64,000 nucleotides of DNA from a virus, in IMG/VR virus record IMGVR_UViG_3300031707_002920, positions 1-64,000 of that record, one strand, 5' to 3'. The translations under genes and the position numbers were made by a program. The notes under the pieces were generated by a model. That model saw only the letters and a list, made by a program, of their open reading frames with translations. It was not told the origin of the DNA and ran no database searches. Positions 1 through 64,000 of this stretch are shown here, in pieces; positions within the stretch are counted from its first letter, which is position 1, and each line of letters starts with the position of its first letter.

Positions 1-168
1 GTACATCACTGTCCTCACTGCGGTTTCAAAACGAGCAGAGATATGAACTCTGCTTTAGAGATACTCAGACTCGGGCTGGAGTCTGTTGAGCGACCTGTGC
101 CCCGCCGCAAGGCGAGACACGGGTGAGGGCTCATGGAAGCCCCCGACTTTAGTCGGGGGAGCAGTCAC
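1..168 (+). mobile_element. tnpB: 3' end of an IS200/IS605-family element: tnpB C-terminus, omega/reRNA region and right-end hairpin
   Basis: Frame 1 reads VHHCPHCGFKTSRDMNSALEILRLGLESVERPVPRRKARHG* (Zn ribbon + RuvC-III D-x-N), stop at 126; right end GAAG-CCCCCGAC-TTTA-GTCGGGGG-AGCAG-TCAC at 136-168. Confidence 0.88.
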
Positions 169-381
169 AATTAATAGTTTGAAATTACCATTTTCACTTT
201 GATACCACCAACCATACGTATCTTCACCTGTACTATCTTTATCAGTTTTAAATAATGTAAATTTAACCTTATTTCCAGTTTTTGGATTTCGCAAATATAC
301 TTGCTGTCCGGCACTCACACCGACGTCTGACACTTCAAAACTATAAACGATTAAATCAATTTGAAAGAGATTATTAAGCAT
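169..381 (-). pseudogene. Small phage protein interrupted near its C-terminus by the IS element
   Basis: ORF reads ...YGWWYQSENGNFKLLI then runs into the IS right end; start uncertain. Confidence 0.5.
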
Positions 382-426
382 GTAAAGAACATATTTCAAG
401 AAAAAACAAATCAAAAGGTATGTATT

Positions 427-1389
427 ATGAAACACAGTGCGACAATTCAGTGCGAGTTTTTAAAAGAAGCTCGTAAATGGAAAGATTTGTCATATGAAGA
501 TCAAAAGGGATATTTGAGACGACATCCTAAAAGTAAACGAAAACTCACGGCTAGACCAGATAGTGGACAGTCTTTAAGCGAATCTAGTGAGTCACATGGC
601 GATACGATTTTGGATTTTTATAATGATAATTTTAAAGGAATTTCAAGAACTAAAGCCGAAGCTAAAATCAGAAAGTTAAAACAGAAAATACAATCCATAA
701 TGGCTCGTGGTGAACGAGGTGCGAGACGATGGGAAGACGCAGGACCGATAGACATTGCTCGTGAATTAGCAGATCGCAAGCAAGCTATAATCGATGTATA
801 TGAATTTGCAATTAATAATCCGGATAGACAACCGCCACAAGAATTGCTTGAAAAGCTTGAACACATTAGATCTGAACAAAAATATAAAAAAGAACAAAAA
901 GAAGAACATCAGCATGAAAAAGAAGAACATGCAGATTTGATGGGCAAAATCATCACATGGACATCGCGAAAGAATTTTGGAAGAGAAATGACGGGTAGGG
1001 TGACGGGAGTTAAAGCAGGAAAACACGGTGCTTATGTTAAAACAGACAATGGATGGAAAGTGCCCGTATCATTGATTACTAAAACTAAGCAAGTTCCAAA
1101 AGAAGAACGAGGTAAAGTCCAAATTAAACCTGAAGAGCTCATTGGGAAAAGAGTATCGTGGAAAACAAAGTACAGACCTCAATCATTTAGAAGACGTTTA
1201 ACTAGAAGAACTTTTAGGCCAATTAGAGTGAAACAAGAACCGCCAGGATATGATCCAAGTAAAGGGACTGCGAGTGGAATTGTTGAAGGTACAAAGGGAT
1301 CGAAGGTAATAGTTGGCGGATGGAGAATACCTCTTACGTCGATTGAACAAGTAGATAATAAAGCTTTTGAAATGTGGAAAGATATATAA
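427..1389 (+). CDS. MKH-x-IQxEF leader-family protein, basic, with KOW/SH3-like C-terminal repeats
   Basis: MKHSATIQCEFLKEARKWKDLSYEDQKGYLRRHPKSKRKLTARP; start placed at the family-conserved Met. Confidence 0.8.
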   Translation: MKHSATIQCEFLKEARKWKDLSYEDQKGYLRRHPKSKRKLTARPDSGQSLSESSESHGDTILDFYNDNFKGISRTKAEAKIRKLKQKIQSIMARGERGARRWEDAGPIDIARELADRKQAIIDVYEFAINNPDRQPPQELLEKLEHIRSEQKYKKEQKEEHQHEKEEHADLMGKIITWTSRKNFGREMTGRVTGVKAGKHGAYVKTDNGWKVPVSLITKTKQVPKEERGKVQIKPEELIGKRVSWKTKYRPQSFRRRLTRRTFRPIRVKQEPPGYDPSKGTASGIVEGTKGSKVIVGGWRIPLTSIEQVDNKAFEMWKDI

Positions 1390-1483
1390 AAGAGCGTGTT
1401 TTACTGTCAGAAAATCTATGATTTCACACGGTAGAGACACTAGTGCTGTCGTACAAGTTACCACGACTATGGGAATAGCAATC

Positions 1484-1840
1484 TCAGAAGATGACTAAGA
1501 GCGTTAGGGCATTTAACCAATTCCAATACAATCTTAATGCTTTGTCTTTTGGTCGGACTTTCTGCCAATCGCCAGTACAAAAGATGCGATAGCTGTCATT
1601 GGCATATTTACCAATGCCATATAATTCAATTGGTAATGTCCATTCTTTATTAACATATTCGCGACTGAATTTTTTTATTATTGTCGCTCGTCTTCTATAA
1701 AGACCGAGAGGTTTCAATAGTTTAATGAGATAATTTTTCTTCGTTTTTAATATATCTTGTGGCGATCTAAAGCGTTTGAAAAATTTTTTAGCTATAGGCT
1801 TAATTTGGGTGAACGGTGATTTTGGTGGTTTGTAGTTCAT
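1484..1840 (-). CDS. MBD4-like HhH DNA glycosylase, apparently with an internal deletion
   Basis: PPKSPF, LKPLGLYRRRA, LYGIGKYANDSYRIFC and D-K-x-L-x-x-Y-W-x-W motifs; the helix normally following PPxSPF is missing. Confidence 0.7.
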   Translation of the reverse strand: MNYKPPKSPFTQIKPIAKKFFKRFRSPQDILKTKKNYLIKLLKPLGLYRRRATIIKKFSREYVNKEWTLPIELYGIGKYANDSYRIFCTGDWQKVRPKDKALRLYWNWLNALTLLVIF

Positions 1841-1938
1841 GGATTAGTAATCAGTAGCACTGTCAATGTCGTGTAAACTGTCTATTTATTTTATAAAAGC
1901 GCTATTACAGAATAGTTAAATAAAAAAAGGATTGTATA

Positions 1939-2313
1939 ATGTCAATTACAATTAGTGCTATAACTATAGTTTTAGTATGCATCATTTTAGTTATTTTTAG
2001 TATTAAAAATAGACAGGCGACAAAGAGAGAAATCGATAGTGAAGATCCAGAAATTGATAGGAATTCACCGCCTGACACTGATTGGCAACTTGAATCTGCA
2101 GCTGCAGTCGATAAAGTTTTAAAATTCACTTATCAAGAACATAATTTAGAGAAAACAGTTTATTGCACGGCCGTATTTTTCAATGCAAAAACTGGTCAAT
2201 ATAAATTAGATGTGCCATGGTCTAGAAGCTTGACACTCGAAAAATCTAGTATAAATAACAAAATGATCGTCGCTATTGATAAGTCAAAAGTATTTGCAGG
2301 TGATATTATATGA
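1939..2313 (+). CDS. Hypothetical protein with N-terminal membrane anchor
   Basis: Hydrophobic N-terminus, AAGGA RBS. Confidence 0.65.
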   Translation: MSITISAITIVLVCIILVIFSIKNRQATKREIDSEDPEIDRNSPPDTDWQLESAAAVDKVLKFTYQEHNLEKTVYCTAVFFNAKTGQYKLDVPWSRSLTLEKSSINNKMIVAIDKSKVFAGDII

Positions 2314-3773
2314 AATATAAGACTATACATAATGAGTTTATAAGGCTGGCGCTTGATAAGAGTGCGATGAATTTGTATTTAGTTGACCGGTCAAACTTCA
2401 AAAGCAAATTGATGTTTTTTAGAACGGTTGACAATCGTTTTAACGATTTTAATGCCGAAGTGAATGAAGTTAATGTTCGCACTGATGGTAATGATTTGAT
2501 AGTCTGCTGTGGTTGTGGTGAAGAAGTCTCTGCGAATGTCATTAGGACTACGACTGCTCACGGCATACAAAAAACTGAATATCTTAAATGGCCGAAAATA
2601 TCTATAATAATACCCGCGTGGTTCAATAAACGATTAACTATTGCTTGTGTTGAAGGAATAATTTTAGGTTCGTATAAATTTGATTTTTATAAGACAAAAA
2701 AATATCATCATCTATCAGCTATAGAAATTACTACTGATAAGATTACTGAAGATGATTTAAAAGAAATACAAACTGTTTGTGAATGCACTAATTTTGCTAG
2801 AGACATGGTTAATAAAAATGCAAAAGATAAATATCCTGAAATTTTTGCTAATTTTATTAAGAATGAATTAGTACCATTAGGATTAGACGTCACAATTCTT
2901 CCTGACGAAATAATGAAGCGATTTGGTTTAATACAAGCAGTTAGTAAAGGCTCACCATATCCTGCAAGAGTGGTCACAATTCAATACGCAGGTAATCAAA
3001 CTTCTACAGGTAAAATAGCGTTAATTGGTAAAGGTATTATTTTTGATACTGGTGGTCTTGTATTAAAAGAACCAGAACAAATTAAATCAATGAGAAAAGA
3101 TATTGCTGGCGCTGCGACAATGACAGCGCTAATGAAGGCTGTGGCTATATTGCAGTTGCCAATCAATATAGTTTGCGTATTACCGTTAACGTATAATTCT
3201 ATAGATGGTAAATCTTATTTCCCAGGTGATGTTTATACATCTTATAATGGTAAATCGGTGGAAATCGATAATACTGATGCAGAAGGTCGTTTGATTCTTG
3301 CAGATGCTATTTCTTATTGTATCGAGAATTTTAGACCGACAATGTTAATTGACATTGCCACATTGACTAGGACAATAATTAACATTTTTGGTAAATCAGC
3401 TGCTGGTTTATTTACTAACAACGATCAACTTGCTCGCGAACTGTATAAGGCGGGTAAACTCACTAACGAAAGAGTGTGGAAGTTGCCGCTGTTCAAAGAT
3501 TATAAGAAATCTGTAGAGAGCGATATTGCTGATTATAGGAATTCGTTTGAACAACAACAGGCAAAGTCAGCTATGGGGGCAGTGTTCATTCAACAATTTG
3601 TCAATGATGTCACGTGGGCTCATATCGACATGTCAAATGTAGCATTTAACGAAGACGTGCGAGATGAGATCGATCACTCGCATGGTGAAATTCCACATTA
3701 TGCTACTGGTTTTGGCGTGCGATTATTATATGAATTTTTAAAAAATAGATTAACTGAAAAGGAAAATTCATGA
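2310..3773 (+). CDS. pepA: Leucyl aminopeptidase (M17) carrying the family leader MKYKTIHNEF
   Basis: GKGIIFDTGG, KDIAGAA, NTDAEGRL, DIATLT, WAHID, ATGFGVRLL. Confidence 0.93.
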   Translation: MKYKTIHNEFIRLALDKSAMNLYLVDRSNFKSKLMFFRTVDNRFNDFNAEVNEVNVRTDGNDLIVCCGCGEEVSANVIRTTTAHGIQKTEYLKWPKISIIIPAWFNKRLTIACVEGIILGSYKFDFYKTKKYHHLSAIEITTDKITEDDLKEIQTVCECTNFARDMVNKNAKDKYPEIFANFIKNELVPLGLDVTILPDEIMKRFGLIQAVSKGSPYPARVVTIQYAGNQTSTGKIALIGKGIIFDTGGLVLKEPEQIKSMRKDIAGAATMTALMKAVAILQLPINIVCVLPLTYNSIDGKSYFPGDVYTSYNGKSVEIDNTDAEGRLILADAISYCIENFRPTMLIDIATLTRTIINIFGKSAAGLFTNNDQLARELYKAGKLTNERVWKLPLFKDYKKSVESDIADYRNSFEQQQAKSAMGAVFIQQFVNDVTWAHIDMSNVAFNEDVRDEIDHSHGEIPHYATGFGVRLLYEFLKNRLTEKENS

Positions 3774-3790
3774 ATAAAGCTACATTATCA

Positions 3791-4123
3791 ATGAAACATT
3801 TAGCAGCTATACAAAATGAATTTTTTAAAATGGCAATAAGTGATAAGAGTTCTAGTCATAAAAAACCCAGTTTTTTTACTGCAACTAAATATCGCGATCC
3901 GACTGATAAAGAGTTACAAGAGATTCATGATAGTAATCCTAATGCTGACGATTTGATACAAGGATTTGGATATTCTATTATTGGTAGAGGATTTGCGGCA
4001 TTTAAACATAAGTTGATGATAATTAATGCAATCGAACGGTTAAATAAATTAGATCCTGGCAACCAACAATATAAAATTGCATTAAAAAGAGCAAAAAGCA
4101 TGAAACTACACGGGCAGTTATAA
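3791..4123 (+). CDS. MKH-leader family protein
   Basis: MKHLAAIQNEFFKMA. Confidence 0.75.
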   Translation: MKHLAAIQNEFFKMAISDKSSSHKKPSFFTATKYRDPTDKELQEIHDSNPNADDLIQGFGYSIIGRGFAAFKHKLMIINAIERLNKLDPGNQQYKIALKRAKSMKLHGQL

Positions 4124-4564
4124 ATGAAACATTTCGCTAAAATACAAAATGAATTTGTTGAAGACAATATTTTAGCGCTCGCAAAAAAGTATCTTGAAAA
4201 TACTGAAGATGATTGGAATTATATCACGCCTGAAGAATTAAATAAAAAGATCGAAGCAAAGAAAAATCCGTTTGACTTAATGATTGATTTACGCGATAAA
4301 GACAGTTTTAAAAAGGGTCATATCAAAAATGCGATTAACATATTTTGGTTAGATATATTAAAAGAAAAAAATTTAGAATCGCTTCCAAAAGATAAAAAGA
4401 TCTTAGTTTATTGTTATGTGGGTCATACGTCAAGCCAGATCATGACGTTGCTTAAATTATTAGGTTATGATGTGGTAAGCTTAAAGTTTGGTATGGGCAT
4501 TTCACCAGTCAAAGCAGTGCCGGTCGCAGGATGGACAAATTTTAATTTTGAATTAGAAAAATGA
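4124..4564 (+). CDS. Rhodanese-domain protein with the MKH leader
   Basis: MKHFAKIQNEF; IDLR...GHIKNAINI; active-site loop YCYVGHTS. Confidence 0.88.
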   Translation: MKHFAKIQNEFVEDNILALAKKYLENTEDDWNYITPEELNKKIEAKKNPFDLMIDLRDKDSFKKGHIKNAINIFWLDILKEKNLESLPKDKKILVYCYVGHTSSQIMTLLKLLGYDVVSLKFGMGISPVKAVPVAGWTNFNFELEK

Positions 4565-4568
4565 TTTT

Positions 4569-4832
4569 ATGAGTCATGTAGCATTGATACAGACTGAATT
4601 CTTGAAATTTGCAAAACAATATAGTCGTCGTTGGATGAAAATGAATATGCAACAACAACGACAATATTTAGAAGATCATCCGGGATCAAAGAAAGTTGTT
4701 ACGGGTAAACCTCACGATTTTATAAAAAGAAAAAGATATAGATTAAAACCCAAATTTAGACGAATTAAGAGATATGAAAAAACACGGCACATGAAAGATC
4801 AACATTCAATGCAAACATTGCAAGGAGCATAG
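4569..4832 (+). CDS. MKH-leader family protein, very basic
   Basis: MSHVALIQTEFLKFA...W...QQRQYLEDHPGSKK. Confidence 0.75.
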   Translation: MSHVALIQTEFLKFAKQYSRRWMKMNMQQQRQYLEDHPGSKKVVTGKPHDFIKRKRYRLKPKFRRIKRYEKTRHMKDQHSMQTLQGA

Positions 4833-4833
4833 C

Positions 4834-5952
4834 ATGAAGCACTTATCTGCGATTAGTAAAGAATTTATGAAATTAGCATTATCTGATCCATATTGGAATG
4901 ACTTGAATTATTTTGAACAACGTAAATATATTCAACAACATCCAGGTACTAAAAAGCGAATAACAGTTCAACCACCAATGTCAGATACTAGTTTTCAAGT
5001 CTGTCCTTTGTGCGATCGAAAATTTGTAGATAAAGATAAAGTCTTAACACACATTAAAGCCGATCATTCTTTTGCCGACACGACGCCAGAAGCTATGCAG
5101 ACTTATACACGATTCAAAAAGATATACGACAATGCAAAGAAAATGCGAACCGTAGATGTTATAAATGAATTGCCGCCATTAGAACCCCAAGAAGAAGACA
5201 TTCATAAAACATTGTTTATGCATTATGGTTCAAAAATCCGTCAAGAAATAAATGGATTAAAAGAGCCTATTAGACATATAATTATAAGCGAAGATGCTGA
5301 AACTCAAGACATTGATGCTAATGAAAATCATGATCTTTATAAAAATTTAGTAGAAAAGTTAAAGCTTACTCCAATATTTGATGAGTCGTCAGGTGAAGAA
5401 TCGAAACCGGTCGTATTAGATTTATCAGAAGGCGGAAAAGAACAGGCGTATACTGGTAAATCATTAGGCGAACGATTAGAAATGCAAATAGCAAAAGGCA
5501 CGATCGATAATATTCCAGTAATAGTAAGTAATTTTTATCGTTCGGGAACATCAAAAGGAACGCCTCATCCATACGAAGATTCAGGCGTTGAATTGTTCTT
5601 TGGTGCTACCAAAGAAGAAGAAGCTGCTTTTCAAAAAAGAATGCAAGAACGACAACTGAGGCGCGAAGAACGCAAATTACAGCGGTCGAAAGAGCCAAGA
5701 GGACAACGAAAGAAAATATGGACAGACCGCAAAGTTAAAAGGCTCGGTCGTCAAATAGCTAGAGACTTAAAAAGCAGCGGCATGCTTGAAAATGATGATG
5801 CTGTATATGATACTGTTAGAAATCGCTTAGAACAAGATCCTACGTTAAAGGAATTTTTTAAAGCAAAAGGTATAAGTGATGATAATATAGTATTTGCTTT
5901 TGCAGATTATATACCCGTTAGTTATAAGCGAAAACACAAATCAATGGAGTGA
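4834..5952 (+). CDS. MKH-leader family protein with a C2H2 zinc finger
   Basis: MKHLSAISKEF..WNDLNYFEQRKYIQQHPGTKKR; CPLC-x12-HIKADH. Confidence 0.8.
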   Translation: MKHLSAISKEFMKLALSDPYWNDLNYFEQRKYIQQHPGTKKRITVQPPMSDTSFQVCPLCDRKFVDKDKVLTHIKADHSFADTTPEAMQTYTRFKKIYDNAKKMRTVDVINELPPLEPQEEDIHKTLFMHYGSKIRQEINGLKEPIRHIIISEDAETQDIDANENHDLYKNLVEKLKLTPIFDESSGEESKPVVLDLSEGGKEQAYTGKSLGERLEMQIAKGTIDNIPVIVSNFYRSGTSKGTPHPYEDSGVELFFGATKEEEAAFQKRMQERQLRREERKLQRSKEPRGQRKKIWTDRKVKRLGRQIARDLKSSGMLENDDAVYDTVRNRLEQDPTLKEFFKAKGISDDNIVFAFADYIPVSYKRKHKSME

Positions 5953-5957
5953 TCTTC

Positions 5958-7088
5958 ATGAAGCATTTAGCCGTTATACAAGCTGAATTTGTTAAAACAG
6001 CGAGAAAGTGGAAAGATTTGTCGTATGATGAGCAAAAGCGGTATATTAAGAGACATCCAAAAACTAAACGTAGATTGACGGCAAAGCCGAGAGCAAAAGG
6101 AGTTGAGACCGATTTTAATGAAATGATTGGTTCAAAACGAATAGTCGTCGGTGTGAAGAAGTTAAATAGACTGCTCGACAAAATTAATAAAAATTACATT
6201 AAAGTCCCAAGAGCAAAAGTTAGCTGGGTTTTAGAAAAAGCTTTAAACGGCACACCTCCGCGTAATAATCCTAAAACGTATGATTTGAGAGAGCACGATC
6301 TAACAGCACCGAAAACACAGAAAATAGTAAATGCTCTTAACAGACGAGTAAATAGATTAGTCAGATCGTCAAATAAACTTATCGCTAGACAAAGGTCATC
6401 AGGCGAGGCTGTTGAAGCAGTTAACAATTATATTAAGCAAAATTTTGTAGTGCTCAAGGACGCAAAACCTGTTAAAAGTCTTAGAGAAATGCGAGAATTT
6501 AAAGCGCCAAAAGTAAAAGTTGAAAAAGTTAAACGGCCAACAGGATCACATTTTAGTACAGGTGATCGAGTTAAACTTAGAAATGGCATCGAAGGAACTA
6601 TTGTTCGCATTAAATATGGACATAAATGGACGACGATAAACGTCACGACAGATGACGGCAAGCATTGGCATACTAAACATTCGGGCACGTATGGTCCCGG
6701 CTTAACATTTATAGGTAAAACTTCAGAAAAGGATGCCCAGAGGATAAAAAAGGTACGACAAGATTTTGATCAAGCTATTAACAATAGAAAACAACGACGC
6801 ACTGAAGAGGGTCGAGAAAAAATTAATTTAATGAGTATTCATCCAGGCGATACTATAATGATTAAAGGTCATGACTATAATTGGTCGGCAGAAGTTGTCA
6901 GTGTAGATTATCGCAAGGGCGGCGTTAGGATCAATCAACTGAGATCGAGAAGACAACGACCATCAATTTTTAACAGTGGATTTGGGTCTGCAGTTCTACA
7001 GCCAGGGCGTGTAGTGTCTCAACACTATAGATTTATACCTGCAGTTTATATCGTAAGTAAATCTGGCAAAGGAGCATCACATTCATGA
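5958..7088 (+). CDS. MKH-leader family protein with KOW-like motifs
   Basis: MKHLAVIQAEFVKTARKWKDLSYDEQKRYIKRHPKTKRRLTAKP; FSTGDRVKL, IHPGDTIMI. Confidence 0.8.
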   Translation: MKHLAVIQAEFVKTARKWKDLSYDEQKRYIKRHPKTKRRLTAKPRAKGVETDFNEMIGSKRIVVGVKKLNRLLDKINKNYIKVPRAKVSWVLEKALNGTPPRNNPKTYDLREHDLTAPKTQKIVNALNRRVNRLVRSSNKLIARQRSSGEAVEAVNNYIKQNFVVLKDAKPVKSLREMREFKAPKVKVEKVKRPTGSHFSTGDRVKLRNGIEGTIVRIKYGHKWTTINVTTDDGKHWHTKHSGTYGPGLTFIGKTSEKDAQRIKKVRQDFDQAINNRKQRRTEEGREKINLMSIHPGDTIMIKGHDYNWSAEVVSVDYRKGGVRINQLRSRRQRPSIFNSGFGSAVLQPGRVVSQHYRFIPAVYIVSKSGKGASHS

Positions 7089-8221
7089 AACATTTGGCAA
7101 CTATTCAGACAGAATTTTTGAAAGAAGCTCGAAAGTGGGACGATCTCTCTTATGAAGAACAGAAGGGCTATCTCTCGAGACATCCAAAAACAAAAAGAAG
7201 ATTAACAGCCAGACCTGAACAAGCTAGTGTACAGAAGTCACAATCTAAAGAATTAATCGGTAAACAGGCAATCTTTGATCTTCATACTGATAAAGTTAGA
7301 GCAGATTTTACTGCTGAAGATTTTGGTATAGACCAACAGACATTTCAAAAATTATTTGACCATCAAGGTCAGAAAGCAACAGTCGAAGCCATTGAGGTCG
7401 ACAATGGTAAAGTTGCTACAAGTTATTATAATATATCATTCGGAGATGGTTTTAAAGCTAATGCTATTAGCGGATCATATTTAACAGCTGTAGAACCAGA
7501 AACACAGCTTGTAGAATCGAAAAAATCTGGACCAGTTAAACAAAAATTGCCAGAAAAATTGAAAGAGCGCAAACTTTTTCCAGCAGACGCAATTAAAAGT
7601 TCTTTAGAATCACTAAATTTAGGAGGAGAGAGGTACGATTCAGATGAAAGAGAAAGAGTACATGTACAAAAAAATCATAAAGGCGAGGTCAAATATCTTG
7701 AAGTTGATTTTAGGCATTTAGGCACTTGGCATAGCAGGCCGGGCGAAGAAGACGATGATTATCCGAGATGGGATGAAGGGTCAGAGAAAAAATATACGAA
7801 AATATTTGAAAGTTGGGCGCGATCAAAACCGTGGTTTGATGAAGATACGATGAAAACATATGTGAGGACCGATGAAAAAGCATACGTGTCTTTTGGAATT
7901 AAAAAGCGTATGGAACCAGAAAAGAAAGAAGCTATAAAGAATTATTATACGAATTTAGTAGATGAAGTACGAAAAATAATTGATAACATTAAGCCTTTTA
8001 ATATGCGTGATATGTATCCAAGAATGCAAGAAATTTCAAGCAAATTAGGTGAAAATAGAGAATTAATGTCTCAGAAGAAAACGTTAGAAGACGATTATAA
8101 GATGATACTTGATAAATCAAACAATTTCTATACAGTAAAAGCTGCTGAAGGTGGATTAAATAAATTCATCATTGATGAATCTAGATTGAAAAACATCAAA
8201 GAAGAAATAGACAATAGTTAA
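7085..8221 (+). CDS. MKH-leader family protein
   Basis: MKHLATIQTEFLKEARKWDDLSYEEQKGYLSRHPKTKRRLTARP. Confidence 0.8.
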   Translation: MKHLATIQTEFLKEARKWDDLSYEEQKGYLSRHPKTKRRLTARPEQASVQKSQSKELIGKQAIFDLHTDKVRADFTAEDFGIDQQTFQKLFDHQGQKATVEAIEVDNGKVATSYYNISFGDGFKANAISGSYLTAVEPETQLVESKKSGPVKQKLPEKLKERKLFPADAIKSSLESLNLGGERYDSDERERVHVQKNHKGEVKYLEVDFRHLGTWHSRPGEEDDDYPRWDEGSEKKYTKIFESWARSKPWFDEDTMKTYVRTDEKAYVSFGIKKRMEPEKKEAIKNYYTNLVDEVRKIIDNIKPFNMRDMYPRMQEISSKLGENRELMSQKKTLEDDYKMILDKSNNFYTVKAAEGGLNKFIIDESRLKNIKEEIDNS

Positions 8222-8260
8222 AAATCTTTGTCATCAATGATTGACGAGAAGTAAAGGCAT

Positions 8261-8896
8261 ATGAAACATGTAGCTATTATTCAATTAGAATTTTTGAAAA
8301 AAGCCCGTAATTGGGATGATCTGTCTTATGAAGAGCAAAAGGCATATATTTCAAGACATCCTAAGACTAAACGCAGGATAACAGCTAGATATAGAGTGGG
8401 TGATAAAGTTCATATAGTTAATAGTAAAGGAAATAAAGAACCTGCAACTATTATTCGGGATTTAGAGTCTTCTGGAGTTCCTGGTAAGTATAGGTTTAAA
8501 CTTGATAATGAAAATATTGAAGGTCATGCTGCTCCCGATGAATTAGTTAAGCGCGAGTCAGTTACATCATCGGTCAGCGAACAGCTAGTACAGAAACCGT
8601 TGAAAAAAAGCAAGTTCACATTTAAGACTGAGAAACCTACAGGCAAGTGGCGCAGTTTTGCAGAAGATCACAACGCTATTAAATTCAGTGGAAAAGAAGT
8701 CGGTCTCATTACATCTAAGCCGCATCGTATTAAATTGATGGTAGAAAAAGCAGACATAATGGAAGATAAAAATCCCAATTGTAGTTGGAAGTGGATAACG
8801 TTAAAACCAGAGTTTAATACGATAGACGAAGCTAAGAATTTTATTATTAACTATGCTGATGCAATTACAAGTAAATGGGAATTAAAAAGTTTATAA
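8261..8896 (+). CDS. MKH-leader family protein
   Basis: MKHVAIIQLEFLKKARNWDDLSYEEQKAYISRHPKTKRRITAR; YRVGDKVHI. Confidence 0.8.
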   Translation: MKHVAIIQLEFLKKARNWDDLSYEEQKAYISRHPKTKRRITARYRVGDKVHIVNSKGNKEPATIIRDLESSGVPGKYRFKLDNENIEGHAAPDELVKRESVTSSVSEQLVQKPLKKSKFTFKTEKPTGKWRSFAEDHNAIKFSGKEVGLITSKPHRIKLMVEKADIMEDKNPNCSWKWITLKPEFNTIDEAKNFIINYADAITSKWELKSL

Positions 8897-8912
8897 GAAA
8901 AGAAAGGTATTT

Positions 8913-9365
8913 ATGAAATATGCAACTATTGTTCAATCAGAATTTGTAAAAGAAGCTCGTAAATGGAATGAATTGTCTCGAAAAGAGCAACAAGCATATC
9001 TTAAAGCTCATCCAAAATCGAAAAAACGATTAACTGCTGGTCCAAAAATAGGTGATCCTGGTGAAAAACGGCCAAAATATGGACCTGATAGTGTTGAAGC
9101 AGAAAAAGCAAGAGAAAAACACATATCTGAATTGCAATTTGCTGCTAAACTAAAGAAAATTATTTCTGATAGCAAGTCTGATATTGAAAAATTTCAAAAA
9201 ACAGGTGAATTATCAGACGAATTATATGAAAATTTGTTTGACTATTTTACCATGGAAACAAAAGAAATGCCATACGGAACAGCAAAAGCTAGGACGGGCG
9301 ATCCTTATGAATGGATCAGTGATAAATTGAATGAGACTTTAAAAACGAAAGGAAGTATTCAATGA
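8913..9365 (+). CDS. MKH-leader family protein
   Basis: MKYATIVQSEFVKEARKWNELSRKEQQAYLKAHPKSKKRLTAGP. Confidence 0.8.
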   Translation: MKYATIVQSEFVKEARKWNELSRKEQQAYLKAHPKSKKRLTAGPKIGDPGEKRPKYGPDSVEAEKAREKHISELQFAAKLKKIISDSKSDIEKFQKTGELSDELYENLFDYFTMETKEMPYGTAKARTGDPYEWISDKLNETLKTKGSIQ

Positions 9366-9477
9366 ACATTTAGCCGTGATTCAAAATGAGTTCTTGAAAA
9401 TATCGGGTTTCATGGGATTAGGACATTGGAGTGACAGCGATGAAGCTGCTGATTTCTTCAACACTATTGAAAGGTGA
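9362..9477 (+). pseudogene. Frameshifted/truncated MKH-leader family gene
   Basis: ATG-AA-CAT-TTA-GCC-GTG-ATT-CAA-AAT-GAG-TTC: one A missing from ATGAAACAT; shifted frame reads HLAVIQNEFLKISG. Confidence 0.65.
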
Positions 9478-9482
9478 AAGAT

Positions 9483-9771
9483 ATGAAACATCTTACAGTA
9501 ATTCAAACTGAGTTTTTGAAAGAAGCACGCAAGTGGGACGATCTCGATCAAGATCAACAACGCGCTTATCTAAAACGTCATCCAAAAAGTAATCATGGTA
9601 ACTGCTGCTATAATTGTAGCAATCGCAATCAGTCAGAAACCAGCAGCAAAGCAGTCAGTGACAGCTATTTCAAAAGCTGACACTGTCACGACTGTTGTTA
9701 AAGACACTACTAAAGTTGTCAACGACACAACAAAAGTTATTAAGGTCAAAGAAGTAGCTAAAAAGAAGTAA
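9483..9771 (+). pseudogene. MKH-leader N-terminus joined out of frame to a signal-peptide-type gene remnant
   Basis: MKHLTVIQTEF...LKRHPKS, then another frame reads VIMVTAAIIVAIAISQKPAAK...KDTTKVVNDTTK...KKK*. Confidence 0.55.
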
Positions 9772-9867
9772 GTAACATGGTTTATCTTCGCTTTTTCAAT
9801 TGATTATTGTTTTATATTCAGGAATATTTCAAGAAACTTGTTGTATATTATTTAATTGGAGCACGTA

Positions 9868-9993
9868 ATGCAAACCTTACAACTTCACACCACGCTATCA
9901 ATAGAACGTGTAAAGCACGTGGTAATGGGGTTGTCCTATTTATCATACCTTGGAAAAGAAGAAGGTTATGATATATGGACAGGCGGGGTTTGA
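9868..9993 (+). CDS. Leader peptide 1 (41 aa) of the tRNA operon 1 attenuator
   Basis: GGAG RBS; MQTLQLHTTLSIERVKHVVMGLSYLSYLGKEEGYDIWTGGV*; stop overlaps the antiterminator strand. Confidence 0.8.
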   Translation: MQTLQLHTTLSIERVKHVVMGLSYLSYLGKEEGYDIWTGGV

Positions 9994-10063
9994 GTGTATT
10001 AAAAAACAAAAATTAGCATACACAAAAAACCCCGCCGATCTAACCAATCGACGGGGTTTTTTT
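9982..10063 (+). terminator. Attenuator 1: antiterminator plus intrinsic terminator
   Basis: GGCGGGGTTT (9982-9991) complements AAACCCCGCC (10027-10036), the 5' arm of terminator AAAAAACCCCGCCGAT-loop-ATCGACGGGGTTTTTTT. Confidence 0.85.
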
Positions 10064-10081
10064 ATTTTAGGGAGGCTCGCT

Positions 10082-10243
10082 ATGGAAAAACTTGAAGTCT
10101 CAAAGTGCTTCCTTCCTAAAGATGTATTTGATGAATTCATGAACATGGCAAAAGAAGACAAACAAAAATGGGGCCGGAAACCAAAACCAATCACAAAATT
10201 GGTATGGCCAAATGACAAGGAAATTATGGTGGATGTAGCTTAA
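10082..10243 (+). CDS. Small hypothetical protein, first ORF after attenuator 1
   Basis: GGGAGG RBS, MEKLEVSKC...; 3' end overlaps tRNA-His. Confidence 0.5.
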   Translation: MEKLEVSKCFLPKDVFDEFMNMAKEDKQKWGRKPKPITKLVWPNDKEIMVDVA

Positions 10244-10304
10244 CTGGCTAAAGCGCTGGATCGTGACTCCAGAGACTGTGTGGGTTCGAGTCCCATCATT
10301 CACC
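10228..10304 (+). tRNA. tRNA-His(GTG)
   Basis: G-1, acceptor GTGGATG/CATTCAC, anticodon arm CTGGA-TCGTGAC-TCCAG. Confidence 0.9.
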
Positions 10305-10365
10305 CTTAGATAGTTGTATGATTCAATTGACGATGATGATTAATGATCTTTGAAATTAAGTAAAT

Positions 10366-10439
10366 GCCTGCATAACTCAGATGGTCAGAGTACGATACTT
10401 TTAATATCGGAGTCGTCGGTTCAAATCCGACTGCAGGTA
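10366..10439 (+). tRNA. tRNA-Lys(TTT)
   Basis: CGATA-CTTTTAA-TATCG; T-arm GTCGG-TTCAAAT-CCGAC. Confidence 0.92.
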
Positions 10440-10512
10440 CTTACATTCTGATTGCACTTGCAAATGACTTATCTTTTTGTTTGATAGTTCATATCTATCT
10501 AAGGAGGTAGAT

Positions 10513-12261
10513 ATGAATGAATTACAAGAAGTTCAAGAAATTCGCAAGTTGTACAATGAAGGCGCATTTTTAGCGACTTTGCAAGAACGATTTGGTAAAC
10601 TTGTAGTTAAGCATGCATTGGCAGGTCATCGTCAAAGTAAAGGTGAACGTTGGCGATCACTTCGCAAGATGCATCCTGAAACTTTTAAGATGTCAGATGA
10701 AGCTAAACAACGAATTTCAATAGCAAGAAAGAAGTATTTAGACTTACACCCTGAAAAAGTACCATATAGATTAAATCATTCATCAAAGATAAGTTGGCCT
10801 GAAAAAATATTTGAAAGTGCACTTAAACGACATGATATTACAGGTTGGGTAAGAAATTACATGAATGGTCGATATGAATATGATTTTGCTTTTCCAATGT
10901 TGAAAATTGATGTTGAAATTGATGGCAATACACATTCACTAAGTAATGTAAAGAAGATTGATTGTGAGCGTGACAATTGGTCAAAGTCTCAAGGATGGAT
11001 TATATTACGATTTACAGCGAAACATGTACTAAGAGATGTAAATCAATGTATTGAATTGTTGCAAAAACAGATTAGTAATATGACATTAGATGTTAACGAT
11101 GAAATTAATGCGTCATTTTTAATGTTAAGAACAGCTAAAGATCGATATCGACACGCATTGAAAGAACGACGGCAACAACGCAGTGTTGAACGCGCTAAAA
11201 AAATTGAAGAGTTACAGCAAAATAGTATTCAGTTTAATGAAAATAAAAAAATTGCAGGTAATGAATTGTCATTAGAAACCATTTTAGATCGAGTAAATAT
11301 AGCTAAAAATAATGATCAAGAAAAACGAGGATACGTATCTGAGTTATCTGAATTGTGGAAAGTGTCTAGTACACAAGTTCGAAGATTTTTAAAGCAATAC
11401 TGTCCGGAATGCTTAAGATTACGTACTCGTGTTTTTTGTGAACAAGCTAAGTTTATTAAAACTGATGAGGTTGTTAAACAGATCATAAGTGACTATAAAA
11501 ATGGCGATTCTTTAAGTCAAATTTGTAAAAAATATATTGTATTAAAAAAAATTGTTAAGCAGTTATTACTAGATAATCATGTGGAAATAAGAGATAAAAG
11601 ATATTATGCTAAAAGAACACTAGCTGATCGACATCAAAAATATCTAATGTCATATAGTGACAAACTTACTGATATTGTCAAAGATCATGATAATGGTTGT
11701 ACAATTAGAGAACTTAGAAGAAAATACAATATCAGTAGAACGATAATTAAAAAATTGTTGAACTTGTCAGACAGTGATTATAAAAACCAATTACAACAAG
11801 AAAAATTAGATAAACTAGAAGCTAAGATCATACAAAAACAAAAGCTGCAAAATCAAATTAAGCAGCAGCAGCAGCGATTGTTAAAACAGAAAAGAAAACT
11901 AAAACGAAGATTAAGTCCTGAAAATCAACAAAAAATGCAAGATCGAATAAATTGCATACTCAAATCTGAGATAGATTATTCATCTTTTGGATGGGTAAAT
12001 AAAGTTTCAGTTCTTATTGGACTATCACCACAAAAGGTTAATGGATGGATGAAAAAATACATGTCAGATTTTTATGACAGTAATTGTTTCAAAAAAAGAG
12101 ATAGAAAAAATATATTGTTATCTAATGACGTCATTGAACAAATAGTTAGTGATTACAAAAATAGCAAATCATTACGTCAAATTTGCAAAAAATATGACGT
12201 GTCAAAGAATGTTGTTAAACTATTGTTGTTAAGTCGTCACATTGAAATAAGAAGTCGATGA
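10513..12261 (+). CDS. DUF559/Vsr-like putative homing endonuclease with repeated HTH-like modules
   Basis: YEYDFAF..KIDVEIDGNTH..D.ERD....QGW.ILRF; repeated IxxDYKNxxSLxQICKKY motif; AAGGAGG RBS. Confidence 0.8.
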   Translation: MNELQEVQEIRKLYNEGAFLATLQERFGKLVVKHALAGHRQSKGERWRSLRKMHPETFKMSDEAKQRISIARKKYLDLHPEKVPYRLNHSSKISWPEKIFESALKRHDITGWVRNYMNGRYEYDFAFPMLKIDVEIDGNTHSLSNVKKIDCERDNWSKSQGWIILRFTAKHVLRDVNQCIELLQKQISNMTLDVNDEINASFLMLRTAKDRYRHALKERRQQRSVERAKKIEELQQNSIQFNENKKIAGNELSLETILDRVNIAKNNDQEKRGYVSELSELWKVSSTQVRRFLKQYCPECLRLRTRVFCEQAKFIKTDEVVKQIISDYKNGDSLSQICKKYIVLKKIVKQLLLDNHVEIRDKRYYAKRTLADRHQKYLMSYSDKLTDIVKDHDNGCTIRELRRKYNISRTIIKKLLNLSDSDYKNQLQQEKLDKLEAKIIQKQKLQNQIKQQQQRLLKQKRKLKRRLSPENQQKMQDRINCILKSEIDYSSFGWVNKVSVLIGLSPQKVNGWMKKYMSDFYDSNCFKKRDRKNILLSNDVIEQIVSDYKNSKSLRQICKKYDVSKNVVKLLLLSRHIEIRSR

Positions 12262-12367
12262 GTTAAAAAAGAAGCTAGCTGATGCGCGCAAAAAACGTCA
12301 GACAATTAGAGCACGGTTGGAGCGTTCTTTGACATTGATGATGAAGCACATTTGAGAACGTAATTAC

Positions 12368-12451
12368 GCGAGGATGGCGGAATTGGCAGACGCACTGGGC
12401 CTAGAACCCAGCGGAAGAAATTCCTTGCGAGTTCAAGTCTCGCTTCTCGCA
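12368..12451 (+). tRNA. tRNA-Leu(TAG)
   Basis: CTGGG-CCTAGAA-CCCAG, long variable arm. Confidence 0.92.
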
Positions 12452-12641
12452 GTTTATAGCAAGCAGTCATGGCATGATCTGAGACTACCATCTCTGAAAT
12501 CATAGGAGAATGGCAAGACTTGATTGTCAAACTGTTTGCAAAAAGGTCAAACTTAGAACTGGCAACGGTACCAGTTCCCAAGGCACTCGACAGTGTGCCG
12601 GCAGGACTGGTCGTAGGAATGATCAACTGTCAGAATTTCTT

Positions 12642-12724
12642 GCGGATGTGGCGGAACGGCAGACGCACTACTTTGAGGTGGTAGCGAGAGCAATCTCGTG
12701 TAGGTTCAAGTCCTATCATCCGCA
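12642..12724 (+). tRNA. tRNA-Leu(GAG)
   Basis: CTACT-TTGAGGT-GGTAG, long variable arm. Confidence 0.92.
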
Positions 12725-12755
12725 TTAATTGTAAATGATTGTAGAATAGCAATAC

Positions 12756-12829
12756 GGAGTATTAGTCTAGTGGTAAAACCACGGTTTGTCGAACCGTTGT
12801 CAGCAGTTCAATTCTGCTATACTCCGCCA
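12756..12829 (+). tRNA. tRNA-Asp(GTC)
   Basis: ACGGT-TTGTCGA-ACCGT; ends G-CCA. Confidence 0.88.
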
Positions 12830-12836
12830 GATTTTT

Positions 12837-12909
12837 GGGAGCGTCTGCTAATCTGGTAAGCTTCTAGTCTCCAAAACTAGCAATACACGTTCAAATCGTG
12901 TCGCTCCTG
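12837..12909 (+). tRNA. tRNA-Trp(CCA)
   Basis: CTAGT-CTCCAAA-ACTAG. Confidence 0.85.
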
Positions 12910-13016
12910 TAATTTTGAAAACTAAATGAAAGTGTTTGCTTAGTGGCACTACAGATCAATTTTTAACATCTAACAAAGGAGGTTCTCATGATGTAAAACT
13001 TAACAAGGAGTGCATC

Positions 13017-13271
13017 ATGAGCAGATCGTATCGTGAACCGTATTTCACGAGCACAGGTTCAAAGTATCGGACATTTGCGAAACGCTATGCGAACAGGATC
13101 GTGCGAAAGACAGACGATGTCCCTGACGGTAAGGCGTACCGTAAATTGTATTGTTCGTGGAACATTAGCGATTTCAACGTCCGGTGGAATCCAAAGCCAA
13201 GAATCTGGTGGATCAATGGCAAGCAGCAAGTCATTGAACCGACACCGGAGTGGAAAGCAAGAATGAAATGA
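13017..13271 (+). CDS. Small basic hypothetical phage protein
   Basis: AAGGAG RBS; MSRSYREPY...KRYANRIVRK...YRKLYCSWNISD. Confidence 0.65.
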   Translation: MSRSYREPYFTSTGSKYRTFAKRYANRIVRKTDDVPDGKAYRKLYCSWNISDFNVRWNPKPRIWWINGKQQVIEPTPEWKARMK

Positions 13272-13332
13272 GTTTAAAGGAGGTTATAATCAATCGTATA
13301 ATTGCATAAGATAAGTTTCTATAGAAATGAAT

Positions 13333-13633
13333 GCTCGGATGGTGGAATTGGTAGACACAAGGGACTCTGTAAAAGGGTCGTATATCTTGGAAACAAGTAT
13401 ATTGTAAACTGTCAAATTCGGTGGACGGTGTAAAATCTCAACGCCGAGCCAAGCTTTAGGTAACTAAAGAAGGTGTAGAGACTAAACGGCAGTCACCTAA
13501 AAGTTAACAGTTGACTCATGGTGAAGACATAGTCCAGACTACAAACAATGCTTGTTGACGATGAAAATCGTAGTAGTAAGTAAAATCCCTCGGGAGCGAT
13601 CCTATACCGGTTCAAGTCCGGTTCCGAGCACCA
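13333..13633 (+). tRNA. tRNA-Leu(TAA) interrupted by a group I intron
   Basis: Exons 13333-13366 and 13581-13633 join to AGGGA-CTTAAAA-TCCCT; ends ACCA. Confidence 0.92.
13367..13580 (+). ncRNA. Group I self-splicing intron (214 nt, no ORF)
   Basis: P1 GACT|CT...AGGGTC with U-G at the 5' splice site; core AAATTCGGTGGA, GCCGAGCCAAG, GTAGAGACTA, AAGACATAGTCC; terminal G. Confidence 0.9.
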
Positions 13634-13661
13634 TTATGAAAAGAAAATCTTTAATACTATT

Positions 13662-13735
13662 GCCGGATTGGTGTAATTGGTAAACACGCTTATTTCAAAA
13701 GTAAGTCTTTGAGAGTTCAAAACTCTCATCCGGTA
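13662..13735 (+). tRNA. tRNA-Leu(CAA), short variable loop
   Basis: CTTAT-TTCAAAA-GTAAG. Confidence 0.82.
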
Positions 13736-13744
13736 TATGAAAAT

Positions 13745-13826
13745 TGCGGCGTACAGTAGCGGTCTAACTGGGAAGCCTCATAAGCTTCTGGCGCAAGCCT
13801 CATGAGTTCAAATCTCATCGCCGCTA
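13745..13826 (+). tRNA. tRNA-Met(CAT), initiator-like 1:72 mismatch, extra variable arm
   Basis: GAAGC-CTCATAA-GCTTC; TGCGGCG/CGCCGCT. Confidence 0.82.
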
Positions 13827-13832
13827 ATTTAT

Positions 13833-13904
13833 GTGAGTGTAGCCTAGCGGTCAGGCACCTTCCTTCCAAGTAGGTATACGCGGGTTCGATCCCCGTCACT
13901 CACT
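13833..13904 (+). tRNA. tRNA-Gly(TCC)
   Basis: Anticodon loop CTTCCAA; GTGAGTG/CACTCAC. Confidence 0.88.
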
Positions 13905-13907
13905 TAT

Positions 13908-13984
13908 AGTGGCATCATCTAACGGCTTTAGGATGCGCGGTTTTCAACCACGCAATCGGGTTTCGACTACCCGTGCCACTACCA
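13908..13984 (+). tRNA. tRNA-Glu(TTC)
   Basis: Loop TTTTCAA; AGTGGCA/TGCCACT-ACCA. Confidence 0.85.
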
Positions 13985-13993
13985 AATAGAATT

Positions 13994-14077
13994 GGGTCGG
14001 TCGCATAGCGGCAAGTGCACCTGATTGTAGCTCAGGCGTCTTACGACTATTCGTTGGTTCGAGTCCAGCCCGGCCCA
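13994..14077 (+). tRNA. tRNA-Tyr(GTA)
   Basis: CCTGA-TTGTAGC-TCAGG, variable arm. Confidence 0.9.
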
Positions 14078-14179
14078 TTTACAATGTGACTCTCTTAGAG
14101 GGTCTTACACATACCCTAAAAAATTGAGAGAGTTATATTTTCACTTCACAAAATTTGAAGTTTATTTGATAAGTGCTAT

Positions 14180-14249
14180 GGTGAGTTCGGATAATGGTAG
14201 ATCGAGCGCCCGGAAGGGTATGGGAGTTCAAGTTTCTCACTCACCGCCA
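14180..14249 (+). pseudogene. tRNA-Ser-like element lacking an anticodon arm
   Basis: Acceptor GGTGAGT/ACTCACC-G-CCA, D- and T-arms present, only a GCCC-GGAA-GGGT hairpin between them. Confidence 0.65.
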
Positions 14250-14256
14250 AAATTAT

Positions 14257-14331
14257 GCGGCAGTCGCTAAGCGGTTTAGCACATCATTGCCTATGATGTC
14301 TACGCCAGTTCGATCCTGGTCTGCCGCACCA
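14257..14331 (+). tRNA. tRNA-Gly(GCC)
   Basis: CATCA-TTGCCTA-TGATG; ends ACCA. Confidence 0.9.
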
Positions 14332-14512
14332 TTTTTTCAAAGGAGGTATATGAATTATTTACTAACTATTAGAGTGCCTTTTACTGATATTGATGATGTC
14401 ATTGCCAGACAAAAAGCATTAGAAATTTTAGAAAAAGTAAATATTTCTAATGAAAAAGTGGTCAAATTACAAAGACTGCAAGAAAATGCAGAACCTGTCA
14501 AAGTTAATTTGT

Positions 14513-14588
14513 AGGCACTTATTTCAGCGGTAAGAATAGCTGGCTTACGTCCAGCAGGTCGACAGTTCGAGTCTGTCAGTGCCTACCA
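14513..14588 (+). tRNA. tRNA-Val(TAC)
   Basis: GCTGG-CTTACGT-CCAGC; ends ACCA. Confidence 0.92.
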
Positions 14589-14661
14589 TTTTTCAAAGTA
14601 AAAAGCAATAAGATAAATCTATTGATAAAACATGTATAGTATATGTCTATAACAAACTTTC

Positions 14662-14743
14662 AGGAGAGTATCGGTACACTCTTATAAGGTGTATACCCGT
14701 AATTGGTTCATTGAAAATGAGGGTTCAAGTCCCTCCTCTCCTA
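14662..14743 (+). tRNA. Atypical tRNA-Ile(TAT): no D-arm, long variable region
   Basis: AGGAGAG/CTCTCCT, ACACT-CTTATAA-GGTGT, GAGGG-TTCAAGT-CCCTC. Confidence 0.65.
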
Positions 14744-14788
14744 TAATTAAATTAAGATCATGGCAATAATAATTGATTATCACTTTAT

Positions 14789-15143
14789 GATCCTGTGAGC
14801 GAGAAAACCCACGGTTGAAACCGTGGGATGAAAGCGAGCCGTAATATATATTCTAAATGACAGGCTCAGTTCTGAACTCTTCAAGGCTGAAAGTGCCGGT
14901 TGAGTTCCATAAAAAAATGAACTGAATCACCGTCAAAAGCTCCTTGCTTCAGGGCCAGATGTAAAAAGCACCACGGTATCATCCTGGTTTTCTGGAAAAG
15001 CACTCTGATTCGGAGATTCATAAAATTTCGTTTCATACCCAGACTCGGGCTGGAGTCTGTTGAGCGACCAGTGCCCCGCCGCAAGGCGAAAGCACCGGTG
15101 AGGGCTCATAGAAGCCCACGACTTTAGTCGTGGGAGCAGTCAC
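14789..15143 (+). mobile_element. ORF-less IS605-family derivative (PATE/MITE-like), copy A
   Basis: Inserted after TTAT; left hairpin CCCACGGTT-GA-AACCGTGGG; right part closely matches 66-168, ends TCAC. Confidence 0.88.
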
Positions 15144-15259
15144 TATATTTACAATACCATTCAGTCTTCGATTTGTCTTTGATAATTGAATTTAGAATAT
15201 GTGAAAGAGTTAGATGATGATGCTATTCTTGAAAGATTAAATATTGATGATGAACTAAA

Positions 15260-15345
15260 GGAAGAGTCGCTCAATGGTAGAGCATCTGATTTGAGATCAG
15301 ACGCCTCAAAAGGGTGTGCGGGTTCAAGTCCTGCCTCTTCCGCCA
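15260..15345 (+). tRNA. tRNA-Ser(TGA)
   Basis: TCTGA-TTTGAGA-TCAGA, long variable arm, G-CCA. Confidence 0.92.
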
Positions 15346-15616
15346 ATCTTGGGCCTGTGGCTTAGTTGGTTAATGAATGGTAATGTTTAAACAAAGGACT
15401 AGATATGAGTTTTGGATTGAAGAAGTCTTTTGGCAGGTTCGTTAAAAAACTACCGGATTTTATTGTAATAAAATATGATGACTATTTTAACGTTATTTAT
15501 AAAGATGGGCGTCAAAGCAATGAATATGAAACAGACAGATATATTTTTGGCAAAAGTGATGAAGGATTTTATATGATAAATAAGAAAGCAATAGTTTATG
15601 GAATAAGAGTATAAGT

Positions 15617-15665
15617 GGAGAGTTAGCATAACTGGTAATGCAGTCGATTTGAGGTCGACCGCTCA
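15617..15665 (+). pseudogene. 5' half of a second tRNA-Ser(TGA), truncated
   Basis: GGAGAGTTAGCATAACTGGTAATGCA-GTCGA-TTTGAGG-TCGAC, no T-arm. Confidence 0.55.
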
Positions 15666-15910
15666 TGTTTGATAAGACATTTGAACTTTTTGATCGAACC
15701 ATGCAAATGCTTGACAGAGAAATGAAATGTCTGTTTATGCGCCCTACGAAGTCGAATACGAGGGTGAGGGTTAAGATCAAGGCTGGATCTAAAGTTTATG
15801 TGAATGGTGTGATGGTTGAATTAGTTAATGATGCTATTGTTTTAACATCTGAACTTGACAGATTGATGAATACGAAAAAATAAATGAATTTAAAAAAGGT
15901 GGATTGAAAA

Positions 15911-16252
15911 ATGTTAGATGAGTTTTTGAAAACTGATAATACAGTAAAAGTCGCATTATATAAAATTGGTCGAGTGCTAGGATTTTTTTCGGAAAATTCT
16001 TTTAAGCAATACGAATATCTGTTAAATGACGAGTCAGATAACGATGTTCGAAAGTTGTTATCGTCTATTTTAGCCAGTTTGACTCACTGTGGTGCAATTG
16101 TATCGACTGACGAAAATCGAGTGAAGTGGAATGAAAATTTTAAAATCGATTCATATTTAGAGATGATGCAGCAGAAAAAAGCTTCACGAGCTAGACAAGC
16201 ACAAGACAGAGCAGCTATTAAGAATATATTGCGAAAATTTGCAACTGAATGA
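15911..16252 (+). CDS. Hypothetical protein
   Basis: ORF with AGGTGG RBS. Confidence 0.6.
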   Translation: MLDEFLKTDNTVKVALYKIGRVLGFFSENSFKQYEYLLNDESDNDVRKLLSSILASLTHCGAIVSTDENRVKWNENFKIDSYLEMMQQKKASRARQAQDRAAIKNILRKFATE

Positions 16253-16572
16253 CGAGTAATAAACAATCCTGACGGATTAGTGCTCGAAATTAAATGCGTC
16301 GATTTAGATTCATTGTTTATTGTGACGATTGTAAAGAAAAATAATAAATGGGAGCACGTATTTAAGTGTGGACATGAAATCGTGTGGAGATGCAATAGTA
16401 GAATAGGTGATCAGACAGTTTTTGAGGCTGATTCACAGCTAATTAAGAACGACAGTACACAAAATTTGTGTTATTTATACGATGATGGCACAATTAGTAT
16501 AGATCGAGATTCTTAAGTGGAACAGAAATAGCATAAGAATGATGTCTCTTACTCAAAACGCTAACAGAAATT

Positions 16573-16656
16573 GCGGGAATGGTGGAATTGGTAAACACGT
16601 CGGTTTTAGAAGTCGATGGGAGAAATCCTTTGCAGGTTCAAGTCCTGTTTCCCGCA
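16573..16656 (+). tRNA. tRNA-Leu(TAG), second copy
   Basis: Loop TTTAGAA, long variable arm. Confidence 0.9.
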
Positions 16657-16669
16657 CTAGAGATTAAAT

Positions 16670-17194
16670 ATGCTATGTCCAATATGTAATTCTGATACTT
16701 TGGTCATTAATTCGAGGGTAGTAAATGCTTGTTGTAATGTCAGGCGTCGAAGAAAATGTATAAAGTGCGATTATCGATTCAATACCATAGAACGAGTAAG
16801 AATAGATATGAATGAAAAGTTAAAACAAGTTATCGTGATGCGATCAGACCTTAATATGAGAAAAGGCAAAATGATTGTACAGGGCGCGCATGCATCAATG
16901 AAAATATTTTTTGATAGAGTCGAATCAATTAATAAGAAGATGTGTTTGAATATTACGCAGGCAATGATGGAGTGGATGACTGGTATTTTTACTAAAATTT
17001 GTGTGAAGGTCGACTCGGAACGAGAGTTACTTGAGATTAGAGAGAAAGCTATTTCTTTAGGATTACCAGTAGCTTTGATTGAAGACAACGGGTTGACTGA
17101 ATTTAAAGGAGTAGTAACAAAAACTTGTCTTGCAATAGGGCCTGATGATTCGGAAAAAATTGATCAAGTTACAGGTCATTTACAATTATTGTAA
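16670..17194 (+). CDS. pth2: NrdR-type Zn ribbon in frame with peptidyl-tRNA hydrolase 2
   Basis: MLCPIC..VINSR...VRRRRKCIKC.YRFNTIE; KQVIVMRSDLNMRKGK...QGAHA, DNGLTEF, AIGP, VTGHLQLL. Confidence 0.9.
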   Translation: MLCPICNSDTLVINSRVVNACCNVRRRRKCIKCDYRFNTIERVRIDMNEKLKQVIVMRSDLNMRKGKMIVQGAHASMKIFFDRVESINKKMCLNITQAMMEWMTGIFTKICVKVDSERELLEIREKAISLGLPVALIEDNGLTEFKGVVTKTCLAIGPDDSEKIDQVTGHLQLL

Positions 17195-17218
17195 AGCTTT
17201 AAAAGAAATGGCAATCGT

Positions 17219-18031
17219 ATGGACACAACATTAGTTGAAAAGCAATTTAATGCGATCGGTGCTAGGGTTAAAGTGTCTGCACCTCGACAGGGTTCATTGC
17301 TTCTCGATGTTAAAAATGATAAAGAAGGTGAATTTTTTGACTTACAAGTCAAGAAAGGCATCGAACTTTTAATATTAGACTCACAAAAGAAAGATCGACA
17401 CCTTCTTTTAATGGCGCGCGATCCTGAAAATCCAAAAGCAAAATTCCTTTGCGGCCATGATGAGCGCCATTGGTTTACTTGTGCGATACCTGAACATATT
17501 TCTGTAACAAATGTCTTTCAAGCAAAGCAGGCGCTTAAGCCAAAAGAACTCCAAGATATCGAATCGCGAGAAGGTTTGAAAACAAAATATTTGCATAAAC
17601 GTCATCGTAAGCTTAAGTCAGGAAAGAAAATTCATCGTCAAGGTGAATTTATGTTTATACCACAGCTTAATTTTCAATTAAAAGAAAATTTCGAGACTGT
17701 TATTCATAAGAATGAACCGATGCGCGGTGGTGGATCTAATATGCACTATGCACAGTTTCTTTATCGCTGTGGAGGAGAATCTGTGATGGTTAATTCTCAA
17801 TTTGCGCGCAACGGTATATCACAACAACAATATGAAACATTGATTAAGAGTAATACTGCAGCAAAGGCAGCTAGTTGGCAATCAATGGTCCAAAATCCTG
17901 ACGTGTATGTTAAAGGTAAAATCTCTCACATTCAACATGAGACAGTTGAATTGGGAGATGTCTGGCATAAAGTAGTTTTGAATACAGAGTCGCAAGCAAA
18001 AGCGCGAAGACATGTGAAATTTCTTGATTAG
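17219..18031 (+). CDS. Hypothetical phage protein
   Basis: 270-aa ORF; FLCGHDERHWF, RQGEFMFIP. Confidence 0.7.
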   Translation: MDTTLVEKQFNAIGARVKVSAPRQGSLLLDVKNDKEGEFFDLQVKKGIELLILDSQKKDRHLLLMARDPENPKAKFLCGHDERHWFTCAIPEHISVTNVFQAKQALKPKELQDIESREGLKTKYLHKRHRKLKSGKKIHRQGEFMFIPQLNFQLKENFETVIHKNEPMRGGGSNMHYAQFLYRCGGESVMVNSQFARNGISQQQYETLIKSNTAAKAASWQSMVQNPDVYVKGKISHIQHETVELGDVWHKVVLNTESQAKARRHVKFLD

Positions 18032-18056
18032 GGATAGTAGTGAATGGAAATTAACA

Positions 18057-18989
18057 ATGAGTCAAGGAATTTATAGACGAGTTAAAGTGGCAGTAATTAA
18101 TACTTCATTAGAACGACCGTATCATTCATACGGTGATCATTGGCGCGATGGTTTTACTGATGCCGGTTGTATTGTGACAGTTTATCCGTATGATATGATA
18201 CCCCAAATATCTCAAGGTTTTGATTTATATTTCTTTGTTGAAATCCGATATAATCATTACATAATACCTCGAAATTTACATCCACGAGTACTTTATTCAT
18301 GGGATTCACATGTTGCACCGGTAGAGATGTATGAAGATGCATTATTGACATTTGATAAGATTTTTCTCGCATCGAAGATTGACGTTGAGTTTTTTCATAA
18401 AAAAAATATTAAAGAGTTTGTATGGATACCTGAAGCATGTAATCCAAGAATACATAAAAACTTACATAGAGATAGGATTTACAAATTGGGATTTGTTGGT
18501 AACAATAATGACTATTATTTTCGTAATGGTAAATCTAAAGATGAATTCATTGCATATTTTAAGCGAGAACCGTTTAATATGCTATGTAAACAGGGAATTT
18601 ATGGTGACGATTACACAGAAGTATTGAATAAAATTTGGATAATGTTTGATAGGACGATACAGCACAATATTGGCACGCGTATTTTTGAATCAGCTGCTTC
18701 AGGTTGTATACCGTTATGGTCAGACGCTAGTTATAATACAGGAATTAATGAGTTGCTTGTAAACGGTAAGCATTATTTGTCATACAATGACACAATAGGA
18801 GATGCGGAGAGAGTTATTAAATCATTATTTAACGAGCCAGAAAAAGCAAATAAGATCGCAGAGGATGCAGAATCGCATGTATTAGCCAATCACACTTATG
18901 CAAACAGAGCATTGATGATATTAGACGCGTTAAATATTGATTATATAAAAAGTGAAAATACTGAAAAAATGACAGTGTCTTTTACTTAA
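18057..18989 (+). CDS. Glycosyltransferase (CgeB/GT-B-like)
   Basis: PEACNPRIH, GFVG, RIFESAASG, HTYANRA. Confidence 0.82.
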   Translation: MSQGIYRRVKVAVINTSLERPYHSYGDHWRDGFTDAGCIVTVYPYDMIPQISQGFDLYFFVEIRYNHYIIPRNLHPRVLYSWDSHVAPVEMYEDALLTFDKIFLASKIDVEFFHKKNIKEFVWIPEACNPRIHKNLHRDRIYKLGFVGNNNDYYFRNGKSKDEFIAYFKREPFNMLCKQGIYGDDYTEVLNKIWIMFDRTIQHNIGTRIFESAASGCIPLWSDASYNTGINELLVNGKHYLSYNDTIGDAERVIKSLFNEPEKANKIAEDAESHVLANHTYANRALMILDALNIDYIKSENTEKMTVSFT

Positions 18990-19014
18990 TTGATTGAGTT
19001 AATGGAAAAAAGTA

Positions 19015-19428
19015 ATGAATTATGATGACGAGTACGAGAGAGAAGTTGAAGAAATGGCGATTTTATTAAGAGAGAGATTTTGGGCAAGAATTCGTTCTGG
19101 TTTGTACAAACAAATTTGCAAAGGTAAAGGCGGTTTTTATCAATGGTCATATATAACGGGTATAAAATCAAAAGATTCTAAAGGTAATAAAATTCGTTTA
19201 TCAAAAGACAATATTGGTATTTTAGAGAAGACCGTCGACTATCTTAACTCTACTGAAGGTAGAGACGAATTAATGCAAATTGGACTATTAAATTCACCTG
19301 AAAATATAGACGAATTAATAGAAAATATACAAAGATCAAAAACAAAAGATGAAGTAAAAAAAGAAGAATTTCGAGCATTTTTAAAATATAAAGATAAAAT
19401 ATTGTCTTATTTAACAAAATTTTTATGA
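19015..19428 (+). CDS. Hypothetical protein
   Basis: ORF track. Confidence 0.55.
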   Translation: MNYDDEYEREVEEMAILLRERFWARIRSGLYKQICKGKGGFYQWSYITGIKSKDSKGNKIRLSKDNIGILEKTVDYLNSTEGRDELMQIGLLNSPENIDELIENIQRSKTKDEVKKEEFRAFLKYKDKILSYLTKFL

Positions 19429-19990
19429 AAAAAAATGAACTTATTCGCGTAGTAATTTGTTGGAAGTCGCATGCTTTATATGATATAGCGAGACAGACTA
19501 CATTCATTAGTAAAGAACATTTTTTGAAAAATAAAATCGTGCCCATCAAGCTTCGTAAAGATCAAGAAGTCGAGAGTATATCTTTAGAATTAATAAATTT
19601 GAAATTAAAGGCTAAACGTGAAAAAAGTTGATCGTGTTATTTCTGAAGGTTTAAAATCAGGTTATACGTTACGCCTCTTATTTGTTAGATTTCTTAAGGG
19701 TATTGGGAAATGGATTTTATTTCCGATAGGAGCGATAATTTTGTTTCTTATTGCAATGGTCATTGCAATTTTACTAAAACGAAAAGATTAAAAATGGAAG
19801 AACGAACAGTTGTTCAAATAACAGTCGATAATAATGACAGCATTAGGACTAGCATCGATTTAACGGATCTCGAAGAAAATGCCGTTCGATATATTCATTC
19901 AATTCTTGACGAGATGCGTTGTCAAGCTTTAGCTGCGCTTGCCAATTTTAAAGAACAGCGAGAAGATCACTTATTACCACCGGATGAATT

Positions 19991-20533
19991 ATGATAATTA
20001 GACCACCGATATATGAAGATATTTATGACGATGATTTTGTCATTTTTCTGGCCGGACCAATAATAGGAACGTATGATTGGCAACAGCAAGCTATTGCGAA
20101 TTTGCAATCATTGGCGGTCGTTCATAGAATAAATAATTTGCATATAGCATCACCTAGAAGGCTTGACAAGAGATCTGACAGCGATTTTTCTAAGAGCATG
20201 TTCGATGAGCAAGTAGATTGGGAAACTTTTTATTTGAATAGAGCTGCTGCTAAGCGAGGCGTAATATTATTTTGGCTAGCGAAAGAAATTGAGCATGACT
20301 GTCATCGCGTATTTGCACAAACTACAAGATTTGAATTAGGCGAATGGAAGACTAAACACGAGCATAATCCAAAAATACATATTACAATTGGTGTTGAACC
20401 TGGATTTACAGGTTATCTTTATATGAATCGTCGTATCCAGCAAGACTGTAAAGACATTGAAATTATGTATTCATTGGAAGATGAATGTGAATTTATAATG
20501 TTATTGATCGACCAATATCACAGGGCTAAATAG
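19991..20533 (+). CDS. Nucleoside 2-deoxyribosyltransferase-like protein
   Basis: IFLAGPI...DWQ...SPRR...QVDWE...ILFWL...TRFELG. Confidence 0.8.
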   Translation: MIIRPPIYEDIYDDDFVIFLAGPIIGTYDWQQQAIANLQSLAVVHRINNLHIASPRRLDKRSDSDFSKSMFDEQVDWETFYLNRAAAKRGVILFWLAKEIEHDCHRVFAQTTRFELGEWKTKHEHNPKIHITIGVEPGFTGYLYMNRRIQQDCKDIEIMYSLEDECEFIMLLIDQYHRAK

Positions 20534-20728
20534 TTGATCAACTCGAATATTCGGCATTATAGTGGAGAAAAACTAAATTAGCTTATGAGTTTCTCTGGAA
20601 AGTATTTGTGATAAAGGCCTTGCCGACGAGTTAGTATCAACTGGGATTTCGTTGATTGAGCTTGGTTCTGTTATGGAAGTAATCAAAAAACGCCTAAATC
20701 GGAGTACCGACTTCACATAATTGTAGAC

Positions 20729-21025
20729 GTTGTAAGAAATGCGGTTGGCTCTGAAAATTATAGGCCGCCGCTAAACCAAAACAAGAAGTAGCCGTCATGT
20801 TGCGTGAACAATGTAAATTATGCTCCTATTTTCGTAAAGCAAATCCAACCTCGCATTTTCCTTACGAGCAGGCTGATTGGTGTTATAATTCTAATTGGAA
20901 CCCCACAGGGTATTATTCTAAAAATGATGGGGCTACAGTAAAATGTACATCATTTATTCCTAATACTTTGGTACAAAAAGTTGCGGCGGCTGGAAAGTAA
21001 GGAAGCCAACCGCACATCTTACAAC
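20729..21025 (+). mobile_element. Orphan integron-type cassette containing ORF 20797-21000
   Basis: 5' GTTGTAAGAAATGCGGTTGGCTCTGAAAATTATA and 3' GGAAAGTAAGGAAGCCAACCGCACATCTTACAAC match the cassette at 46564-47072. Confidence 0.8.
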
Positions 21026-21186
21026 AGTGCTATGCTAAAATACTTCAAGGTTGTTCGTCTTGAACGAGAGGTTGCCGCCTTAAAAGCGGAGTTGACTATG
21101 ATTCTTCTTTTATAATTTGATAATTTTATATTATTGTGAGCTTAATCTACGATATTTAACGTGATTATTAATTTAAAAGGATTATC

Positions 21187-21282
21187 ATGCATTTATTTAT
21201 ACGCACATCTACATGGCTTTATAATACTGCCAGTGATATGCGTTCAAATTTCTGTGCAACAATTAGAATGGAAATAACATAA
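21187..21282 (+). CDS. Leader peptide 2 (31 aa) of the tRNA operon 2 attenuator
   Basis: AAAGGA RBS; MHLFIRTSTWLYNTASDMRSNFCATIRMEIT*. Confidence 0.78.
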   Translation: MHLFIRTSTWLYNTASDMRSNFCATIRMEIT

Positions 21283-21284
21283 TT

Positions 21285-21344
21285 GGCGAGGCTTAAAATA
21301 ATATTAAAAAAGCCTCGCTGATCAAAAGTCAACGAGGCTTTTTT
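21285..21344 (+). terminator. Attenuator 2: antiterminator plus intrinsic terminator
   Basis: GGCGAGGCTT (21285-21294) complements AAGCCTCGCT of terminator AAAAAAGCCTCGCTGA-loop-TCAACGAGGCTTTTTT. Confidence 0.85.
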
Positions 21345-21356
21345 AATGCCGAAATT

Positions 21357-21429
21357 GTTGACGTAGCTAAATTGGTATAGCGTTGCTCTCATGAAGCAAA
21401 GTGTAGTGGTTCGAGTCCACTCGTCAACA
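21357..21429 (+). tRNA. tRNA-Met/Ile2(CAT)
   Basis: TTGCT-CTCATGA-AGCAA. Confidence 0.88.
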
Positions 21430-21458
21430 TTAGTAATTTAAGTAGATTGGATAAATTT

Positions 21459-22052
21459 ATGATGGAGTCATTAGTATTAAATAGTTTTGCTATTCCAGTA
21501 TCTGTTATACCTATCAAGAGAGCTATCACGCTCGTCGCGACCAAAAAAGCAATTGCTCTTGCCAATTATGAAAATACTATAATACGGTCGTCGGGAATTG
21601 TCATACACGATTCGATACTCATGAGGTCTAAAAATTCTTTGATATCTATGGCTGTACCGTCTGTAATTCAGTGCGTACATTCCAACTACATGCCAAAAAA
21701 GTATGTCAATGTATTGCCGTTTAGCAGGCAGAATGTCTATATCAGAGACGGTGGATGTTGCATGTATTGCGGTAGAAAAGTTTCTATTTCTAATTTTACG
21801 TTCGATCACGTTATTCCACGGTGTGATGGTGGAAAAACTACTTGGGACAATATTGTTATCAGTTGTATGAAGTGCAATGCTCAAAAGGGTCGCAGGTCAG
21901 TTAATAATTACAAGAGAGCATTGATTCGCAAACCATTTGCTCCGAGATTAGATAAGGCAGCTCCGGCTCATTTGGTTAGTAAAATAGCTGCTGAAATTCC
22001 ACATAAGACGTGGATCGATTACATTTATTGGAACGTAATATTAGAGCCGTAG
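21459..22052 (+). CDS. HNH endonuclease
   Basis: FSRQNVYIRDGGCCMYCG...TFDHVIPR..GG.TTWDN...C..CN..KG. Confidence 0.92.
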   Translation: MMESLVLNSFAIPVSVIPIKRAITLVATKKAIALANYENTIIRSSGIVIHDSILMRSKNSLISMAVPSVIQCVHSNYMPKKYVNVLPFSRQNVYIRDGGCCMYCGRKVSISNFTFDHVIPRCDGGKTTWDNIVISCMKCNAQKGRRSVNNYKRALIRKPFAPRLDKAAPAHLVSKIAAEIPHKTWIDYIYWNVILEP

Positions 22053-22058
22053 GTCAAT

Positions 22059-22130
22059 GCTGGTATAGCTCAATCGTAGAGCAATGGTATTGTAAACCAT
22101 AGGTTGTGGGTTCAAGTCCTGCTACCAGCT
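22059..22130 (+). tRNA. tRNA-Thr(TGT)
   Basis: ATGGT-ATTGTAA-ACCAT. Confidence 0.9.
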
Positions 22131-22519
22131 TTTTAGCAATTGGGGCTTATATGAATACTACGATAGTAAATCGACAAGTCAAGCCTATTGATAGTATTAT
22201 ATTTTCGATTAAACCTGTAGCTGAAAGACGAAAGCTTGTATTTAGAAAAAAGAAGAAGATTACAGTAGTTGAAGACTATATACAGACTATTGAGAAACGA
22301 ATTGAATTAGTAAATAAAGATTTTTTGCAAAAGAAACTACTATATAAGTTTGCATTATGCGAATTTGACGGTCAATTTCTACTATATATGGTAATTAATA
22401 ATGATAAAGGTGACGTCGTCATGTGCTATACACGCGAAGTCACTCGCGATAATTTTAAAAAAATTTTAGACGAAATGTTTCTAGGCACGGGCTTTATGTT
22501 CGATAGTTAGACAATAAAT

Positions 22520-22596
22520 AGGCGTATCATCCAAACGGTTCAGGATACATGTCTGATAAGCATGAAATAGTAGTTCAATTCTACTTACGCCTACCA
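22520..22596 (+). tRNA. tRNA-Ile(GAT)
   Basis: CATGT-CTGATAA-GCATG; ends ACCA. Confidence 0.9.
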
Positions 22597-22830
22597 TTTT
22601 TTACAAAGGATCAACAATGGTTCGCATCTTGTGCGCTGTATGCTTATCGATGTCGTTTTTAAATTGCGCAGCTCATAAGTTGATCATTGATCCGGCAGAG
22701 TATAGCGTAGTAAAATTGTATATGATACCACATGCTATTATTATTAGAGTCGATACTATTAAAGTCGACAATTCAAAAATGTTGCAAATTAAATATTTTG
22801 GTAAAGAAAATAAATCAAGAGACTGATCGA

Positions 22831-22903
22831 GGGGCTATAGCTCAATTGGGAGAGCCGGTGCTTTGCAGGCACAAGGTTGGAGGTTCAAATCCTCTTAGCT
22901 CCA
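22831..22903 (+). tRNA. tRNA-Ala(TGC)
   Basis: GGGGCTA/TAGCTCC with G3-U70; loop TTTGCAG. Confidence 0.92.
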
Positions 22904-23716
22904 TAAATATAAACTACAAATTCAATTTCTGTTATCATTTATATACAACTATGTCTTATAGAAAAGCAATTAAATCAGTTTATAGGGCAAACTGTCTCTG
23001 CTAATGAAGTTGATGACATTAAAAATGTCGTTAGTAATTTGTTACGATCGGGTGTTGGTTTAAGTCGATAGCAGAAAATTCTATTCATACAAATATATAA
23101 CAACAATGCGTGTTCAGTGCCACTAGAATTTATTGAAAGCGATGCAGGTTGTTACAACTGCTTAAGGACTAACTTTTTCAGGAGTGTTTATGGCTACGAA
23201 GCACGTCTCTCGCTTACCTCTTTTAGGAAAGCCGCTGCCTGAGTTTGATTATCGAACCTCGCAATCTTCCATAATTGTTGTGGATGATCCTGGAGATAAA
23301 GATATGGTAATTGTTAAAAAAGGTGAAAAACCTGTTGGCAGATGTGCCTGCTTTAATAATGGATTCACCCGTGACGGATTACCACTTCCTTTAGAATAAA
23401 TGAATAGAGCCTAACACAAAGCAGATGTAAAGAAATTATGATAGTTAAACGTTACAACAAAACGAAAGGTGAATCATGCGAGCAAAGGTCATGCAGATTT
23501 AAATGTCGATGCAATTGAATTCGATAAAAATCCTGAAGATACAACGGAACTTTTACTTGCGAATTTATACACATTACTCTTAATGATGAATATTTTTGTA
23601 AAATATGACGATGTAAAATGTAAAGAAGAATATAAATTAGAAAATGGAACAACAATTAAATTTATTCGATAATCTTTGAGGTTTATAAAAGGCACTTTCA
23701 CTCTCAACAAACCCTT

Positions 23717-23791
23717 GCCCCAGTAGCTCAGCTTGGATAGAGCCACAGTTTTCTAAACTGTACGTCATCGGTTCGAGTCCGATCTGGGGTT
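23717..23791 (+). tRNA. tRNA-Arg(TCT)
   Basis: ACAGT-TTTCTAA-ACTGT. Confidence 0.92.
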
Positions 23792-24243
23792 TTTTATGAA
23801 AAAATACGGACGACAGAAACAACATCCAGGTAATTTACCTGACAATCATCCACCGAAAAGATTTCGAAATTGGTGGGAAATTGAATATCATAACGGTAAG
23901 TCAAAGAAGCGTGAATGCAGGCAAGCTGCCATTGATATCATCAAAGAACTAATTGAAAAATCCTCTCTTATTACGAACTTTGATAGTATTATTACTCTTT
24001 AATTATTTTTCGTATGTTTGATAAAATGAACAATTTATATGAAGAGGTAAAAAATTATGGACGAAATTAAAAGGACTCTCATAGAGAAAGCAAAAGAAGA
24101 ATATGGTCATATAAGACCAATTAGGGGTAAATTAGGACAACACATGTCTTTAAATGATTGTTTTACATTACATGATGGTAAACTATTGTTTTGGTTTAAT
24201 ACGTCAGATGATACTACTAGAATGTTAATTAAAGAGGTTGTAA

Positions 24244-24471
24244 ATGGAAGTAATTGATAAAATTAAACAAATAATAGCTGATCAATTATGTATAGAAGAA
24301 TCGTTTATATTAATGCGTTCAAAATTTGAAGACGATTTAGGATCGGATTCAGTAAGCTTAGTTGAAATAATAATTGCTGTAGAAGACGAATTTAATATTA
24401 GTATATCTGATGAAAGTCTTCAAAAGATGAAAACAGTTGAAGATTTAGTTAATCATGTTAAAAACATTTAA
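24244..24471 (+). CDS. acpP: Acyl carrier protein
   Basis: DDLGSDSVSLVEIIIAVEDEFNISISDE...TVEDLV. Confidence 0.9.
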   Translation: MEVIDKIKQIIADQLCIEESFILMRSKFEDDLGSDSVSLVEIIIAVEDEFNISISDESLQKMKTVEDLVNHVKNI

Positions 24472-24491
24472 CGTTCATCAGAGGTGTTATT

Positions 24492-24983
24492 ATGAAAATA
24501 TTGTTGTTTGTATTATTACTTTGTATAGGCAGTAACGCTAGTGCTAGCGTTAGTGCTATTAACGACACAGTCGATTCATTAAGAACGTATTCGGGCGCTA
24601 TTAAAAAAATTGAAAAATTTTATGCTAAGCAACAACTTGATTATTCTGGTAGAATTTTAACACATGTACTAATTCCTGTTTCAATGTTTCCATTTTTATG
24701 TATGCCAGATTCGATCACAAAAAATTTGCAACGCGGACAATTAGTATGGATGAATTCATTTGAATTAAATATGAGAAAACGAGTTGATAAATCAAATGAA
24801 TATTTGCAAATTGCAACTGTTAGTTATGTCGGGCTGCCTAATGGGCATCCTGATTTTAAAACATATAGATTATTCTTTTTCGTAAAAAATGTAGCGATGG
24901 GAGATTGGGAAGAAACAAGAGATCCATTAGTAGTAATACTTGATCTTACAAGTAAATTAGAAGTCACTTATGGTTGTCATTAA
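24492..24983 (+). CDS. Hypothetical secreted protein
   Basis: Signal-peptide-like MKILLFVLLLCIGSNASA. Confidence 0.6.
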   Translation: MKILLFVLLLCIGSNASASVSAINDTVDSLRTYSGAIKKIEKFYAKQQLDYSGRILTHVLIPVSMFPFLCMPDSITKNLQRGQLVWMNSFELNMRKRVDKSNEYLQIATVSYVGLPNGHPDFKTYRLFFFVKNVAMGDWEETRDPLVVILDLTSKLEVTYGCH

Positions 24984-25013
24984 TAATAATCTTATGATTT
25001 TTTAGACAAAAAT

Positions 25014-25716
25014 ATGAAACATCTAATGATAGTCCAAAAAGAATTCTTGAAATATGCGTCAGACGGTCGTTCTATTCCTGTGTCGCAACTTGGCATTCAT
25101 AGACCTGGATCATGGTGGGATGATTTATGATCCTGTGAGCGAGAAAACCCACGGTTTCAACCGTGGGATGAAAGCGAACCAGTACACATAAAAAATAAAT
25201 TACATTCTTTGTGAAAAATAATGTATATTTAAATCCAGACAGAGATTGTTCCTCAAAGCTGAAAATGCTGGTTGAACACTAAAAATCTCTATCTACTTTT
25301 CTCCTTGCTTCAGACCTAATAAATCTGATTCGGAGATCTCAAAGTTTTTAAAAGAACTCAGACTCGGGCTGGAGTCTGTTGAGCGACCCCCGCATCGCCG
25401 CAAGGCGGCAGCACGGGTGAGGGCTCATAGAAGCCCACGACTTTAGTCGTGGGAGCAGTCACCTTATAAAGAACAGATAGCATATCTTAGAAGACATCCA
25501 AAATCATTCTGGAAACGATATCTAAAAAAACCACCTAAAGAAGAAACTATTGAACTTTCTACTGAGCCTTTAATTCAACCTACAGACTATTATGGAGAAG
25601 ATTGGGACAGTCTAACACGAAAAGAACAACTACAGGAATTAGCTTATCATCAACGAAAACAACTTAAAAAACGACAAAACCTTCAACGGCAACTTATACT
25701 AAAGGGCATGATTTAA
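25014..25716 (+). pseudogene. MKH-leader family gene interrupted by IS605 derivative B
   Basis: Removing 25129-25462 restores a 122-aa ORF MKHLMIVQKEFLKYA...WWDDL|SYKEQIAYLRRHPKS. Confidence 0.88.
25129..25462 (+). mobile_element. ORF-less IS605-family derivative, copy B
   Basis: TTAT|GATCCTGTGAGCGAG left end, TCAC right end, same end hairpins as 14789-15143. Confidence 0.92.
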
Positions 25717-25890
25717 CTAAGAAATTAGGGTTAAAGTAATCTTAAGATTAACTTATAATTAATGGTTTTACTACGATATTTATAATGATTATTTATAATA
25801 GAAGTGGTGCTTAGAAGAAAATTTCAGAATTTACTTAATCTCAATTTTCTTCGAATTTCATCCTTCTTTTAAACTAAAAAAGGTTTTAAA

Positions 25891-25956
25891 ATGACGATTC
25901 GTAGGCAGCCGCAACAGCAACGTCGCCCTCAACCAGGACGGTGTATGCTCAAGTGA
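25891..25956 (+). CDS. Leader peptide 3 (21 aa, Arg/Gln/Pro-rich) of the tRNA operon 3 attenuator
   Basis: AAAGGT RBS; MTIRRQPQQQRRPQPGRCMLK*. Confidence 0.85.
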   Translation: MTIRRQPQQQRRPQPGRCMLK

Positions 25957-26016
25957 AGCTGTCGAATTAACGTTATATTTATTAAAGGCTTCACTTGAAA
26001 AAGTGGAGCCTTTTTT
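25951..26016 (+). terminator. Attenuator 3: antiterminator plus intrinsic terminator
   Basis: AAGTGAAGCT (contains the leader stop) complements GGCTTCACTT of terminator AAAGGCTTCACTT-GAAA-AAGTGGAGCCTTTTTT. Confidence 0.88.
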
Positions 26017-26032
26017 ATTGTTGAAATAAGCA

Positions 26033-26107
26033 CGGGACGTAATGCAGTGGGAGCATGCAACATTTGGGATGTTGTAGTCGTCGGTTCGAATCCGACCGTC
26101 CCGACCA
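26033..26107 (+). tRNA. tRNA-Pro(TGG)
   Basis: CAACA-TTTGGGA-TGTTG; ACCA. Confidence 0.92.
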
Positions 26108-26114
26108 ATTTTAT

Positions 26115-26189
26115 TGGAGTATAGCTCAATGATAGAGCACTGAGCTCTGGACTCAGATGTTTGAGGTTTAAATCCTCATACCCCAGCCA
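26115..26189 (+). tRNA. tRNA-Gln(CTG)
   Basis: CTGAG-CTCTGGA-CTCAG; GCCA. Confidence 0.88.
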
Positions 26190-26194
26190 AGTTT

Positions 26195-26267
26195 CGGGAT
26201 GTATTTCAAATGGTAGAATTTCTGATCCGGGATCAGAAGGTTAGCAGTTCAAGTCTGCTCATCCCGA
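26195..26267 (+). tRNA. tRNA-Pro(CGG)
   Basis: TCTGA-TCCGGGA-TCAGA (C33). Confidence 0.88.
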
Positions 26268-26291
26268 TTACATAAGTGTCTGATTGTAAAA

Positions 26292-26366
26292 CGGAGCGTG
26301 GCCCAGTCGGTTCAGGGCTCCTGAACGGGGTTCAGGAGATCGGCAGTTCGAATCTGCCCGCTCCGA
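26292..26366 (+). tRNA. tRNA-Pro(GGG)
   Basis: CCTGA-ACGGGGT-TCAGG (C33). Confidence 0.88.
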
Positions 26367-26371
26367 TTAAT

Positions 26372-26446
26372 GTTCCTATAGCTCAACTGGATTAGAGCAG
26401 TAGTTTCCGATACTACAGGTTAACCGTTCAAATCGGTTTAGGAACA
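26372..26446 (+). tRNA. tRNA-Arg(CCG)
   Basis: GTAGT-TTCCGAT-ACTAC. Confidence 0.9.
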
Positions 26447-26453
26447 ATAAATT

Positions 26454-26527
26454 AGGGGTGTAGCTCAGTTGGCTAGAGCAGCAGATTTTGATTCTGCGAG
26501 TCGTGGGTTCGAGTCCCTCCACCCCCA
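26454..26527 (+). tRNA. tRNA-Gln(TTG)
   Basis: GCAGA-TTTTGAT-TCTGC. Confidence 0.88.
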
Positions 26528-26534
26528 TTAACAT

Positions 26535-26608
26535 ATCTCTATAGCTCAATGGATTAGAGCAGCGATTTCCTACATCGCAGGTTGAGAGTTCAAATCTCTC
26601 TAGAGATA
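26535..26608 (+). tRNA. tRNA-Arg(CCT)
   Basis: GCGAT-TTCCTAC-ATCGC. Confidence 0.9.
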
Positions 26609-26623
26609 CTATTTCAATATGCT

Positions 26624-26684
26624 TGTTTCTTAATTCAACGGTAGAATGCAAGCTTTGAAACTTGACACAGAGGTTCGACACCTT
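26624..26684 (+). pseudogene. Degenerate tRNA (Gln-TTG-like) lacking the 3' acceptor strand
   Basis: ATTC-AACGGTA-GAAT D-arm, CAAG-CTTTGAAA-CTTG, GAGG-TTCGACA-CCTT. Confidence 0.5.
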
Positions 26685-26712
26685 TTGCTATTGCTATTTC
26701 TAGTAAAATGAT

Positions 26713-27036
26713 ATGAACAATGTAATTCAGAAAAACTTGTACAAAACTTGTACAAGATGTAAATTAACAAAACCTATTGAAGAGTTTTATAAACAGGTTC
26801 AAGGAATATATGGTTGCAAGAGTGAGTGTAAAGAGTGTTCAAAAAAATTAACAAGCGACGATTATCAAATACATAAAAAAGAAAGAAATGCTACAAAAAG
26901 AAAATGGTGCATAAGAAATAGGAAAAGATATAATGAAGTCCATTTAAAATGGGTACACGATAATAGAGAGCATTACAACGCTTATCATAGAGAGTATAAA
27001 CAAAGACAAGCTCGTTTATTTGTGCCTGTTTCCTAA
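26713..27036 (+). CDS. Zn-binding N-terminal module of an HNH-type homing endonuclease (catalytic domain absent)
   Basis: KTCTRCKLTKPIEEFY...CKEC. Confidence 0.65.
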   Translation: MNNVIQKNLYKTCTRCKLTKPIEEFYKQVQGIYGCKSECKECSKKLTSDDYQIHKKERNATKRKWCIRNRKRYNEVHLKWVHDNREHYNAYHREYKQRQARLFVPVS

Positions 27037-27094
27037 CAGGATAGGGGATCAGATTACGAATCTGATTGTGAGAGTTCGAATCTCTCCAGGCACA
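27022..27094 (+). tRNA. tRNA-Arg(ACG)
   Basis: TCAGA-TTACGAA-TCTGA. Confidence 0.9.
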
Positions 27095-27230
27095 CTTTTT
27101 TCTTCATAGTTAATCTCACCTGATTGGTAAATTAAATTTAAAATTTATCATAAGATCAAATTTGAAGAACTGATTAGTTCGTGAAAAATGTATAGAAATT
27201 TATAAATGTACTAAACTAAAAAGGATCTTT

Positions 27231-28457
27231 ATGAAGAAAAATGTATTAATTATTGGTGCTGGCGGTGTTGCACAAGTAGCAGCTCATAAATGTGCACAAA
27301 ATAATGATATTTTAGGTGATATTTGTATTGCATCTCGTACTAAAAGCAAATGTGAAGAAATAATTAATGGTATTTATCGATTGAATAATTTAAAAGATAA
27401 GACAAAAATGATATGCTCACGACAAATAGACGCTCTAAACGTGCAGTCTACAATACAATTGATAAAAGATACGAATTCATCAATTGTACTGAATTTAGGA
27501 TCAGCGTTTATTAACATGTCAGTTCTTGAAGCATGTATTCAAGCTAAAGTAGATTATTTAGACACTGCGATTCATGAAGAACTTGATAGAGTAGCAACTA
27601 TTTGCGAACCACCGCCGTGGTACGCAAATTACGAATGGAAAAGGAAAGATCGTTGTACCGCTGCTAAAATTAATGCTATTTTGGGCGTAGGTTTCGATCC
27701 AGGCGTCGTCAATGCTTATTGTAAGCTTGCTGCAAATGAATATTTTGATAAAATTGATACTATCGATATTATGGATGTAAATGACGGTCGTCATGGTAAG
27801 TATTTTGCTACTAATTTTGATCCAGAAATTAATTTTAGAGAATTTGTTGGTACGGTATTAACGTGGGTCGATCAAAAATGGGTCCGTAAATCGATGCATT
27901 CTGAAAAAATGATTTATAAATTCCCGATAGTTGGTGAACAGACGATTTATCTTACAGGTCACGACGAATTACATTCATTGTCTAAAAATATAGATGCTAA
28001 TAGTATTCGATTTTGGATGGGATTTAGCGATCATTATATTAATTGTTTTACCGTGCTTAAAAATATTGGTCTGTTATCAGAAAAACCAGTAATTGTCGAA
28101 GGTTGCGAAATTAGACCGTTGAAAGTAGTTAAAGCTTGTTTACCTGATCCTAAGACATTAGCACCCGATTATAAAGGTAAAACATGCATCGGCTGTCTAG
28201 TGAAAGGCACAAGAGATAATCAAAATAGAGAATTGTTTATTTATAACATCTGCGATCACGAAGATTGTTATCGTGAAACAGCGTCGCAGGCAATAAGTTA
28301 TACTGCAGGCGTACCGATTGTAGCAGCTGCCATACTTGTTGCGACAGACGTGTGGAGTCCTAAAACCATGGTAAATGTCGAAGAATTGCAGCCTGACGTA
28401 TTTCTGCGATTGCTTGATAAGATGGGCCTCCCGACAACGCTAAGCTTTTTAAAATGA
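27231..28457 (+). CDS. Carboxy(nor)spermidine dehydrogenase (saccharopine dehydrogenase family)
   Basis: IIGAGGVAQVAAHKCAQ, GFDPGV, FATNFDPEINFRE, SQAISYTAGVP, NVEEL. Confidence 0.9.
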   Translation: MKKNVLIIGAGGVAQVAAHKCAQNNDILGDICIASRTKSKCEEIINGIYRLNNLKDKTKMICSRQIDALNVQSTIQLIKDTNSSIVLNLGSAFINMSVLEACIQAKVDYLDTAIHEELDRVATICEPPPWYANYEWKRKDRCTAAKINAILGVGFDPGVVNAYCKLAANEYFDKIDTIDIMDVNDGRHGKYFATNFDPEINFREFVGTVLTWVDQKWVRKSMHSEKMIYKFPIVGEQTIYLTGHDELHSLSKNIDANSIRFWMGFSDHYINCFTVLKNIGLLSEKPVIVEGCEIRPLKVVKACLPDPKTLAPDYKGKTCIGCLVKGTRDNQNRELFIYNICDHEDCYRETASQAISYTAGVPIVAAAILVATDVWSPKTMVNVEELQPDVFLRLLDKMGLPTTLSFLK

Positions 28458-28467
28458 TTAGATTAAT

Positions 28468-29025
28468 ATGAATGTGTATGTGCTTTCTCGCCAAGAAATT
28501 GAACATATTATTACGTCGCATTATAAGAAATTTAATAAATGGGCATTGATTTCAATTTATAATATGTCAGGACCATTACTCAATGAGTGTACTAAAGAAA
28601 TATTACGTCTTATTGGTTGTCATAAAACGTTAAGCCTTAAGTTTTCTGATATTTCAAACACTGAATATTATAGATTAATAAATCAGTTTAAGACGAGAGC
28701 AGTCAATAGATTATTTTTATTTTCAACTGTTCAAGCGAAGAAAATAATATCTTTTGTAGATCGTATAAATACTAATACCACTGATCTAGTCGTCCATTGT
28801 GAGGCCGGAATAAGTAGATCTGGAGCTGTCGCATTATTTGCTTGTAGATATTTAAATTTAGATGAACAGCAATTTTGGCAATTAAATAAACGCAAAGGCA
28901 AGCATAAACAGATTCAGCCTAATCGATATGTGTATGACACGCTATATCACGTGTCGGGTATGAAGAAGTTATATCAAAGTTTTTGGCAAGGCGCTATAAG
29001 CGACAAACTTACAACAAAAACTTGA
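28468..29025 (+). CDS. Protein-tyrosine-phosphatase-like protein
   Basis: VHCEAGISRSGAVA (CX5R), QPNRYV. Confidence 0.85.
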   Translation: MNVYVLSRQEIEHIITSHYKKFNKWALISIYNMSGPLLNECTKEILRLIGCHKTLSLKFSDISNTEYYRLINQFKTRAVNRLFLFSTVQAKKIISFVDRINTNTTDLVVHCEAGISRSGAVALFACRYLNLDEQQFWQLNKRKGKHKQIQPNRYVYDTLYHVSGMKKLYQSFWQGAISDKLTTKT

Positions 29026-29260
29026 CTAAACAAGGAGGAGTCATGTTTTGTGCATCATGTAATATTGAAGTAGACAATGATGATTTTACATGTGAAGAGT
29101 GTGGTAGCGCTTTATGTGAAACTTGTTATAAAGAAAATGATAGTTTATGTAAAGATTGTGTAAATACATTAGTTAATGATGACGAAGAAGTTAGTGAGTT
29201 GGGAAAATCTAAAAATACAACATTTGATTACGACGCCGCTTTTAACGAAGATGAATAATT

Positions 29261-29926
29261 ATGAATTTTGCGAATTTTATTGAAACATGTCGAGTATTGA
29301 GGGCAACGTCGACTGCAGCTATTGTTAGTTTAGTGTTTGCAGACATCGAGCACGAATATAATATGTCATACAGACATTATCACAACAAATCGCATATTGA
29401 AGATTGCCAGGCTGAATTAAAACAAATTATAGCAGATGATGCTAAATTGCTTGATTTGTATGAAATAGCAATTATCTCATTTGCGATTTATTATCACGAT
29501 ATTGTTATGTTATATCAAAACTACGTGTGTTCTTGCGAATGGTTGTCAACGCAACGTTCAGAATATGATTGTTTGCGGTTAGGCATAGACTCCAATGTAC
29601 AGCGCGATGCTAGGCTGCTTATATTAGCAACAGAATTAAGTAGGCAAACGACACAATTATTTTTAACATCGTCTAAGCAAAAGATTATAGCTGACATTGA
29701 TATTTCAGTGTTTGGTAAAAATATGCAAGATTTACTAGAAGTAGAGCAACAAATTAGACAAGAACATTTTTACGTACCAAATGATTTATACATTAAAGAA
29801 CGAACTAAGATATTACAATCATTTTTAGATCGACCACATGTTTATCACACTCCATATTTTTGTGAAAAATATGAGAAAATTGCGATTGATAATTTGAAAG
29901 AACTAATCATTAGTTTAAAAGAGTAA
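29261..29926 (+). CDS. HD-domain phosphohydrolase
   Basis: RHYHNKSH, YYHDIV, ADIDISVFG. Confidence 0.82.
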   Translation: MNFANFIETCRVLRATSTAAIVSLVFADIEHEYNMSYRHYHNKSHIEDCQAELKQIIADDAKLLDLYEIAIISFAIYYHDIVMLYQNYVCSCEWLSTQRSEYDCLRLGIDSNVQRDARLLILATELSRQTTQLFLTSSKQKIIADIDISVFGKNMQDLLEVEQQIRQEHFYVPNDLYIKERTKILQSFLDRPHVYHTPYFCEKYEKIAIDNLKELIISLKE

Positions 29927-29927
29927 T

Positions 29928-30281
29928 ATGCGAGGTTACATACGAGTATATGATTGTGAAAATAATATTAGTGTACAATGGACACGATATCCAATAACAC
30001 GTTTAAAAATACCGTTTGAAACAGGCATCGCAGAAGCTAACACTATAAATGATAAAGATTGGTGGATTACTCGCGTATTAGTTAATCCTAAATCGCTTCG
30101 AAATAAAGGTATTGGTTCTCGGATTTTAACTCGATTATGTAAAGAAATTAGAAAGAAGAATTATAAATCAATATCTGTAGCGCCCGGTGGATATGATAAC
30201 GATAAATCTCGACAATTTAAGTTTTATCAAAAAAATGGTTTTCGTATTTCTACTACATCAAAAGAATTATTATTATTATGA
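29928..30281 (+). CDS. GNAT-family acetyltransferase
   Basis: V.P...RNKGIGSRIL...FYQKNGF. Confidence 0.82.
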   Translation: MRGYIRVYDCENNISVQWTRYPITRLKIPFETGIAEANTINDKDWWITRVLVNPKSLRNKGIGSRILTRLCKEIRKKNYKSISVAPGGYDNDKSRQFKFYQKNGFRISTTSKELLLL

Positions 30282-30795
30282 AAACGCTTGTATTTATATT
30301 TTTAATAGTACTGTGTTGTAATGCATCTGACTCATTAGCTGACTCAATTACAAGTATAATTAATAAAAAAGGTGAAAATTTTATTATCAATTGCTTAGCT
30401 GATAGGGTCAAATTAGACCTTGATACTATAGACGAGTTTGAATGGACGTATCAATCTTTAAGGACATTTCCTATTAAAACCGGTGATACATTTAATATTC
30501 CTGGTTGCGATGAAGATAAAAATTATAAAACCATTGTAGGATTCAACAATATTATTTATTTATTTGATAATAAAACTGCTATAATTGGTATTAAATATCG
30601 GTATGCATCATTTAATGATGATGAGCCTTATATATATACGACACTTAAATATGAGATTAAGACAGTTTTAAGTCAATGGCCAATGTGGAAATTTGTAAAA
30701 TGTTATTATACGGTGACGTCAAAAAATCAAATTATGGGAATTCAATGACAATAATGTTGATTATTTAATTGATAATCACTTTAACACGATAGACC

Positions 30796-31207
30796 GGGGG
30801 TGTAAGGTTTCGACAGATTGGGTGAAGTAACAGTTGCATGTAGAGGAAATCACTGGTTGGCCTCTTAAATCATCCGGTGAACTTTAACTGCCAACACAGG
30901 TGCAGTTCTGGGTGCAAAATTCGCAACACAGTTTGCTGTTCTTTGCGGATTGACCTCCCAGGTCAGCGTTGCTTAATTTAAAAGCAACAGAGTTTTAGTG
31001 AGAGCCACGGTAGCTAAAACTTCAAGTAGTGTGGATAGGACAACCGAATCGCAGTAGAGAAGGGGACCGAAATGACGTCTGCGCCTCTTACTTGTGAAGC
31101 TTGCTGATTCTTAGTAATAAGATAAGAGGAAGTTACAGAATCAGATAAACATGTAGTAACTGTTATAGAGCACATTCTGGACAGGGGTTCAATTCCCCTC
31201 ACCTCCA
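30796..31207 (+). ncRNA. ssrA: tmRNA
   Basis: GGGGGTG...TTCGAC 5' end, GGGG-TTCAATT-CCCC-TCACCTCCA 3' end with G3-U70; tag ORF 30890-30976 after TTAACT. Confidence 0.92.
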
Positions 31208-31224
31208 TTTTTTCTAAAAATCAA

Positions 31225-31923
31225 ATGATTAAAGACATTCGATTTTTGTCATTCGAAATTGGTACTACTTGTAATCTTTCTAATAAGCATTCTTGGTGCC
31301 CTATCAACGATCAATTACGATATCCTCTGCACGAATCAAAACTACTCTTAAATGATAATGACATTGTAAAGTTCGCTAAATCAGTGATAAGTCGAGGATT
31401 CAATGGTGAAATAGCGTTTCATTACTACAACGAACCATGTTTATCGCCCGATCGCATGAAAAATATCATGAATCAATTACCGGTAGCAAAATTTATATTG
31501 TGGACTAATGGTCTTTTATTAAGAAATCTTGATCAAAAATTAATAAAATCTATGAATCGCGTATGCATATCAATCTACGAACTTGATAAAATGGACTACT
31601 TCAACAACTTTTGTAAGCAATTTTCTAATATGACAGCATCACTGGCTCCCCACGATGCTCGCGCAAATGTTTATAAAGCGCCCGCTGCTAATCCGGGATT
31701 TTGTATACGACCATCACAGACTGAAATAGCTATAAATGCCTATGGAAACTTAAGGATGTGTTGCTCAGATTTTAGAGGCCAAGTAAGCTTAGGAAATATC
31801 ACTCTTGAAGATCATAATTTTTTATTAGATGCTTGGGAAGAAATGGCTATTTTAATACAAGAATATGGATCTCATCTATGTTCTCAGTGCCGTAGCATTC
31901 ATTCACCCTGTATAATGACATGA
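31225..31923 (+). CDS. Radical-SAM/SPASM-like protein
   Basis: EIGTTCNLSNKHSWCP, YNEP, TNG, C...GNLRMCCSD...GNI...CSQC. Confidence 0.8.
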   Translation: MIKDIRFLSFEIGTTCNLSNKHSWCPINDQLRYPLHESKLLLNDNDIVKFAKSVISRGFNGEIAFHYYNEPCLSPDRMKNIMNQLPVAKFILWTNGLLLRNLDQKLIKSMNRVCISIYELDKMDYFNNFCKQFSNMTASLAPHDARANVYKAPAANPGFCIRPSQTEIAINAYGNLRMCCSDFRGQVSLGNITLEDHNFLLDAWEEMAILIQEYGSHLCSQCRSIHSPCIMT

Positions 31924-32699
31924 AAATCGGTGCTACTTTACTTGTATATAATGAAATTGATGTAATACATCAAGTAATGCGTCATTATATTCCCGTGCTC
32001 GATTATTTTATCGTGCTTAACAATATGAGCACAGATGGAACTCGAGAAGCTGTTCAATCGTACACGCAGTGTTCTAATGTGACTAATGTAATATTATTGG
32101 ACGTTATATCGAAGACTTATTGGCAAAAAGAATGGGTGACTCGTGCATGTAAGCATCTCATTCAATTGGGCGCAGACTGGATAATTAATTTGGACGCAGA
32201 TGAAATTTATACTGGCAGTATTAGAAATGTTATAGAGCAAGTAGACGCTCAGGGATTTAATCAAATTTATGCGACAGGCGCTTTTTATTATCCTACCATA
32301 TTTGACGACGCGTTTGAATTAAATCCGTTTAAACGTATAACTTATCATGATTCATTTGATATTAAGTATAGTAACGATAAGATGATATTTAAAAAAGATG
32401 GATTTTTGTCTGTCTGTCAAGGCAATCATTGGGCATTCTTTGATGGTATGATAAAACCACGCATGATGCGAACTCAAAATATATTATTACACCATTATCC
32501 AGATAGGTCGGCGCAGCAATTTGCTTCTAAGTATCGGGGTAAATTCTCTGAACAGAAATTGAAGAATATGGGTGTCGGATGGCAAGCTAAAAATCGTATT
32601 TGGTTAGAAGGAGGCGATGAAGCTTTAATACGATATTATAACGACAATGTTGTCTTGAAAGAGAGGGATATAGTAGAAAGGAAATTAATAAATGATTAA
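31920..32699 (+). CDS. Glycosyltransferase family 2
   Basis: VYNE, NNMSTDGT, WIINLDADE. Confidence 0.85.
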   Translation: MKIGATLLVYNEIDVIHQVMRHYIPVLDYFIVLNNMSTDGTREAVQSYTQCSNVTNVILLDVISKTYWQKEWVTRACKHLIQLGADWIINLDADEIYTGSIRNVIEQVDAQGFNQIYATGAFYYPTIFDDAFELNPFKRITYHDSFDIKYSNDKMIFKKDGFLSVCQGNHWAFFDGMIKPRMMRTQNILLHHYPDRSAQQFASKYRGKFSEQKLKNMGVGWQAKNRIWLEGGDEALIRYYNDNVVLKERDIVERKLIND

Positions 32700-33285
32700 T
32701 ATAGCTATACTTGGTGGAGCATTCGATCCAATTACTAATGGGCATGTTAAAATTGTCGAGGTCGTTTTAAATTCAAATTGTGCCGACGAAGTCTGGATAA
32801 TGCCTTGTTATAGACATAAATATAATAAGCAAATGGTGACTGCTAATGATCGTTTAAACATGTGTAAGTTGGCTGTAGGACTTAATACCAGGATTAAAGT
32901 ATCAAGTTTTGAGATTCGTTATAGATTTACTGGTGAAGTTTATAATATGTTTAAATTTTTACAATCTAAATTAAGCAGATTAGGGACGTATAGTTTTATT
33001 ATAGGTACGGACAATGCTAATACGATTGATCAATGGTTTAACTATCAAGAGCTATTGACTATTGTTAGATTTATCGTCGTCTCGAGACAAGGTGAGATAC
33101 AAGATCCAAAAGTCGACTGGTATTTAAAACGACCTCACATTTATTTACAGAGTAATGATATACCTGAAATCTCATCAACTCAAATAAGAAATGCTATAAA
33201 GTCGCACGATGATGTATTTGTTAGAAAAAATGTAAATCCTGAAGTTTTAGATTATGTTCATAAGAATAAATTTTATATTAGTTAG
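32692..33285 (+). CDS. nadD: Nicotinate-nucleotide adenylyltransferase
   Basis: GGAFDPITNGH, IIGTDN, ISSTQIR. Confidence 0.92.
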   Translation: MINIAILGGAFDPITNGHVKIVEVVLNSNCADEVWIMPCYRHKYNKQMVTANDRLNMCKLAVGLNTRIKVSSFEIRYRFTGEVYNMFKFLQSKLSRLGTYSFIIGTDNANTIDQWFNYQELLTIVRFIVVSRQGEIQDPKVDWYLKRPHIYLQSNDIPEISSTQIRNAIKSHDDVFVRKNVNPEVLDYVHKNKFYIS

Positions 33286-33336
33286 ATAAAAGCATTAATT
33301 ACAGGACCTTTTTAAAAATTTAATTAGGAGGATCAC

Positions 33337-33666
33337 ATGGCTATTAAGAAAGCAGTCGTATTACCGAGCGGTGTTGAATTGCCTGAAGCGTACCATAAAG
33401 TTATTGCTATAAACAATATTCGAAATGGTACTGACAATCGAGTATTGTACGAAGTAGCAGTGTACAAAGATAGCACTGCAAGAACAGCTAATAGAGGATC
33501 TGTTTTACAATTTACTATTCCAGTTACTGGTGACGATACTGCTAGATTTTTTGGAATTGATGTATTGAGTGTTGCGGGCGTTAATCAAGTTAAACAATGT
33601 TACGAACATTTAAAAACTCAAACAGCTAGAGATATTGATTATAGAGTCGATACTCTTGATGTATAA
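33337..33666 (+). CDS. Hypothetical protein
   Basis: AGGAGG RBS; followed by terminator. Confidence 0.7.
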   Translation: MAIKKAVVLPSGVELPEAYHKVIAINNIRNGTDNRVLYEVAVYKDSTARTANRGSVLQFTIPVTGDDTARFFGIDVLSVAGVNQVKQCYEHLKTQTARDIDYRVDTLDV

Positions 33667-33694
33667 AAAAACTAAATAAAATCAATTTTAATGT

Positions 33695-33728
33695 AAGCTG
33701 TTTGTCTAAAGATAAACAGCTTTTTTTA
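33695..33728 (+). terminator. Intrinsic terminator
   Basis: AAGCTGTTTGTC-TAAA-GATAAACAGC-T8. Confidence 0.8.
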
Positions 33729-34036
33729 TGTTAGCTCTCTTAACTATAAAGTTATGTATTTAATCATAATAAAATTTGTTATATAAATTTAATACTGATA
33801 AGCATTTTCGTATGTCTGTAGTCACGAAACAATTATTTATTTCATCTATATGGCGACATATATGCAAATATGACATGTATATATTTTTAGATTAGCAGAG
33901 AGTGTTTTCAATTTTACAATTACATCTTCGCCAAACTGTCGAGTAAAATACACAATTAAAACTCACAAGTATTAACAAATATTATTATTAGCGATTAATA
34001 TAGTCGGTCTTCAAGTTTTAAATTGACAATATAATT

Positions 34037-35173
34037 ATGTATTACTCTAAGTTAGAGTTACAAAAGATTTATCAAAAGATAGATATCGATAAATTTTTTA
34101 AACATTACAATACTAAGATAGATAGTCAATTTGGCGATGAACTTAGAATGTGCTGCATCTTACCAGGTCATAAAGATAATTCACCGTCTGCAAGTTTTAA
34201 CGTAAAGAAGGGCATATATAATTGTTTTGTTTGTGGTGGAAAAAATTTTTTTACGCTAGTTCAAGAATTAGAAAGTTTGAAATCTTTTAAGAATAGTGTT
34301 GAATTCGTTAAAAAAATGATCGGTTATGATAGTGATGAGACTACTCAAATAGATAATTTATTAGACGAATTGAAAGATATAAGAAATGAAGAAGACATTG
34401 AATTAGAAAAACTAGAATATATAGAAATAGATTTTGTCAAGCACTTAGAATTCGAAAATGCTTTTAAATACTTTAGTAAAGTTAAAAAACGCGTTAATAA
34501 GCAAATGATAGATTTTTGGCATTTAAAATATGCAACGAGTGGTTATTACAAGGGTAGATTAATCGTTCCAATTACTGTCGACAATAGAGTCATGTCTTTT
34601 GCAGCTCGTGATATGACCGGTAAAGCAAATAGGTGGTTAAAGTTATTAAAACAAGCAAAAAAAGATAGGCTGACTATAACAGAAATCGCAGAATTAAAAA
34701 TAAAGTATGAGTGTAAAAAGATATTATATCCGCCCGTCATCGATAAGGATAGTGAAATAGTTCATAAAGATAACATAATTTATGGTACTCATGTAAAATT
34801 TCTATTGTTTAATTTTGACAATGCAGTCGGCACAAATAAAGATTATGTTATTTTAGTTGAGGGTGTTTTTGATTGTATGAGATTGTTTTCGTGGGGATTC
34901 AATGCTGTCGCTCTATGTGGTACAAAGTTGAGTTCATACAACAGGTCATTATTACTCAGACATTTTGATAAAATATTCGTAGCACTCGACAATGATGCTG
35001 ATAAGACAAAGAATGCGGGACAAGTGGCTGCACAATCAATTATAGACAGTCTTAAAGCTGAAGTTGATGTTTATAATATAGTTTTACCGTCAAACAAAGA
35101 TCCTGATGAATGTACTCTAGAACAATTTACACATTGTTTTAATGAGTCAATGAATGAAAAAATAATTTTTTGA
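34037..35173 (+). CDS. dnaG: DNA primase (CHC2 Zn finger + TOPRIM)
   Basis: CILPGH..NSPS...YNCFVCG; LVEGVFD; ALDND; KDPD. Confidence 0.9.
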   Translation: MYYSKLELQKIYQKIDIDKFFKHYNTKIDSQFGDELRMCCILPGHKDNSPSASFNVKKGIYNCFVCGGKNFFTLVQELESLKSFKNSVEFVKKMIGYDSDETTQIDNLLDELKDIRNEEDIELEKLEYIEIDFVKHLEFENAFKYFSKVKKRVNKQMIDFWHLKYATSGYYKGRLIVPITVDNRVMSFAARDMTGKANRWLKLLKQAKKDRLTITEIAELKIKYECKKILYPPVIDKDSEIVHKDNIIYGTHVKFLLFNFDNAVGTNKDYVILVEGVFDCMRLFSWGFNAVALCGTKLSSYNRSLLLRHFDKIFVALDNDADKTKNAGQVAAQSIIDSLKAEVDVYNIVLPSNKDPDECTLEQFTHCFNESMNEKIIF

Positions 35174-35291
35174 AAAAAAGTATGTACATCGAACAATTTA
35201 TAAATTATTTATAATTAGTATAGGTTATTTTTGTTTAAATGGATTCTCGCTTCGTCGACTCATTAACAATCTACTGTCGGGAGGGGATTTC

Positions 35292-36038
35292 ATGCCGATT
35301 ATAACTGATGAATCTTTGATTGCACAATACAGATTGCCACAGACTACAGAAACGAAGCAAACACGAATTTTTAAAATATTATTAAATCGCAGACGCGAAA
35401 ATGATAGTAAAAATTCATGGCATATAGTCATTAAAAAATACGTTAAATGGCGCATATCGAAATCAAAACACGGATTTGATATATACGATGAAGACGATCT
35501 GTACCAGCGCTGTCTATGCTGTTTATACAAGGCTGTATCTGAAAAATTTGATTTCGATTACGGCGTAAAGTTTTCTACTTATATGTACACAGCATTGGAG
35601 AAGACAGTTAATAGAGTTATGGTCGAACTTCGAAAAAAGAAGCGCACAGTCGAAGTCAATTTTGAAATTGACGGTAAGATCGTCAGTAAACGATTAAGTC
35701 CTCGATCTTTTACGGATAGCTTACAAGAGCCTGTTAATAGCGATGAACATTCAATAACATTGAGCGAAGTAATACCTGACAAAAGTGATGATATATCTGA
35801 AGATGAAGGCGAAATTGCAGAAGCTATACTTGATAAATGTAAAAAATATCTATCGCCGATGCAATATGACATATTTATAAGAAGTAATATTCAAGGTTTA
35901 ATTTCTGGTAAAGAATTGGCAAAAAAATATAATAAATCAGAACCCACAATATCAGCTATTAAAAAACGAAAAATCGCTAGAGCATTAGAGAAAATTAGAA
36001 ACGAAACCATTGAAGAGTTCAATCTTGCAGTTCATTAA
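35292..36038 (+). CDS. RNA polymerase sigma-70-family factor
   Basis: EDDLYQ...LYKAV.KFD...KFSTY; C-terminal HTH. Confidence 0.82.
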   Translation: MPIITDESLIAQYRLPQTTETKQTRIFKILLNRRRENDSKNSWHIVIKKYVKWRISKSKHGFDIYDEDDLYQRCLCCLYKAVSEKFDFDYGVKFSTYMYTALEKTVNRVMVELRKKKRTVEVNFEIDGKIVSKRLSPRSFTDSLQEPVNSDEHSITLSEVIPDKSDDISEDEGEIAEAILDKCKKYLSPMQYDIFIRSNIQGLISGKELAKKYNKSEPTISAIKKRKIARALEKIRNETIEEFNLAVH

Positions 36039-36081
36039 CAATTTCGTAAATCAATGAAGAAATTTTGTTAATGAATTATAT

Positions 36082-36594
36082 ATGAGTAAAAACAAAAATT
36101 GGTTCGTTCTTTTCGTAATGCAAGGTAAAGAATTTTATATTAAAGACAAACTTCTCCAACTAGTAGAAGATAAAAAAATTGACGATGTTTTATTACCAAC
36201 AATTAAAGAAATATCTGAAGTCCGCAGGAAGAAAATAGTCAGAAACCTTCCAGTATATCCAAGCTACTTGTTCATCCACGCTTGTCTTACAAGTGACATC
36301 AAATCAGCGATCCTCGAAACAAACTTCGTAGTAAAATTTTTAGGCGTCAACCATCCACGACCAATTAAAGATGAAGAAATGGACATTGTAAGAGCTATTG
36401 CCGGAAATTGTAAAATTAATAGCGCGTTCAAATTTAAGATCGGTGATATGATAGAAATATTAGGCGGTCATTGTAAAGGACTATCGGGTAGAGTGGTTGA
36501 TATCCTCAACGTCAATAACTTAAAAATAGAAATTCAAATTTTTAATAGGGCTATTTATACTGATTTACGAATAGAAGACGTCAAAGTGGCATAA
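36082..36594 (+). CDS. nusG: NusG-family transcription factor
   Basis: WFVLFV..GKE, YPSYLF, VKFLG..P.PI..EEM; KOW FKIGDMIEILGG. Confidence 0.9.
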   Translation: MSKNKNWFVLFVMQGKEFYIKDKLLQLVEDKKIDDVLLPTIKEISEVRRKKIVRNLPVYPSYLFIHACLTSDIKSAILETNFVVKFLGVNHPRPIKDEEMDIVRAIAGNCKINSAFKFKIGDMIEILGGHCKGLSGRVVDILNVNNLKIEIQIFNRAIYTDLRIEDVKVA

Positions 36595-36732
36595 GACATC
36601 TCACAGTCATCAATTTGATAAAAAGAAAATTATACGCATAACACACGATCTTATACTGACTCTTCGATAATTCATTCTAAACTTATAAAAACATTGTAAG
36701 ATTTAGTATATACTTTACTTAAGAGGTGTTGT

Positions 36733-37617
36733 ATGAGAATTAAAAAAAAATTAGCTTGCAAAATTTGTAGTGGATTAAATTTTCATCCTGATCAAGTTGA
36801 AATTTTACTTGAAAAAGCATTTAAGTGTGAATATTGTAATGAGACATTTTTTGACAAAATTAACAAAGATCGAAAATATTGTAATGAATGTCAGTTATTA
36901 GCTAATAATAAAATCACAGGTAGATCACAATGTAGAAATAAAACAACGTCTAATTTCATAAAATATAATGGTATAACATTTAGAAGTTCTTGGGAAGCGC
37001 TAGTCGCACAACGCTTGCATAAATCACTATTCAAATATGAATATGAAAAATATAAGTTTTTTCTTAATGACAAGTTAGGTCACTATATACCTGATTTTTA
37101 TATTCCAGAAAAAGATGTATTTATTGAAGTAAAAAGTCAATGGTTATATAATTCAAGACAAAAAGTTGTAGAATTTAGAAAAAAATATCCTGAAAAAAAG
37201 TTATATGTTATTGAACCAATGGACGAATTTAGCATGATGATGATGATGCAATATTTATATGGATTATCACATTATGATTTTAATTCAATTGATGAAAAGT
37301 ATATTGAAGATAAAATAAAATATACATGTATGTTAATGATTGATGAGATAATAGAACTTCTTCGTGAAACGAATTATAAAGAACATAAAGAACGCAAACC
37401 CATTGATAAACAACACTTAATAGAAGAAACAACAGATGTTTTTATTTTTTTAATGAATATATTACACTTATTAAAAATTGATCCTAAAACGTTCATTCAT
37501 ACAGTTAAACAAAAATATACATTAAATAGATTTAGAATATTGTTTCCAAAAATTAAATTCAAATCAATTTCTTCTTTTGCAACAGATTTTCATATAAGTT
37601 CTTTAAAAAGACAATGA
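36733..37617 (+). CDS. Zn finger/PD-(D/E)xK endonuclease fused to an all-alpha dUTPase/dCTPase-like domain
   Basis: FRSSWE...YIPDF...IEVK; DEIIELL.ETNYKEH...EETTDVFIF. Confidence 0.72.
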   Translation: MRIKKKLACKICSGLNFHPDQVEILLEKAFKCEYCNETFFDKINKDRKYCNECQLLANNKITGRSQCRNKTTSNFIKYNGITFRSSWEALVAQRLHKSLFKYEYEKYKFFLNDKLGHYIPDFYIPEKDVFIEVKSQWLYNSRQKVVEFRKKYPEKKLYVIEPMDEFSMMMMMQYLYGLSHYDFNSIDEKYIEDKIKYTCMLMIDEIIELLRETNYKEHKERKPIDKQHLIEETTDVFIFLMNILHLLKIDPKTFIHTVKQKYTLNRFRILFPKIKFKSISSFATDFHISSLKRQ

Positions 37618-37668
37618 ACTAACTTTTATTTTTAACAAGACATTGTAAATTTATAGGACTATATTATT

Positions 37669-38793
37669 ATGAGAATTGGCTATTCAGCATGGGGATTTAT
37701 AGGTGATGGACTCGTAGACTCTCCAGACGGTGGACGTTTAACAAGAGCATTGCTTATTGAACACTTACTTAAAGAAAACTACGACATTATGTGGTTACAA
37801 GAAAATCGTGATGTCGATTATCATAGCATGCCATTATTTAGGCTCTCAGTAAGTAAATCTTACAAAGATGAACAAAGACAAACGCTTTGTAAAATAAAAT
37901 ATGATAATGGTTTTCCACAAATTGATGTATTATTCCTTGAATGGCGATGGAAAATACCGGGCAGGAATTGTGACGTTTCTATTGAAGATGCTAAATACAC
38001 TCCAGATTATGATAGACAGACGCAATTACTATTACATTACATCAACATGTCAACTAAAATTATCATTTGGGATAAGGATGAAAAACTCACTTTTAATGAC
38101 GAACATTGGCTTGATCATCATAAGAAGCATCAATTTCAAGTCACAATATTGTCGCCTGCGATTTATCCTCCTAAGATAATCTTCGAACGAAAAACGCTAT
38201 TGTTTCCGTGTCAGTTAAGTAAGATAAAGGGCACTAAAATAAACAAACGATACGAATATCTTATTGGTTATGTTGGTTCTCAGTATGAGCGCGATGACCA
38301 GATCTATAAATATATCAATCCTTTTTCTTTTCAATGGGCTCAATTAACTAAACAACTGCAAGTGATATTTGTCGGCAATTGGTTAAAATATGATGATCAG
38401 GCTAAGAGAAATTTAGTCAATTTTCCGCATATTAAATTTGAAGATAGAATCTTACCAAAAGATATGGGAACTATTTATAGTAAATGTTTGGCTTCAGTCT
38501 TATTATGCAAACAAAACTATGCACGGCATTGTCACATAACACAGAGGATTTATGAACTTGCAATGAACGGCGTGATTGCTATCGGCCTTAAAGAGCAAAT
38601 AGACATTGATAAATTTATTAATAAGTCACTCATAATTTCAGATGCTTATGATCTTGTACAAGTGATCGACATGCTGCGCAGGTCGTCAATTGATTTTCGA
38701 CAGCAAATATTAGATGAGCATATCGAAAGATTAGAACCATTTGATATAAACAATGTCATGAACAAGTTTAGAGAAGTACTAAGCCATGCATAG
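37669..38793 (+). CDS. GT-B-fold glycosyltransferase, candidate DNA-modifying enzyme
   Basis: IGYVG.QYERD, ITQRIYE; replication context. Confidence 0.65.
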   Translation: MRIGYSAWGFIGDGLVDSPDGGRLTRALLIEHLLKENYDIMWLQENRDVDYHSMPLFRLSVSKSYKDEQRQTLCKIKYDNGFPQIDVLFLEWRWKIPGRNCDVSIEDAKYTPDYDRQTQLLLHYINMSTKIIIWDKDEKLTFNDEHWLDHHKKHQFQVTILSPAIYPPKIIFERKTLLFPCQLSKIKGTKINKRYEYLIGYVGSQYERDDQIYKYINPFSFQWAQLTKQLQVIFVGNWLKYDDQAKRNLVNFPHIKFEDRILPKDMGTIYSKCLASVLLCKQNYARHCHITQRIYELAMNGVIAIGLKEQIDIDKFINKSLIISDAYDLVQVIDMLRRSSIDFRQQILDEHIERLEPFDINNVMNKFREVLSHA

Positions 38794-40405
38794 ATTTGAC
38801 CAAAAAAATGTGTCTGATTTCTTTCCGTATCCGACATATAGACAGTATCAATTAGAGACCATTAATAAAATTCAACAACATTTTGTTGATGGTGTTAAAG
38901 ACATTATTATAGAGATGCCTACTGGTTCTGGAAAATCGCCTGTAGCAATTGCATGTGGATTATGGTCAGAGAATTCTTATTGTTTAACTTCACAAAAAAT
39001 CTTGCAAGATCAATATATTAAAGATTTCACTGAAGATTACAGGATTTCTGTGTTGAAAGGTCGCAGCAATTATGAGTGCACATTTTTGGGTGATCCTGCA
39101 ATGTGTAACGAGTGCTATGAACCTGCCAGAAAGCAATGTTATAAAAACGGAACGTGCCTTTATCAGATTGCTAAGAAAAGAACAATTAATTCTATTATAG
39201 CGTTGATGAATTATTCATACTTTCTGAATGTGACAGATTGTGATCCTAATAAATCGTTCGGTAAGAAGAAATTGTTGATTTGTGACGAGTGTCACTCGCT
39301 TGAGGGCGAGCTTATGGGGCAGGTCGAGTTCATTTTATCAGAATTTATGTTTAAGCGATCAGGGTATCCTGTTGCTATTCCCACATATGAATCATTAGAT
39401 CAATATGAAGCGTGGATAAAAGAAAATATAGAACAAGTGCAAGCGATTTTAAAGAAAAAAAATGATGAGTTAGATAGTTTGAATAGACAGCGAGTGAGTC
39501 TTAGTCGTGAATCTTTTAATTTTAAAAAAATGTCAGGAGAGACGGCTGAACTAGTGTCGCAAGTTGAAGAAATTGATCGTCTTTATCGACGAATGAATAC
39601 GTTTTTGAATACTATAGGTTTAGTTGAATGGGTGTTTACGGTCGAAAGAACTGAAAAATTAAAGATGAAGAAAGTGATTTTTAAACCATTGACGATTAAT
39701 TTATTTGCACCCGATTGTTTATTAAATTACGGTGAACAACGACTTTACATGTCAGCTACTATTTTAGATAAAAAGAGTTTTTGTCATAGTCTTGGTATCA
39801 ATTGTGATGAAGCTGCTTTTATAAGAGTGCCATCAACGTTTCCTGCTAAAAATCGGAAGATATTTTTTACAAATTCTGGTTTTATGAACTTAGCGAATAT
39901 CGACGATACGTTACCAAATATTGTCAGAGACTTGAAAAAAGCACTGGCATATCATAAGTCTGAAAAAGCACTAGTGCATTGTCATTCATATAAGATTGCA
40001 AATTACATACAAGAAAATTGTCATGACCATCGGTTGATTTTTCATAATTCAGAGAATCGTGAAAAGATGCTTCAAAAGTTTATGCAATCGACAGATCCTA
40101 TGGTTTTAGTTTCGCCGTCTATGACTGAGGGTCTTGATCTTAAAGATGACTTAGCACGTTGGGAAATTATAGTCAAAGTACCGTATTTATATTTGGGTGA
40201 TAAACAAGTATCTAGAAGAATGGCAATTGATCCTGATTGGTACAATTGGCAAACATGCCTGACACTGGTTCAGAGTTACGGTCGCATTTTTAGATCAGAG
40301 ACTGATTGGGGAACAGTATATGTATTTGATAGTGGAGCAAGAGGATTTATACAACGTAATGTAAGTATTTTACCACAATGGTTTATCGACGCTTGTCAAT
40401 TTTAA
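38786..40405 (+). CDS. DinG/Rad3-like SF2 helicase
   Basis: PTGSGKS, LKGRSNYEC, DECH, MSAT, EGLD, QSYGRIFR. Confidence 0.9.
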   Translation: MHRFDQKNVSDFFPYPTYRQYQLETINKIQQHFVDGVKDIIIEMPTGSGKSPVAIACGLWSENSYCLTSQKILQDQYIKDFTEDYRISVLKGRSNYECTFLGDPAMCNECYEPARKQCYKNGTCLYQIAKKRTINSIIALMNYSYFLNVTDCDPNKSFGKKKLLICDECHSLEGELMGQVEFILSEFMFKRSGYPVAIPTYESLDQYEAWIKENIEQVQAILKKKNDELDSLNRQRVSLSRESFNFKKMSGETAELVSQVEEIDRLYRRMNTFLNTIGLVEWVFTVERTEKLKMKKVIFKPLTINLFAPDCLLNYGEQRLYMSATILDKKSFCHSLGINCDEAAFIRVPSTFPAKNRKIFFTNSGFMNLANIDDTLPNIVRDLKKALAYHKSEKALVHCHSYKIANYIQENCHDHRLIFHNSENREKMLQKFMQSTDPMVLVSPSMTEGLDLKDDLARWEIIVKVPYLYLGDKQVSRRMAIDPDWYNWQTCLTLVQSYGRIFRSETDWGTVYVFDSGARGFIQRNVSILPQWFIDACQF

Positions 40406-40453
40406 GTAGAGCAGCTATATCAATCTACGCAAAGCAGGTTGATTATAAAAGTT

Positions 40454-40669
40454 ATGAGAACTACAATTGAAGTAGCTCCTGATAAACGAAGAATTTGGCG
40501 ACAATGGTGTAAGAAATTTAAATTAAGTAGTGTAAAGTTATTTGATAAATTAATTGAGAAGATCGAGCAACGACAACAACAAGAGTTTTATAATTCATTG
40601 CCAAGACCTATAAAATATGTTAAGCCATTGGAAAATAAAAGAATTAGGAAATTTGTATACAAAAAATAG
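40454..40669 (+). CDS. Small basic protein, ribbon-helix-helix-like (duplicated at 41457-41672)
   Basis: MRTTIEV...IWRQWCKKFKLSSVKLFDKLIE. Confidence 0.6.
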   Translation: MRTTIEVAPDKRRIWRQWCKKFKLSSVKLFDKLIEKIEQRQQQEFYNSLPRPIKYVKPLENKRIRKFVYKK

Positions 40670-40689
40670 GTTCATATAATAACTAGTTG
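40653..40689 (+). promoter_or_regulatory. Sigma70-type promoter abutting an attI-like cassette insertion site
   Basis: TTGTAT-16 nt-TATAAT, then AACTAGTTG; the two repeat copies diverge right after this GTTG. Confidence 0.7.
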
Positions 40690-41283
40690 CACGCAATAGG
40701 CCGCGAACCATGTTGGAGGTGAATTTTGGAAACGAGAATTATTCGTAACGCCAGTTGTAAATGTAGCGATTGCATGGGACCGGAGCGGGGTATCTGCCCT
40801 CGTAAGGGTTTCCAAAATTCACGGAGCACTAAGGAGTCGCGGCCTACAGTCCGGCGAAACGCCCGTGCAACAGACAAAGTGCGCCATGTAGATGATGGCC
40901 GTGTCGTTCCAGTAGATGGGTATGGTCAGCACAGCCACCCCGATTTTTTTCACGATTGATTACGGCGCACGTTTGTCAACCGTTGTTTGCAATTGTCAAT
41001 TTCTCTTATATACTGAGGTGGCGCTATGATGACAGAACGGTGCGGAAGGTGTGCGAATCTAAGTGGGTTATGTGCTATGGTCGGCTGTGGTGGCTTCGTC
41101 GAGAAAGCGCCACTGGAAGCTGTGGAAGAAATTGCCAACAGCACACAACAAACCAATGGCGCAGGGGCTGAAGCCACATTACCGCCCAGGTGCCTCATCA
41201 CTGGTTGTTACGACGATGCAGAACCTACATCTGTGTTCTGTGCGTGGCATAATATAGGGCGGTAACGTCGCCATTGGTCAAAC

Positions 41284-41380
41284 GTTGTAAGAAATGCTGG
41301 CCGTTCTGAAATTATAGGGCGGCGGCAAAACCAAAACAAGGAGAAAACATGAAACGCATTATCGAGAAGTACGACCACCA
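41284..41380 (+). repeat. Truncated copy of the cassette beginning at 43177
   Basis: 97 bp identical to 43177-43273. Confidence 0.93.
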
Positions 41381-41692
41381 ATGGTTTATCGACGCTTGTC
41401 AATTTTAAGTAGAGCAGCTATATCAATCTACGCAAAGCAGGTTGATTATAAAAGTTATGAGAACTACAATTGAAGTAGCTCCTGATAAACGAAGAATTTG
41501 GCGACAATGGTGTAAGAAATTTAAATTAAGTAGTGTAAAGTTATTTGATAAATTAATTGAGAAGATCGAGCAACGACAACAACAAGAGTTTTATAATTCA
41601 TTGCCAAGACCTATAAAATATGTTAAGCCATTGGAAAATAAAAGAATTAGGAAATTTGTATACAAAAAATAGGTTCATATAATAACTAGTTG
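41379..41692 (+). repeat. 314-bp direct repeat, copy 2
   Basis: Identical to 40376-40689. Confidence 0.95.
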
Positions 41693-41731
41693 TCGGAAAT
41701 TCCGCGCAGGTTTTATGATTGGAGGCGGCGC

Positions 41732-41962
41732 ATGAGAGATAGTGATTTCAAACGCAAATTGTTCTGGGAGTGCATCGACAATCTGGGATCGAAGGGGCGT
41801 AGCAGCGCCGCTAAACTGGCGGAACCTGCGCTCCACATCCCACAACAGGGCCAGCACAAAATTTGCCCTCAATGTGGTGGCAATCTTGTGGAGATGTATC
41901 AGGCTGATGTTTACATTTGCAATGATTGCGGTATCAAGGTTACGGGCAAACTTCGTGCGTAG
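41732..41962 (+). CDS. Cassette ORF, Zn-ribbon protein
   Basis: GGAGG RBS; CPQCG...CNDCG. Confidence 0.6.
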   Translation: MRDSDFKRKLFWECIDNLGSKGRSSAAKLAEPALHIPQQGQHKICPQCGGNLVEMYQADVYICNDCGIKVTGKLRA

Positions 41963-42015
41963 CCCGAACCGTTGTATGCAACCGGTCACGCGACCATATT
42001 GTAAAGGGGCGACAA

Positions 42016-42339
42016 ATGACAATCATCCAGGCGTTATCAAGCATTCGCGGTGAGTTGGAGGAAGCGGAGCGCAAGTTCCCCTCGTTTCCTACAGACCCGG
42101 TACACGCCGCCGCAATAGTGGTTGAGGAAGCTGGTGAGCTACAACAGGCAGCATTGCAGTTTACGTATGAAGGCGGCGGCTGGGCTGAGTTGCACAACGA
42201 GGCTGTGCAGGTTGGCGCGATGGCGCTCCGCTTTCTTTGTCACATAGATTCGATGAAGAGTCGTCCCTCCGAGCAGGTGGAGCGCGTGCCCGGCAGCATA
42301 CAACAGGGCCAGCACGAAACGGCGGCTGACAAGGGGTAG
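42016..42339 (+). CDS. Cassette ORF, MazG-like nucleotide pyrophosphohydrolase
   Basis: HAAAIVVEEAGEL...EAVQVGAMALRF. Confidence 0.75.
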   Translation: MTIIQALSSIRGELEEAERKFPSFPTDPVHAAAIVVEEAGELQQAALQFTYEGGGWAELHNEAVQVGAMALRFLCHIDSMKSRPSEQVERVPGSIQQGQHETAADKG

Positions 42340-42451
42340 GGGATTATAGGCCGCCGCATCGTGCGAGTGGCCCGGGACGTTGTAAGAAATTCGCCCCGCT
42401 TTGAGAATATTTAGGCGAGCGCGAAAACCAAAAACAAAAAAGGAGAAACAA

Positions 42452-42787
42452 ATGCAAGCAGGACCGGTATCGATATTTCAGTCCCCGAATATTGTAAGGG
42501 ACCTTCGTGTCTTGCCCGAGTTTAAGACCGTTGCACAACAATTTCGAGATGATTTAGGGCACAAAATGGTGGAGCACAAAAAGAAAATCAAAACTGACGG
42601 TAATAAACTGTGTGGATTTATTGTGTCTCCTGAGTACAAAGCTATGTTACTTACTTTTTGCCAGGACCTTGTTCAGCTACCTACTATTATGGGTGAGTTA
42701 CCTATGCTGTACGGGATGCCCATTGAAGATGGAGAGGTCTCAAATATCGCGTTCAAATTTGAAAAAGACGCGCTCGCAGGACACTAA
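42452..42787 (+). CDS. Cassette ORF, hypothetical
   Basis: AGGAG RBS inside the cassette frame. Confidence 0.65.
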   Translation: MQAGPVSIFQSPNIVRDLRVLPEFKTVAQQFRDDLGHKMVEHKKKIKTDGNKLCGFIVSPEYKAMLLTFCQDLVQLPTIMGELPMLYGMPIEDGEVSNIAFKFEKDALAGH

Positions 42788-42800
42788 GGAGGCGGGGCGA

Positions 42801-42886
42801 ACATCTTACAACACAGCAAGGGATGCCAGAAACGCAGGACATTAAGGATTGAATTTTATTATAGGCGTTTCCAGCACCCGTTGCTG
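42801..42886 (+). repeat. attC-like site, identical to 43629-43714
   Basis: 86-bp exact repeat; CAGCAAGGGATGC...GCACCCGTTGCTG hairpin. Confidence 0.9.
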
Positions 42887-43241
42887 AACGCGTTGGTTGA
42901 AATTCCAGTCGATTTATTTTATTGAAAGGTTGCGAATTATGTTTGTTCCAATTTGGCTGCTTATCGTCTTATCGGGGTTTGGTTGCTGGGGCACACTTAT
43001 ATTCATCAATGCCATTCGCAACAGGAAATCTAAGGTGGTATCTCCTTCCGCATTCGCACAACAGGCAAAGTGTGCCATGCTTCCGTGTCTCGGCTATTTA
43101 GAATCTGAGTGTGAAAATTGTAGCAACTACAATCTGTACCGTAAACCGTAGCGGCACGGCACACATTTGCCGAACCGTTGTAAGAAATGCTGGCCGTTCT
43201 GAAATTATAGGGCGGCGGCAAAACCAAAACAAGGAGAAAAC

Positions 43242-43592
43242 ATGAAACGCATTATCGAGAAGTACGACCACCAGTTTATCAAAGATGGTAAGCGCATTTT
43301 CTGTACCTATGTTACTGTGCCATTTTCAGAGTTGCCTGAAGACTGTGATTTTTCTGGATTGGATGTGTCTATTATCAACGTGCTGTATGATGACTGTCAC
43401 ATCGCTGTTACGGGGTTTGATAGCAATCAAAACGGTATCTCAGTAGAGATACCCCCTACGCTGAAATTTCTATTTTATAAGGCAAGGGAGCAAGGTCAAG
43501 CGGTGTGTGCTGAATTGCTGACGAAGCATAACTTTGAAACAAACTGCATCAAGTTCAAAAAGGATATAGGGTACAGTAACACGGTAGCATAA
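43242..43592 (+). CDS. Cassette ORF, hypothetical
   Basis: AGGAG RBS. Confidence 0.7.
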   Translation: MKRIIEKYDHQFIKDGKRIFCTYVTVPFSELPEDCDFSGLDVSIINVLYDDCHIAVTGFDSNQNGISVEIPPTLKFLFYKAREQGQAVCAELLTKHNFETNCIKFKKDIGYSNTVA

Positions 43593-45503
43593 GAGAGCCG
43601 CCGCCAAGACATTAGGGATACGGCCAGCACATCTTACAACACAGCAAGGGATGCCAGAAACGCAGGACATTAAGGATTGAATTTTATTATAGGCGTTTCC
43701 AGCACCCGTTGCTGGGCGTTGGTGGAAATAAACTTTTCTTTGGAGGTTATATGTTTGCCGAATTTGACAAGGTGATTAGGTGCCTTGCGTTGGAGTTACC
43801 CGAGTCCGTACATGCCGATGTTGTGGCGAAGTACGGCAAACTGAAAGCTGAGGTGGAAAAGTTTACATCCACCAACAGCGCTATGGATGCAATAAACGCT
43901 TACATTAAGGAATATGATAGCAAGCTGATTACTACTCCCGATGAAAAATGTGCATTGGCGGTGTGTGAATTTACGGATAAGTATGCTAATATTTTTAGGC
44001 GTTTACTGCACCAGTAGCGCAGACGTTGGGTGCAATTCGCGCCCGACCATATGATAGGCGGTTTCGCTATGAAGATATGTCGAAAGTGTAGTATCGTTTA
44101 CGAGAATCGTACTTGCCCGCTGTGTAATCTGCGCAAGCACGATAATCTTGTCCACGACTTCATCGAGTCAAAGGGACGAAGTCTTGTTCGGGAGTTGGTA
44201 GCCTATTTGCAGCACCGCGAAACCGCAGCAGATAGCGGAGCGGGCGCGAACAGCACCCAACATTCGCAGCACAAAAGTTGCCCTACATTCAACCGAGATT
44301 GTCATTTCTCTGTTGTCAAGATACAGTGTACGAATGCCGGAGATTGTCCATGTTAAACGGGCAACCTTCGTGCGGTGCGGTGAACGTTGGTGTAAATTTC
44401 GGTCGCTCTAAAACACGAATTATAGGAGGCGCAAAAATGTCAGGAACGATTTATCATACGTGTTCGGTATGTGGAAGCGAAATGTATCCGAAGATTGGAG
44501 GGCGATCAAACGGCGACACCATAACAGAGTTTGTCATGGTGCCGTGTAAGATTTGCGCCTCTGAAAAAGAGGAATCCGCTCCCTCCGCATCCACCAACAG
44601 CGCTATGGTGTCATTGTGCTTAAAATGTAAATATACTTTTTCTTGTATAATGGCTGGTGAACACGTGCGAGAATCTTGTCCTACAAATGAGTTCGCACAA
44701 CGGCACCAGTAGCGCGGACGGTGGTGTAAATAAACCGCGCTTGGAGGTTATAGGTGGCCGCCGATGAAGTGCTTCGATTTATGATCCGATGGTTTGCGCG
44801 ACACGATACGCCGCCGACGGTTCGCCAGGTATGGAAAGCGGCCACGAAAGCAGCGGAGGCGCGGTTTACATCCACCAACAAAGCAAGTGCGCCATGCCCA
44901 CAGTGTGTAGATTTTGGCGCTATTCCGCCGCTTGTCAACTATTGTAAAACCTGTGGCCGTAAGCTACATGAGCACGGCGCACGTTGCTGAACCGTTGTAA
45001 GAAATGCTCACCATTTTTGAATTTATGGGTGGGCGCAAAAAGGAGACCTAATGCAGAACGTTTACGATGTTTTAAAATACAGGTTGTCTTTTATCTATGT
45101 TGTGTTAGCCTACACCTATTTGGTGTTAGCCTACATTTTTTGTATCATCATTAGTCCTTTGGGATTATTTTTAATGCTTTTTGAAAAACCTAAAATATGT
45201 TGTGTATGTAATAAGCGTATTGGTAAAAAAGAAGCTTGGACAAGTTATATTCATAGACCTGCTCATTATTCGTGTGTAGAAAACAAATGGTCATACTGGT
45301 ATCAATTTGGCCCTATGGATAATCCTGATTATTGGCGTTATTTAGGTAGGAGTGCGCCCACAGAACAATAAGGAAATGGTGAGCACATCTTACAACAAAC
45401 AAATGGTGCCGAAGACTAAATCGTGAGTACACGACTTCACCATTTGTTGGACGTTGTACGCAAGTTTGGCGGTTCTGAATTTGATAGGCCGCCGAGGAGA
45501 AAT

Positions 45504-45877
45504 ATGGCATACCTTCATTGTCACAAGTGCGGCTGGTCACAGGATGATTTTTGGTATTGGCGGTGGTCTGGCCTCAAACAGTTTTGGAGGTGGCGGCATA
45601 TGCCATTTGGCTATAATCCCGTTTCTCTTATTCTCGAAGATTTTGCCGAATACTGGAAGCCGCGCATGATAGGAATGGACTGTGTTTGGGCGCGTGAAAA
45701 TGGTTTTAAAAGTAGTAATATTTTTCTTGGCATATTATGCTTTGGTCAATGGGTCGTCATGCGCGGCGTGTATTTAGTCAACGGTGGTGGTTTGACGATC
45801 AGTTTAAACGGGATTATAAAAACAATAAGGCCAAATGTCCTTCGTGCAAGTCACCAGATGATTTTGATATAGACTAA
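45504..45877 (+). pseudogene. Cassette ORF with a frameshift near 45720 (Zn-finger protein)
   Basis: MAYLHCHKCGWSQDDFW...; alternative frame continues FSWHYMLW...AKCPSCKSPDDFDID*. Confidence 0.6.
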
Positions 45878-46628
45878 TCGGCGGCAGAAGAATATTGAAA
45901 CCGCCAAACCAGACGTACAACAGCCGCAGCTTGAAACGGCTTTACACTAATGATTATGTTTTTGTAGGCCGCATCAAGCGTGCGGCAAACGTTGTAGTCA
46001 ATGCCGTGCCGAGTCTTTATTGTAGGTGCGGCCATAAGGAGCAAGTATGTTTTCATGGATGCATCGTGGTAAAGTTGAACGACCTATGTCCGAATTTCAT
46101 GCCGAGTATATGGCCACACAGAGAGCAAAAGAGGAGTCGGCACGTCACAGCCTACAACAGCTAAAGGCTGAAATTGCCGCTACTATGCTTCCAGCTATTG
46201 TGGCATTAAGTAAAGGTGATATGATTACAGTCGCTAAATGTATTGACGAACTGCGGCAACTATCAGCCGTTTAGCGAACGTTGGTTGAAATTCCAGTCAT
46301 GCTTTTTATGTTTGGAGGCGAACATGCTGTACTTTATCATAGGATGTCTAATAATCGGGTTGTTTATCTCGTTTTCAATAGGTTGGTGGTGTGGCGAACG
46401 GCATGTTCGCAGAAACACTATGGTAGGCATTCCTTCCACATCAACCAACAGCAAAAGTACGCCATGTAAATGCACCTCAGTGCCGTTGGTAATATCTGAG
46501 AAGTGTAGATGTCGTATCTGTGGTCGAGTGTGGGTTCAGTAACACGGCGTACATTTTGCGGACGTTGTAAGAAATGCGGTTGGCTCTGAAAATTATAAGC
46601 CGCCGCTAAAATCAAAACAAGGTATCAC

Positions 46629-47024
46629 ATGAAATTATCATCCTGCTCTCAAAAATTATATGGTAAACCTTTTTCAGATCTCACAGACTCTGAAAAAATA
46701 ACAGTTAGAAAAGAAACTGCAAAATTAACTGTAGAAGAAGAACTCGAAAAACAAACCAAACGCGAACAAGAGTGGCATGACAGAATCGAGGATCCTGGAC
46801 AATGGTTCTGCCCCCGATGCGGTCATAAACTAGAACCGGTAAGCAAGGACAATGAAGACTGGGGAGATTTTTGTAGCGGATACCATGAGGAGCACGGCAC
46901 TTTCTGGTTTCTATGCTCTAACAAAGACTGCACTTACAGTGAGGCTCCTCTTGTCGTCCATCATCCTGTTTATGGATGGCAATGCAGATCAGGAGATAGT
47001 TGGGCTATTGGTTACGTCAAATAA
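46629..47024 (+). CDS. Cassette ORF, Zn-ribbon protein
   Basis: FCPRCG...CSNKDC. Confidence 0.65.
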   Translation: MKLSSCSQKLYGKPFSDLTDSEKITVRKETAKLTVEEELEKQTKREQEWHDRIEDPGQWFCPRCGHKLEPVSKDNEDWGDFCSGYHEEHGTFWFLCSNKDCTYSEAPLVVHHPVYGWQCRSGDSWAIGYVK

Positions 47025-47066
47025 AGGCAGCGGCGGCGGGAAAGTAAGGAAGCCAACCGCACATCT

Positions 47067-47127
47067 TACAACAAATGCATGGCGGGGAGTACCCGCAAAT
47101 TTGGAGTACCAAACTTCGCCATGCATC
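47067..47127 (+). repeat. attC-like site, near-identical to 48389-48449
   Basis: ATGCATGGCG...CGCCATGCAT hairpin, one substitution between copies. Confidence 0.88.
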
Positions 47128-47169
47128 GGACGTTGTAGTCAATTGTCGAGCGCAAAGAAAGGAAATTAT

Positions 47170-47400
47170 ATGCCCGCCGAAGAATTGCTTCCGTGTCGTA
47201 AATGTGGGGCTCCTGCTGCGCCGATAGCTCCACCGAAAGATGGCTGGTCGTGTTTAATACACTGTTCAAAGTTTTGCGGTTATCATGAGCATGAAGGAAC
47301 GGTAGAGAAAACGGTTCTTGCGTGGAATCGGCGGGCGGACACTAAGGAGTGCGCTCGCCAACAGCCTACAACAACCGTATGCCAAAATGTCGACGAGTAA
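47170..47400 (+). CDS. Cassette ORF, Lar-family (restriction alleviation)-like Zn finger
   Basis: ELLPCRKCG...IHCSKFCG...AWNRRA. Confidence 0.65.
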   Translation: MPAEELLPCRKCGAPAAPIAPPKDGWSCLIHCSKFCGYHEHEGTVEKTVLAWNRRADTKECARQQPTTTVCQNVDE

Positions 47401-50400
47401 CCGACGTGACTATGAACGCTCAGATTTTCAGTTCCCTGAGAAAACACGGAAAAGATATGTTGGATGTCTCCTGCTTAGCTAAAGAATTAAAAAAGGGTCT
47501 TATGGGGACGATGTGGGGTGCTCGCGTGTGGGTTCATAGAGATGCTACAGAAATTAGGTGTTACGGAGAAAATAGTGTTGAGTTTGAAAAGCAATTCCCT
47601 TTTCTCAAGGAGTCTAAAAGAGTTCTCAAAATTAAAGACTAAAAGCCACAAACGAAGAGAGAGGAGGGATGTGATGAGCCGGTCGTACTTTACAACACAG
47701 AAAATTTCACGTAAGATATTTCCTAATAAAGTGGGAGATAGCATCCTACTTAAAAATGGAGAAAAACTAACTATTGGATCAGATAGAAAGGATATATCTG
47801 GATCATTCTATCTGACGGATGGGATAGCAAGTGTGTGGTTGTATTTCGATAAGGGCCTTCTCTCTATGTACGATATAAACAATACATTTGCATGGAATGG
47901 TACTGGAGAGCCATTGCTGAAAAAAATCCGATCATACGTGCGCAAACCAAAAGCAAAAGAGGCACGTCCTGTGCCTAAGAGCCGCCACAAGGACACTATG
48001 GTAGCGCGAAAAATAGCAGCCAACAGCCACAGCCCAAAACAGTGGAAGTTGACTAAGGACTAATTTTATTATAGTCCGCTGCATCGGGCGTGCGGCGGAC
48101 GTTGTACAAAATTTAACCGCGTCTTGGATTTATAGCCGGGGCGCAAAACAGGAGAAAAACATGAAAGACACAGAGTTGAGAATTATCAGCGACGGTACTG
48201 TTGCTGGCACACAGGTGGTGGATTCTAAAGGTAACAGGGTCAAATTAGTACAGAAAATAAAATGGGAGTTATCCCTATCGTCTGGTATATCTAAAGTTAC
48301 ATTGGAAATTGCCAAAACACCTATTGATGTCATCGCCAAAAAAGCAAGAGCGCCCCGGAGGAACATTAAGGAACGCGGTTAAACTTCGTACAACAAATGC
48401 ATGGCGGGGAGTACCCCCAAATTTGGAGTACCAAACTTCGCCATGCATCAAACGTTGTGCGAAATAACCGGCGAACCATATTGGAGGCGCGAATGATTCA
48501 CAAACACGATCTGCGTACCGCTATCAGCGATCTCGGGCAGGCTCTGGAGCATGTCGAGCACTATAGTGGTAGGCCGGAAGTTTTTTGCCTTAAGCAGCTT
48601 TTGGTCAATCCACTTTCGTACGCGCAGAACAATGGGAGTCGCCGGTTACATCGCACAACAGCGAAAGTGCGCAATGTCAACACAATTTTCAAGAGTCTAT
48701 TTGTATTCGCTGTGGTAAAAAATTGTGATGCCACAGCGCACGTTTCGCGAGACGTTGGTTGCAATGGTCTTCTTAAATTTATTATAGGCGGCGCAAATGG
48801 CAATTCCATTTTTCAAATGTAGTAAACATGGTGTTGTGAAGTTCAGGGTTATTCACGAGTGCGAGGTATGCGCCGCTGAAAACCGCTGTACTCAGCCCAC
48901 AGACAACCAACATACGCAGCTTGCAATTGCAGCTCTTCGCGGCGCGTTGTCTCGGTTGCCCGTCAATCTTGGCATGGTAGATCAGATATTGGTTGCCTTC
49001 GAGGAAGAGCTGCAACAGCAAGCGAGTGCGTAAAACGTTGGCCGAAACTCCACGGCCAAAACGAATATAGATAGGCGGCATTATGCGGCCAAAGCGCCGC
49101 ACTGCGCATAATCGCGGGCGTTGTACGCAATGGGCTTCTTAAATTTATTGGAGGTGGTTGCTTATGTCAAAATGCAATAGTTGCGGTCGTGAGCCTCTTG
49201 AATATGTAACAAGGTGTGTGCGTTGCGGAGCGGCGCAACCACTGGAAAGCAGCGGTACTCAGCCCACAGACGTACAACAGCTAAAGGCCGAAATCGCCAT
49301 GTGTGCGGCGTTGCTTGAGCCTTTATTCGGGGCGACTGAGGAACAAAGTAAGGTCATTACCGATGTCACGCAAAGACTGTGGCGACTATCAGCCGTTTAG
49401 CAAACGTTGTATGCCATTTACATTTTCTCGGAGGTTATAGGCACATGGCTATATGCGGTACGAATCAATGCGTAGAGTGCGAGCTGTATATACACTGCAT
49501 ACGACATGTGCGCGACGTAGTTCCGCCATGTGCAAAAAATGTAAACCAGCTAAAAGCCGAAATTCGCGCATTGCTAAACGACAATTGTGAGTTTTACGAA
49601 AGTAACGCTTCGTTAAGTAACATTAGCGCGTTTTTGTTCAAATTGCGCGAACTATCGGCTGTTTAGCAAATCGTTGTGCGCCATTAGAACCAGTCTTTAT
49701 ATCGAGAGGTAAAACATGTTTGCTTTGCAGTTAGTAGCACTCGTGCTGATTCTGTCTGCCGCTGCCCTCATAGTTACGATGCTTTTATTGGGTGTCGTAA
49801 GTTCGTTTTCGTCAAGTAAATGGTTCTGTACATCAATGGGTTGGCATCGTCAGCCAGACTCCATAGGCTTTGATGGCTGCTCGATGCTTGGTTGCTGTCC
49901 TCGGTGCGGCAAACATGTTTTACTGGATAGTCAAGGTAACTGGTTCTAACAGCGCACAACAAATAGACAAGGAGATTTATATGGCGCGCAAGATTGTAAA
50001 GTTCGATGTTCAGCAGGTGCCGAATGATTATTGGAGTCAGTGTCACTACATATCGTGGTGTCTGTGCGACGACGGTACTATGTGGGAATTGCAAGATAAT
50101 GAAAGCGCGTGGCGTCAGTTGCCTGTACCGGGGTGCGCGCCGGACACTGTGGAAGGCGCAAATTTACATCCACCAAGTGTGCCAGTTTGCCCTTCATGGT
50201 GTAAGGATACGTCAAGTGGTACGTGGGGGTGTTTGAAGGGCAAACCAGCACACATTTTGAAAGGTGGCGATCATGTCAACAGACATTAACGTAGGTTTGG
50301 GAGAGTTTAAACTATTAGAGAGATTTGTGGTAGCTATGGAGCGAATCGCCACCAAACTGGAGGAAATCGCTCCTTCCACACCAACTAACAAAAGTGTGCC

Positions 50401-51275
50401 ATTATCTAAAACTAGTTATAAATTTCCAGAAACTGGAGTCTTTTTGGATATCCCTGTCAAAGCTCATTGGGTTCATAAAAATGTTAGTGAGATGAAAGAG
50501 GTCCGTATTTTTGGTAACATTTTAAAACTGGCTGAAACTTATGACATAATGATAACGCGGTCAGATTCTGAAAAATTGGTAATTTATATCGATGAGCCAG
50601 GAAAAAAATTCCGAATAAGAGGTTAAAAGGATATTTTATGATCTGGATAGAGGTAAACAATTTGGAATTATTGTCAATGTGGAAACAATGTGTACTTTTT
50701 AGAATTGGAGGGTGCAATGAAAGTTTTGCCGTTGTGTGATACGTCTGGACACGATATGGAGATTGTTGCTGAAACAGACTTTGAGGCGGAGTGGCTTAAA
50801 TGTCATTTCAAGGTTTGGCGCGGTGTAGATGGATTTGTTGATGATACAACAGTAGGTGGTGTTCGCCTCAAAGTCAAGAGCGCATGGTGGGATTGCACTA
50901 GAGCACTGGCGGAAGCGCACACACAGCCTACAACAGCGCCATGCGGTACGGGGCAGAAGCCCCAAATTGCCGAAGCGTCAACTTCCGCATAGCGCAAACT
51001 TGGAAGAAAAATGAAACTTACATCGTTTGCGTAACTCAGGCCGGTTCGTGATGCAGCGATGCGTGTCGTTGAGGCTCAAACAGCGCCTCAATGCCGCTAT
51101 TGTTTAAGCTTCATTGATGATTCTCATAAATTTATAGTTTTAAACTGTATATAGTAGCTAAAAATGTGTACAATATAAACTAATATCCCACTCAGGTATG
51201 TCGTATTTAAATACTCTGTTTGTGGTAGTTTTTAATGTAATCACATGAATATGAAAAACAAAACAGAAGAAGAAA

Positions 51276-52535
51276 ATGAAACTCGTACACAAATTTAACT
51301 ATAGAAAGAAAAACATTGAGCTGGATACTTTGTGTAGAGTGTCTAATGATATCTATAATCAAGCGAATTATACCATAAAACAGGAGCTAAATAAATCTGG
51401 TAAATGGATACGATATAACGAGCTAGACCAAATAATGAAAGTCACAGAGAATCTAGAGCACGAGATAAATTATAGGAAACTAAAAGCACAGGCGGCTCAG
51501 CAAACATTAAGGATGCTGGATAAAAACTGGAACTCTTATTTCAGAGCACTCAAACCGTTTAAAAAGGATCCCAATAAATTTACCGGTCAACCGAGACCTC
51601 CTAGATTTCTAAAACGTGGGAGCATAAATTTACTAGTTTATACTAATCAATGCTCCCAAATAAAGGATAATAAAATAGTATTAGAAGAAAACATATCCAT
51701 AGGAATACCCGAGGTAGATAAAGATTTTAGTAAATTTAATCAGATAAGAATTTTGCCGAGAAAAAATAGATATGAGATAGAGATAGTCTATAGCGTAGAT
51801 TGTGCCAATTTAGAACTAGATCAGAACAATTATTTATCAATAGATTTGGGAGTCAACAATTTAGCGGCTTGTATTTCTAAAGATAAATCTTTTCTTTTAG
51901 ACGGCAAACCTATTAAGTCTATAAATCAGTTTTTTAACAAAACTCTTGCAAAGAATAGATCTTTCAGAGACAAAAAAGGAGGCGGAGCATGCCGTAGAAA
52001 ATCAAACGAACTAAGTAATTACAGAGAGTTTTTTATCAGGGATCAGTTTCATAAAATGACGAGGCTTCTTGTAAATTATTGCATAGTGAAAAACATTGGT
52101 ACTATAGTTTGTGGGTATAATAAGCGATGGAAAGACTCCATCGATATTGGTAAAGTTTCGAATCAGAAGTTTACCAACATACCTCATAAACTATTTTTGA
52201 AGATGTTAAAATACAAATGTAATTTAGTAGGCATTGTGTTGATTTGTAAAGAGGAGTCATACACATCTAAGTGCGATGGACTAGCATTAGAGCCCGTAAA
52301 AAAGCACAAAGTTTACTTGGGCAAGAGGATTAAGAGAGGGCTTTTTCAGAGCTCTGTTGGAAAGCTTATCAATGCTGATATTGGTGGGTCTTTAAATACA
52401 CTTAGAAAAGTAATCGGTGATGGTTCCTTTATCAGGGATCTAATCGATAGTGTGGTTCTGTTTAACCCAGTGAAGATAAGGTTTGCGGATTTAAGCTGCA
52501 AGCAGACTCTTTCAAATTTTTTGGTTAGATGTTAA
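51276..52535 (+). CDS. tnpB: Stand-alone TnpB (IS1341-like)
   Basis: YNQANY, SIDLGVNN, IVCGYNKRWK, EESYTSK, NADIGG. Confidence 0.9.
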   Translation: MKLVHKFNYRKKNIELDTLCRVSNDIYNQANYTIKQELNKSGKWIRYNELDQIMKVTENLEHEINYRKLKAQAAQQTLRMLDKNWNSYFRALKPFKKDPNKFTGQPRPPRFLKRGSINLLVYTNQCSQIKDNKIVLEENISIGIPEVDKDFSKFNQIRILPRKNRYEIEIVYSVDCANLELDQNNYLSIDLGVNNLAACISKDKSFLLDGKPIKSINQFFNKTLAKNRSFRDKKGGGACRRKSNELSNYREFFIRDQFHKMTRLLVNYCIVKNIGTIVCGYNKRWKDSIDIGKVSNQKFTNIPHKLFLKMLKYKCNLVGIVLICKEESYTSKCDGLALEPVKKHKVYLGKRIKRGLFQSSVGKLINADIGGSLNTLRKVIGDGSFIRDLIDSVVLFNPVKIRFADLSCKQTLSNFLVRC

Positions 52536-52740
52536 AAGGTGAATACATTTTTTAACATTATTAACGAAAAGGATAACATGTCTAAAAGATATCGCAAATG
52601 TGATGATCACGATATAAAAGATTTTTCATATCTTCTACAAACTTACGGGATTCATTGGGAAAATGCTGATAAAATTCTCAAAGCAAAGACGGCGCATGAA
52701 AAAGAAAAAAATGAAGTAAATAAGTAAGAAAGATTGTGCT

Positions 52741-53709
52741 ATGCTGCGTTGTCAAGAATCTGCGAAGCTTCAGCTCAAGCAAAGTTTCAAAAAAGTCATT
52801 CTGATAGATGCAAATCATTTATTGAGCAGGACATTTCATGTACCGTCATTTCAAAATTTAAAAGCTACAATTGATGGCAATGAAGTGTTCACTGGCGCTA
52901 CGTACGGTTTCTTATGGTCGCTCAAAAAAATAGTAGATACACATAGGCAACTTAATGATGTATTAATAGTCGTCTGGGACGGTGGCGGTAAAAATTTCAG
53001 GCACGAACTTAGTGCAGACTATAAAGCTACTAGGGCTAAAAAAACACCAGAATTCTTGTTCCAAGTCGGTCTGACTAGGGACGTACTGAAAACATTAGGA
53101 ATAATGCAGTGTCAGATGCCTAATACAGAAGCTGATGACATTATCGGCGTATTGACAAAGCAAGCTAGATTGAAAGGTTATAAAGTCCTCATCATTTCGG
53201 GCGATAAGGATTTCAACCAATTAGTCAGTAACAATGTTTCAGTATTACATCCCGGTTCTGGTCAAAGTGAAGATAAATTGATGACCCCTGATGTGATTAA
53301 AGAAGAGTATGGTATTTCGCCCAATCAATTTATCGATTGGTTAACTTTACAAGGAGATGGTTCGGATAATATCGCCGGAATCGAGGGTATAGGTAAAAAG
53401 ACTGCGTCAGAATTGATTCAATGTAATGGTACGATAGAGAATATAATTAGTTCTGATATTCATTACAAGTTTAATCGGAAAGGGTTAAAAAAAGAAATAA
53501 GTGATAACTTGCAACAAAAGATAAACGCATCTAAAGATAAGCTTAAATTATCAAAACAATTAGTGACAATTAAGACGGATATAAAAGATTTAGACGTTAA
53601 TGTAGAACAAAGTAAGCCAGACTTCTCTCATTTAAGAGATTTATTTAAGACGTATAAGTTTTCTACGATCTTGCAAAAATTCAATGAATTCATAACTACG
53701 TTTTCATGA
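52741..53709 (+). CDS. 5'-3' exonuclease/flap endonuclease (PolA N-terminal family)
   Basis: LIDANH, YKATR, EADD, SGDKDFNQL, GDGSDNIAGIEGIGKKTA. Confidence 0.93.
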   Translation: MLRCQESAKLQLKQSFKKVILIDANHLLSRTFHVPSFQNLKATIDGNEVFTGATYGFLWSLKKIVDTHRQLNDVLIVVWDGGGKNFRHELSADYKATRAKKTPEFLFQVGLTRDVLKTLGIMQCQMPNTEADDIIGVLTKQARLKGYKVLIISGDKDFNQLVSNNVSVLHPGSGQSEDKLMTPDVIKEEYGISPNQFIDWLTLQGDGSDNIAGIEGIGKKTASELIQCNGTIENIISSDIHYKFNRKGLKKEISDNLQQKINASKDKLKLSKQLVTIKTDIKDLDVNVEQSKPDFSHLRDLFKTYKFSTILQKFNEFITTFS

Positions 53710-54111
53710 TACAATGTTTGATCTAATAAAGAAGAAAAATGTCAGAAATAATTTGTAAAGGATGCAATAGAAGAACAATAACATCACTATCTATAGGGCC
53801 CTTTGAAAAAGAAGCCATAGAATGTTATGTAGCTCTTGAAAATGGACAAATTGTTAAAGGATGTGGCTACGAACGTGCGGATATTTTTTATAAAGAACTT
53901 GCTGATAAATATTTGAAAGATAATGCGTAGTTAAGTGCATTCAAATATTTTTTTGCGAGAATATTATCTGCATGACATCTTTGAAGCTGTTAACACTTAC
54001 TACTACGATGCAATAAAATATGTAAAATTTATAGCGCAAGCAGTATAGAATAAAACCGTAGTATAAAAGTTGGTTGTAGTATAACTTTTAACTTAACAGC
54101 AGGAGGTTTTC

Positions 54112-54489
54112 ATGGCTAAAGAAGGGAAAGTCAAGAAACAACGTCGGTCAAAGGCTGAACAATTCCGTATGCCTGATCTCATTACGGTTGTTCAAGATGT
54201 AACCAGTCTTTCACGTCGTGAGTCGAAAGTAGCTATTCAGGCTGTGGTTTATGCTATTAAGAAAGGTTTGATAGAGAAAGGTTACGTAAAGATCCCAGGT
54301 TTTGGCAAGTTTGTCAAGATTCATAAGAAAGCTACAGAGCGCAAATCATTCGGTAAAATGACCAAGATTCCTGAAAAAGATGTTGTGAAATTCCGCCCGC
54401 TAAAGAGTCTGAAGCTGCTTGTCAACGGTGCTATTGAGCTTGAAAAGTATGTTGAAGAAGAAGAGACAGCCGGCGACGACAAAAAGTAA
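54112..54489 (+). CDS. HU-family DNA-binding protein
   Basis: VKIPGFGKF...KIPEKDVVKFRPLKSLK. Confidence 0.88.
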   Translation: MAKEGKVKKQRRSKAEQFRMPDLITVVQDVTSLSRRESKVAIQAVVYAIKKGLIEKGYVKIPGFGKFVKIHKKATERKSFGKMTKIPEKDVVKFRPLKSLKLLVNGAIELEKYVEEEETAGDDKK

Positions 54490-54520
54490 ATTGATCCTTA
54501 AAGATTAACATCGATTCACA

Positions 54521-54553
54521 AAGGCTGGTGCATTTTTGCATCAGCTTTTTTTT
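54521..54553 (+). terminator. Intrinsic terminator
   Basis: AAGGCTGGTGCA-TTTT-TGCATCAGC followed by a T run. Confidence 0.8.
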
Positions 54554-54652
54554 CGTAAAGTAGAAGACCAAAATTGTAAAGAATTTTCTTAAATTATGAA
54601 GCAGGAATCTTGAATGCTTCCAATAAGCACTTAGAAAGTAGCAGGTTTTTGA

Positions 54653-55657
54653 ATGAATGAATTTAATTGTACAATGGCAACTTCATTTGAGCACGCATAT
54701 ATTCAGGCAATTGATGCATTAATGAGACTAGGTCAGACGTCATATCCAAGAGGTTTGGAAACAAAAGAATTAATATCATATATGCTTGGATTTGAAAATT
54801 CTAGAAAACGGTTGATATTTAATCCTGAAAGAAAAATCAATTTGGCTTTTATGCTCGCAGAATGTTTATGGATTATGAACGGTCGCGAAGATGTCGACAT
54901 GATTTCATTTTATAATTCAAAAATTAGTCAATTTTCAGATAATAGTCACACTTTTCATGGTGCTTACGGACCAAGACTTCGAAGATTACCTGATAAAAAT
55001 CTAATACCTCTTGACCAATTTCGATTAGTCATTGATAAATTAAAATCTGATTCTGATAGTCGACAAGCTATTTGCAACATATTTTTAGCAGGATCAGATT
55101 ATGTTATTACAAAAGATGTACCATGCACGATAAGCTTTCAATTTTTACTTAGACGTAATAAATTGAACATGATAGCTAGCATGCGATCGAACGATGTACT
55201 TTTGGGGCTTAGCACTGACGTATATAATTTTTCGACAATTCAAGAAGTGATGGCTTCAGAGCTTGAAGTTGAACTGGGTTGGTATTATCACGTCGATGGT
55301 TCGTTACACATTTACAAAAAAGATTTTGAATGGGCGCAAAGAATATTAGCTAATAGTAGCAGAACAGTCAGCGAAATATTAGAAATGCCGCCGATGCCGA
55401 CACATTCTCTACAATATGTGAAAATGCTCGGCGAATTTGAAGAACAGTTAAGGACTCGGACTGTGTTTATGGACGATTTGCCAGAATATTGGCATAAATG
55501 GTTGTTAGTGTTTGCGTGTTATAAATATCTTAAAGAAAATAATATTGATAAAGCAGAAGATTGTAATGACCGTATTGGTAAAGATCATCCATTTTATGTT
55601 TTTATGAAGAGGAGTATTGATAGAAAACTTGCAAAACGAGCAGGTGAACATGAATGA
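54653..55657 (+). CDS. Thymidylate-synthase-family enzyme, probable dCMP hydroxymethylase
   Basis: GAYGPR, DSRQA, KDVPCT, MRSNDVLLGLSTD (Asp at the substrate-specificity position), GSLHIY. Confidence 0.8.
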   Translation: MNEFNCTMATSFEHAYIQAIDALMRLGQTSYPRGLETKELISYMLGFENSRKRLIFNPERKINLAFMLAECLWIMNGREDVDMISFYNSKISQFSDNSHTFHGAYGPRLRRLPDKNLIPLDQFRLVIDKLKSDSDSRQAICNIFLAGSDYVITKDVPCTISFQFLLRRNKLNMIASMRSNDVLLGLSTDVYNFSTIQEVMASELEVELGWYYHVDGSLHIYKKDFEWAQRILANSSRTVSEILEMPPMPTHSLQYVKMLGEFEEQLRTRTVFMDDLPEYWHKWLLVFACYKYLKENNIDKAEDCNDRIGKDHPFYVFMKRSIDRKLAKRAGEHE

Positions 55658-55851
55658 TTCATTTTTAACAGCACTTACAGCACTTTTTAAAAAATATTCA
55701 AAAAAACAATTAGCGACAATGTCATTTGTAGAATTTACGATCTTGCGAGCGGGAAAGCCCACGACTTCAGTCGTGGGATGAAAGCGAGCAATAGATAAGT
55801 CGAACTCTTCTATGAAAATATAGTATATTAGATAAACGGGAGGTATCTAAT

Positions 55852-56247
55852 ATGCCAAGATGGGACAAGTCAAACAAGGCGACCTATAATTTGGGATACC
55901 ACTTAATCTGGTGCCCCAAGTACCGACGCAAAGTCTTGGTTGGAGATGTAGAGAAAAGACTCAAAGAGCTGTTCCATGAAAAGGCAAAGGAGCTTTCTAT
56001 TTCTATTGAGAAAATGGAAGTCATGCCCGATCATGTTCATCTTTTCGTTAAATGCTCTCCAGTCAATTCTCCTCATCTGATCGTAAAGCACCTCAAGGGA
56101 TACAGTTCGAGAGTGATGAGGATAGAGTTCCCAAAATTGAAATCAAGACTCCCGTCACTGTGGACCCGATCCTACTACTGTGAATCGATAGGTCACATTT
56201 CAGAAGAGACAATCAAAAAGTACATCGACGACCAAAAGAACAAATGA
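55852..56247 (+). CDS. tnpA: Y1 HUH transposase
   Basis: YHLIWCPKYRRKVL, PDHVHL, LWTRSYY, YIDDQ. Confidence 0.96.
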   Translation: MPRWDKSNKATYNLGYHLIWCPKYRRKVLVGDVEKRLKELFHEKAKELSISIEKMEVMPDHVHLFVKCSPVNSPHLIVKHLKGYSSRVMRIEFPKLKSRLPSLWTRSYYCESIGHISEETIKKYIDDQKNK

Positions 56248-57269
56248 TCCTCACAATCAAAATCAAACATGGAGTAGACCTATCTGTCGAGCTTGAAAAG
56301 GCTCGCCGGATAGCTGTGTTTGCTTTGAAGACTGGATCACGTAGCTCGAAGGACGTTAAACACTTCGGTCTGAAATCAGCGCTGTCAAATCAGGTGCTCA
56401 AAAAGTACAGCGCGAATAAAAAGCTCAAGAGAGTCAGTCGTGTCAAGCTCACGGTGCCTAACCAGTCTGTCAAGGCTGAATCTGAACAACTCTCTATCCC
56501 CTGTCTGAAGCTCAAACTCCCCACTGAGCACTTCAGGTATGAGTTTCAGAAAATCAACCAGATAGAACTCGACAAGACATACGCCTATATTACCGGAGAG
56601 GTCAAAGAGCCGGATCTGATTAAGTCTGAGAAGCACCTTGGTGTTGATCTGAATACCAAAGGCCACTGTGCTGTTATTGGAATTCCTTCTACTGGTGATG
56701 TTATTAAGCTTGGAAAGAAAGCTCTCCACATTCACACCAAGTACAAAAGCATCAGAAGGAAACTACAGAGCAAGAAGAAGTATAGGAAGCTCAATCAGAT
56801 CAAGCGAAGAGAGTCAAATATCGTCCGAGATTTGAATCACAAGATTTCAAAGAAGATAATCTTAACTGCAAAGGAGAATGGCTGCTCGATTAAGTTGGAG
56901 AATCTCAAGGGAATTCGAAACAACAAAAAACAAGCTCGATCTTTTAAGTACTCCTTATCCTCTTGGTCTTATTTCCAACTACTGACGATGATTCAGTACA
57001 AGGCCAAAAAGTTTGGAGTAGATGTAGGCTTAGTTGATCCCCGCTACACTTCAAAAACGTGTAGTAGATGCGGGACTATAGGCATACGGCAAGATAAGAG
57101 CTTCACGTGTCCGTCATGTGGGCACGTAGATCATGCGGATGCTAATGCTGCCTTTAACATTGCAGCATGGCCTCTAATTGATCCATTGCATACAGACAGA
57201 GATGTATGTAAAGGGAGCACTGATGCCCCGCAATGTGGAGTAGCCTTATCGAGCGGCGTAGCCGCATGA
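56244..57269 (+). CDS. tnpB: TnpB RNA-guided nuclease (short N-terminus)
   Basis: GVDLN, LENL, TSKTCSRCG, CPSCG, ADANAAFNI. Confidence 0.94.
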   Translation: MILTIKIKHGVDLSVELEKARRIAVFALKTGSRSSKDVKHFGLKSALSNQVLKKYSANKKLKRVSRVKLTVPNQSVKAESEQLSIPCLKLKLPTEHFRYEFQKINQIELDKTYAYITGEVKEPDLIKSEKHLGVDLNTKGHCAVIGIPSTGDVIKLGKKALHIHTKYKSIRRKLQSKKKYRKLNQIKRRESNIVRDLNHKISKKIILTAKENGCSIKLENLKGIRNNKKQARSFKYSLSSWSYFQLLTMIQYKAKKFGVDVGLVDPRYTSKTCSRCGTIGIRQDKSFTCPSCGHVDHADANAAFNIAAWPLIDPLHTDRDVCKGSTDAPQCGVALSSGVAA

Positions 57270-57453
57270 TGAGCGCAATGGACACAAGAACCCCACGACT
57301 TTAGTCGTGGGAGTACGTCAGATAAAATAACTAAGCGTATTCTTTTATTTAAGCAATATTTAAAAAATTATAGTAGATAAAAACGTATACTATATAAATT
57401 ATTATCATACTCAAGCGCATTACGTTCAGCATTCTGTTTGCGAAAAGGATAAC

Positions 57454-59727
57454 ATGGACAAAGAAGAAATTAGACAGTTATTATATAAAACAGGCGATAA
57501 AAAAGATTTCGTCCATCTTCACTTACATAGTGATTTTTCGCTTAAAGATGGTATTGGTAAACCCAACCAATACGCTAAAAAAGCGCTTGAGATCGGAATG
57601 TCTGCATTAGCAATAACAGATCATGGTAGTATTGGCGCACATCCGTCATTTTTTATGTACTGTAGGTCGGTCAATTTGAAGCCGATTGTCGGTGTCGAAA
57701 TGTACATGCAAAATAGACGGTCAGAAGTAGAAGAATATGACAGGACGATTGATGAATTGAATAAAAAAATCAAGATTTTAAAACAATTTATCAAACGTAA
57801 AAGCGCGAGCAGACAAGTGTTTGAATCGTATGCTGATATCATTAGACAAATACTTGATATGCCAAGTGCTGAATTTGAAGATATTAATACATTAGATTTT
57901 TCAGAAGTTAAAGAAAAAATTAATGAGATAATTAAACATCGGCAGATCGAAGAAAAAGAGTATTCTAAAAATAGGGATATACTTAAGAAGAACCAGCATA
58001 TTATATTGATCGCCAAAAATGAAATTGGTCGAAAAAACATTACAAAAATCGTAAGCGATGCTGCCAGAAATGGATTTTATTATAAACCGCGTACTGCATT
58101 AGATTTTATAGTCGAAAATAAAAGCGGTATAATCGTTACCACTGCGTGTCTCGCAGGTATAATTAATAACGAGATGTTACAGTTTGAAGACGAAAAGGCA
58201 GCAAGGACAATGGGATTAAATGTAGCTAAAAAGTATAAAGACATTTTCGGCGATGATTTTTATATTGAAATAATGATGATTGATATCGACAAGCAACGAT
58301 TAGTAAATAAATTGTTATTAGAAATTGCAAAAGAATTAGATATAAAGTTTATCGTGACGAACGACGTCCACTACATTGACAAAGACGGCGCAAAAGCTCA
58401 AGAGATATCTTTAATGCTCGGCTCTAAAGATGAAGGCGAGCAGGTTACGATGAAAGATAAGAAGAGATTGAATGCCATGAGAGAGATATTAGATGCTATA
58501 GGAGAAAATAATTCGCCTGAACACGTTAGGGCAGTATATAACGATTTTATTGAGCTCGATCGGTTTAAAGAATTCAAGTCATCGAATAAAGAAACTAGTA
58601 TCGTTTTTGATGAAATAATGGATATTGTTGTTGGTAAGAAAAAATTTAAAAAAGTGTGGGAGTTTTCTACTAAAGATTTTTGGTTTAAAGATCGACATCA
58701 GATGATTGATGCTTATATAGATCAAGGTCATCATGAATATATTGAGATTGATGATTTTAGACAAGCGTTAGATAATACAATTAAAGTAGCAAATAAAGTC
58801 GAGACATGGGATTGGGATACTACGGAGAAGTTACCAAAAATAGATACTGGTAATTTAAGTAGTTACGATTTTTTAGTTTCACTAACTAGAGAAGGTTGGT
58901 CACGTAAAGCTGAAGAGCACTGGTATGATGAAAGTAGTGAATATGCTAAACGAGTTAAATATGAATTGAGCGTAATTAGACGGACGCAGATGGCAGATTA
59001 TTTCCTCATTGTTGCAGATTATATTAAGTATGCTAAGTCCCATAATGTGCTGGTAGGCGGAGCAAGAGGGTGTTTCGTTCCAGACTCTTTAATTAGAATG
59101 GCAGATAATACAGTAAAGTCAATTCAAGATGTGCAAGTTGGAGATAATGTAAAAAATCTTTTTTTGCACGATGTTGAAGTTTGTAATAAATTCATTTATG
59201 AAATCGAGGAAAATATTGTAGAATTAAAATTTGATGACAAGATCATTAAATGCACATGTGATCATAAGTTTTTAACTAAAAATAGAGGTTGGGTAAAAGC
59301 AATAAATTTAACTGACACTGATGAAGTAGTATTATTTGATTTAGGATTTAAAAATTTAAGTGAATTTCAACGAGAAATTGTTCCAATTTCAAAAACAATC
59401 AAATTAACATCTAAAAAAATAATTCCTTATAAAGGTAAAGTGTTTGATTTAGCTGTTAAATCAGATGATAAGTCTTATAATGTGCAAGATATTGTTGTTC
59501 ATAATTCTTCGTGCGGGAGCCTTGTCTGTTATTTACTTGATATCACGAACATTGATCCTTTGAAGCATGATTTGTTGTTTGAAAGATTTTTGAGTATGTC
59601 TAGGAGTATGGCTATATATGATTTAACAGTGTCTACATTTAAAGAAATAGATGACAAAGTTGAGTTATTTTTAGGCGATGACTTTGAAGATTGGTCGAAT
59701 AATAGACTTGTGAGGTTAAACGAATGA
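57454..59727 (+). CDS. dnaE: DNA polymerase III alpha, N-terminal part (PHP + start of palm), one intein
   Basis: HLHLHSDFSLKDG, AITDHG, TNDVHY, GARG|intein|SSCGSLV, LLFERFL. Confidence 0.93.
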   Translation: MDKEEIRQLLYKTGDKKDFVHLHLHSDFSLKDGIGKPNQYAKKALEIGMSALAITDHGSIGAHPSFFMYCRSVNLKPIVGVEMYMQNRRSEVEEYDRTIDELNKKIKILKQFIKRKSASRQVFESYADIIRQILDMPSAEFEDINTLDFSEVKEKINEIIKHRQIEEKEYSKNRDILKKNQHIILIAKNEIGRKNITKIVSDAARNGFYYKPRTALDFIVENKSGIIVTTACLAGIINNEMLQFEDEKAARTMGLNVAKKYKDIFGDDFYIEIMMIDIDKQRLVNKLLLEIAKELDIKFIVTNDVHYIDKDGAKAQEISLMLGSKDEGEQVTMKDKKRLNAMREILDAIGENNSPEHVRAVYNDFIELDRFKEFKSSNKETSIVFDEIMDIVVGKKKFKKVWEFSTKDFWFKDRHQMIDAYIDQGHHEYIEIDDFRQALDNTIKVANKVETWDWDTTEKLPKIDTGNLSSYDFLVSLTREGWSRKAEEHWYDESSEYAKRVKYELSVIRRTQMADYFLIVADYIKYAKSHNVLVGGARGCFVPDSLIRMADNTVKSIQDVQVGDNVKNLFLHDVEVCNKFIYEIEENIVELKFDDKIIKCTCDHKFLTKNRGWVKAINLTDTDEVVLFDLGFKNLSEFQREIVPISKTIKLTSKKIIPYKGKVFDLAVKSDDKSYNVQDIVVHNSSCGSLVCYLLDITNIDPLKHDLLFERFLSMSRSMAIYDLTVSTFKEIDDKVELFLGDDFEDWSNNRLVRLNE
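59071..59505 (+). mobile_element. Mini-intein (145 aa)
   Basis: CFVPDSLI...TCDHKF...VFDL...VVHN|S. Confidence 0.9.
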
Positions 59728-59900
59728 AATTTCGTTTTTTAAAAGATGTCACAGTTTATAGTTGCATAATAATATAGATTTTAGTAAGTTATCATCATTT
59801 TTGAATAATTAAATTATGAACATGCGATGAGCCACAATTCACAAGGTTTTAACTCTCGATGGTTATGCTCACTAAAAATAATTGTTGACAATAAACTGGA

Positions 59901-62900
59901 GTGTTATACATTAAGATTATGAATAAAGCCATAACAAAATTAGATTATATACAATATCTTTGTGAGCGAAAGTTAAAAAATTTATCATTAGAAAACGATG
60001 AATACATTCAACAACTTGAAAGAGAACTTACAAATATTGACGTGCAAGATTTGCAAGATTATGTGATTAATTTGATTAAAAACAAGACAAAAATTGACAG
60101 ACATGGTTCGTTAATCTATTATCTTATTGGCGTGTCTGATATCGATCCAATTAAAAATAAAATACCTATTAAAGTTAAAAAACAGTCTTCGTTTCCCGAT
60201 ATTGACTCAGATTTTAGCATGAATGAAAGGGAAGAAGTCGTAAAGTATTTCATTAATAAATATGGAAGTGATCACGTCGCGCCGATTGGATCGTATGGTC
60301 AAATGAAAATGAAAATGGTTATGAGAGATATTGCTAGGATTTTTGATGTAGATTTAAATGACACGAATGAAGTTGTAAAAAATCTTGGCGAAGATGTTGA
60401 TGCAATGACAGAAGAAGAATTTGATGTAGCAATTGCTATCGAACCAGGCGAAGACGGTTTCAGGAACGATTTATATGAATTGAGAAAATATCTCGAACGA
60501 CATCCTGAAGTACGAGAAATATTATTCAAACTTAAAGGTCAATTGCGACATCTTACCAAACATCCTGCCGGCGTGGTTGCGACTCCTACCAAAATTGATG
60601 AGACGATTCCATTAATGAGGCACAAAGACGAACTTATAACTAGTTGGGTTGACGGCATTACTCGAAAAGATTTACAATCTTCGGGCTTCATAAAATTCGA
60701 TATTTTGGGACTTAAGACATTGACGATTATTAAAGAAATTCTTGAACTTATTAGGAATCGTAAGTCGTATAATAAAAATGCAGACTTTGATCTTCAGTCA
60801 ATTGATAGAGGTCAAATAACGTCATTACTTTATGAAGAATTTTCAAGCAAATTACCGTTAGACGGTAATGACATTATTTATGAAAGATTCAGAAATACAG
60901 ATACTAATGGCATTTTTCAATTTGAATGTATTGCCGGCGATTCATGGATCGGTAATTATAGAATAAAAGAGTTATACAAAGACTTTTTGAGAGGACCGGT
61001 ACATAAAATTGGATGTGTAGACATTAAGAAAAAAAGAAAAATTAGACAAATTGTTTACGCGATGAAGAAACAAGAAAGAGAAGTATATCGAGTGGTTGTC
61101 GATTATGATAATAGATGCATTGAAACTTCTATTTTGCACGAATATTATACTCCGAAAAGTTGGAAAAAGCTGCAAGATTTGAAAATCGGTGATAAGATAC
61201 TTATCGACACTGAAAGATGTAGGACTCAATATTATTGTCCTGTCTCACAAACAGTGATGGATGTGTTAGGCATTAAAACTGGTTGTGAAGAATGTATTAA
61301 AAACGGCAAGAGAATCTGTAAAACGCAAGTATTGAAAAAATTTAGACAAGTTAAAATTCGATATAAATTCGTTAAAATAAAGCAAATTGATTTTGTGGGC
61401 CTGAAAGAGGTTTATGATATTGGATTTTCAAACAAGCAACATCGCAATTACGTCGCAAATGGGTTCGTAGTTCATAATAGTAATTTAATGAAATCATTAC
61501 TCAGAGAGATTAAGCCGACTACATTTAATGATATTACTTCTACTACTGCGTTAGGTCGACCGGGACCTTTAGACATGGGCATGCATCATGAATATGCTCA
61601 GAGAAAAAATGGGAAAAAGTTTGATTTTGGATCGCCATTAATTGAAAAATGTTTAAAAGACAGTTTTGGCATATTAACATATCAAGAAGACGTAATGAGA
61701 CTATGCAACATCGTCGCAGGATTTCCATTAGATTTAACTGATACAGTTAGAAAAAATTTGATGAAATCTATCAGAGATAAAGATGCGAAAGATAAAGAAG
61801 CAAAACAGAGAAAAGAAATTCATGAAAAATTCATCAGAGGCTGTGTTGAGCGAGGCCTTAAAGAGCAAATTGCTGAATCGTGGTGGCAAAGTTGTGTATC
61901 ATTTGCTCGCTACGGGTTCAATAAGTGTTTAACTGGCGATACTGTTCTTACAAGATGTAACGGCAATCAACATACAAAAAGAAATATTACAATTAGAGAA
62001 CTATATTCAGCCTATAGATCAGACACAAAGGTCGGACAAAAGTATAGAAGATCTGGTTATCCAATAATACATTCAATGATTGATGGTAGAATTAAGATTG
62101 AAAAAATAAAAGATATAGTTTACAATGGTAGAAAGCCAGTATTTAGAATCACAACAGATAATGGGTTCAGTATTAAAGCTACTGACATTCATAGATTTTT
62201 AAGTGAGTTTGGTTGGAAGATGGTTAAAGATTTCAACATTAGTGATTTGATAGCAATTACATTACAAGAATATGATGACTATAAACGAATAGGTTATTAT
62301 GATATGGATCGAACAAAACGATATGAAAAAGGGTTTGAAGTAACTTATGCAAAAATTGTCAGTATTGAACTTGTTGGTATTGAAGATGTTTATGATGTTG
62401 AAATGTATGGCGATGAACACAATTTTGTAGCAAATGGATTTATAAGTCATAATTCTCACGCTGTAGCGTACACTGTTCTCAGTTATCAAATGATGTGGTT
62501 TAAAGTGTATTATCCGTTAGAATTTTATGTAGTGTTGTTATCAAATTCAATTAAAGAGAAGTTCGTCGATTATTTTTCCGAGATAATGGGTAAGGGCATC
62601 AACATTGTTCCGGCAAATATTAATAAATCAAAAGAAGGATTTACAATACACGGTGAAGATAATAGCATAATGTTTGGATTGGGATATGTCATAGGAGTAG
62701 GGCCGGCAATTATTAATGTAATCACTCAGACACAACCGTTTGATTCATTTATAGATTTTTGGCATAAAACAGAGAGGATTAAAAAAATTGGTAAATCTGC
62801 TATTGTCGCACTAATAAGTGCTCATGCATTTGATGACTTTGGAGCTCAAAATGAGATGTTAGAAAAGTATTATAAAGTCATTAGACAAGATACAAAATGG

Positions 62901-63431
62901 GAACGTGATATTGATTATAATGACCGTAGATATGAACACGAGCAATTTGTTGAAGCGTATAGTTTAGATTGGCGAACAAAATTATCAGATAAACAAAAGG
63001 CAGAAGTAACTAAGCTAAATGCTAAATTGTTGACAAAATTAGTGCAACCTAAAGCTAACATGAAAAAAACGATATGGGGCATTATTACTGGTATAATCGA
63101 AAAAACTAGTAAAAACGATAATAATTATTTTTATGTGATGTTGACAGATTCAAAATTTAATATTGTAAAAATCAGAATTCCTTGTTATAATAAAAGATGT
63201 AAATACGCATTTATTCTTAATCAAGAGTCAGGAAAATATAGGAAAGTACCAGTTCAAGACGTTATTAAAATGGATAATATTTTAGTAGGAGATGCCGAAA
63301 CAAGCGAATATATGGATAGAATATTTATTGATTTGTTTGACATTTGTTGCGTGGGTAACGTATATGAGAAAACGATAGAACAAATAGAAAAATTAGCAAA
63401 ATATGACAAGATAGCTGCAGAAGAAGAATAA
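59901..63431 (+). CDS. dnaE: DNA polymerase III alpha, C-terminal part, two inteins
   Basis: PDIDSDF, HPAGVV, KFDILGL, GIFQFE, RPGP, YQEDVM, YGFNK|..|SHAVAY. Confidence 0.94.
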   Translation: MLYIKIMNKAITKLDYIQYLCERKLKNLSLENDEYIQQLERELTNIDVQDLQDYVINLIKNKTKIDRHGSLIYYLIGVSDIDPIKNKIPIKVKKQSSFPDIDSDFSMNEREEVVKYFINKYGSDHVAPIGSYGQMKMKMVMRDIARIFDVDLNDTNEVVKNLGEDVDAMTEEEFDVAIAIEPGEDGFRNDLYELRKYLERHPEVREILFKLKGQLRHLTKHPAGVVATPTKIDETIPLMRHKDELITSWVDGITRKDLQSSGFIKFDILGLKTLTIIKEILELIRNRKSYNKNADFDLQSIDRGQITSLLYEEFSSKLPLDGNDIIYERFRNTDTNGIFQFECIAGDSWIGNYRIKELYKDFLRGPVHKIGCVDIKKKRKIRQIVYAMKKQEREVYRVVVDYDNRCIETSILHEYYTPKSWKKLQDLKIGDKILIDTERCRTQYYCPVSQTVMDVLGIKTGCEECIKNGKRICKTQVLKKFRQVKIRYKFVKIKQIDFVGLKEVYDIGFSNKQHRNYVANGFVVHNSNLMKSLLREIKPTTFNDITSTTALGRPGPLDMGMHHEYAQRKNGKKFDFGSPLIEKCLKDSFGILTYQEDVMRLCNIVAGFPLDLTDTVRKNLMKSIRDKDAKDKEAKQRKEIHEKFIRGCVERGLKEQIAESWWQSCVSFARYGFNKCLTGDTVLTRCNGNQHTKRNITIRELYSAYRSDTKVGQKYRRSGYPIIHSMIDGRIKIEKIKDIVYNGRKPVFRITTDNGFSIKATDIHRFLSEFGWKMVKDFNISDLIAITLQEYDDYKRIGYYDMDRTKRYEKGFEVTYAKIVSIELVGIEDVYDVEMYGDEHNFVANGFISHNSHAVAYTVLSYQMMWFKVYYPLEFYVVLLSNSIKEKFVDYFSEIMGKGINIVPANINKSKEGFTIHGEDNSIMFGLGYVIGVGPAIINVITQTQPFDSFIDFWHKTERIKKIGKSAIVALISAHAFDDFGAQNEMLEKYYKVIRQDTKWERDIDYNDRRYEHEQFVEAYSLDWRTKLSDKQKAEVTKLNAKLLTKLVQPKANMKKTIWGIITGIIEKTSKNDNNYFYVMLTDSKFNIVKIRIPCYNKRCKYAFILNQESGKYRKVPVQDVIKMDNILVGDAETSEYMDRIFIDLFDICCVGNVYEKTIEQIEKLAKYDKIAAEEE
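60927..61478 (+). mobile_element. Mini-intein (184 aa)
   Basis: FE|CIAGDS...NYVANGFVVHN|S. Confidence 0.9.
61926..62453 (+). mobile_element. Mini-intein (176 aa)
   Basis: NK|CLTGDT...ATDIHRF...HNFVANGFISHN|S. Confidence 0.92.
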
Positions 63432-63480
63432 TTTACTTTAACGTCTTAAATTTGATGTGTTTTTCTGTATATAATATATC

Positions 63481-64000
63481 ATGATGGGAAAAAAAGGCAA
63501 ACAAGTAGATTCATTTAAAGTACAATTGTCAGTTCGACAAGAGACATTAGAGATTGATATAAATGACAAATTATATATTCCATCAATCGATGTTTTAACA
63601 CCTGCAAAAGCATGTAATATGATGGCTGAGAATCCTGCATTACATGCAAGATGGAACGTGCTTGCTAACGAAGCAGCGATGGATTTTGATAAAGAAAAAA
63701 TGGAATTTGATATATGGGTTAAAGAAAGATCAAAACATTATAGAGAAGATTTAGCTGATGTGCTAGGTGGCAAAAGGATAACAGATAAAATGGTTGAAGA
63801 ATCTGTGATGACTGATCCAGAATACATGAGGCGTTATAAACAAGTTTTAGAGAAAAAGAAAGATGCTGCAAATATAAGGTCTATTTCATTTGGATTCGGT
63901 GAACGGGGCGAACGATTAGTCAACATTGTATCAATGATGAAGTCTGAAAAACCATCATCAAATATTAGAAGACAAGACGATGATGATAAAAATGCATTTA
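63481..64000 (+). CDS. UvsY-like coiled-coil recombination mediator (runs off the window)
   Basis: Open frame MMGKKGKQ...NPALHARW...KRITDKMVEESVMTDPEY; not in the ORF track because it has no stop in the window. Confidence 0.55.
   Translation, partial: MMGKKGKQVDSFKVQLSVRQETLEIDINDKLYIPSIDVLTPAKACNMMAENPALHARWNVLANEAAMDFDKEKMEFDIWVKERSKHYREDLADVLGGKRITDKMVEESVMTDPEYMRRYKQVLEKKKDAANIRSISFGFGERGERLVNIVSMMKSEKPSSNIRRQDDDDKNAF

Follow-up and report, generated by a model that had tools for sequence, protein, structure and literature searches.

Putative leader-peptide attenuators with matching codons precede three tRNA gene blocks of a giant phage

How phages regulate their tRNA arrays, and why they carry such arrays, are open questions. 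The window analysed here, a stretch of 64,000 nucleotides (positions 1 to 64,000 of IMG/VR virus record IMGVR_UViG_3300031707_002920), is a fragment of a giant sediment phage, and the single sequencing run found to contain it is the metagenome from which it came. Sequence and comparison establish the anatomy of its tRNA units, the alternative helices with their conservation and covariation, and the match of codons to anticodons together with its co-variation and the position of the matching codons. On these grounds it is likely that each tRNA block is a transcription unit under a ribosome-mediated (leader-peptide) attenuator, which would provide feedback on decoding capacity, and each set of tRNAs is probably produced only at times when the supply of those tRNAs to the ribosomes is short.

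The tRNA blocks and their leader units

ARAGORN detected 28 tRNA genes in three runs and one tmRNA, and all blocks, leaders, helices and motifs described below lie on the + strand. Block 1 (10229..16657; ARAGORN and Rfam) contains tRNAs for His, Lys, Leu (five), Asp, Trp, CAT, Gly (two), Glu, Tyr, Val and Ser, with an Ile(TAT)-like tRNA at 14662-14743 added by Rfam. One of the Leu genes, tRNA-Leu(TAA) at 13333-13633 (Rfam intron and ARAGORN -i), has inside it a group I intron that was located by Rfam at 13357-13557, and homing-endonuclease-like ORFs are scattered through the block. Block 2 (21356..23791; ARAGORN) comprises CAT, Thr-TGT, Ile-GAT, Ala-TGC and Arg-TCT, with an HNH endonuclease ORF (21447-22052) among them, and block 3 (26033..27095; ARAGORN) comprises three Pro and two Gln tRNAs, Arg-CCG, Arg-CCT and Arg-ACG. 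The neighbourhood is an island of translation-support functions: a PTH2 peptidyl-tRNA hydrolase comes immediately after block 1, and the tmRNA is close by.

A sequence-only reading of this DNA had proposed that each block is headed by a leader-attenuator unit with the geometry of trp and his attenuation, and the units were confirmed while the attenuator reading was supported by the sequence tests. Units were found at 9868-10063, 21187-21344 and 25891-26016, each with a Shine-Dalgarno (SD) site, an ATG, a short ORF and a stop codon at a strand complementary to an arm of a terminator; the helices are mutually exclusive, correctly placed with respect to the stop codon, and conserved with compensatory changes. 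Leader ORF 1 (9868..9993) has 41 codons, the SD site GGAG and the stop codon TGA, with homologues in the related contigs G001, G003 and G004. Leader ORF 2 (21187..21282) has 31 codons, AAGGA and TAA, and its frame is conserved together with SD and ATG in the same three contigs, and leader ORF 3 (25891..25956) has 21 codons, AAAGG and TGA. The same architecture occurs in nine related IMG/VR contigs (n=23 units); a purine-rich SD-like stretch lies 5' of the ATG in 23/23 units and the frame is conserved among relatives.

The antiterminator 5' strands are 10-13 nt long, and their partner is in each case the 5' arm of a GC-rich terminator hairpin. In unit 1 the strand (region 2; 9981..9992), supported by folding, shuffles and RNAalifold, overlaps the stop codon at 9991-9993; in unit 2 it begins right after the stop codon (21283..21295; three pairs with compensatory changes) and in unit 3 it includes it (25949..25961; four such pairs). 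Across the 15 units drawn the stop codon always overlaps, sits within or directly precedes this strand. The intrinsic terminators span 10026..10063 (hairpin 10030-10056 plus T-run, the 5' arm doubling as antiterminator 3' strand), 21308..21344 (hairpin to T-run 21312-21344) and 25984..26016 (hairpin to T-run 25987-26016). The hairpins have energies of -11.9 to -14.8 kcal/mol, or -18.7 to -22.9 with the A/T-tract extension, and each is followed by six or seven T. Antiterminator and terminator energies are -24.1 vs -18.7 kcal/mol for unit 1, -16.0 vs -22.9 for unit 2 and -11.8 vs -18.7 for unit 3. Complementarity of the antiterminators exceeds that of dinucleotide shuffles (z -5.3, -5.5 and -3.9 for units 1, 2 and 3), with a mean z of -4.7 in 22 of the 23 units vs -0.24 for 35 other terminators from the same loci. 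An antiterminator helix exists in each unit examined. The RNAalifold consensus is this helix in all four leader types, and compensatory changes on both sides were seen in types 2, 3 and 4.

A further pairing would involve a candidate protector strand (region 1), which in unit 1 is CAAACC in codons 2-4 (9871..9878); folding of the leader by itself pairs it with the antiterminator 5' strand. This pairing, through codons 2-4, is present in 4/4 type-1 leaders, all of which start M-Q-T. A consistent pairing is seen in type 3 as well, whereas in type 2 it is weak or absent. Upstream of the leaders lie promoter-like motifs, TCTACG-N10-TGATTAT in unit 2 (21146..21168), the variant TCTTCG-N10-TGATTAT in unit 1 (9785..9807) and a TCTACG-type hexamer with N10 and TGATTAT in unit 3 (25770..25792). 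The motif of unit 1, a putative phage promoter, also occurs 5' of most leaders in the closer relatives; no such motif lies before the type-4 leaders of two relatives, and those leaders follow a tRNA. Distances from terminator to first tRNA are 12-166 nt over the three units, the first tRNA starting 12 nt past the T-run in unit 2 and 17 nt past it in unit 3, with no room in either for a further promoter between the two. Since the tRNAs lie so close behind terminators 2 and 3, and the blocks hold no further strong + strand terminator, the tRNAs would be made only by read-through.

Codon content of the leaders

It had also been claimed that the leaders divide the code in the same way as the blocks. 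In a 3x3 table of leaders by blocks 49/71 assignable codons fall on the diagonal (chi2 37.3, P=1.6e-7), so that the claim stands as a tendency, but the split is statistical and inexact. The tRNAs of a leader's own block read 31/40 codons in leader 1 (P=2e-3) and 13/20 in leader 3 (P=3e-9; codons 4-15 are RRQPQQQRRPQP), whereas enrichment in leader 2 is weak overall (9/30, P=0.035). One third of the codons of leader 2 are read by block 1 tRNAs, and additional ones have no reading tRNA in the window. Its sensor cluster is A-T-I-R-M, five consecutive cognates at codons 24-28. The reported division of the Arg codons was found as described, with AGA in leader 2 only and AGG and CGG in leader 3 only, but CGT/CGC occur in leaders 1 and 2 too. 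Seen from the side of the tRNAs the match is complete, all anticodons called in each block having a cognate codon in their own leader (8/8 for block 3).

The cognate codons are also unevenly placed. When the 23 leaders were binned by distance from the antiterminator strand, the cognate fraction was 0.21 for codons that lie on this strand and 0.27 for those 1-3 codons upstream of it; it rose to 0.74 at a distance of 4-7 codons and 0.80 at 8-12 codons, and it fell to 0.51 and 0.43 still farther upstream. The peak is at the position predicted from a ribosome footprint that reaches ~4-5 codons downstream of the A site, and the cognate share is low (21-27%) where a stalled ribosome would mask the antiterminator strand.

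Over the first 15 units, the leader of a block contains a codon for 122/126 of that block's anticodons, vs ~70 expected. The sequence-only reading had proposed a test of whether leader codons co-vary with anticodons in related phages, and they do: permuting blocks among leaders within type gave P=5e-5. Related units share ancestry, and the independent evolutionary events are fewer than such counts suggest. A block of only His and Met tRNAs in G008 has a leader carrying the motif MVHHMIHSH. Blocks of only Pro and Gln (G007, G008) have leaders of QQPQPQP type, in which Arg runs are absent and Arg codons are single and scattered (1 and 2, respectively). Type-2 leaders contain Val/Asp codons only where Val/Asp tRNAs have joined the block, and in type 4 ACG codons follow the presence of Thr-CGT. 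Leader 3 of G000 differs from that of its close relative G006 at 8 codons, of which 4 are synonymous and the other 4 remain within or enter {P, Q, R}. Two departures from the match were seen, a Trp codon kept in the type-1 leaders of two relatives in which no Trp tRNA was found, and the Asn-rich type-4 leaders of G001-G003, where an Asn tRNA was not detected. Leaders can flag missing or unconventional tRNA genes, and they provide a natural annotation of the functional groups into which the phage sorts its tRNAs.

The proposed circuit and its alternatives

We infer that the leaders are translated, that ribosomes stall in them and that stalling affects read-through. Transcription from a phage promoter would enter the short leader ORF, and with smooth decoding the ribosome would arrive at the stop codon and cover the antiterminator strand, so that the terminator hairpin forms and RNA polymerase halts before the tRNA genes. 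If a charged tRNA is short the ribosome would stall 4-12 codons upstream, leaving the antiterminator strand free to capture the 5' arm of the terminator, and polymerase would continue through the tRNA genes. On transcripts free of ribosomes, the upstream protector strand of leaders 1 and 3 may tie up the antiterminator strand, in which case untranslated transcripts would also terminate. Because the downstream tRNAs are the ones that decode the sensed codons, the outcome would be negative feedback on those charged tRNAs, whether of host or phage, with one circuit per block. It is somewhat less certain, though still fairly probable, that giant phages monitor the pool of charged tRNAs block by block in this way, with every multi-codon leader sampling exactly the anticodons encoded behind it as a form of autoregulation; product feedback via the ribosome would then act on tRNA genes, whose product is not a protein that could be sensed.

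In a Firmicute-like host with an RNA polymerase that outruns ribosomes, attenuation that depends on coupling would be less efficient. Most sensed tRNAs are represented by one to three codons and not by runs, and the response to any one tRNA may therefore cover a small dynamic range.

The foremost alternative, put forward in the sequence-only reading, is that the attenuators mainly detect cleavage of host tRNAs by anticodon nucleases (PrrC, VapC-like, PARIS) and switch on replacement tRNAs only in that case. Phage tRNAs can stand in for nuclease-cleaved host tRNAs, losing any one of the sensed tRNAs would trigger the circuit, and no anticodon of a block is left uncovered by its multi-codon leader. 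Nothing in the window ties the units to defence, however, and among 30 ORFs scanned (10 by PHROGs, 20 by Pfam) there was no RNA ligase, PNK, RtcB-type or other tRNA repair gene. Ordinary demand (phage codon usage or mismatch, amino-acid starvation, the phage's own tRNA output) would drive the circuit just as well, and the leaders sense nearly all amino acids, beyond the usual nuclease targets. Defence is an unlikely main trigger.

More doubtful again is a gauge without codon specificity, in which a leader reports the speed of translation whatever its codons and tRNA transcription follows ribosome availability or host shut-off. Any slowing of ribosomes in a leader would favour the antiterminator, and many codons of leaders 1 and 2 are unread by their own block, but such a gauge has no need for leaders of three or four different compositions within one genome, for codon content that is block-specific and co-varies with block content, or for cognate codons concentrated in a sensor window defined by the footprint. 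That there is no regulation at all, the ORFs encoding small proteins or being open by chance (at 36% G+C, short open frames are no rarity) and the hairpins leaky terminators of the preceding operon (each does lie at the end of a preceding gene block), is very improbable given the SD, ATG and reading frame conserved in 23 units, the stop codon at the antiterminator strand (15/15), complementarity far above controls with its compensatory changes, the promoter-like motif between preceding gene and leader (3/3 in the window and most in closer relatives), substitutions that keep the amino-acid set and not the peptide sequence, and the silence to be expected of tRNAs directly behind a constitutive strong terminator.

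Relation to known systems

No published account of trp-operon-style control of tRNA genes was found in the literature, and if leader-peptide attenuation of the blocks is confirmed it would be the first feedback circuit known to act directly on tRNA genes. Phages would then tune tRNA supply codon set by codon set, as opposed to expressing an array constitutively, and the units, small and modular, would be sensors of decoding capacity with a possible further use in reporting how available tRNAs are.

The trn operon of Anabaena PCC 7120 (PMC8421152, PMC10272220) is likewise an accessory tRNA array that is silent until translation is impaired. It differs in lying on a cyanobacterial megaplasmid and, to judge by the title of PMC10272220, in having the transcriptional repressor TrcR as its regulator; neither paper uses the words attenuat-, leader peptide or terminator. 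Antibiotic-resistance attenuators such as those of bmrCD and msrD (PMC4191407, PMC10314930) share with the proposed phage circuit a ribosome stalled in a short leader ORF that leads to the antiterminator fold, and they function in Gram-positive hosts too, but there the stall is due to a ribosome-bound drug, not to shortage of a cognate tRNA, and the genes regulated are for resistance. T-box riboswitches of Gram-positive bacteria also respond to the condition of one particular tRNA by choosing between a terminator and an antiterminator fold before translation-related genes, but they bind uncharged tRNA directly (specifier loop, T-box sequence) and have no leader ORF. The phage leaders do not fit a T-box: they are too short (70-200 nt), carry an SD, ATG and ORF, and gave no match to the Rfam T-box model in 9000-32000 at E up to 1.

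In the E. coli pheST attenuator phenylalanyl-tRNA synthetase is under leader-peptide control, slow cognate decoding giving more expression. It resembles the phage units in acting on a component of the translation apparatus, but its target is a cellular synthetase gene and it senses one amino acid through a run of Phe codons. Similar in construction are the enterobacterial attenuators (trpL, hisL, leuL, pheL and the multivalent thrL and ilvGMEDA leaders), with a short translated leader rich in diagnostic codons, a terminator before the regulated genes, alternating protector, antiterminator and terminator pairings (the protector being a candidate feature in the phage units), and a stop codon that lets the terminating ribosome mask the antiterminator; the thr and ilv leaders also sense several amino acids at once. 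The Rfam Trp, His, Leu, Thr and Phe leader families gave no match in 9000-32000 at E up to 1. In contrast to these systems the phage units appear to regulate tRNA genes and not biosynthetic enzymes, so that the sensed molecule would be the gene product itself, one leader would sense up to ~17 tRNA species by mostly 1-3 codons each, and several differently composed leaders occur per genome, in a phage. If this is correct, a textbook bacterial mechanism would operate in viruses too, and on genes of a new class.

Candidate leader-attenuator units and their setting

The window (G+C 35.7%) is the initial 64 kb of an 85.9-kb virus contig from a sediment metagenome and carries nearly all of its genes on the + strand. 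Since its IMG/VR relatives are contigs of 126-424 kb, the contig probably represents part of a jumbo-phage or megaphage genome. For 21100-27100 no RNA run containing the sequence is listed, and the one DNA run is a sediment metagenome, probably its source. No close relative was found among deposited phage genomes: a search of the region against 50,697 phage records by megablast and blastn yielded scattered tRNA-sized matches only. ARAGORN identified 28 tRNA genes in three runs (blocks 1-3) and a tmRNA at 30796-31207.

The sequence-only reading had placed a leader with a terminator ahead of each of the three tRNA blocks, and this was confirmed: each run is headed by one four-part unit (leader to terminator at 9868-10063 in unit 1, 21187-21344 in unit 2 and 25891-26016 in unit 3) made up of a promoter-like motif, an SD-like stretch with an ATG, a short ORF (the leader) and a GC-rich hairpin followed by 6-7 T (the terminator). 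The promoter-like motif is TCTACG-N10-TGATTAT, with the variant TCTTCG in unit 1, and the leaders of units 1, 2 and 3 are 41, 31 and 21 codons long. In each unit the stop codon of the ORF overlaps or abuts a strand of 10-13 nt, the antiterminator strand, which is complementary to the 5' arm of the hairpin. This complementarity gave z-scores of -5.3, -5.5 and -3.9 (units 1, 2 and 3) against dinucleotide shuffles, compared with a mean z of -0.24 for 35 other terminators of the same set of loci. RNA lacking the 3' arm of the terminator folds into the antiterminator hairpin, and the whole RNA of units 2 and 3 folds into the terminator. A local fold of unit 1 retains the antiterminator, whereas its full-length leader folds into the terminator while a further candidate strand, the protector, sequesters the antiterminator strand. 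Antiterminator and terminator energies were -24.1 and -18.7 kcal/mol for unit 1, -16.0 and -22.9 for unit 2 and -11.8 and -18.7 for unit 3. Terminators 2 and 3 lie 12 and 17 nt before the first tRNA gene and no further strong + strand terminator was found within the blocks, so that read-through of the hairpins would be the sole route to transcription of the tRNAs.

The motif CTACG-N10-TGATTAT recurs as one and the same 22-mer at 40425-40446 and 41428-41449, within a local duplication, and again at contig position 80105; it therefore probably represents a general phage promoter class and is not specific to the tRNA units. Sigma-70-like promoters were seen in the more distant relatives, and the SD-like sites suggest that the host is an SD-using bacterium. 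The 5' UTR of leader 3 (25797-25880) is conserved in two related contigs, G004 (in a unit of the same type) and G002 (in a unit before a fourth block), where it encloses a tRNA-Gln; the segment could be the remnant of a tRNA or could serve as a processing signal. Elsewhere, a terminator at 33697-33720, following a 109-codon ORF (33337-33666), has a perfect 9-nt upstream complement at 33618-33628 (z -3.1) inside the 3' end of that ORF. The geometry of this pairing (33618-33720) is unlike that of the tRNA leaders and a primase-like gene lies downstream.

Low-threshold ARAGORN calls were mostly noise, and two were retained on Rfam support. The first is a tRNA-Leu(TAA) at 13333-13633, the anticodon loop of which is split by a group I intron (13357-13557, 63 bits in Rfam). 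Intron-bearing tRNAs also occur in relatives, as Leu-TAA in G003 and as Thr-TGT or Asn-GTT after tRNA-Phe in a fourth block. The second, at 14662-14743, is Ile(TAT)-like and has a long variable arm; Rfam detects it as a tRNA (36 bits), and it is not among the 28 genes identified by ARAGORN. Similar genes are present in G003 and G001, and leader 1 has ATA codons that this tRNA would decode. Three low-threshold 'Ile-TAT' calls were rejected as copies of one repeated element of ~50 nt (window 14785-14835 and 25125-25175, contig ~67090-67140) with a perfect terminal hairpin, CCCACGGTT..AACCGTGGG, which looks like a - strand terminator and not a tRNA.

A gene at 16670-17194 (Pfam E=2e-33) encodes a peptidyl-tRNA hydrolase of the PTH2 type that bears an NrdR-like zinc ribbon at its N terminus. 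The gene starts 13 nt past the final tRNA of block 1 and apparently shares the transcription unit of that block. Its position beside block 1, along with the tmRNA, marks the region as a translation-support island. Between terminator 1 and tRNA-His, and overlapping the start of the latter, there is a 53-codon ORF (10083-10243) preceded by the strong SD AGGGAGG; G003 has a conserved counterpart that shares the motif QKWGRKPKPITKLVWP. The mobile-element load is heavy: an HNH endonuclease (21447-22052) and an endonuclease-like ORF of the DUF559/HTH kind lie between tRNA genes, and an IS-type transposase is also present. Two large ORFs with extra domains encode a DnaE-type polymerase; these features together occupy 10477-12261, 21447-22052, 51276-52535 and 57454-63431.

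Codon content of leaders and tRNA blocks

When codons were assigned to blocks by standard wobble rules, block 1 was found to read 31 of the 40 codons of leader 1 (P=2e-3) and block 3 to read 13 of the 20 of leader 3 (P=3e-9). Enrichment was weak overall in leader 2 (9/30, P=0.035), where five of the nine are consecutive, A-T-I-R-M at codons 24-28. The diagonal of a 3x3 table of leaders against blocks accounted for 49 of 71 codons (chi2 37.3, P=1.6e-7; permutation P about 1e-5), and every ARAGORN-called anticodon had at least one cognate codon in its own leader (14/14, 5/5 and 8/8 for blocks 1, 2 and 3). The claim that the leaders divide the code as the blocks do thus holds statistically but not exactly, because CGT and CGC are present in leaders 1 and 2 too. 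The split noted within Arg is as described, with AGA in leader 2 only and AGG and CGG in leader 3 only.

Further contigs (G001-G019, IMG/VR) were reached through the proteins flanking the blocks and then by helicase alignment; the tRNA clusters of these 19 records were located by an Rfam tRNA scan and searched with the script used on the window. The same units were found both in closer relatives (G001-G004 and G006) and in a more distant group (G007, G008 and G010; 44-45% helicase identity), giving 23 in total with those of the window. No such units were found by the same scan beside the tRNAs of G012, G013 and G014 (~30% helicase identity); as these carry tRNAs without units, the design is clade-limited within the phage family. 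The closer relatives have a fourth block (type 4, types 1-3 being those of the window), with tRNAs for Phe, Ser-GCT, Cys and Thr-CGT, for Asn in one of them, and an amber-suppressor tRNA, behind a leader in which codons for F, S(AGY), C, T and N abound. It is absent from the contig of the window, probably because that contig is incomplete. At four tRNA loci of G002-G004 (L012, L016, L017 and L018) there are tRNAs of the suppressor type, with CTA and TTA anticodons, as well as one tRNA whose anticodon, CTTG, has four bases. The stop of the type-4 leader is TAG in the three cases with a CTA tRNA in the block and TAA in G001, which is without one, an anecdotal pattern at n=4.

In the first 15 units, a cognate codon was present in the block's own leader for 122 of 126 anticodons, versus ~70 expected from genomic codon usage. 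That leader codons should co-vary with downstream anticodons in relatives was a prediction of the sequence-only reading, and it was borne out by permutation of blocks among leaders within types (P=5e-5, with shared ancestry leaving fewer independent events than this P implies). In G008 His and Met(CAT) have moved to a separate block, the leader of which holds MVHHMIHSH. The leaders of the Pro/Gln-only blocks of G007 and G008 retain runs of the QQPQPQP type, the Arg runs being reduced to one or two scattered Arg codons. Block 2 has gained Val tRNAs in G001 and G004, and an Asp tRNA also in G004, and the type-2 leaders have gained matching V and D codons; ACG occurs in type-4 leaders only where the block has Thr-CGT. 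Leader 3 differs between the window and its close relative G006 at eight codons, four of the changes being synonymous and four within or into {P, Q, R}, so that selection seems to target the tRNA set to which a codon belongs and not the peptide sequence.

There are exceptions. A Trp codon is kept in the type-1 leaders of two relatives, on whose incomplete contigs no Trp tRNA was found, and the type-4 leaders of G001-G003 are Asn-rich with no Asn tRNA detected. The intron-containing tRNA after tRNA-Phe was considered as the missing Asn tRNA and rejected: it is Thr(TGT) by group I splice-site rules in G003 and is called Thr(TGT) by ARAGORN in G001 and G002. Only in G004 is it Asn(GTT), and the mismatch in G001-G003 stands.

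Cognate codons are also placed within the leaders as the attenuation model requires. Across the 23 leaders the cognate fraction was 0.21 for codons overlapping the antiterminator strand and 0.27 at 1-3 codons upstream of it, where a stalled ribosome would still mask the strand. It rose to 0.74 at 4-7 codons and 0.80 at 8-12 codons upstream, and beyond 12 codons was 0.51 and then 0.43. The sensor zone so defined reads Y-L-G-K-E-E-G-Y-D in leader 1 (9/9 cognate), N-F-C-A-T-I-R-M-E in leader 2 (5/9) and Q-Q-Q-R-R-P-Q-P-G in leader 3 (8/9).

Conservation of the proposed RNA switch

A single MAFFT alignment of seven type-3 units shifted the helix registers and was replaced by RNAalifold on each leader type, cut before the 3' arm of the terminator. 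The consensus structure was the antiterminator helix in all four types. Type 2 has three base pairs with compensatory changes on both sides of the helix and type 3 has four (as in CAAGTGAAGC with GCTTCACTTG versus CATGTGAGAC with GTCTCACATG), and a single such pair lies in the main helix of type 4; conservation of the type-1 helix was too high for variation. Mean antiterminator complementarity over the 22 units scored was z -4.7.

Folding of the leaders alone pairs the antiterminator strand to the CAAACC of codons 2-4 in each of the four type-1 leaders and to codons 5-11 in type-3 leaders. The former pairing would explain the M-Q-T start shared by type-1 leaders, Q and T not being block-1 amino acids. 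Leaders with such a protector would have the 1:2 / 2:3 / 3:4 layout of the trp attenuator, and a protector role for the pairing, which is weak or absent in type 2, is likely in types 1 and 3.

Proposed mechanism and relation to known attenuators

Given the observed anatomy, conservation, covariation and codon statistics of the units, the best-supported interpretation is that they place tRNA genes under ribosome-mediated attenuation of the classical kind. The proposal of trp/his-type attenuation matched to each block's own tRNAs is supported by the alternative helices, the compensatory changes, and the match, co-variation and position of the codons. We infer that the leaders are translated and that stalling makes read-through conditional. 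A ribosome reaching the stop codon would mask the antiterminator strand, allowing the terminator to form, while one stalled in the sensor zone for lack of a charged cognate tRNA would leave the strand free to form the antiterminator and the tRNAs would be transcribed. With no ribosome present, the protector would be expected to tip the RNA towards termination, in types 1 and 3 at least. Since the leader is decoded by the very tRNAs that are transcribed, a block would be under negative feedback both from its own products and from the host pool. The suggested trigger, depletion by host anticodon nucleases, is compatible with this circuit; nothing in the window points to it. Among 30 scanned ORFs of the window no RNA repair enzyme was found, the translation- or nucleotide-linked genes being the PTH2 hydrolase, homing-endonuclease-like ORFs and a nucleoside deoxyribosyltransferase-like protein.

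The units matched no T-box, riboswitch or leader family in Rfam. A full-text literature search, with older subscription literature outside its scope, found no account of tRNA genes controlled by leader-peptide attenuation. The nearest published case is the inducible trn tRNA array of Anabaena, which according to the title of one paper is controlled by the repressor TrcR (PMC10272220); an attenuator goes unmentioned in both papers on that operon (PMC8421152, PMC10272220). Apart from the protector pairing, which is likely, all the sequence-level defining features of a leader-peptide attenuator that could be tested are present in the phage units. The predicted mode of action is that of the trp, his, leu, thr and ilv leaders and of the pheST attenuator. 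They differ from known attenuators in that they would control tRNA genes, in that they would sense the product itself, in that one leader would sense up to about 17 tRNA species, and in that several leaders of unlike composition occur within one phage genome.

Follow-up and report, generated by a model that had tools for sequence, protein, structure and literature searches.

Why does a 41-codon open reading frame (leader 1) end inside one arm of an RNA hairpin, ahead of an array of 17 tRNA genes carried by a virus? The reason why phages have tRNA genes is an old question and, to our knowledge, the control of their expression is largely unknown. Here, the evidence tips towards leader 1 being a ribosome-mediated transcription attenuator of the trp type, located between a promoter-like block and the first tRNA block (block 1), that is multivalent and makes tRNA transcription depend on demand.

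The window analysed covers the first 64 kb of a virus record of IMG/VR that is 85.9 kb long, is about 43% complete and comes from a sediment metagenome. It has a G+C content of around 35%, carries all its long ORFs on the + strand and contains 28 tRNA genes plus one tmRNA according to ARAGORN. No close isolate phage was found: a megablast of positions 9000-11000 against isolate phage records gave 0 matches, and tblastn with the proteins neighbouring leader 1 gave remote matches only. Two uncultured IMG/VR relatives, G001 and G002, were reached through a search with ORF2, the gene that follows the leader, and a more distant 330-kb phage, G003, through the terminator pattern. The comparison set thus consists of four related lineages, the window itself being G000. 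A scan of metagenomes yielded near-identical copies and one variant of G001, L049, that differs at two codons of leader 1, and nothing further. The leader 1 alignment used as query returned only G001 and G002, both already in hand; the upstream 150-aa protein led to 31 distant loci, with leader 1 in none of them (0/31); and pattern scans with segments 2 and 3 or with hairpin B (Table 1) gave chance matches only, without tRNAs nearby. One locus retrieved with the terminator pattern, L068, proved to be unrelated and was discarded.

Table 1. Elements of the leader 1 unit and of the genes that follow it, in window coordinates.
Feature	Position	Strand	Basis and remarks
Promoter-like block (CTTCG..N..TGATTATT)	9786-9813	+	Conserved ahead of leader 1 in 4/4 lineages; consensus CTWCG-N9-12-TGAYTA
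Shine-Dalgarno GGAG	9858-9861	+	Sequence; 6 nt ahead of ATG; ortholog equivalents purine-rich, at the same place
Leader 1 ORF, 41 codons + TGA	9868-9993	+	Coding 9868-9990, stop TGA 9991-9993
Segment 1, CAAACCTT, codons 2-4	9871-9878	+	RNAalifold consensus; pairs with segment 2; putative anti-antiterminator
Hairpin A, within leader ORF	9879-9934	+	RNAalifold; three pairs changed on both sides
Hairpin B, within leader ORF	about 9933-9980	+	RNAalifold; base GUCC/GGAC holds the orphan TCC codon
Segment 2, GGCGGGGTTTGA	9982-9993	+	Antiterminator 5′ arm; includes stop codon
Antiterminator inner extension GTGTAT (9994-9999) / ATACAC (10018-10023) and loop	9994-10023	+	Fold
Segment 3, AAACCCCGCC	10027-10036	+	Arm common to antiterminator and terminator
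Intrinsic terminator, CCCCGCCGAT / ATCGACGGGG, then U7	10030-10063	+	Segment 4 is 10047-10056
ORF2, 53 aa	10070-10243	+	Strong RBS GGGAGG, ATG at 10082; no known family; overlaps tRNA-His start
tRNA block 1	10229-16657	+	17 tRNA genes, 16 anticodon species, homing-endonuclease ORF, group I intron, one tRNA pseudogene

All four lineages keep the promoter-like block, the Shine-Dalgarno sequence, the ATG, the leader ORF, a stop codon inside segment 2, the antiterminator, the terminator and a tRNA array that begins at tRNA-His or slightly before. In the window, the leader 1 peptide is MQTLQLHTTLSIERVKHVVMGLSYLSYLGKEEGYDIWTGGV and contains no A, C, F, N or P. The ORFs of the relatives have 43, 43, 44 and 42 codons; all the indels are of whole codons, including those in helix loops, and the ATG, the Shine-Dalgarno-like purines and the frame are kept throughout. 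The peptides of G001 and G002 are 73-83% identical to that of the window and the G003 peptide about 51%, this last value being derived from an alignment with wrong ORF coordinates (the true G003 ORF is 2401-2526, 42 codons). Radical replacements between lineages are frequent (Y/K, G/E, I/S, K/G, E/Y), which makes it less likely that the peptide folds and has a function, and PHROGs has no family for leader 1, for ORF2 or for the upstream small ORFs. The promoter-like block occurs five times in the 86-kb record (9786, 21147, 25771, 40425 and 41428), always on the + strand, when 0.86 copies are expected, and stands upstream of this leader and of the two others described below; we regard it as a putative promoter.

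Behind the terminator, the first gene is ORF2, which is found in G001 and G002 and is missing from G003. The tRNA genes of block 1 serve 12 amino acids, and their number agrees with the 17 proposed by an earlier sequence-only reading of this locus: 15 genes detected by ARAGORN, an intron-split tRNA-Leu(UAA) and an atypical tRNA-Ile(UAU) at 14662-14743. A group I intron (Rfam RF00028, 13357-13557, 63 bits) splits the anticodon loop of the tRNA-Leu(UAA) gene (13333-13632), and it occurs likewise in G001 (L064:545-755) and, on the minus strand, in G002 (L065:10177-10395). Within the block, an insertion between tRNA-Lys and tRNA-Leu consists of a 594-aa ORF (10477-12261) that combines several HTH domains with an endonuclease-like domain (DUF559) and probably encodes a homing endonuclease. 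After ORF2, G001 (L033:6185-6275) and G002 (L034:6169-6259) carry a tRNA of 91 nt whose variable arm is long and whose Lys anticodon is UUU in the former and CUU in the latter; it has no counterpart in the window.

Does the coding content of leader 1 reflect the tRNAs encoded behind it? Codons were compared with block 1 by standard wobble, excluding the initiator, against a background of codon and amino-acid frequencies taken from 81 ORFs of this genome; in its proteome, 66% of the residues belong to the 12 block-1 amino acids. A recount agreed with the sequence-only reading in that 26 of the last 27 residues of the leader belong to these 12 amino acids, the exception being Thr (suffix-scan-corrected p ~3-5e-4). 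Over the whole ORF, 31/40 codons have a cognate tRNA in block 1 (expected 0.54; p ~0.002) and every one of its 16 anticodon species has a cognate codon (16/16; p about 4-6e-4), among them, as had been pointed out, the four Leu anticodons, both Gly anticodons and Ile-UAU. Taken jointly, the cognate count and the cover have p < 1e-5, with random codons and with real 40-codon windows alike, and the match of the same leader to block 2 or block 3 is not significant (p > 0.7). The sampling of the whole block-1 set is repeated in the relatives, with cover of 16/18 anticodon species in G001, 17/18 in L049, 14/15 in G002 and 20/22 in G003 (p ~3e-4), and it is significant in the two most divergent lineages. 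In G003 the cognate fraction is 26/41 codons (p 0.13), and its leader 1 also covers 10/11 block-2 anticodons (p 0.02-0.04).

The lack of A, C, F, N and P codons, to which the sequence-only reading had given weight and which it had proposed to look for in orthologous leaders, is true of the window and holds in part beyond it. Codons for C, F and N are absent (0) from all four leader 1 versions, and the matching tRNAs were not found in the phage regions examined. On the other hand, leader 1 has three Ala codons and one Pro in G001, and four Ala, one Pro and two Arg in G003, some of these Ala, Pro and extra Arg codons lying inside the part of the leader regarded as sensing; such tRNAs are missing from block 1. 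Codons of this kind in orthologs were what the sequence-only reading had named as speaking against it, and its own test thus turns out partly to its disadvantage. Gln, Thr and Arg codons are present in every version. Because of the Ala, Pro and extra Arg codons of the orthologs, the leader can be said to cover block 1 but not to be restricted to it and, judging from the versions compared, the conserved property is the cover of the block and not the exclusion of other codons. Gene and codon vary together in one case: the window has neither tRNA-Ser(CGA) nor TCG, whereas G001, G002 and G003 have the tRNA and one TCG. No such co-variation was seen for Ser-GGA/TCC, Glu-CUC/GAG or Leu-CAG/CTG, tRNA-Ser(GGA) being found in G003 only.

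The TCC codon of the leader had been linked tentatively to a Ser-like gene at 14180 that might once have served it. This has to be abandoned: 14172-14256 is a pseudogene of tRNA-Ser(CGA), in which a 16-nt deletion took the anticodon arm, its orthologs are intact in G001, G002 and G003, and it would read TCG instead of TCC. The conservation of TCC, which no tRNA serves in the window, G001 or G002, is instead explained by its location in the GUCC/GGAC base of hairpin B. Nearly every codon of leader 1 lies also within an RNA helix, so that the codon composition is co-determined by structure, a constraint ignored by the random-codon null used above.

Two further units made of a leader, an antiterminator and a terminator are present in the window, at 21187-21346 before block 2 and at 25891-26016 before block 3. 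The 13 R/Q/P codons of leader 3 (25891-25956, MTIRRQPQQQRRPQPGRCMLK) cover 8/8 of the Pro/Gln/Arg tRNAs located behind it (p < 1e-5), and the ortholog in G003 is diverged, has a run of 10 R/P/Q codons and shows compensated stems. Leader 2 is almost fully diverged between the window and G001/G002 except for GCR ACA ATT AGA, kept in 4/4 lineages and followed by ATG in three of them and by AAC in G003; GCR ACA ATT AGA ATG is an exact match to the five block-2 tRNAs of the window, G001 and G002. Block 2 of G003 has six extra species, and its leader 2 covers 11/11 (p ~1e-3; joint 3e-5). None of the off-diagonal comparisons between leaders and blocks of the window is significant; leaders 2 and 3, like leader 1, match their own blocks only.

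It may be argued that leader 1 is a translation-status attenuator of a generic kind, that is, a switch read by ribosomes that reports their overall speed or availability, in which the codon match arises incidentally from the diversity of a 41-codon ORF whose sequence is moulded by helices. Codons foreign to the block (Gln, Thr, Arg, Ala, Pro) are tolerated and variable, the cognate fraction of G003 is not significant, codon runs are missing, most codons are part of helix A, helix B, segment 1 or segment 2, and the co-variation of tRNAs and codons is mixed, all of which would be expected from such a switch. It accounts less well for the recurrence of full or near-full cover in lineages with around 51% peptide identity by the alignment mentioned above (p 3-6e-4 each), for the clear tuning of leaders 2 and 3, in the same genomes, to their own blocks and not to others, and for the avoidance, in the four leader 1 versions, of C, F and N codons, those without an encoded tRNA in the regions examined. 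We therefore consider this explanation unlikely, though worth retaining, and a multivalent sensor of block-1 tRNAs preferable.

The predicted terminator (-18.7 kcal/mol, z -6.2) competes with an antiterminator in which GGCGGGGTTT (9982-9991) pairs with AAACCCCGCC (10027-10036) (fold -29.2 kcal/mol, z -3.35). The antiterminator and its GTGTAT/ATACAC extension fold as the sequence-only reading had described, and the relatives have a different inner hairpin in place of that extension; the attenuator architecture is conserved in the four lineages, with covariation in both helices. The final codons of the leader, GGC GGG GTT TGA, make up GGCGGGGTTT, and the TGA lies within segment 2 in 4/4 lineages. 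Besides these two helices, the RNAalifold consensus of five sequences contains a helix, gone unnoticed in the sequence-only reading, between 9871-9878 (CAAACCTT) and 9985-9992 (GGGGTTTG). This predicted 1:2 helix completes a four-segment switch of the trp type. When the nascent RNA is cut before segment 3, the 1:2 helix is part of the minimum-energy fold in the window, G002 and G003 (3/4 lineages); its base changes are one-sided only, with 0 double compensations. The pairing of segment 1 with segment 2 provides the reason why ATGCAAAC is invariant. For the full transcript, the state combining the 1:2 helix and the terminator and the state with the antiterminator (and 1:4 pairing) are only 0.3-2.2 kcal/mol apart in the four lineages (terminator/antiterminator energies of -58.8/-58.5, -71.4/-73.6, -77.6/-79.1 and -69.6/-70.6).

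The conservation just described, including that of ATGCAAAC and of the TCC codon, is in large part accounted for by helices, and one could think of a switch made of RNA only, whose four segments sense a factor such as a protein, a small molecule or uncharged tRNA, and whose open frame follows incidentally from the conservation of structure. This would leave without explanation that the ATG, the Shine-Dalgarno-like purines and the frame are kept with indels that are all of whole codons even in helix loops, that the stop codon is always inside segment 2 and that the codon content of leaders 2 and 3 makes sense only if they are translated. An Rfam scan matched no leader family (Trp_leader, His_leader, Leu_leader, Thr_leader) and no T-box or riboswitch model, the nearest result being a sub-threshold rli38 match at 9989-10064 (33.6 bits versus a gathering score of 49). 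We regard a switch without translation as very improbable. The device has the structural traits of leader-peptide attenuators (a ribosome-binding site and ORF, a terminator, exclusive 2:3 versus 3:4 pairing, a predicted 1:2 helix, the position of the stop codon and the enrichment in regulatory codons) but fits no Rfam leader family and is not a T-box.

The block-2 attenuator (21187-21346) is a paralog of the leader 1 unit, and this allows the comparison of both pairings across units. Between the leader 1 and leader 2 units of three genomes, two positions have changed in concert across all three arms, G-C-G to A-U-A and U-A-U to C-G-C, and a third terminator pair has changed in one sequence only. 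Across both sets of units, pairing reaches 96.6% in the antiterminator, where 2 pairs have changed on both sides, and 100% in the terminator, where 3 have done so, as compared with 20-56% in slid controls. Seen in the alignment, these concerted changes show selection on both alternative pairings; since the covariation is essentially one split between leader 1 and leader 2 units, it counts as few events. That leader 1 is an ordinary small protein gene with its own terminator, and that the upstream sequence complementary to the terminator arm plays no part in regulation, is scarcely credible: the peptide is conserved with a hydrophobic core (LSYLSYL) and terminators end many phage genes, but the three-way covariation preserves the antiterminator as well as the terminator pairing, radical replacements are tolerated, no family matches and the stop-in-arm geometry recurs at three tRNA blocks in four genomes.

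How would the trp-type attenuator operate? Once transcription starts at the putative promoter, three situations can be envisaged. i) If no ribosome is present, segments 1 and 2 would pair first, the 3:4 terminator would follow and transcription would stop at 10063. ii) An initiating ribosome would cover segment 1 and melt the 1:2 helix; if it lags or stalls at a hungry codon, up to around codon 34, segment 2 would be free as segment 3 emerges, the stronger 2:3 helix would form and RNA polymerase would read through to ORF2 and the 17 tRNA genes, possibly also to genes beyond. iii) A ribosome that reaches the UGA in time would mask segment 2, and the 3:4 helix would terminate transcription. Hairpin B, which ends a few bases ahead of segment 2, may be a pause hairpin that synchronises the polymerase with the ribosome, as the 1:2 hairpin does in trp. 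Given that there is a leader codon for every type of block-1 tRNA, these tRNAs are probably made only when ribosomes slow down. Since none of the 16 anticodon species lacks a cognate codon in the leader, a shortage of any of them should raise read-through, so that leader 1 would behave as an OR-gate, as the sequence-only reading had suggested. On the other hand, the codons for each block-1 tRNA are few (1-4) and scattered instead of forming runs like those of his or leu, which makes sensitivity to a single tRNA doubtful. The overall effect would be a multivalent negative feedback of the phage on its own tRNA supply, exerted by one of three units that divide the tRNA set of the phage. Internal promoters might also exist within the 6.4 kb of block 1.

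Leader-peptide attenuation is well known in amino-acid operons, of which trpL, hisL, leuL and pheL are examples, together with the multivalent thrL and ilvGMEDA leaders of enterobacteria. Leader 1 shares with them a short translated leader with regulatory codons, exclusive 1:2 plus 3:4 versus 2:3 pairing, an intrinsic terminator and a stop codon placed so that a ribosome that finishes translation would mask segment 2; as in the thr and ilv leaders, more than one amino acid would be sensed. It differs from them in several respects. The regulated genes are phage tRNAs and not biosynthetic enzymes, and the signal would be tRNA supply; 16 anticodon species (12 amino acids) are represented through scattered single codons instead of runs; segment 1 coincides with codons 2-4 and is separated from segment 2 by two hairpins; and leader 1 has no sequence match to the Rfam leader families. 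In E. coli, pheST, with its pheM leader, is an example in which leader-peptide attenuation driven by the availability of charged tRNA controls phenylalanyl-tRNA synthetase. That system and leader 1 have in common that a component of the translation machinery is the target, but pheST is a host gene that responds to one amino acid and its product is a synthetase rather than a tRNA. The proposed choice between terminator and antiterminator according to tRNA status also recalls the T-box riboswitches, which differ in that they bind uncharged tRNA directly without translation, while leader 1 has a conserved ORF and matches no T-box model. In the literature, we found no published account of attenuation controlling tRNA genes, in phages or otherwise. 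The nearest published case is the trn operon of Anabaena, a 26-tRNA array that is silent until translational stress and is controlled by the repressor TrcR (PMC8421152, PMC10272220). Like that operon, block 1 would be an accessory tRNA array that stays silent until translation is impaired, although the Anabaena operon is cellular and relies on a protein repressor, and the 2021 paper does not mention an attenuator, a leader or a terminator.

The presence of three paralogous attenuators with one type of promoter, each written in the codons of its own block, raises the possibility of a distributed sensor of the tRNA pool, in which each block would be switched on only when its own tRNAs become limiting and leader 1 would be the broad, 16-anticodon channel. 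We see the arguments on this wider scheme as evenly balanced. Phage tRNAs have been linked to escape from tRNA-cleaving host defences (PMC10264068, PMC11555353, PMC12409363), and the shortage sensed could stem from such defences or from the shut-off of the host induced by the phage. If leader 1 is an attenuator written in the codons of the tRNAs behind it, phage tRNAs would be made on demand, the classical logic of amino-acid-operon attenuation would serve also to sense the tRNA pool itself, and many tRNA species would be integrated by one short ORF. The 300-bp element may then provide a search image for annotating the tRNA arrays of large phages.

Several other elements of these genomes deserve mention. 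Immediately after block 1, a PTH2 peptidyl-tRNA hydrolase is fused to an NrdR-like zinc ribbon (16670-17194), and a phage tmRNA is encoded at 30796-31207; tmRNA and PTH2 represent ribosome-rescue functions near the tRNA arrays. In G001 and G003, ARAGORN reported tRNAs whose anticodons, cttg and cttt, have four bases (loci L064:12236-12385, L070:19695-19768 and L070:3686-3760, including a suppressor), and the suppressor tRNA of G003 has the anticodon UUA. The copies of the promoter-like block at 40425 and 41428 are identical and head a cassette-like ORF array. Finally, at 57454-63431, a DnaE-type polymerase is split across two ORFs, with intein splicing domains in each of them.

Follow-up and report, generated by a model that had tools for sequence, protein, structure and literature searches.

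Among the leader peptides of enterobacterial amino-acid operons are the multivalent thrL, which senses Thr and Ile, and ilvL, which senses Ile, Val and Leu, and also trpL, hisL and pheL. Aminoacyl-tRNA synthetases are controlled by the pheST attenuator with its pheM leader and by T-boxes, which bind uncharged tRNA directly without a ribosome. To our knowledge, the regulated genes of all described leader-peptide attenuators are amino-acid biosynthesis or synthetase genes. The usual view of phage tRNA genes is that they are passengers, co-expressed constitutively as part of early or late transcription. The long tRNA array (trn operon) of Anabaena sp. PCC 7120 is silent until translation is impaired (PMC8421152) and is repressed by TrcR (PMC10272220). 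The 2021 paper on this array nowhere mentions a leader, an attenuator or a terminator (PMC8421152), and our full-text literature searches found nothing published on the control of tRNA genes by a leader peptide, be it in phages or in cells.

The window analysed here is the first 64 kb of an 85,903-nt IMG/VR virus contig with 36% G+C. ARAGORN and Rfam located 28 canonical tRNA genes on this contig, together with an intron-containing tRNA-Leu(TAA) and a tmRNA, all on the plus strand between 10229 and 31207. The tRNA genes form three blocks in the window, and upstream of each block lie a Shine-Dalgarno sequence, a short ORF and an intrinsic terminator. In all three cases the 5' arm of the terminator can instead pair with a segment at the stop codon of the ORF. 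The region 21147-21347, which contains leader 2, is in our view probably a leader-peptide attenuator that gates the five tRNA genes of operon 2 and is one of four such units in its clade, the tRNAs for Asn, Phe, Cys and Ser(GCT) constituting a separate operon 0 and not being relics of operon 2. The features of the locus are collected in Table 1.

Table 1. Features of the leader 2 attenuator and operon 2, the neighboring leaders and the contig start (window coordinates), and the split tRNA-Asn genes of the relatives (locus coordinates).
Feature	Position	Strand	Source or remark
TnpB-like gene, 3' end (last 41 codons), at contig start	1..126	+	assembly break inside repeat
Leader 1 with attenuator	9868..10066	+	predicted to gate operon 1 (tRNAs 10229-16657)
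Promoter-like motif CTAYG-N10-TGATTA before leader 2	21147..21167	+	
Shine-Dalgarno sequence AAGGA, 5 nt 5' of ATG	21177..21181	+	sequence
Leader 2 ORF, 31 codons and TAA (ATG 21187, TAA 21280-21282)	21187..21282	+	sequence
AAT TTC TGT (Asn, Phe, Cys), codons 21-23	21247..21255	+	non-cognate to operon 2
Sensor run GCA ACA ATT AGA ATG, codons 24-28	21256..21270	+	one codon per operon 2 tRNA
Segment 2, 5' arm of antiterminator	21283..21294	+	starts at the base after TAA
Intrinsic terminator hairpin, -22.2 kcal/mol	21303..21347	+	T-run 21339-21344
Segment 3	21310..21321	+	common to antiterminator (with segment 2) and terminator (with segment 4)
tRNA with anticodon CAT (Met or Ile2), first of operon 2	21356..21430	+	ARAGORN, Rfam; not initiator-like
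HNH endonuclease ORF between tRNA genes	21447..22052	+	
tRNA-Thr (TGT)	22059..22130	+	ARAGORN, Rfam
tRNA-Ile (GAT)	22520..22596	+	ARAGORN, Rfam
tRNA-Ala (TGC)	22831..22903	+	ARAGORN, Rfam
tRNA-Arg (TCT), final gene of operon 2	23717..23791	+	ARAGORN, Rfam
Leader 3 with attenuator	25891..26019	+	predicted to gate Pro/Gln/Arg operon (26033-27095)
Intron-split tRNA-Asn (GUU), G002	L128 16789-17062	-	
Intron-split tRNA-Asn (GUU), G003	L221 4337-4611	-	
Intron-split tRNA-Asn (GUU), G005	L236 about 2038-2310	+	

A sequence-only reading of this DNA had matched leader 2 to operon 2. The leader ending that it quoted, AAT TTC TGT followed by the sensor run, GAA ATA ACA and TAA, was found exactly in the sequence, and codons 24-28 were indeed cognate to Ala-TGC, Thr-TGT, Ile-GAT, Arg-TCT and the CAT tRNA, one codon for each. 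With the codon usage of the contig itself, the probability that five consecutive codons serve each of the five tRNAs once is 2.8e-6, or 7.3e-5 per 30-codon leader, and not one of the 17,679 five-codon windows in the long ORFs of the contig contained such a run. The signal of leader 2 resides in this 3' run and not in the entire ORF: over the whole leader, 9 of 30 codons are cognate to operon 2 (P=0.04) and 9 are also cognate to operon 1, which makes leader 2 the least specific among the leaders. Leader 3 has 13 cognate codons out of 20 (P = 3e-9), and none of the 40 codons of leader 1 belongs to the Asn, Phe, Cys or AGY class (P = 0.002). From the comparison with the relatives described below, leader 2 is a well-supported candidate sensor for operon 2.

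The promoter-like motif that precedes leader 2 occurs in 6 copies in the contig versus 0.29 expected. Three of these copies precede leaders 1, 2 and 3, and the same motif is present before most leaders of the related contigs G001, G002 and G003, which are introduced below. The remaining copies are located at window 40425 and 41428, which are two duplicated sites, and at contig position 80105. Between the promoter motif and the ribosome-binding site, window leader 3 (25830-25860) and leader 0 of the relative G005 (L236 1262-1290) share the element TTCGAATTTCATCC.

The elements expected of an attenuator were found together at leader 2: a Shine-Dalgarno sequence with an ATG-initiated ORF, a terminator before the first gene, an antiterminator that excludes it, a stop codon beside segment 2 and codons that match the operon. 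Segment 2 and segment 3 form an antiterminator helix of 12 bp with -16.8 kcal/mol, and 9 nt separate the end of the terminator from the first tRNA gene (21356). The fold of the leader 2 region had a z value of -5.7 compared to shuffled sequences. The layout of stop codon and segment 2 is the same in leaders 0, 1 and 3, and in leaders 0 and 1 the 5' end of the ORF pairs with segment 2 in the minimum-energy folds. No convincing segment 1 to pair with segment 2 was found in leader 2, where the search yielded a single weak candidate of 7 bp. As drawn, a stall at any slow codon of the leader could induce operon 2. Rfam cmscan of the region 8000-33000 gave no match at E<=1 to the His, Leu, Thr, Trp or Phe leader families or to the T-box.

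The following course of events is predicted from this arrangement. Transcription would begin at the clade-specific promoter motif, and the 31-codon leader would be translated by a ribosome. A ribosome at the stop codon of leader 2 must cover segment 2 because of its footprint. With fast read-through to the TAA the ribosome would thus stand on segment 2, segments 3 and 4 would form the terminator, and transcription would end those 9 nt short of the first tRNA gene. When the decoding tRNAs are scarce, the ribosome would stall on codons 24-28 (Ala GCA, Thr ACA, Ile ATT, Arg AGA, Met ATG) or ahead of them. Segment 2 would then be free to pair with segment 3, the terminator would not form, and the operon with exactly those five tRNAs would be transcribed. 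By this geometry, a ribosome whose A site holds codon 28 should leave segment 2 free, but not one that has reached codon 30 or 31 there; the sensor run would fill the final codons at which stalling could still tip the balance towards the antiterminator. Translation of the leader, stalling of the ribosome and switching in vivo are all deduced here from the sequence. Leader-peptide attenuators sense charged tRNA, so that amino-acid starvation would induce tRNA synthesis uselessly. By this reasoning the attenuator logic would pay off only if the tRNAs themselves are limiting, as with a codon-usage mismatch or with cleavage by host anticodon nucleases.

Several other elements related to translation or of repetitive nature were observed in the window. 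In the tRNA-Leu(TAA) gene (window 13333-13633), about 214 nt are taken up by a group I intron (Rfam Intron_gpI, 63 bits). The gene was missed by default ARAGORN and provides a reader for the TTA codons of leaders 1 and 2. Between operons 1 and 2, at window 16670-17194, a PTH2 peptidyl-tRNA hydrolase is fused to an NrdR-type zinc ribbon, and the tmRNA follows operon 3 at window 30796-31207; the PTH2-NrdR fusion and the tmRNA represent further translation-rescue functions beside the tRNA operons. At window 355-9680 we observed a run of ORFs with an alike N-terminal module of about 45 residues, as seen from many tblastn cross-hits, and many copies of this module are also present in the relatives G001, G002, G003 and G005.

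These relatives were retrieved from IMG/VR in three ways: G001 (113 kb) and G002 (128 kb) via the PTH2 gene, G003 (416 kb) via a saccharopine-dehydrogenase-like gene, and G005 (126 kb) via the leader 0 pattern. The PTH2 protein of G001, G002 and G003 is 65-66% identical to the copy in the window. A search for related loci with window 2304-3770 found nothing, and megablast and blastn against GenBank phages gave generic tRNA matches only and no relative of the locus. Searches with 16-mers from the leader 2 run and from the start of leader 0 yielded mostly chance matches in genes without tRNAs, the real matches being G001 and G002 only, and the gapped leader 0 pattern yielded 19 matches, of which 4 were real (G001, G002, G003 and G005). 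A metagenome scan based on the PTH2 protein brought up, among close relatives, nothing but further G001-like contigs.

Leader 2 of G001 and G002 is too diverged over its 5' two-thirds to be aligned easily. Conservation was seen in the promoter-like motif, in the 15-nt sensor run and in the stems. The sole change within the sensor run is the synonymous GCA/GCG, which is still read by Ala-UGC. We compared the helices of the window with those of G001, G002 and G003. For the antiterminator, 97% of the cells were paired over 9 pairs, and 3 pairs were changed on both sides; for the terminator, 96% of the cells were paired over 13 pairs, and 2 pairs were changed on both sides. Slid controls showed only 31-58% paired cells. 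This covariation, which comes from four sequences with every double change contributed by G003, is supportive of the proposed switch, not conclusive.

The content of operon 2 was also compared. As in the window, operon 2 of G001 and G002 harbors Met, Thr, Ile, Ala and Arg-TCT tRNA genes, and in G001 two additional tRNA-like genes with ambiguous anticodons are located before Ala. In G003, operon 2 comprises Met, Thr, Ala, Ile and Val-TAC, and three Val codons follow one another in its leader 2. The window has Val-TAC in operon 1, and there it is leader 1 that contains the Val codons. The content of the leader thus appears to track the content of the operon, and we regard this as the strongest single argument that the leaders act as sensors for their own operons. 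ARAGORN assigned four-base anticodons (cttg, cttt) to tRNA-like genes at L127 7036-7185 in operon 2 of G001 and at L236 4499-4572 in operon 0 of G005. These could be frameshift-type tRNAs or miscalls.

A strict script for segments 2, 3 and 4 detected no attenuators in more distant PTH2-bearing phages. With a looser script based on codon enrichment, applied to the loci retrieved here, a few candidate leaders were obtained in more distant tRNA-rich phages. One of them, at L201 4373-4450 (P=2e-5 over 72 tests), precedes tRNAs for Asn, Pro, Ala, Tyr, Thr and Trp, another was found at L061 3342-3416 (P=1e-4), and further candidates were present in L022, L063 and L044. This suggests that the leader-gated design of tRNA operons may be widespread. 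At L201 4373-4510, L061 3342-3480 and L022 12807-12960, and also in L063 and L044, a codon-enriched short ORF is accompanied by a terminator-like hairpin. The L201 candidate leader has a perfect TTGACA-17-TATAAT promoter.

The sequence-only reading had further proposed that operon 2 once carried tRNAs for Asn, Phe, Cys and Ser(GCT) and lost them later. The absence of these tRNAs from the window was confirmed and extends to the full 85,903-nt contig, as determined by ARAGORN with and without intron mode and by Rfam. Since the completeness of the contig is 43% (CheckV), this absence is no evidence of loss. In G001, G002, G003 and G005 the genes for Phe-GAA, Asn-GUU, Ser-GCT and Cys-GCA lie together in operon 0, separate from operon 2. 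A placement of the Asn, Phe and Cys tRNAs in other operons of relatives had been named beforehand as refuting a loss from operon 2, and measured by this the proposal is refuted.

Operon 0 has its own promoter motif and its own leader of 27-31 codons. Most of leader 0 consists of codons for Asn, Phe, Ser(AGY), Cys and Thr; in G001, for example, 16 of 26 codons are cognate. The attenuator stems of operon 0 are unrelated to the stems of leader 2, and in G003 operon 0 is more than 220 kb away from the other operons. G001, G002 and G005 additionally have Thr-CGT and an amber-reading CTA tRNA in operon 0, and operon 0 of G003 has a second Cys tRNA. The CTA tRNA gene ends the operon at L126 5990-6063 in G001, at L128 14584-14658 (minus strand) in G002 and at L236 6098-6171 in G005. 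In G002, G003 and G005 the anticodon loop of tRNA-Asn(GUU) carries an intron about 200 nt long, and the gene of G001 is without an intron. ARAGORN in intron mode mislabels the split tRNA-Asn as Thr(tgt). The exon junction was read by eye as CU-GUU-AA in G002 and G005, and for G003 the Asn identity was deduced because the gene follows Phe and received the same intron call from ARAGORN.

The presence of operon 0 also changes the picture of how the leaders share the genetic code. It had been suggested that three leaders together covered all 20 amino acids. The lineage does have a codon-matched leader for Asn, Phe, Cys and Ser(GCT), and the idea of joint coverage holds to this extent, but the code is divided among four leaders and not among three. 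Coverage of 20 amino acids by three leaders with about 90 codons would not be remarkable.

The start of the window indicates where operon 0 of this phage may be located. The final 127 nt of G005 match window 1-127 with 100% identity; the match joins the very end of one contig to the very start of the other, and both contigs break inside one TnpB copy. An exact terminal overlap of 127 nt is the pattern produced when a de Bruijn assembly (k=127) breaks at a repeat. The copies of the TnpB repeat family at 15.0, 25.3 and 67.2-68.3 kb of the contig are 84-92% identical to the contig start. Upstream of its TnpB gene, G005 has leader 0 and the tRNAs Phe, Asn, Ser-GCT, Cys, Thr-CGT, an odd tRNA and the CTA tRNA. 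This overlap makes it most likely that the phage of the window has the Asn, Phe, Cys and Ser(GCT) tRNAs in a stretch adjoining the contig. We infer this join from a 127-nt exact terminal overlap inside a repeat family; by it, the most probable place of operon 0 in the same phage is 1.3-5.8 kb upstream of window base 1. Counted in window coordinates, the four supposedly lost tRNAs would be located about 4.8-5.8 kb and the CTA tRNA about 1.3 kb before base 1. In the DNA run that is probably from the source sample, contigs at least 80% similar to operon 0 of G002 occurred at two depths, one of them with a G005-like mismatch count; not being assignable to the phage of the window, they were left out of the argument.

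The TnpB family (IS605 OrfB / Cas12f-like) is represented by one full copy of 379 aa at contig 67201-68340 (L215 3201-4340) and by 3'-end remnants at 1-170 (contig start), 15004-15146 (in operon 1) and 25324-25462 (between operons 2 and 3). In G005, a TnpB copy with 89% identity directly follows operon 0.

The Asn, Phe and Cys codons of leader 2 still had to be explained. They most plausibly represent ordinary filler, with little conservation, in the variable part of the leader. Together with AGT, which is codon 16, codons of the Asn, Phe, Cys and AGY class make up 6 of the 30 codons versus a background of 14.2% (P=0.25). The Asn-Phe-Cys triplet directly adjoins the sensor run, and the strict post-hoc probability for this is about 3e-4; the adjacency may be a coincidence noticed after the fact or a genuine cross-sensor. 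At the position of AAT TTC TGT, both G001 and G002 have GCC CAT GAT.

One other reading is that the Asn, Phe and Cys codons are functional and that operon 2 is also induced by a shortage of operon 0 tRNAs, so that the operons are coupled. The low chance probability of the triplet would fit this, as would its location among the codons at which a stalled ribosome would not occupy segment 2 and the occurrence of some Asn, Phe or AGT codons in every leader 2 homologue. We nevertheless consider such cross-sensing unlikely: in no leader 2 is the Asn/Phe/Cys/AGY class above background, neither the position nor the identity of these codons is conserved, and Met, Thr, Ile, Ala and Arg tRNAs would not relieve a shortage of Asn, Phe or Cys tRNAs.

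Even less can be said for the view that an ancestral operon 2 encoded tRNA-Asn, -Phe, -Cys and -Ser(GCT) and that the codons in leader 2 remained after their loss. It draws on the same triplet, which abuts the cognate run, and on the absence of those tRNAs from the contig. Moreover, the distant L201 and L061 have Asn or Phe in leader-gated operons together with Ala/Thr or Met/Ile, which indicates that such a mix is possible. These points are outweighed by the relatives, in four of which exactly these tRNAs belong to a separate operon with a dedicated leader. The leader 2 of the relatives has Asn, Phe, Cys and AGT codons although their operon 2 is without those four tRNAs, and the triplet itself is replaced in G001 and G002. 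In the window, the content of such codons is at background, the interior of operon 2 shows no pseudo-tRNA or weak tRNA-like signal at E<=1 (Rfam) and hence no tRNA remnants, and operon 0 very probably adjoins the contig. A relic origin of these codons is therefore very improbable in our judgement.

Equally little credit goes to the assumption that there is no attenuation at all, the hairpin being the terminator of upstream genes and the short ORF a chance frame: short ORFs are plentiful in AT-rich DNA and the enrichment over the whole leader is weak (P = 0.04), but the five-codon run is highly improbable by chance and is kept while flanking codons drift, compensatory changes preserve the antiterminator, the same architecture with different stems is seen at every tRNA block in five contigs, and the leader follows the move of a gene between operons.

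With the attenuator reading of leader 2 and the assignment of the four tRNAs to operon 0, a more general proposal can be formulated, for which we see the arguments as evenly balanced. A clade of giant phages would split about 35 tRNA genes into four operons behind codon-matched leader attenuators, each operon being transcribed only when ribosomes stall at its codons; the Asn, Phe and Cys codons of leader 2 might couple operon 2 to shortages of operon 0 tRNAs. If true, this would constitute a closed supply-on-demand loop and a subset-by-subset answer to codon-usage mismatch or to host anticodon-nuclease defences. If the attenuators work as drawn, the ribosome would report which decoding capacity is short and the phage would replace exactly that capacity. 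A textbook mechanism would thereby be put to a new use, with a bearing on how giant phages cope with hosts of differing codon usage and with tRNA-cleaving defence systems.

The genes regulated by leader 2 would be five tRNA genes and an HNH endonuclease ORF, with no biosynthesis or synthetase gene among them. Since the regulated genes would be tRNA genes and no Rfam leader or T-box match was obtained, the leader 2 unit belongs to no described leader family. It comes nearest to attenuators of the multivalent thrL/ilvL type, which it resembles in having a short ORF with codons for several amino acids, a stop codon beside the 5' arm of the antiterminator and a competing intrinsic terminator, and also in that the product of the operon would relieve the stall. 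Unlike those, it is encoded by a phage, the regulated genes would be tRNA genes instead of genes for biosynthetic enzymes, there is one codon per tRNA instead of runs of one codon, and leader 2 has no clear segment 1. With the pheST attenuator and the T-box it would share that the state of a particular tRNA is sensed and that a terminator/antiterminator pair is switched before genes of the translation apparatus, whereas those systems govern aminoacyl-tRNA synthetases and no T-box match was found here. The nearest functional analogue in print is the trn array of Anabaena, which is cellular and controlled by a protein repressor, and with which the phage operons would have in common that accessory tRNAs are expressed on demand under translation stress.

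Follow-up and report, generated by a model that had tools for sequence, protein, structure and literature searches.

The enterobacterial attenuators trpL, hisL, pheL and leuL each combine a Shine-Dalgarno-led short ORF with clustered regulatory codons, alternative 1:2, 2:3 and 3:4 hairpins, and an intrinsic terminator that directly precedes the genes under control, and region 2 is masked once a ribosome reaches the stop codon. In the multivalent thrL and ilvL/ivbL leaders several amino acids are sampled. The element described here, which comes from a large uncultured phage and which we refer to as leader 3, is predicted to share these features, sequestration of region 2 by the 1:2 hairpin being a possible one, but it differs from the enterobacterial attenuators in that it would regulate tRNAs rather than biosynthetic enzymes, with feedback on tRNA supply, samples three amino acids and eight anticodons, and is phage-borne. 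Escherichia coli pheST, with its pheM leader, shows that ribosome-mediated attenuation can act on phenylalanyl-tRNA synthetase; as proposed for leader 3, a component of the translation apparatus is controlled through its cognate codons, although the target is a synthetase and not a tRNA gene, a single amino acid is involved, and the system is not encoded by a phage. T-boxes control terminators according to tRNA status, and they resemble leader 3 in that the state of a particular tRNA decides between terminator and antiterminator; however, a T-box binds uncharged tRNA directly without translation, whereas the sensor in leader 3 is a predicted translated ORF and there is no T-box motif.

tRNA genes are usually taken to be expressed constitutively or in step with growth rate, and phage tRNAs to be a fixed remedy for codon usage. 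The closest published inducible spare tRNA array is the trn operon of Anabaena PCC 7120, a long tRNA array whose genes are silent under normal conditions and come on when translation is impaired (PMC8421152, PMC10272220). It is a supernumerary, inducible tRNA set as we propose for the operon behind leader 3, but its control is at the promoter, via direct repeats and the repressor TrcR (PMC8421152, PMC10272220), and neither report mentions a leader or any word beginning with attenuat-. Full-text literature searches returned no report of leader-peptide or ribosome-mediated attenuation of tRNA genes.

Leader 3 lies in a 64,000-nucleotide stretch of viral DNA (hereafter the window), which corresponds to the initial 64 kb of a virus record in IMG/VR (85.9 kb, estimated completeness 43%). 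The window is AT-rich (36% GC), and among the sequencing runs listed its sequence occurs in one DNA run, a sediment metagenome that may be its source, and in no RNA run. The tRNA finder ARAGORN reports 28 tRNA genes and a tmRNA in the window, every one on the + strand, and there are no further tRNAs in the remaining 64-85.9 kb of this 43% complete record. A blastn search of a phage database with positions 25000-29000 gave tRNA-level matches only and no close cultured relative. From the sequence and from modelled folds we consider it likely that leader 3 is a ribosome-read attenuator that couples transcription of a Pro/Gln/Arg tRNA operon to the decoding speed of the corresponding codons.

The leader 3 reading frame

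The leader 3 ORF occupies positions 25891-25956 on the + strand, with an ATG start, 21 codons and a TGA stop at 25954-25956, and reads MTIRRQPQQQRRPQPGRCMLK. A Shine-Dalgarno-like AAGG (25880-25883, +) lies 7 nt 5' of the ATG, and three of the homologues described below (L116, G001 and L118) have AAGGA at the same distance from the leader start. Codons 4-17 (25900-25941, +) form a regulatory codon run in which 13 of 14 positions specify Arg, Gln or Pro, just as the original prediction had read it, and the run is as GC-rich against its AT-rich surroundings as that prediction held (GC 0.67 vs 0.36 for the window). Pro, Gln and Arg together account for 12% of codons in long ORFs, and the binomial P for the 13 of 20 found in the leader is 4e-8. 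The seven other codons include codons 2 and 3 (Thr and Ile), which fall within the permissive stall zone defined by the folding below. AGA, the commonest Arg codon of the phage (39%), is read by the Arg-TCT tRNA of the second tRNA block; it does not occur in leader 3, and it does occur in leader 2.

AT-rich DNA contains many short ORFs (315 of at least 20 aa in 23 kb), and it could be argued that this one is fortuitous or untranslated, that the hairpin behind it is an ordinary terminator or processing structure, and that the tRNAs are expressed by constitutive read-through or from an unrecognised promoter. We think this highly improbable. The Pro/Gln/Arg run is unique in the window: 13 of 14 is the maximum among ~59,000 open 14-codon windows in six frames, the next best outside the ORF being 9 of 14. 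Further points against a fortuitous ORF come from the short distance to the tRNAs, the homologues and the leader-block comparisons given below.

A promoter-like sequence, CTACG-N10-TGATTA, is located at 25771-25791 (+), about 100 nt 5' of the leader ATG. This motif has six matches in the window where 1.3 would be expected, and each lies on the + strand (9786, 21147, 25771, 28440, 40425 and 41428), and those at 9786, 21147 and 25771 are just upstream of the three leaders of the window. In the relatives the motif is also found upstream of the homologous leaders, and it may represent a phage-specific promoter class. Two of the sites are within duplicated 314-bp segments at 40376 and 41379.

Predicted RNA structures

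The leader can be divided into four regions arranged as in the trp attenuator. In minimum free energy (MFE) folds region 1 (25897-25912, +), spanning codons 3-8, is the 5' strand of a 1:2 hairpin. Region 2 (25949-25967, +) is the segment containing the stop codon, and is able to pair either with region 1 or, via 25949-25960, with region 3. Region 3 (25984-25998, +) contains the 5' arm of the terminator (25984-25996), with 25987-25998 as the antiterminator partner of region 2, and region 4 (26001-26016, +) comprises the terminator 3' arm and T tract. The predicted terminator hairpin (25984-26013) has 13 bp, a GAAA loop and a T6 tract extending to 26016, with a folding energy of -19.5 kcal/mol (z -6.3). 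The first tRNA gene, tRNA-Pro, begins no more than 17 nt beyond the T tract, leaving no room for a separate promoter; the shortness of this gap also speaks against a fortuitous ORF with independently expressed tRNAs. The antiterminator is a 12-bp helix of 25949-25960 with 25987-25998, the latter consisting of the terminator 5' arm and two loop bases (-17 kcal/mol, z -4.3). Complementarity between the stop-codon segment and the terminator arm had been anticipated, and at 12 bp it is longer than was claimed. The full-length leader folds (z -4.1) with the 1:2 hairpin together with the terminator.

Searches against Rfam, at the gathering threshold and at E values up to 10, reveal no known family over leader 3. 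None of the Trp, His, Thr, Leu and Phe leader families reaches its gathering threshold, the best, and the only one to appear, being Phe_leader at 20.4 vs 55 bits (E 1.3), over the terminator alone, and the T-box model RF00230 has no match in 25700-26720 at E up to 10. As T-boxes likewise set terminators by tRNA status, we considered whether this could be a T-box-type RNA that senses tRNA directly, or a protein-dependent antiterminator, instead of a switch read by ribosomes. This is extremely improbable, given that no T-box or other riboswitch is matched even at that permissive E value, that neither a specifier nor a T-box fold would fit into so short a leader, and that the conserved ORF with its stop codon within region 2 would be left unexplained.

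Folding with a masked ribosome

A ribosome on the leader was represented by masking a 30-nt footprint, assumed to extend from -18 to +11 of the A site, in folds of the nascent RNA that ended with region 3. With no ribosome on the window sequence the 1:2 hairpin forms and 0 of 12 antiterminator pairs are present. With the A site at any of codons 2-17 there are 10-12 of the 12 antiterminator pairs, and with the A site at codons 18-22, the stop included, there are again none, so the permissive stall zone ends with the Arg/Gln/Pro run. Masked and unmasked folding, which the original prediction called for, agrees with it for the nascent RNA of the window, in that modelled stalls at Arg, Gln or Pro codons give the antiterminator, and a stall at the stop codon or the absence of a ribosome does not.

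Among the homologues, the modelled boundary coincides with the end of the run for G001 but comes one codon before that point for L118, and two codons before it for L038 and L116, where the last two run codons already give 0 antiterminator pairs. In G001 the no-ribosome MFE structure of the nascent RNA already prefers the antiterminator, though the 1:2 hairpin is predicted. When the full leader of the window, region 4 included, is folded at equilibrium, stalls at codons 14-17 still yield the terminator, and the antiterminator is slightly weaker than the terminator (-17 vs -19.5 kcal/mol). The switch would therefore need kinetic, co-transcriptional control, as in trp.

The downstream tRNA operon

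Seven tRNA genes, identified by ARAGORN and the Rfam tRNA model, follow the terminator at 26033-26609 (+) in the order Pro-TGG, Gln-CTG, Pro-CGG, Pro-GGG, Arg-CCG, Gln-TTG and Arg-CCT, and the last gene of the block, tRNA-Arg(ACG), is at 27022-27095 (+; ARAGORN, Rfam). Between these are the degenerate remnant of a Gln-like tRNA, its anticodon loop 8 nt long (26631-26685, +), which scores 27.4 bits with the Rfam tRNA model, under the 29-bit cut-off, and an ORF within the operon for a 107-aa Cys-rich protein (26713-27036, +) that belongs to no Pfam family and is missing between the corresponding two Arg tRNAs in L038. The block thus contains Pro, Gln and Arg tRNAs exclusively, and all eight are able to read at least one codon of the leader. 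The claimed set of anticodons, each with at least one cognate leader codon, is accordingly recovered by ARAGORN, with the qualification that Pro-GGG is served by wobble only: its sole leader codon is CCT, by G:U pairing. Elsewhere, in the relative G003 (L139 10036-10185), ARAGORN reports two adjacent tRNAs with four-base anticodons (cttg and cttt).

Homologues of leader 3 and co-variation with tRNAs

Homologues of leader 3 were identified in four other sequences. A neighbouring saccharopine-dehydrogenase-like gene identified two relatives, in neither of which tRNAs adjoin it, and led to G001, a 416-kb phage contig whose tRNA genes are likewise grouped into blocks; these blocks were located with an Rfam tRNA search of the whole record. 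Scanning for the leader pattern found one new homologue in viral contigs (L038) and two in metagenome contigs (L116 and L118), and no homologue in bacterial and archaeal genomes. A further candidate from the metagenome contigs, L115, was rejected as a chance match to the pattern in GC-rich coding DNA. G003, the contig of L040, has no Pro/Gln/Arg block.

The homologous peptides are MIRRQPQPQRQPQPGQRMLK (L038), MIRRLQQPQRRPQPGQRMLK (L116), MLTLRQTQPQQPRQPRSNMLM (G001, at L034) and MFTLRQTQPQQPRQPRRNMLM (L118). All four keep the reading frame, the position of the stop codon, the Pro/Gln/Arg run and the length (20-21 codons), with one in-frame indel, and this retention of frame and composition in spite of nucleotide divergence and the indel is hard to reconcile with a fortuitous ORF. 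The peptides themselves drift inside the Pro/Gln/Arg class, as in RRQPQQQRRPQPGR, RRQPQPQRQPQPGQR and LRQTQPQQPRQPR, which fits selection on codon class and not on the peptide. The best-conserved part of the peptide (MLK or MLM and the stop) coincides with RNA region 2. Trans-acting leader peptides exist, peTrpL reportedly being one, and leader 3 could by analogy encode a basic, Pro/Gln-rich micropeptide working in trans, its match to the tRNAs reflecting efficient translation by the co-expressed phage tRNAs. We give this very little chance, as it is the composition and not the peptide sequence that is kept, the best-conserved part overlaps region 2, and the leaders of other blocks differ widely in composition, each mirroring its own tRNAs.

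The predicted attenuator structures are also conserved. Three alternative helices are predicted in all five leaders, with 1:2 helices of -17 to -24 kcal/mol. In an alignment of the five sequences 100% of the cells of the antiterminator are paired, three of its pairs differ at both positions from one of the two subgroups to the other, and pairing falls to 22-47% if the partner is shifted by 1-3 columns. Such compensatory changes count against a fortuitous ORF, and because the five homologues form two subgroups, the three pairs may reflect a single divergence.

Where the downstream tRNAs of the homologues are readable, the blocks consist of Pro, Gln and Arg tRNAs only, the short contig of L118 showing tRNA-Pro alone. 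In G001 a DUF488-family gene (L034 3518-3850, +) is inserted between the attenuator and tRNA-Pro, and L118 has a matching ORF; the G001 attenuator would also control a protein-coding gene, because the DUF488 gene precedes tRNA-Pro.

The Arg codons of the leaders vary together with the Arg tRNAs of the operons. The window leader has CGT, AGG, CGT, CGC and CGG, with Arg tRNAs ACG, CCT and CCG in its operon; L038 has CGC, AGG, CGT and CGT (tRNAs ACG and CCT); L116 has CGT, AGG, CGT, CGC and CGT (tRNAs GCG and CCT); G001 has CGA, CGT and CGG (tRNAs TCG and GCG); and L118 has CGA, CGT, CGG and AGA, its Arg tRNAs not being on the contig. AGG is thus confined to the three leaders whose operons have Arg-CCT (window, L038 and L116). 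Both leaders of the G001 type (G001 and L118) contain CGA, and Arg-TCG is encoded by G001, the L118 contig being too short to tell. CGG is present only where Arg-CCG or Arg-TCG is encoded, setting aside the L118 contig, which is without its Arg tRNAs.

These patterns bear on what the proposed attenuator would sense. A stalled ribosome cannot tell a missing tRNA from missing charging, as is established for trp and his attenuation, and the same attenuator could respond to general translational stress or amino-acid starvation, the operon then being a stress-induced spare tRNA set and not a homeostat; the Anabaena spare array, induced upon impaired translation, is a precedent (PMC8421152). We regard this as unlikely, though it is an alternative of some weight. 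Each leader samples the amino acids of its own block only, and for Arg the individual anticodons, which would be needless for a general sensor, and amino-acid starvation is not relieved by extra tRNA.

Other codon-matched leaders

Two further leaders are present in the window, leader 1 at 9868-9993 (41 aa, with the unit extending to 10065) and leader 2 at 21187-21282 (31 aa, unit to 21347). Both have the layout of leader 3, with the stop codon in or adjoining a segment complementary to the terminator 5' arm, and both are kept in L040, L041 and G001, with helix sequences that differ. Leader 2 contains GCA ACA ATT AGA ATG at its end, cognate to the five tRNAs after it. The position of tRNA-Val is informative: in G001 it is in block 2, and the G001 leader 2 has VVV; in the window it is in block 1, and leader 1 has five Val codons and leader 2 none. 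G001 also has a fourth leader (L037 ~6320-6408, -), MKNYTKTCNNNMFSSFCFNSKNELVEFA, which is rich in Asn, Phe, Cys and AGY-Ser and stands before a block with tRNAs for Phe, Ser-GCT and Cys, where a search detected none for Asn, and the 85.9-kb record of the window, 43% complete, has no Phe/Ser-GCT/Cys block.

Leaders unrelated to these, with the same predicted architecture, terminators included, were found with a finder that is blind to amino-acid content. They include L100 3342-3416 (YEKIFFYGSSKIEGMY, in part), upstream of Met, Ile, Phe, Lys, Glu, Tyr, Ser and Gly tRNAs; L061 12807-12893 and L083 (NFVNWFGFDRAANKDGG, in part), upstream of Phe, Lys, Gly, Trp, Lys, Asp, Asn, Met and Val tRNAs; L078 ~13700-13800 and L093 8917-9000 (ANWVANDDNKGRRG, in part), upstream of Gly, Asp, Arg, Trp, Ala, Lys, Asn and Met tRNAs; and L140 ~10550-10625 (HSIHISSISSTES, in part), upstream of Thr, Ser, Ile, Ile, Ser, Ser and His tRNAs. 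The L100, L061, L078, L093 and L140 leaders are unrelated to leader 3 and represent at least two further phage lineages, and an upstream motif, AAAACTTTTT ... TATATA, is common to the L061/L078/L140 group.

The cultured jumbo Ralstonia phage RsoM2USA (MG752970.1) contains two unannotated candidate units of micro-ORF, antiterminator and terminator before tRNA blocks, at L134 8248-8361 (-; near 87248-87361 of the record) and L135 15047-15124 (-), in which 33 of 36 and 21 of 24 residues, respectively, match the downstream tRNAs. Unit A (MFNAFNNNQRQNQAAMFDVRAIAFNAKNDIKGVALVE, in part) precedes Met, Ile, Asn, Asn, Gln, Lys, Arg, Phe, Ala and Val tRNAs, and unit B (MTSHWHSYSLPVSSLELYCLEVEMT, in part) precedes Pro, Cys, Glu, Tyr, Leu, Trp, Ser, His and Val tRNAs. 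The RsoM2USA genome paper annotated only ORFs of >50 aa, and does not mention a leader or terminator. With a simple finder, XacN1, Xoo-sp13, RAS14 and Atu_ph07 gave no convincing codon-matched leader.

Binomial P values for the individual leaders range from 1e-2 to 4e-11. When eight non-homologous leaders are compared with eight blocks, none of the 40,320 permutations scores better than the true pairing, which would not be expected if the ORFs were fortuitous, and after correction for block size its own block ranks first for each of the eight leaders. The view of leader 3 as one instance of a wider system is thus upheld, in that leaders 1 and 2, the fourth leader of the relative and the leaders of unrelated phages all match their own blocks.

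A proposed model for tRNA attenuation

The reading of leader 3 as an attenuator is supported in silico by the ORF, the codon-tRNA match, the three helices, conservation, compensatory changes, co-variation and the modelled stalls, and we infer from these the translation of the leader, the coupling of transcription and translation, termination in vivo and the physiological signal. We propose that transcription would start at the promoter-like motif near 25771-25791, and that a ribosome would occupy the 21-codon leader while RNA polymerase heads for the terminator. Slow decoding at any Pro, Gln or Arg codon (codons 4-17), caused by a shortage of functional, charged tRNAs of the kinds encoded downstream, would leave a stalled ribosome covering region 1 with region 2 free; region 2 would then pair with region 3, no terminator would form, and polymerase would read through into the eight tRNA genes. 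With rapid decoding, the ribosome would mask region 2 from the last codons or the TGA, and the 3:4 terminator would stop transcription at ~26016. In the absence of translation, regions 1 and 2 would pair and the terminator would also form. On this reading, the phage would probably reserve production of its Pro, Gln and Arg tRNAs for times when ribosomes are slow to decode those codons, and the outcome would be a negative feedback in which it replenishes precisely the set of tRNAs whose codons are limiting.

A broader proposal is put forward tentatively, as one we hold to be possible and somewhat short of probable. Unrelated lineages of large phages may split the genetic code among tRNA operons, each behind a micro-ORF of its own codons that reports which tRNAs are short, such that only that set is transcribed. 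This would constitute an on-demand tRNA rescue circuit, and tRNA genes would for the first time be seen under ribosome-mediated attenuation. The likely trigger would be that host tRNAs are lost or cleaved during infection, be it through codon-usage mismatch, host shut-off or anticodon-nuclease defences.

If these proposals are true, tRNA operons would be a new class of target for a textbook attenuation mechanism, and there would be direct feedback from decoding speed to tRNA supply. They would also explain the grouping of phage tRNA genes by amino acid, how phages can afford dozens of them, and how a phage could answer host defences aimed at tRNA. As the codon sets are simple and differ between operons, the leaders could be used as portable sensors to gauge how available individual tRNAs are, and the presence of the same design in the cultured RsoM2USA makes the idea directly testable.

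Other features of the window

Several other features of the window are of note. A fusion protein that joins a PTH2 peptidyl-tRNA hydrolase to an NrdR-like zinc ribbon is encoded at 16670-17194, after tRNA block 1, and the tmRNA gene is at 30796-31207, 4 kb past block 3; the PTH2 fusion, tmRNA and tRNAs can be described together as a translation-rescue island. The window also encodes HNH and DUF559 endonuclease-like genes. A group I intron is located at ~13325-13612 (+; 63 bits with Rfam over 13357-13557), and its flanks resemble the two halves of a long-arm tRNA, probably tRNA-Leu (acceptor GCTCGGA...TCCGAGCACCA), that was missed by ARAGORN. Finally, a structured element of ~390 nt is present in two copies, at ~14755-15150 and ~25100-25480 (+). 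The copies are almost the same in their 5' and 3' parts but vary in the centre, and the element corresponds to no Rfam family. A gene that starts at 25014 (MKHLMIVQKEFLK...) seems to be interrupted by the second copy, with the frame resuming near 25500 and ending at 25716, and the element may be a self-splicing intron.
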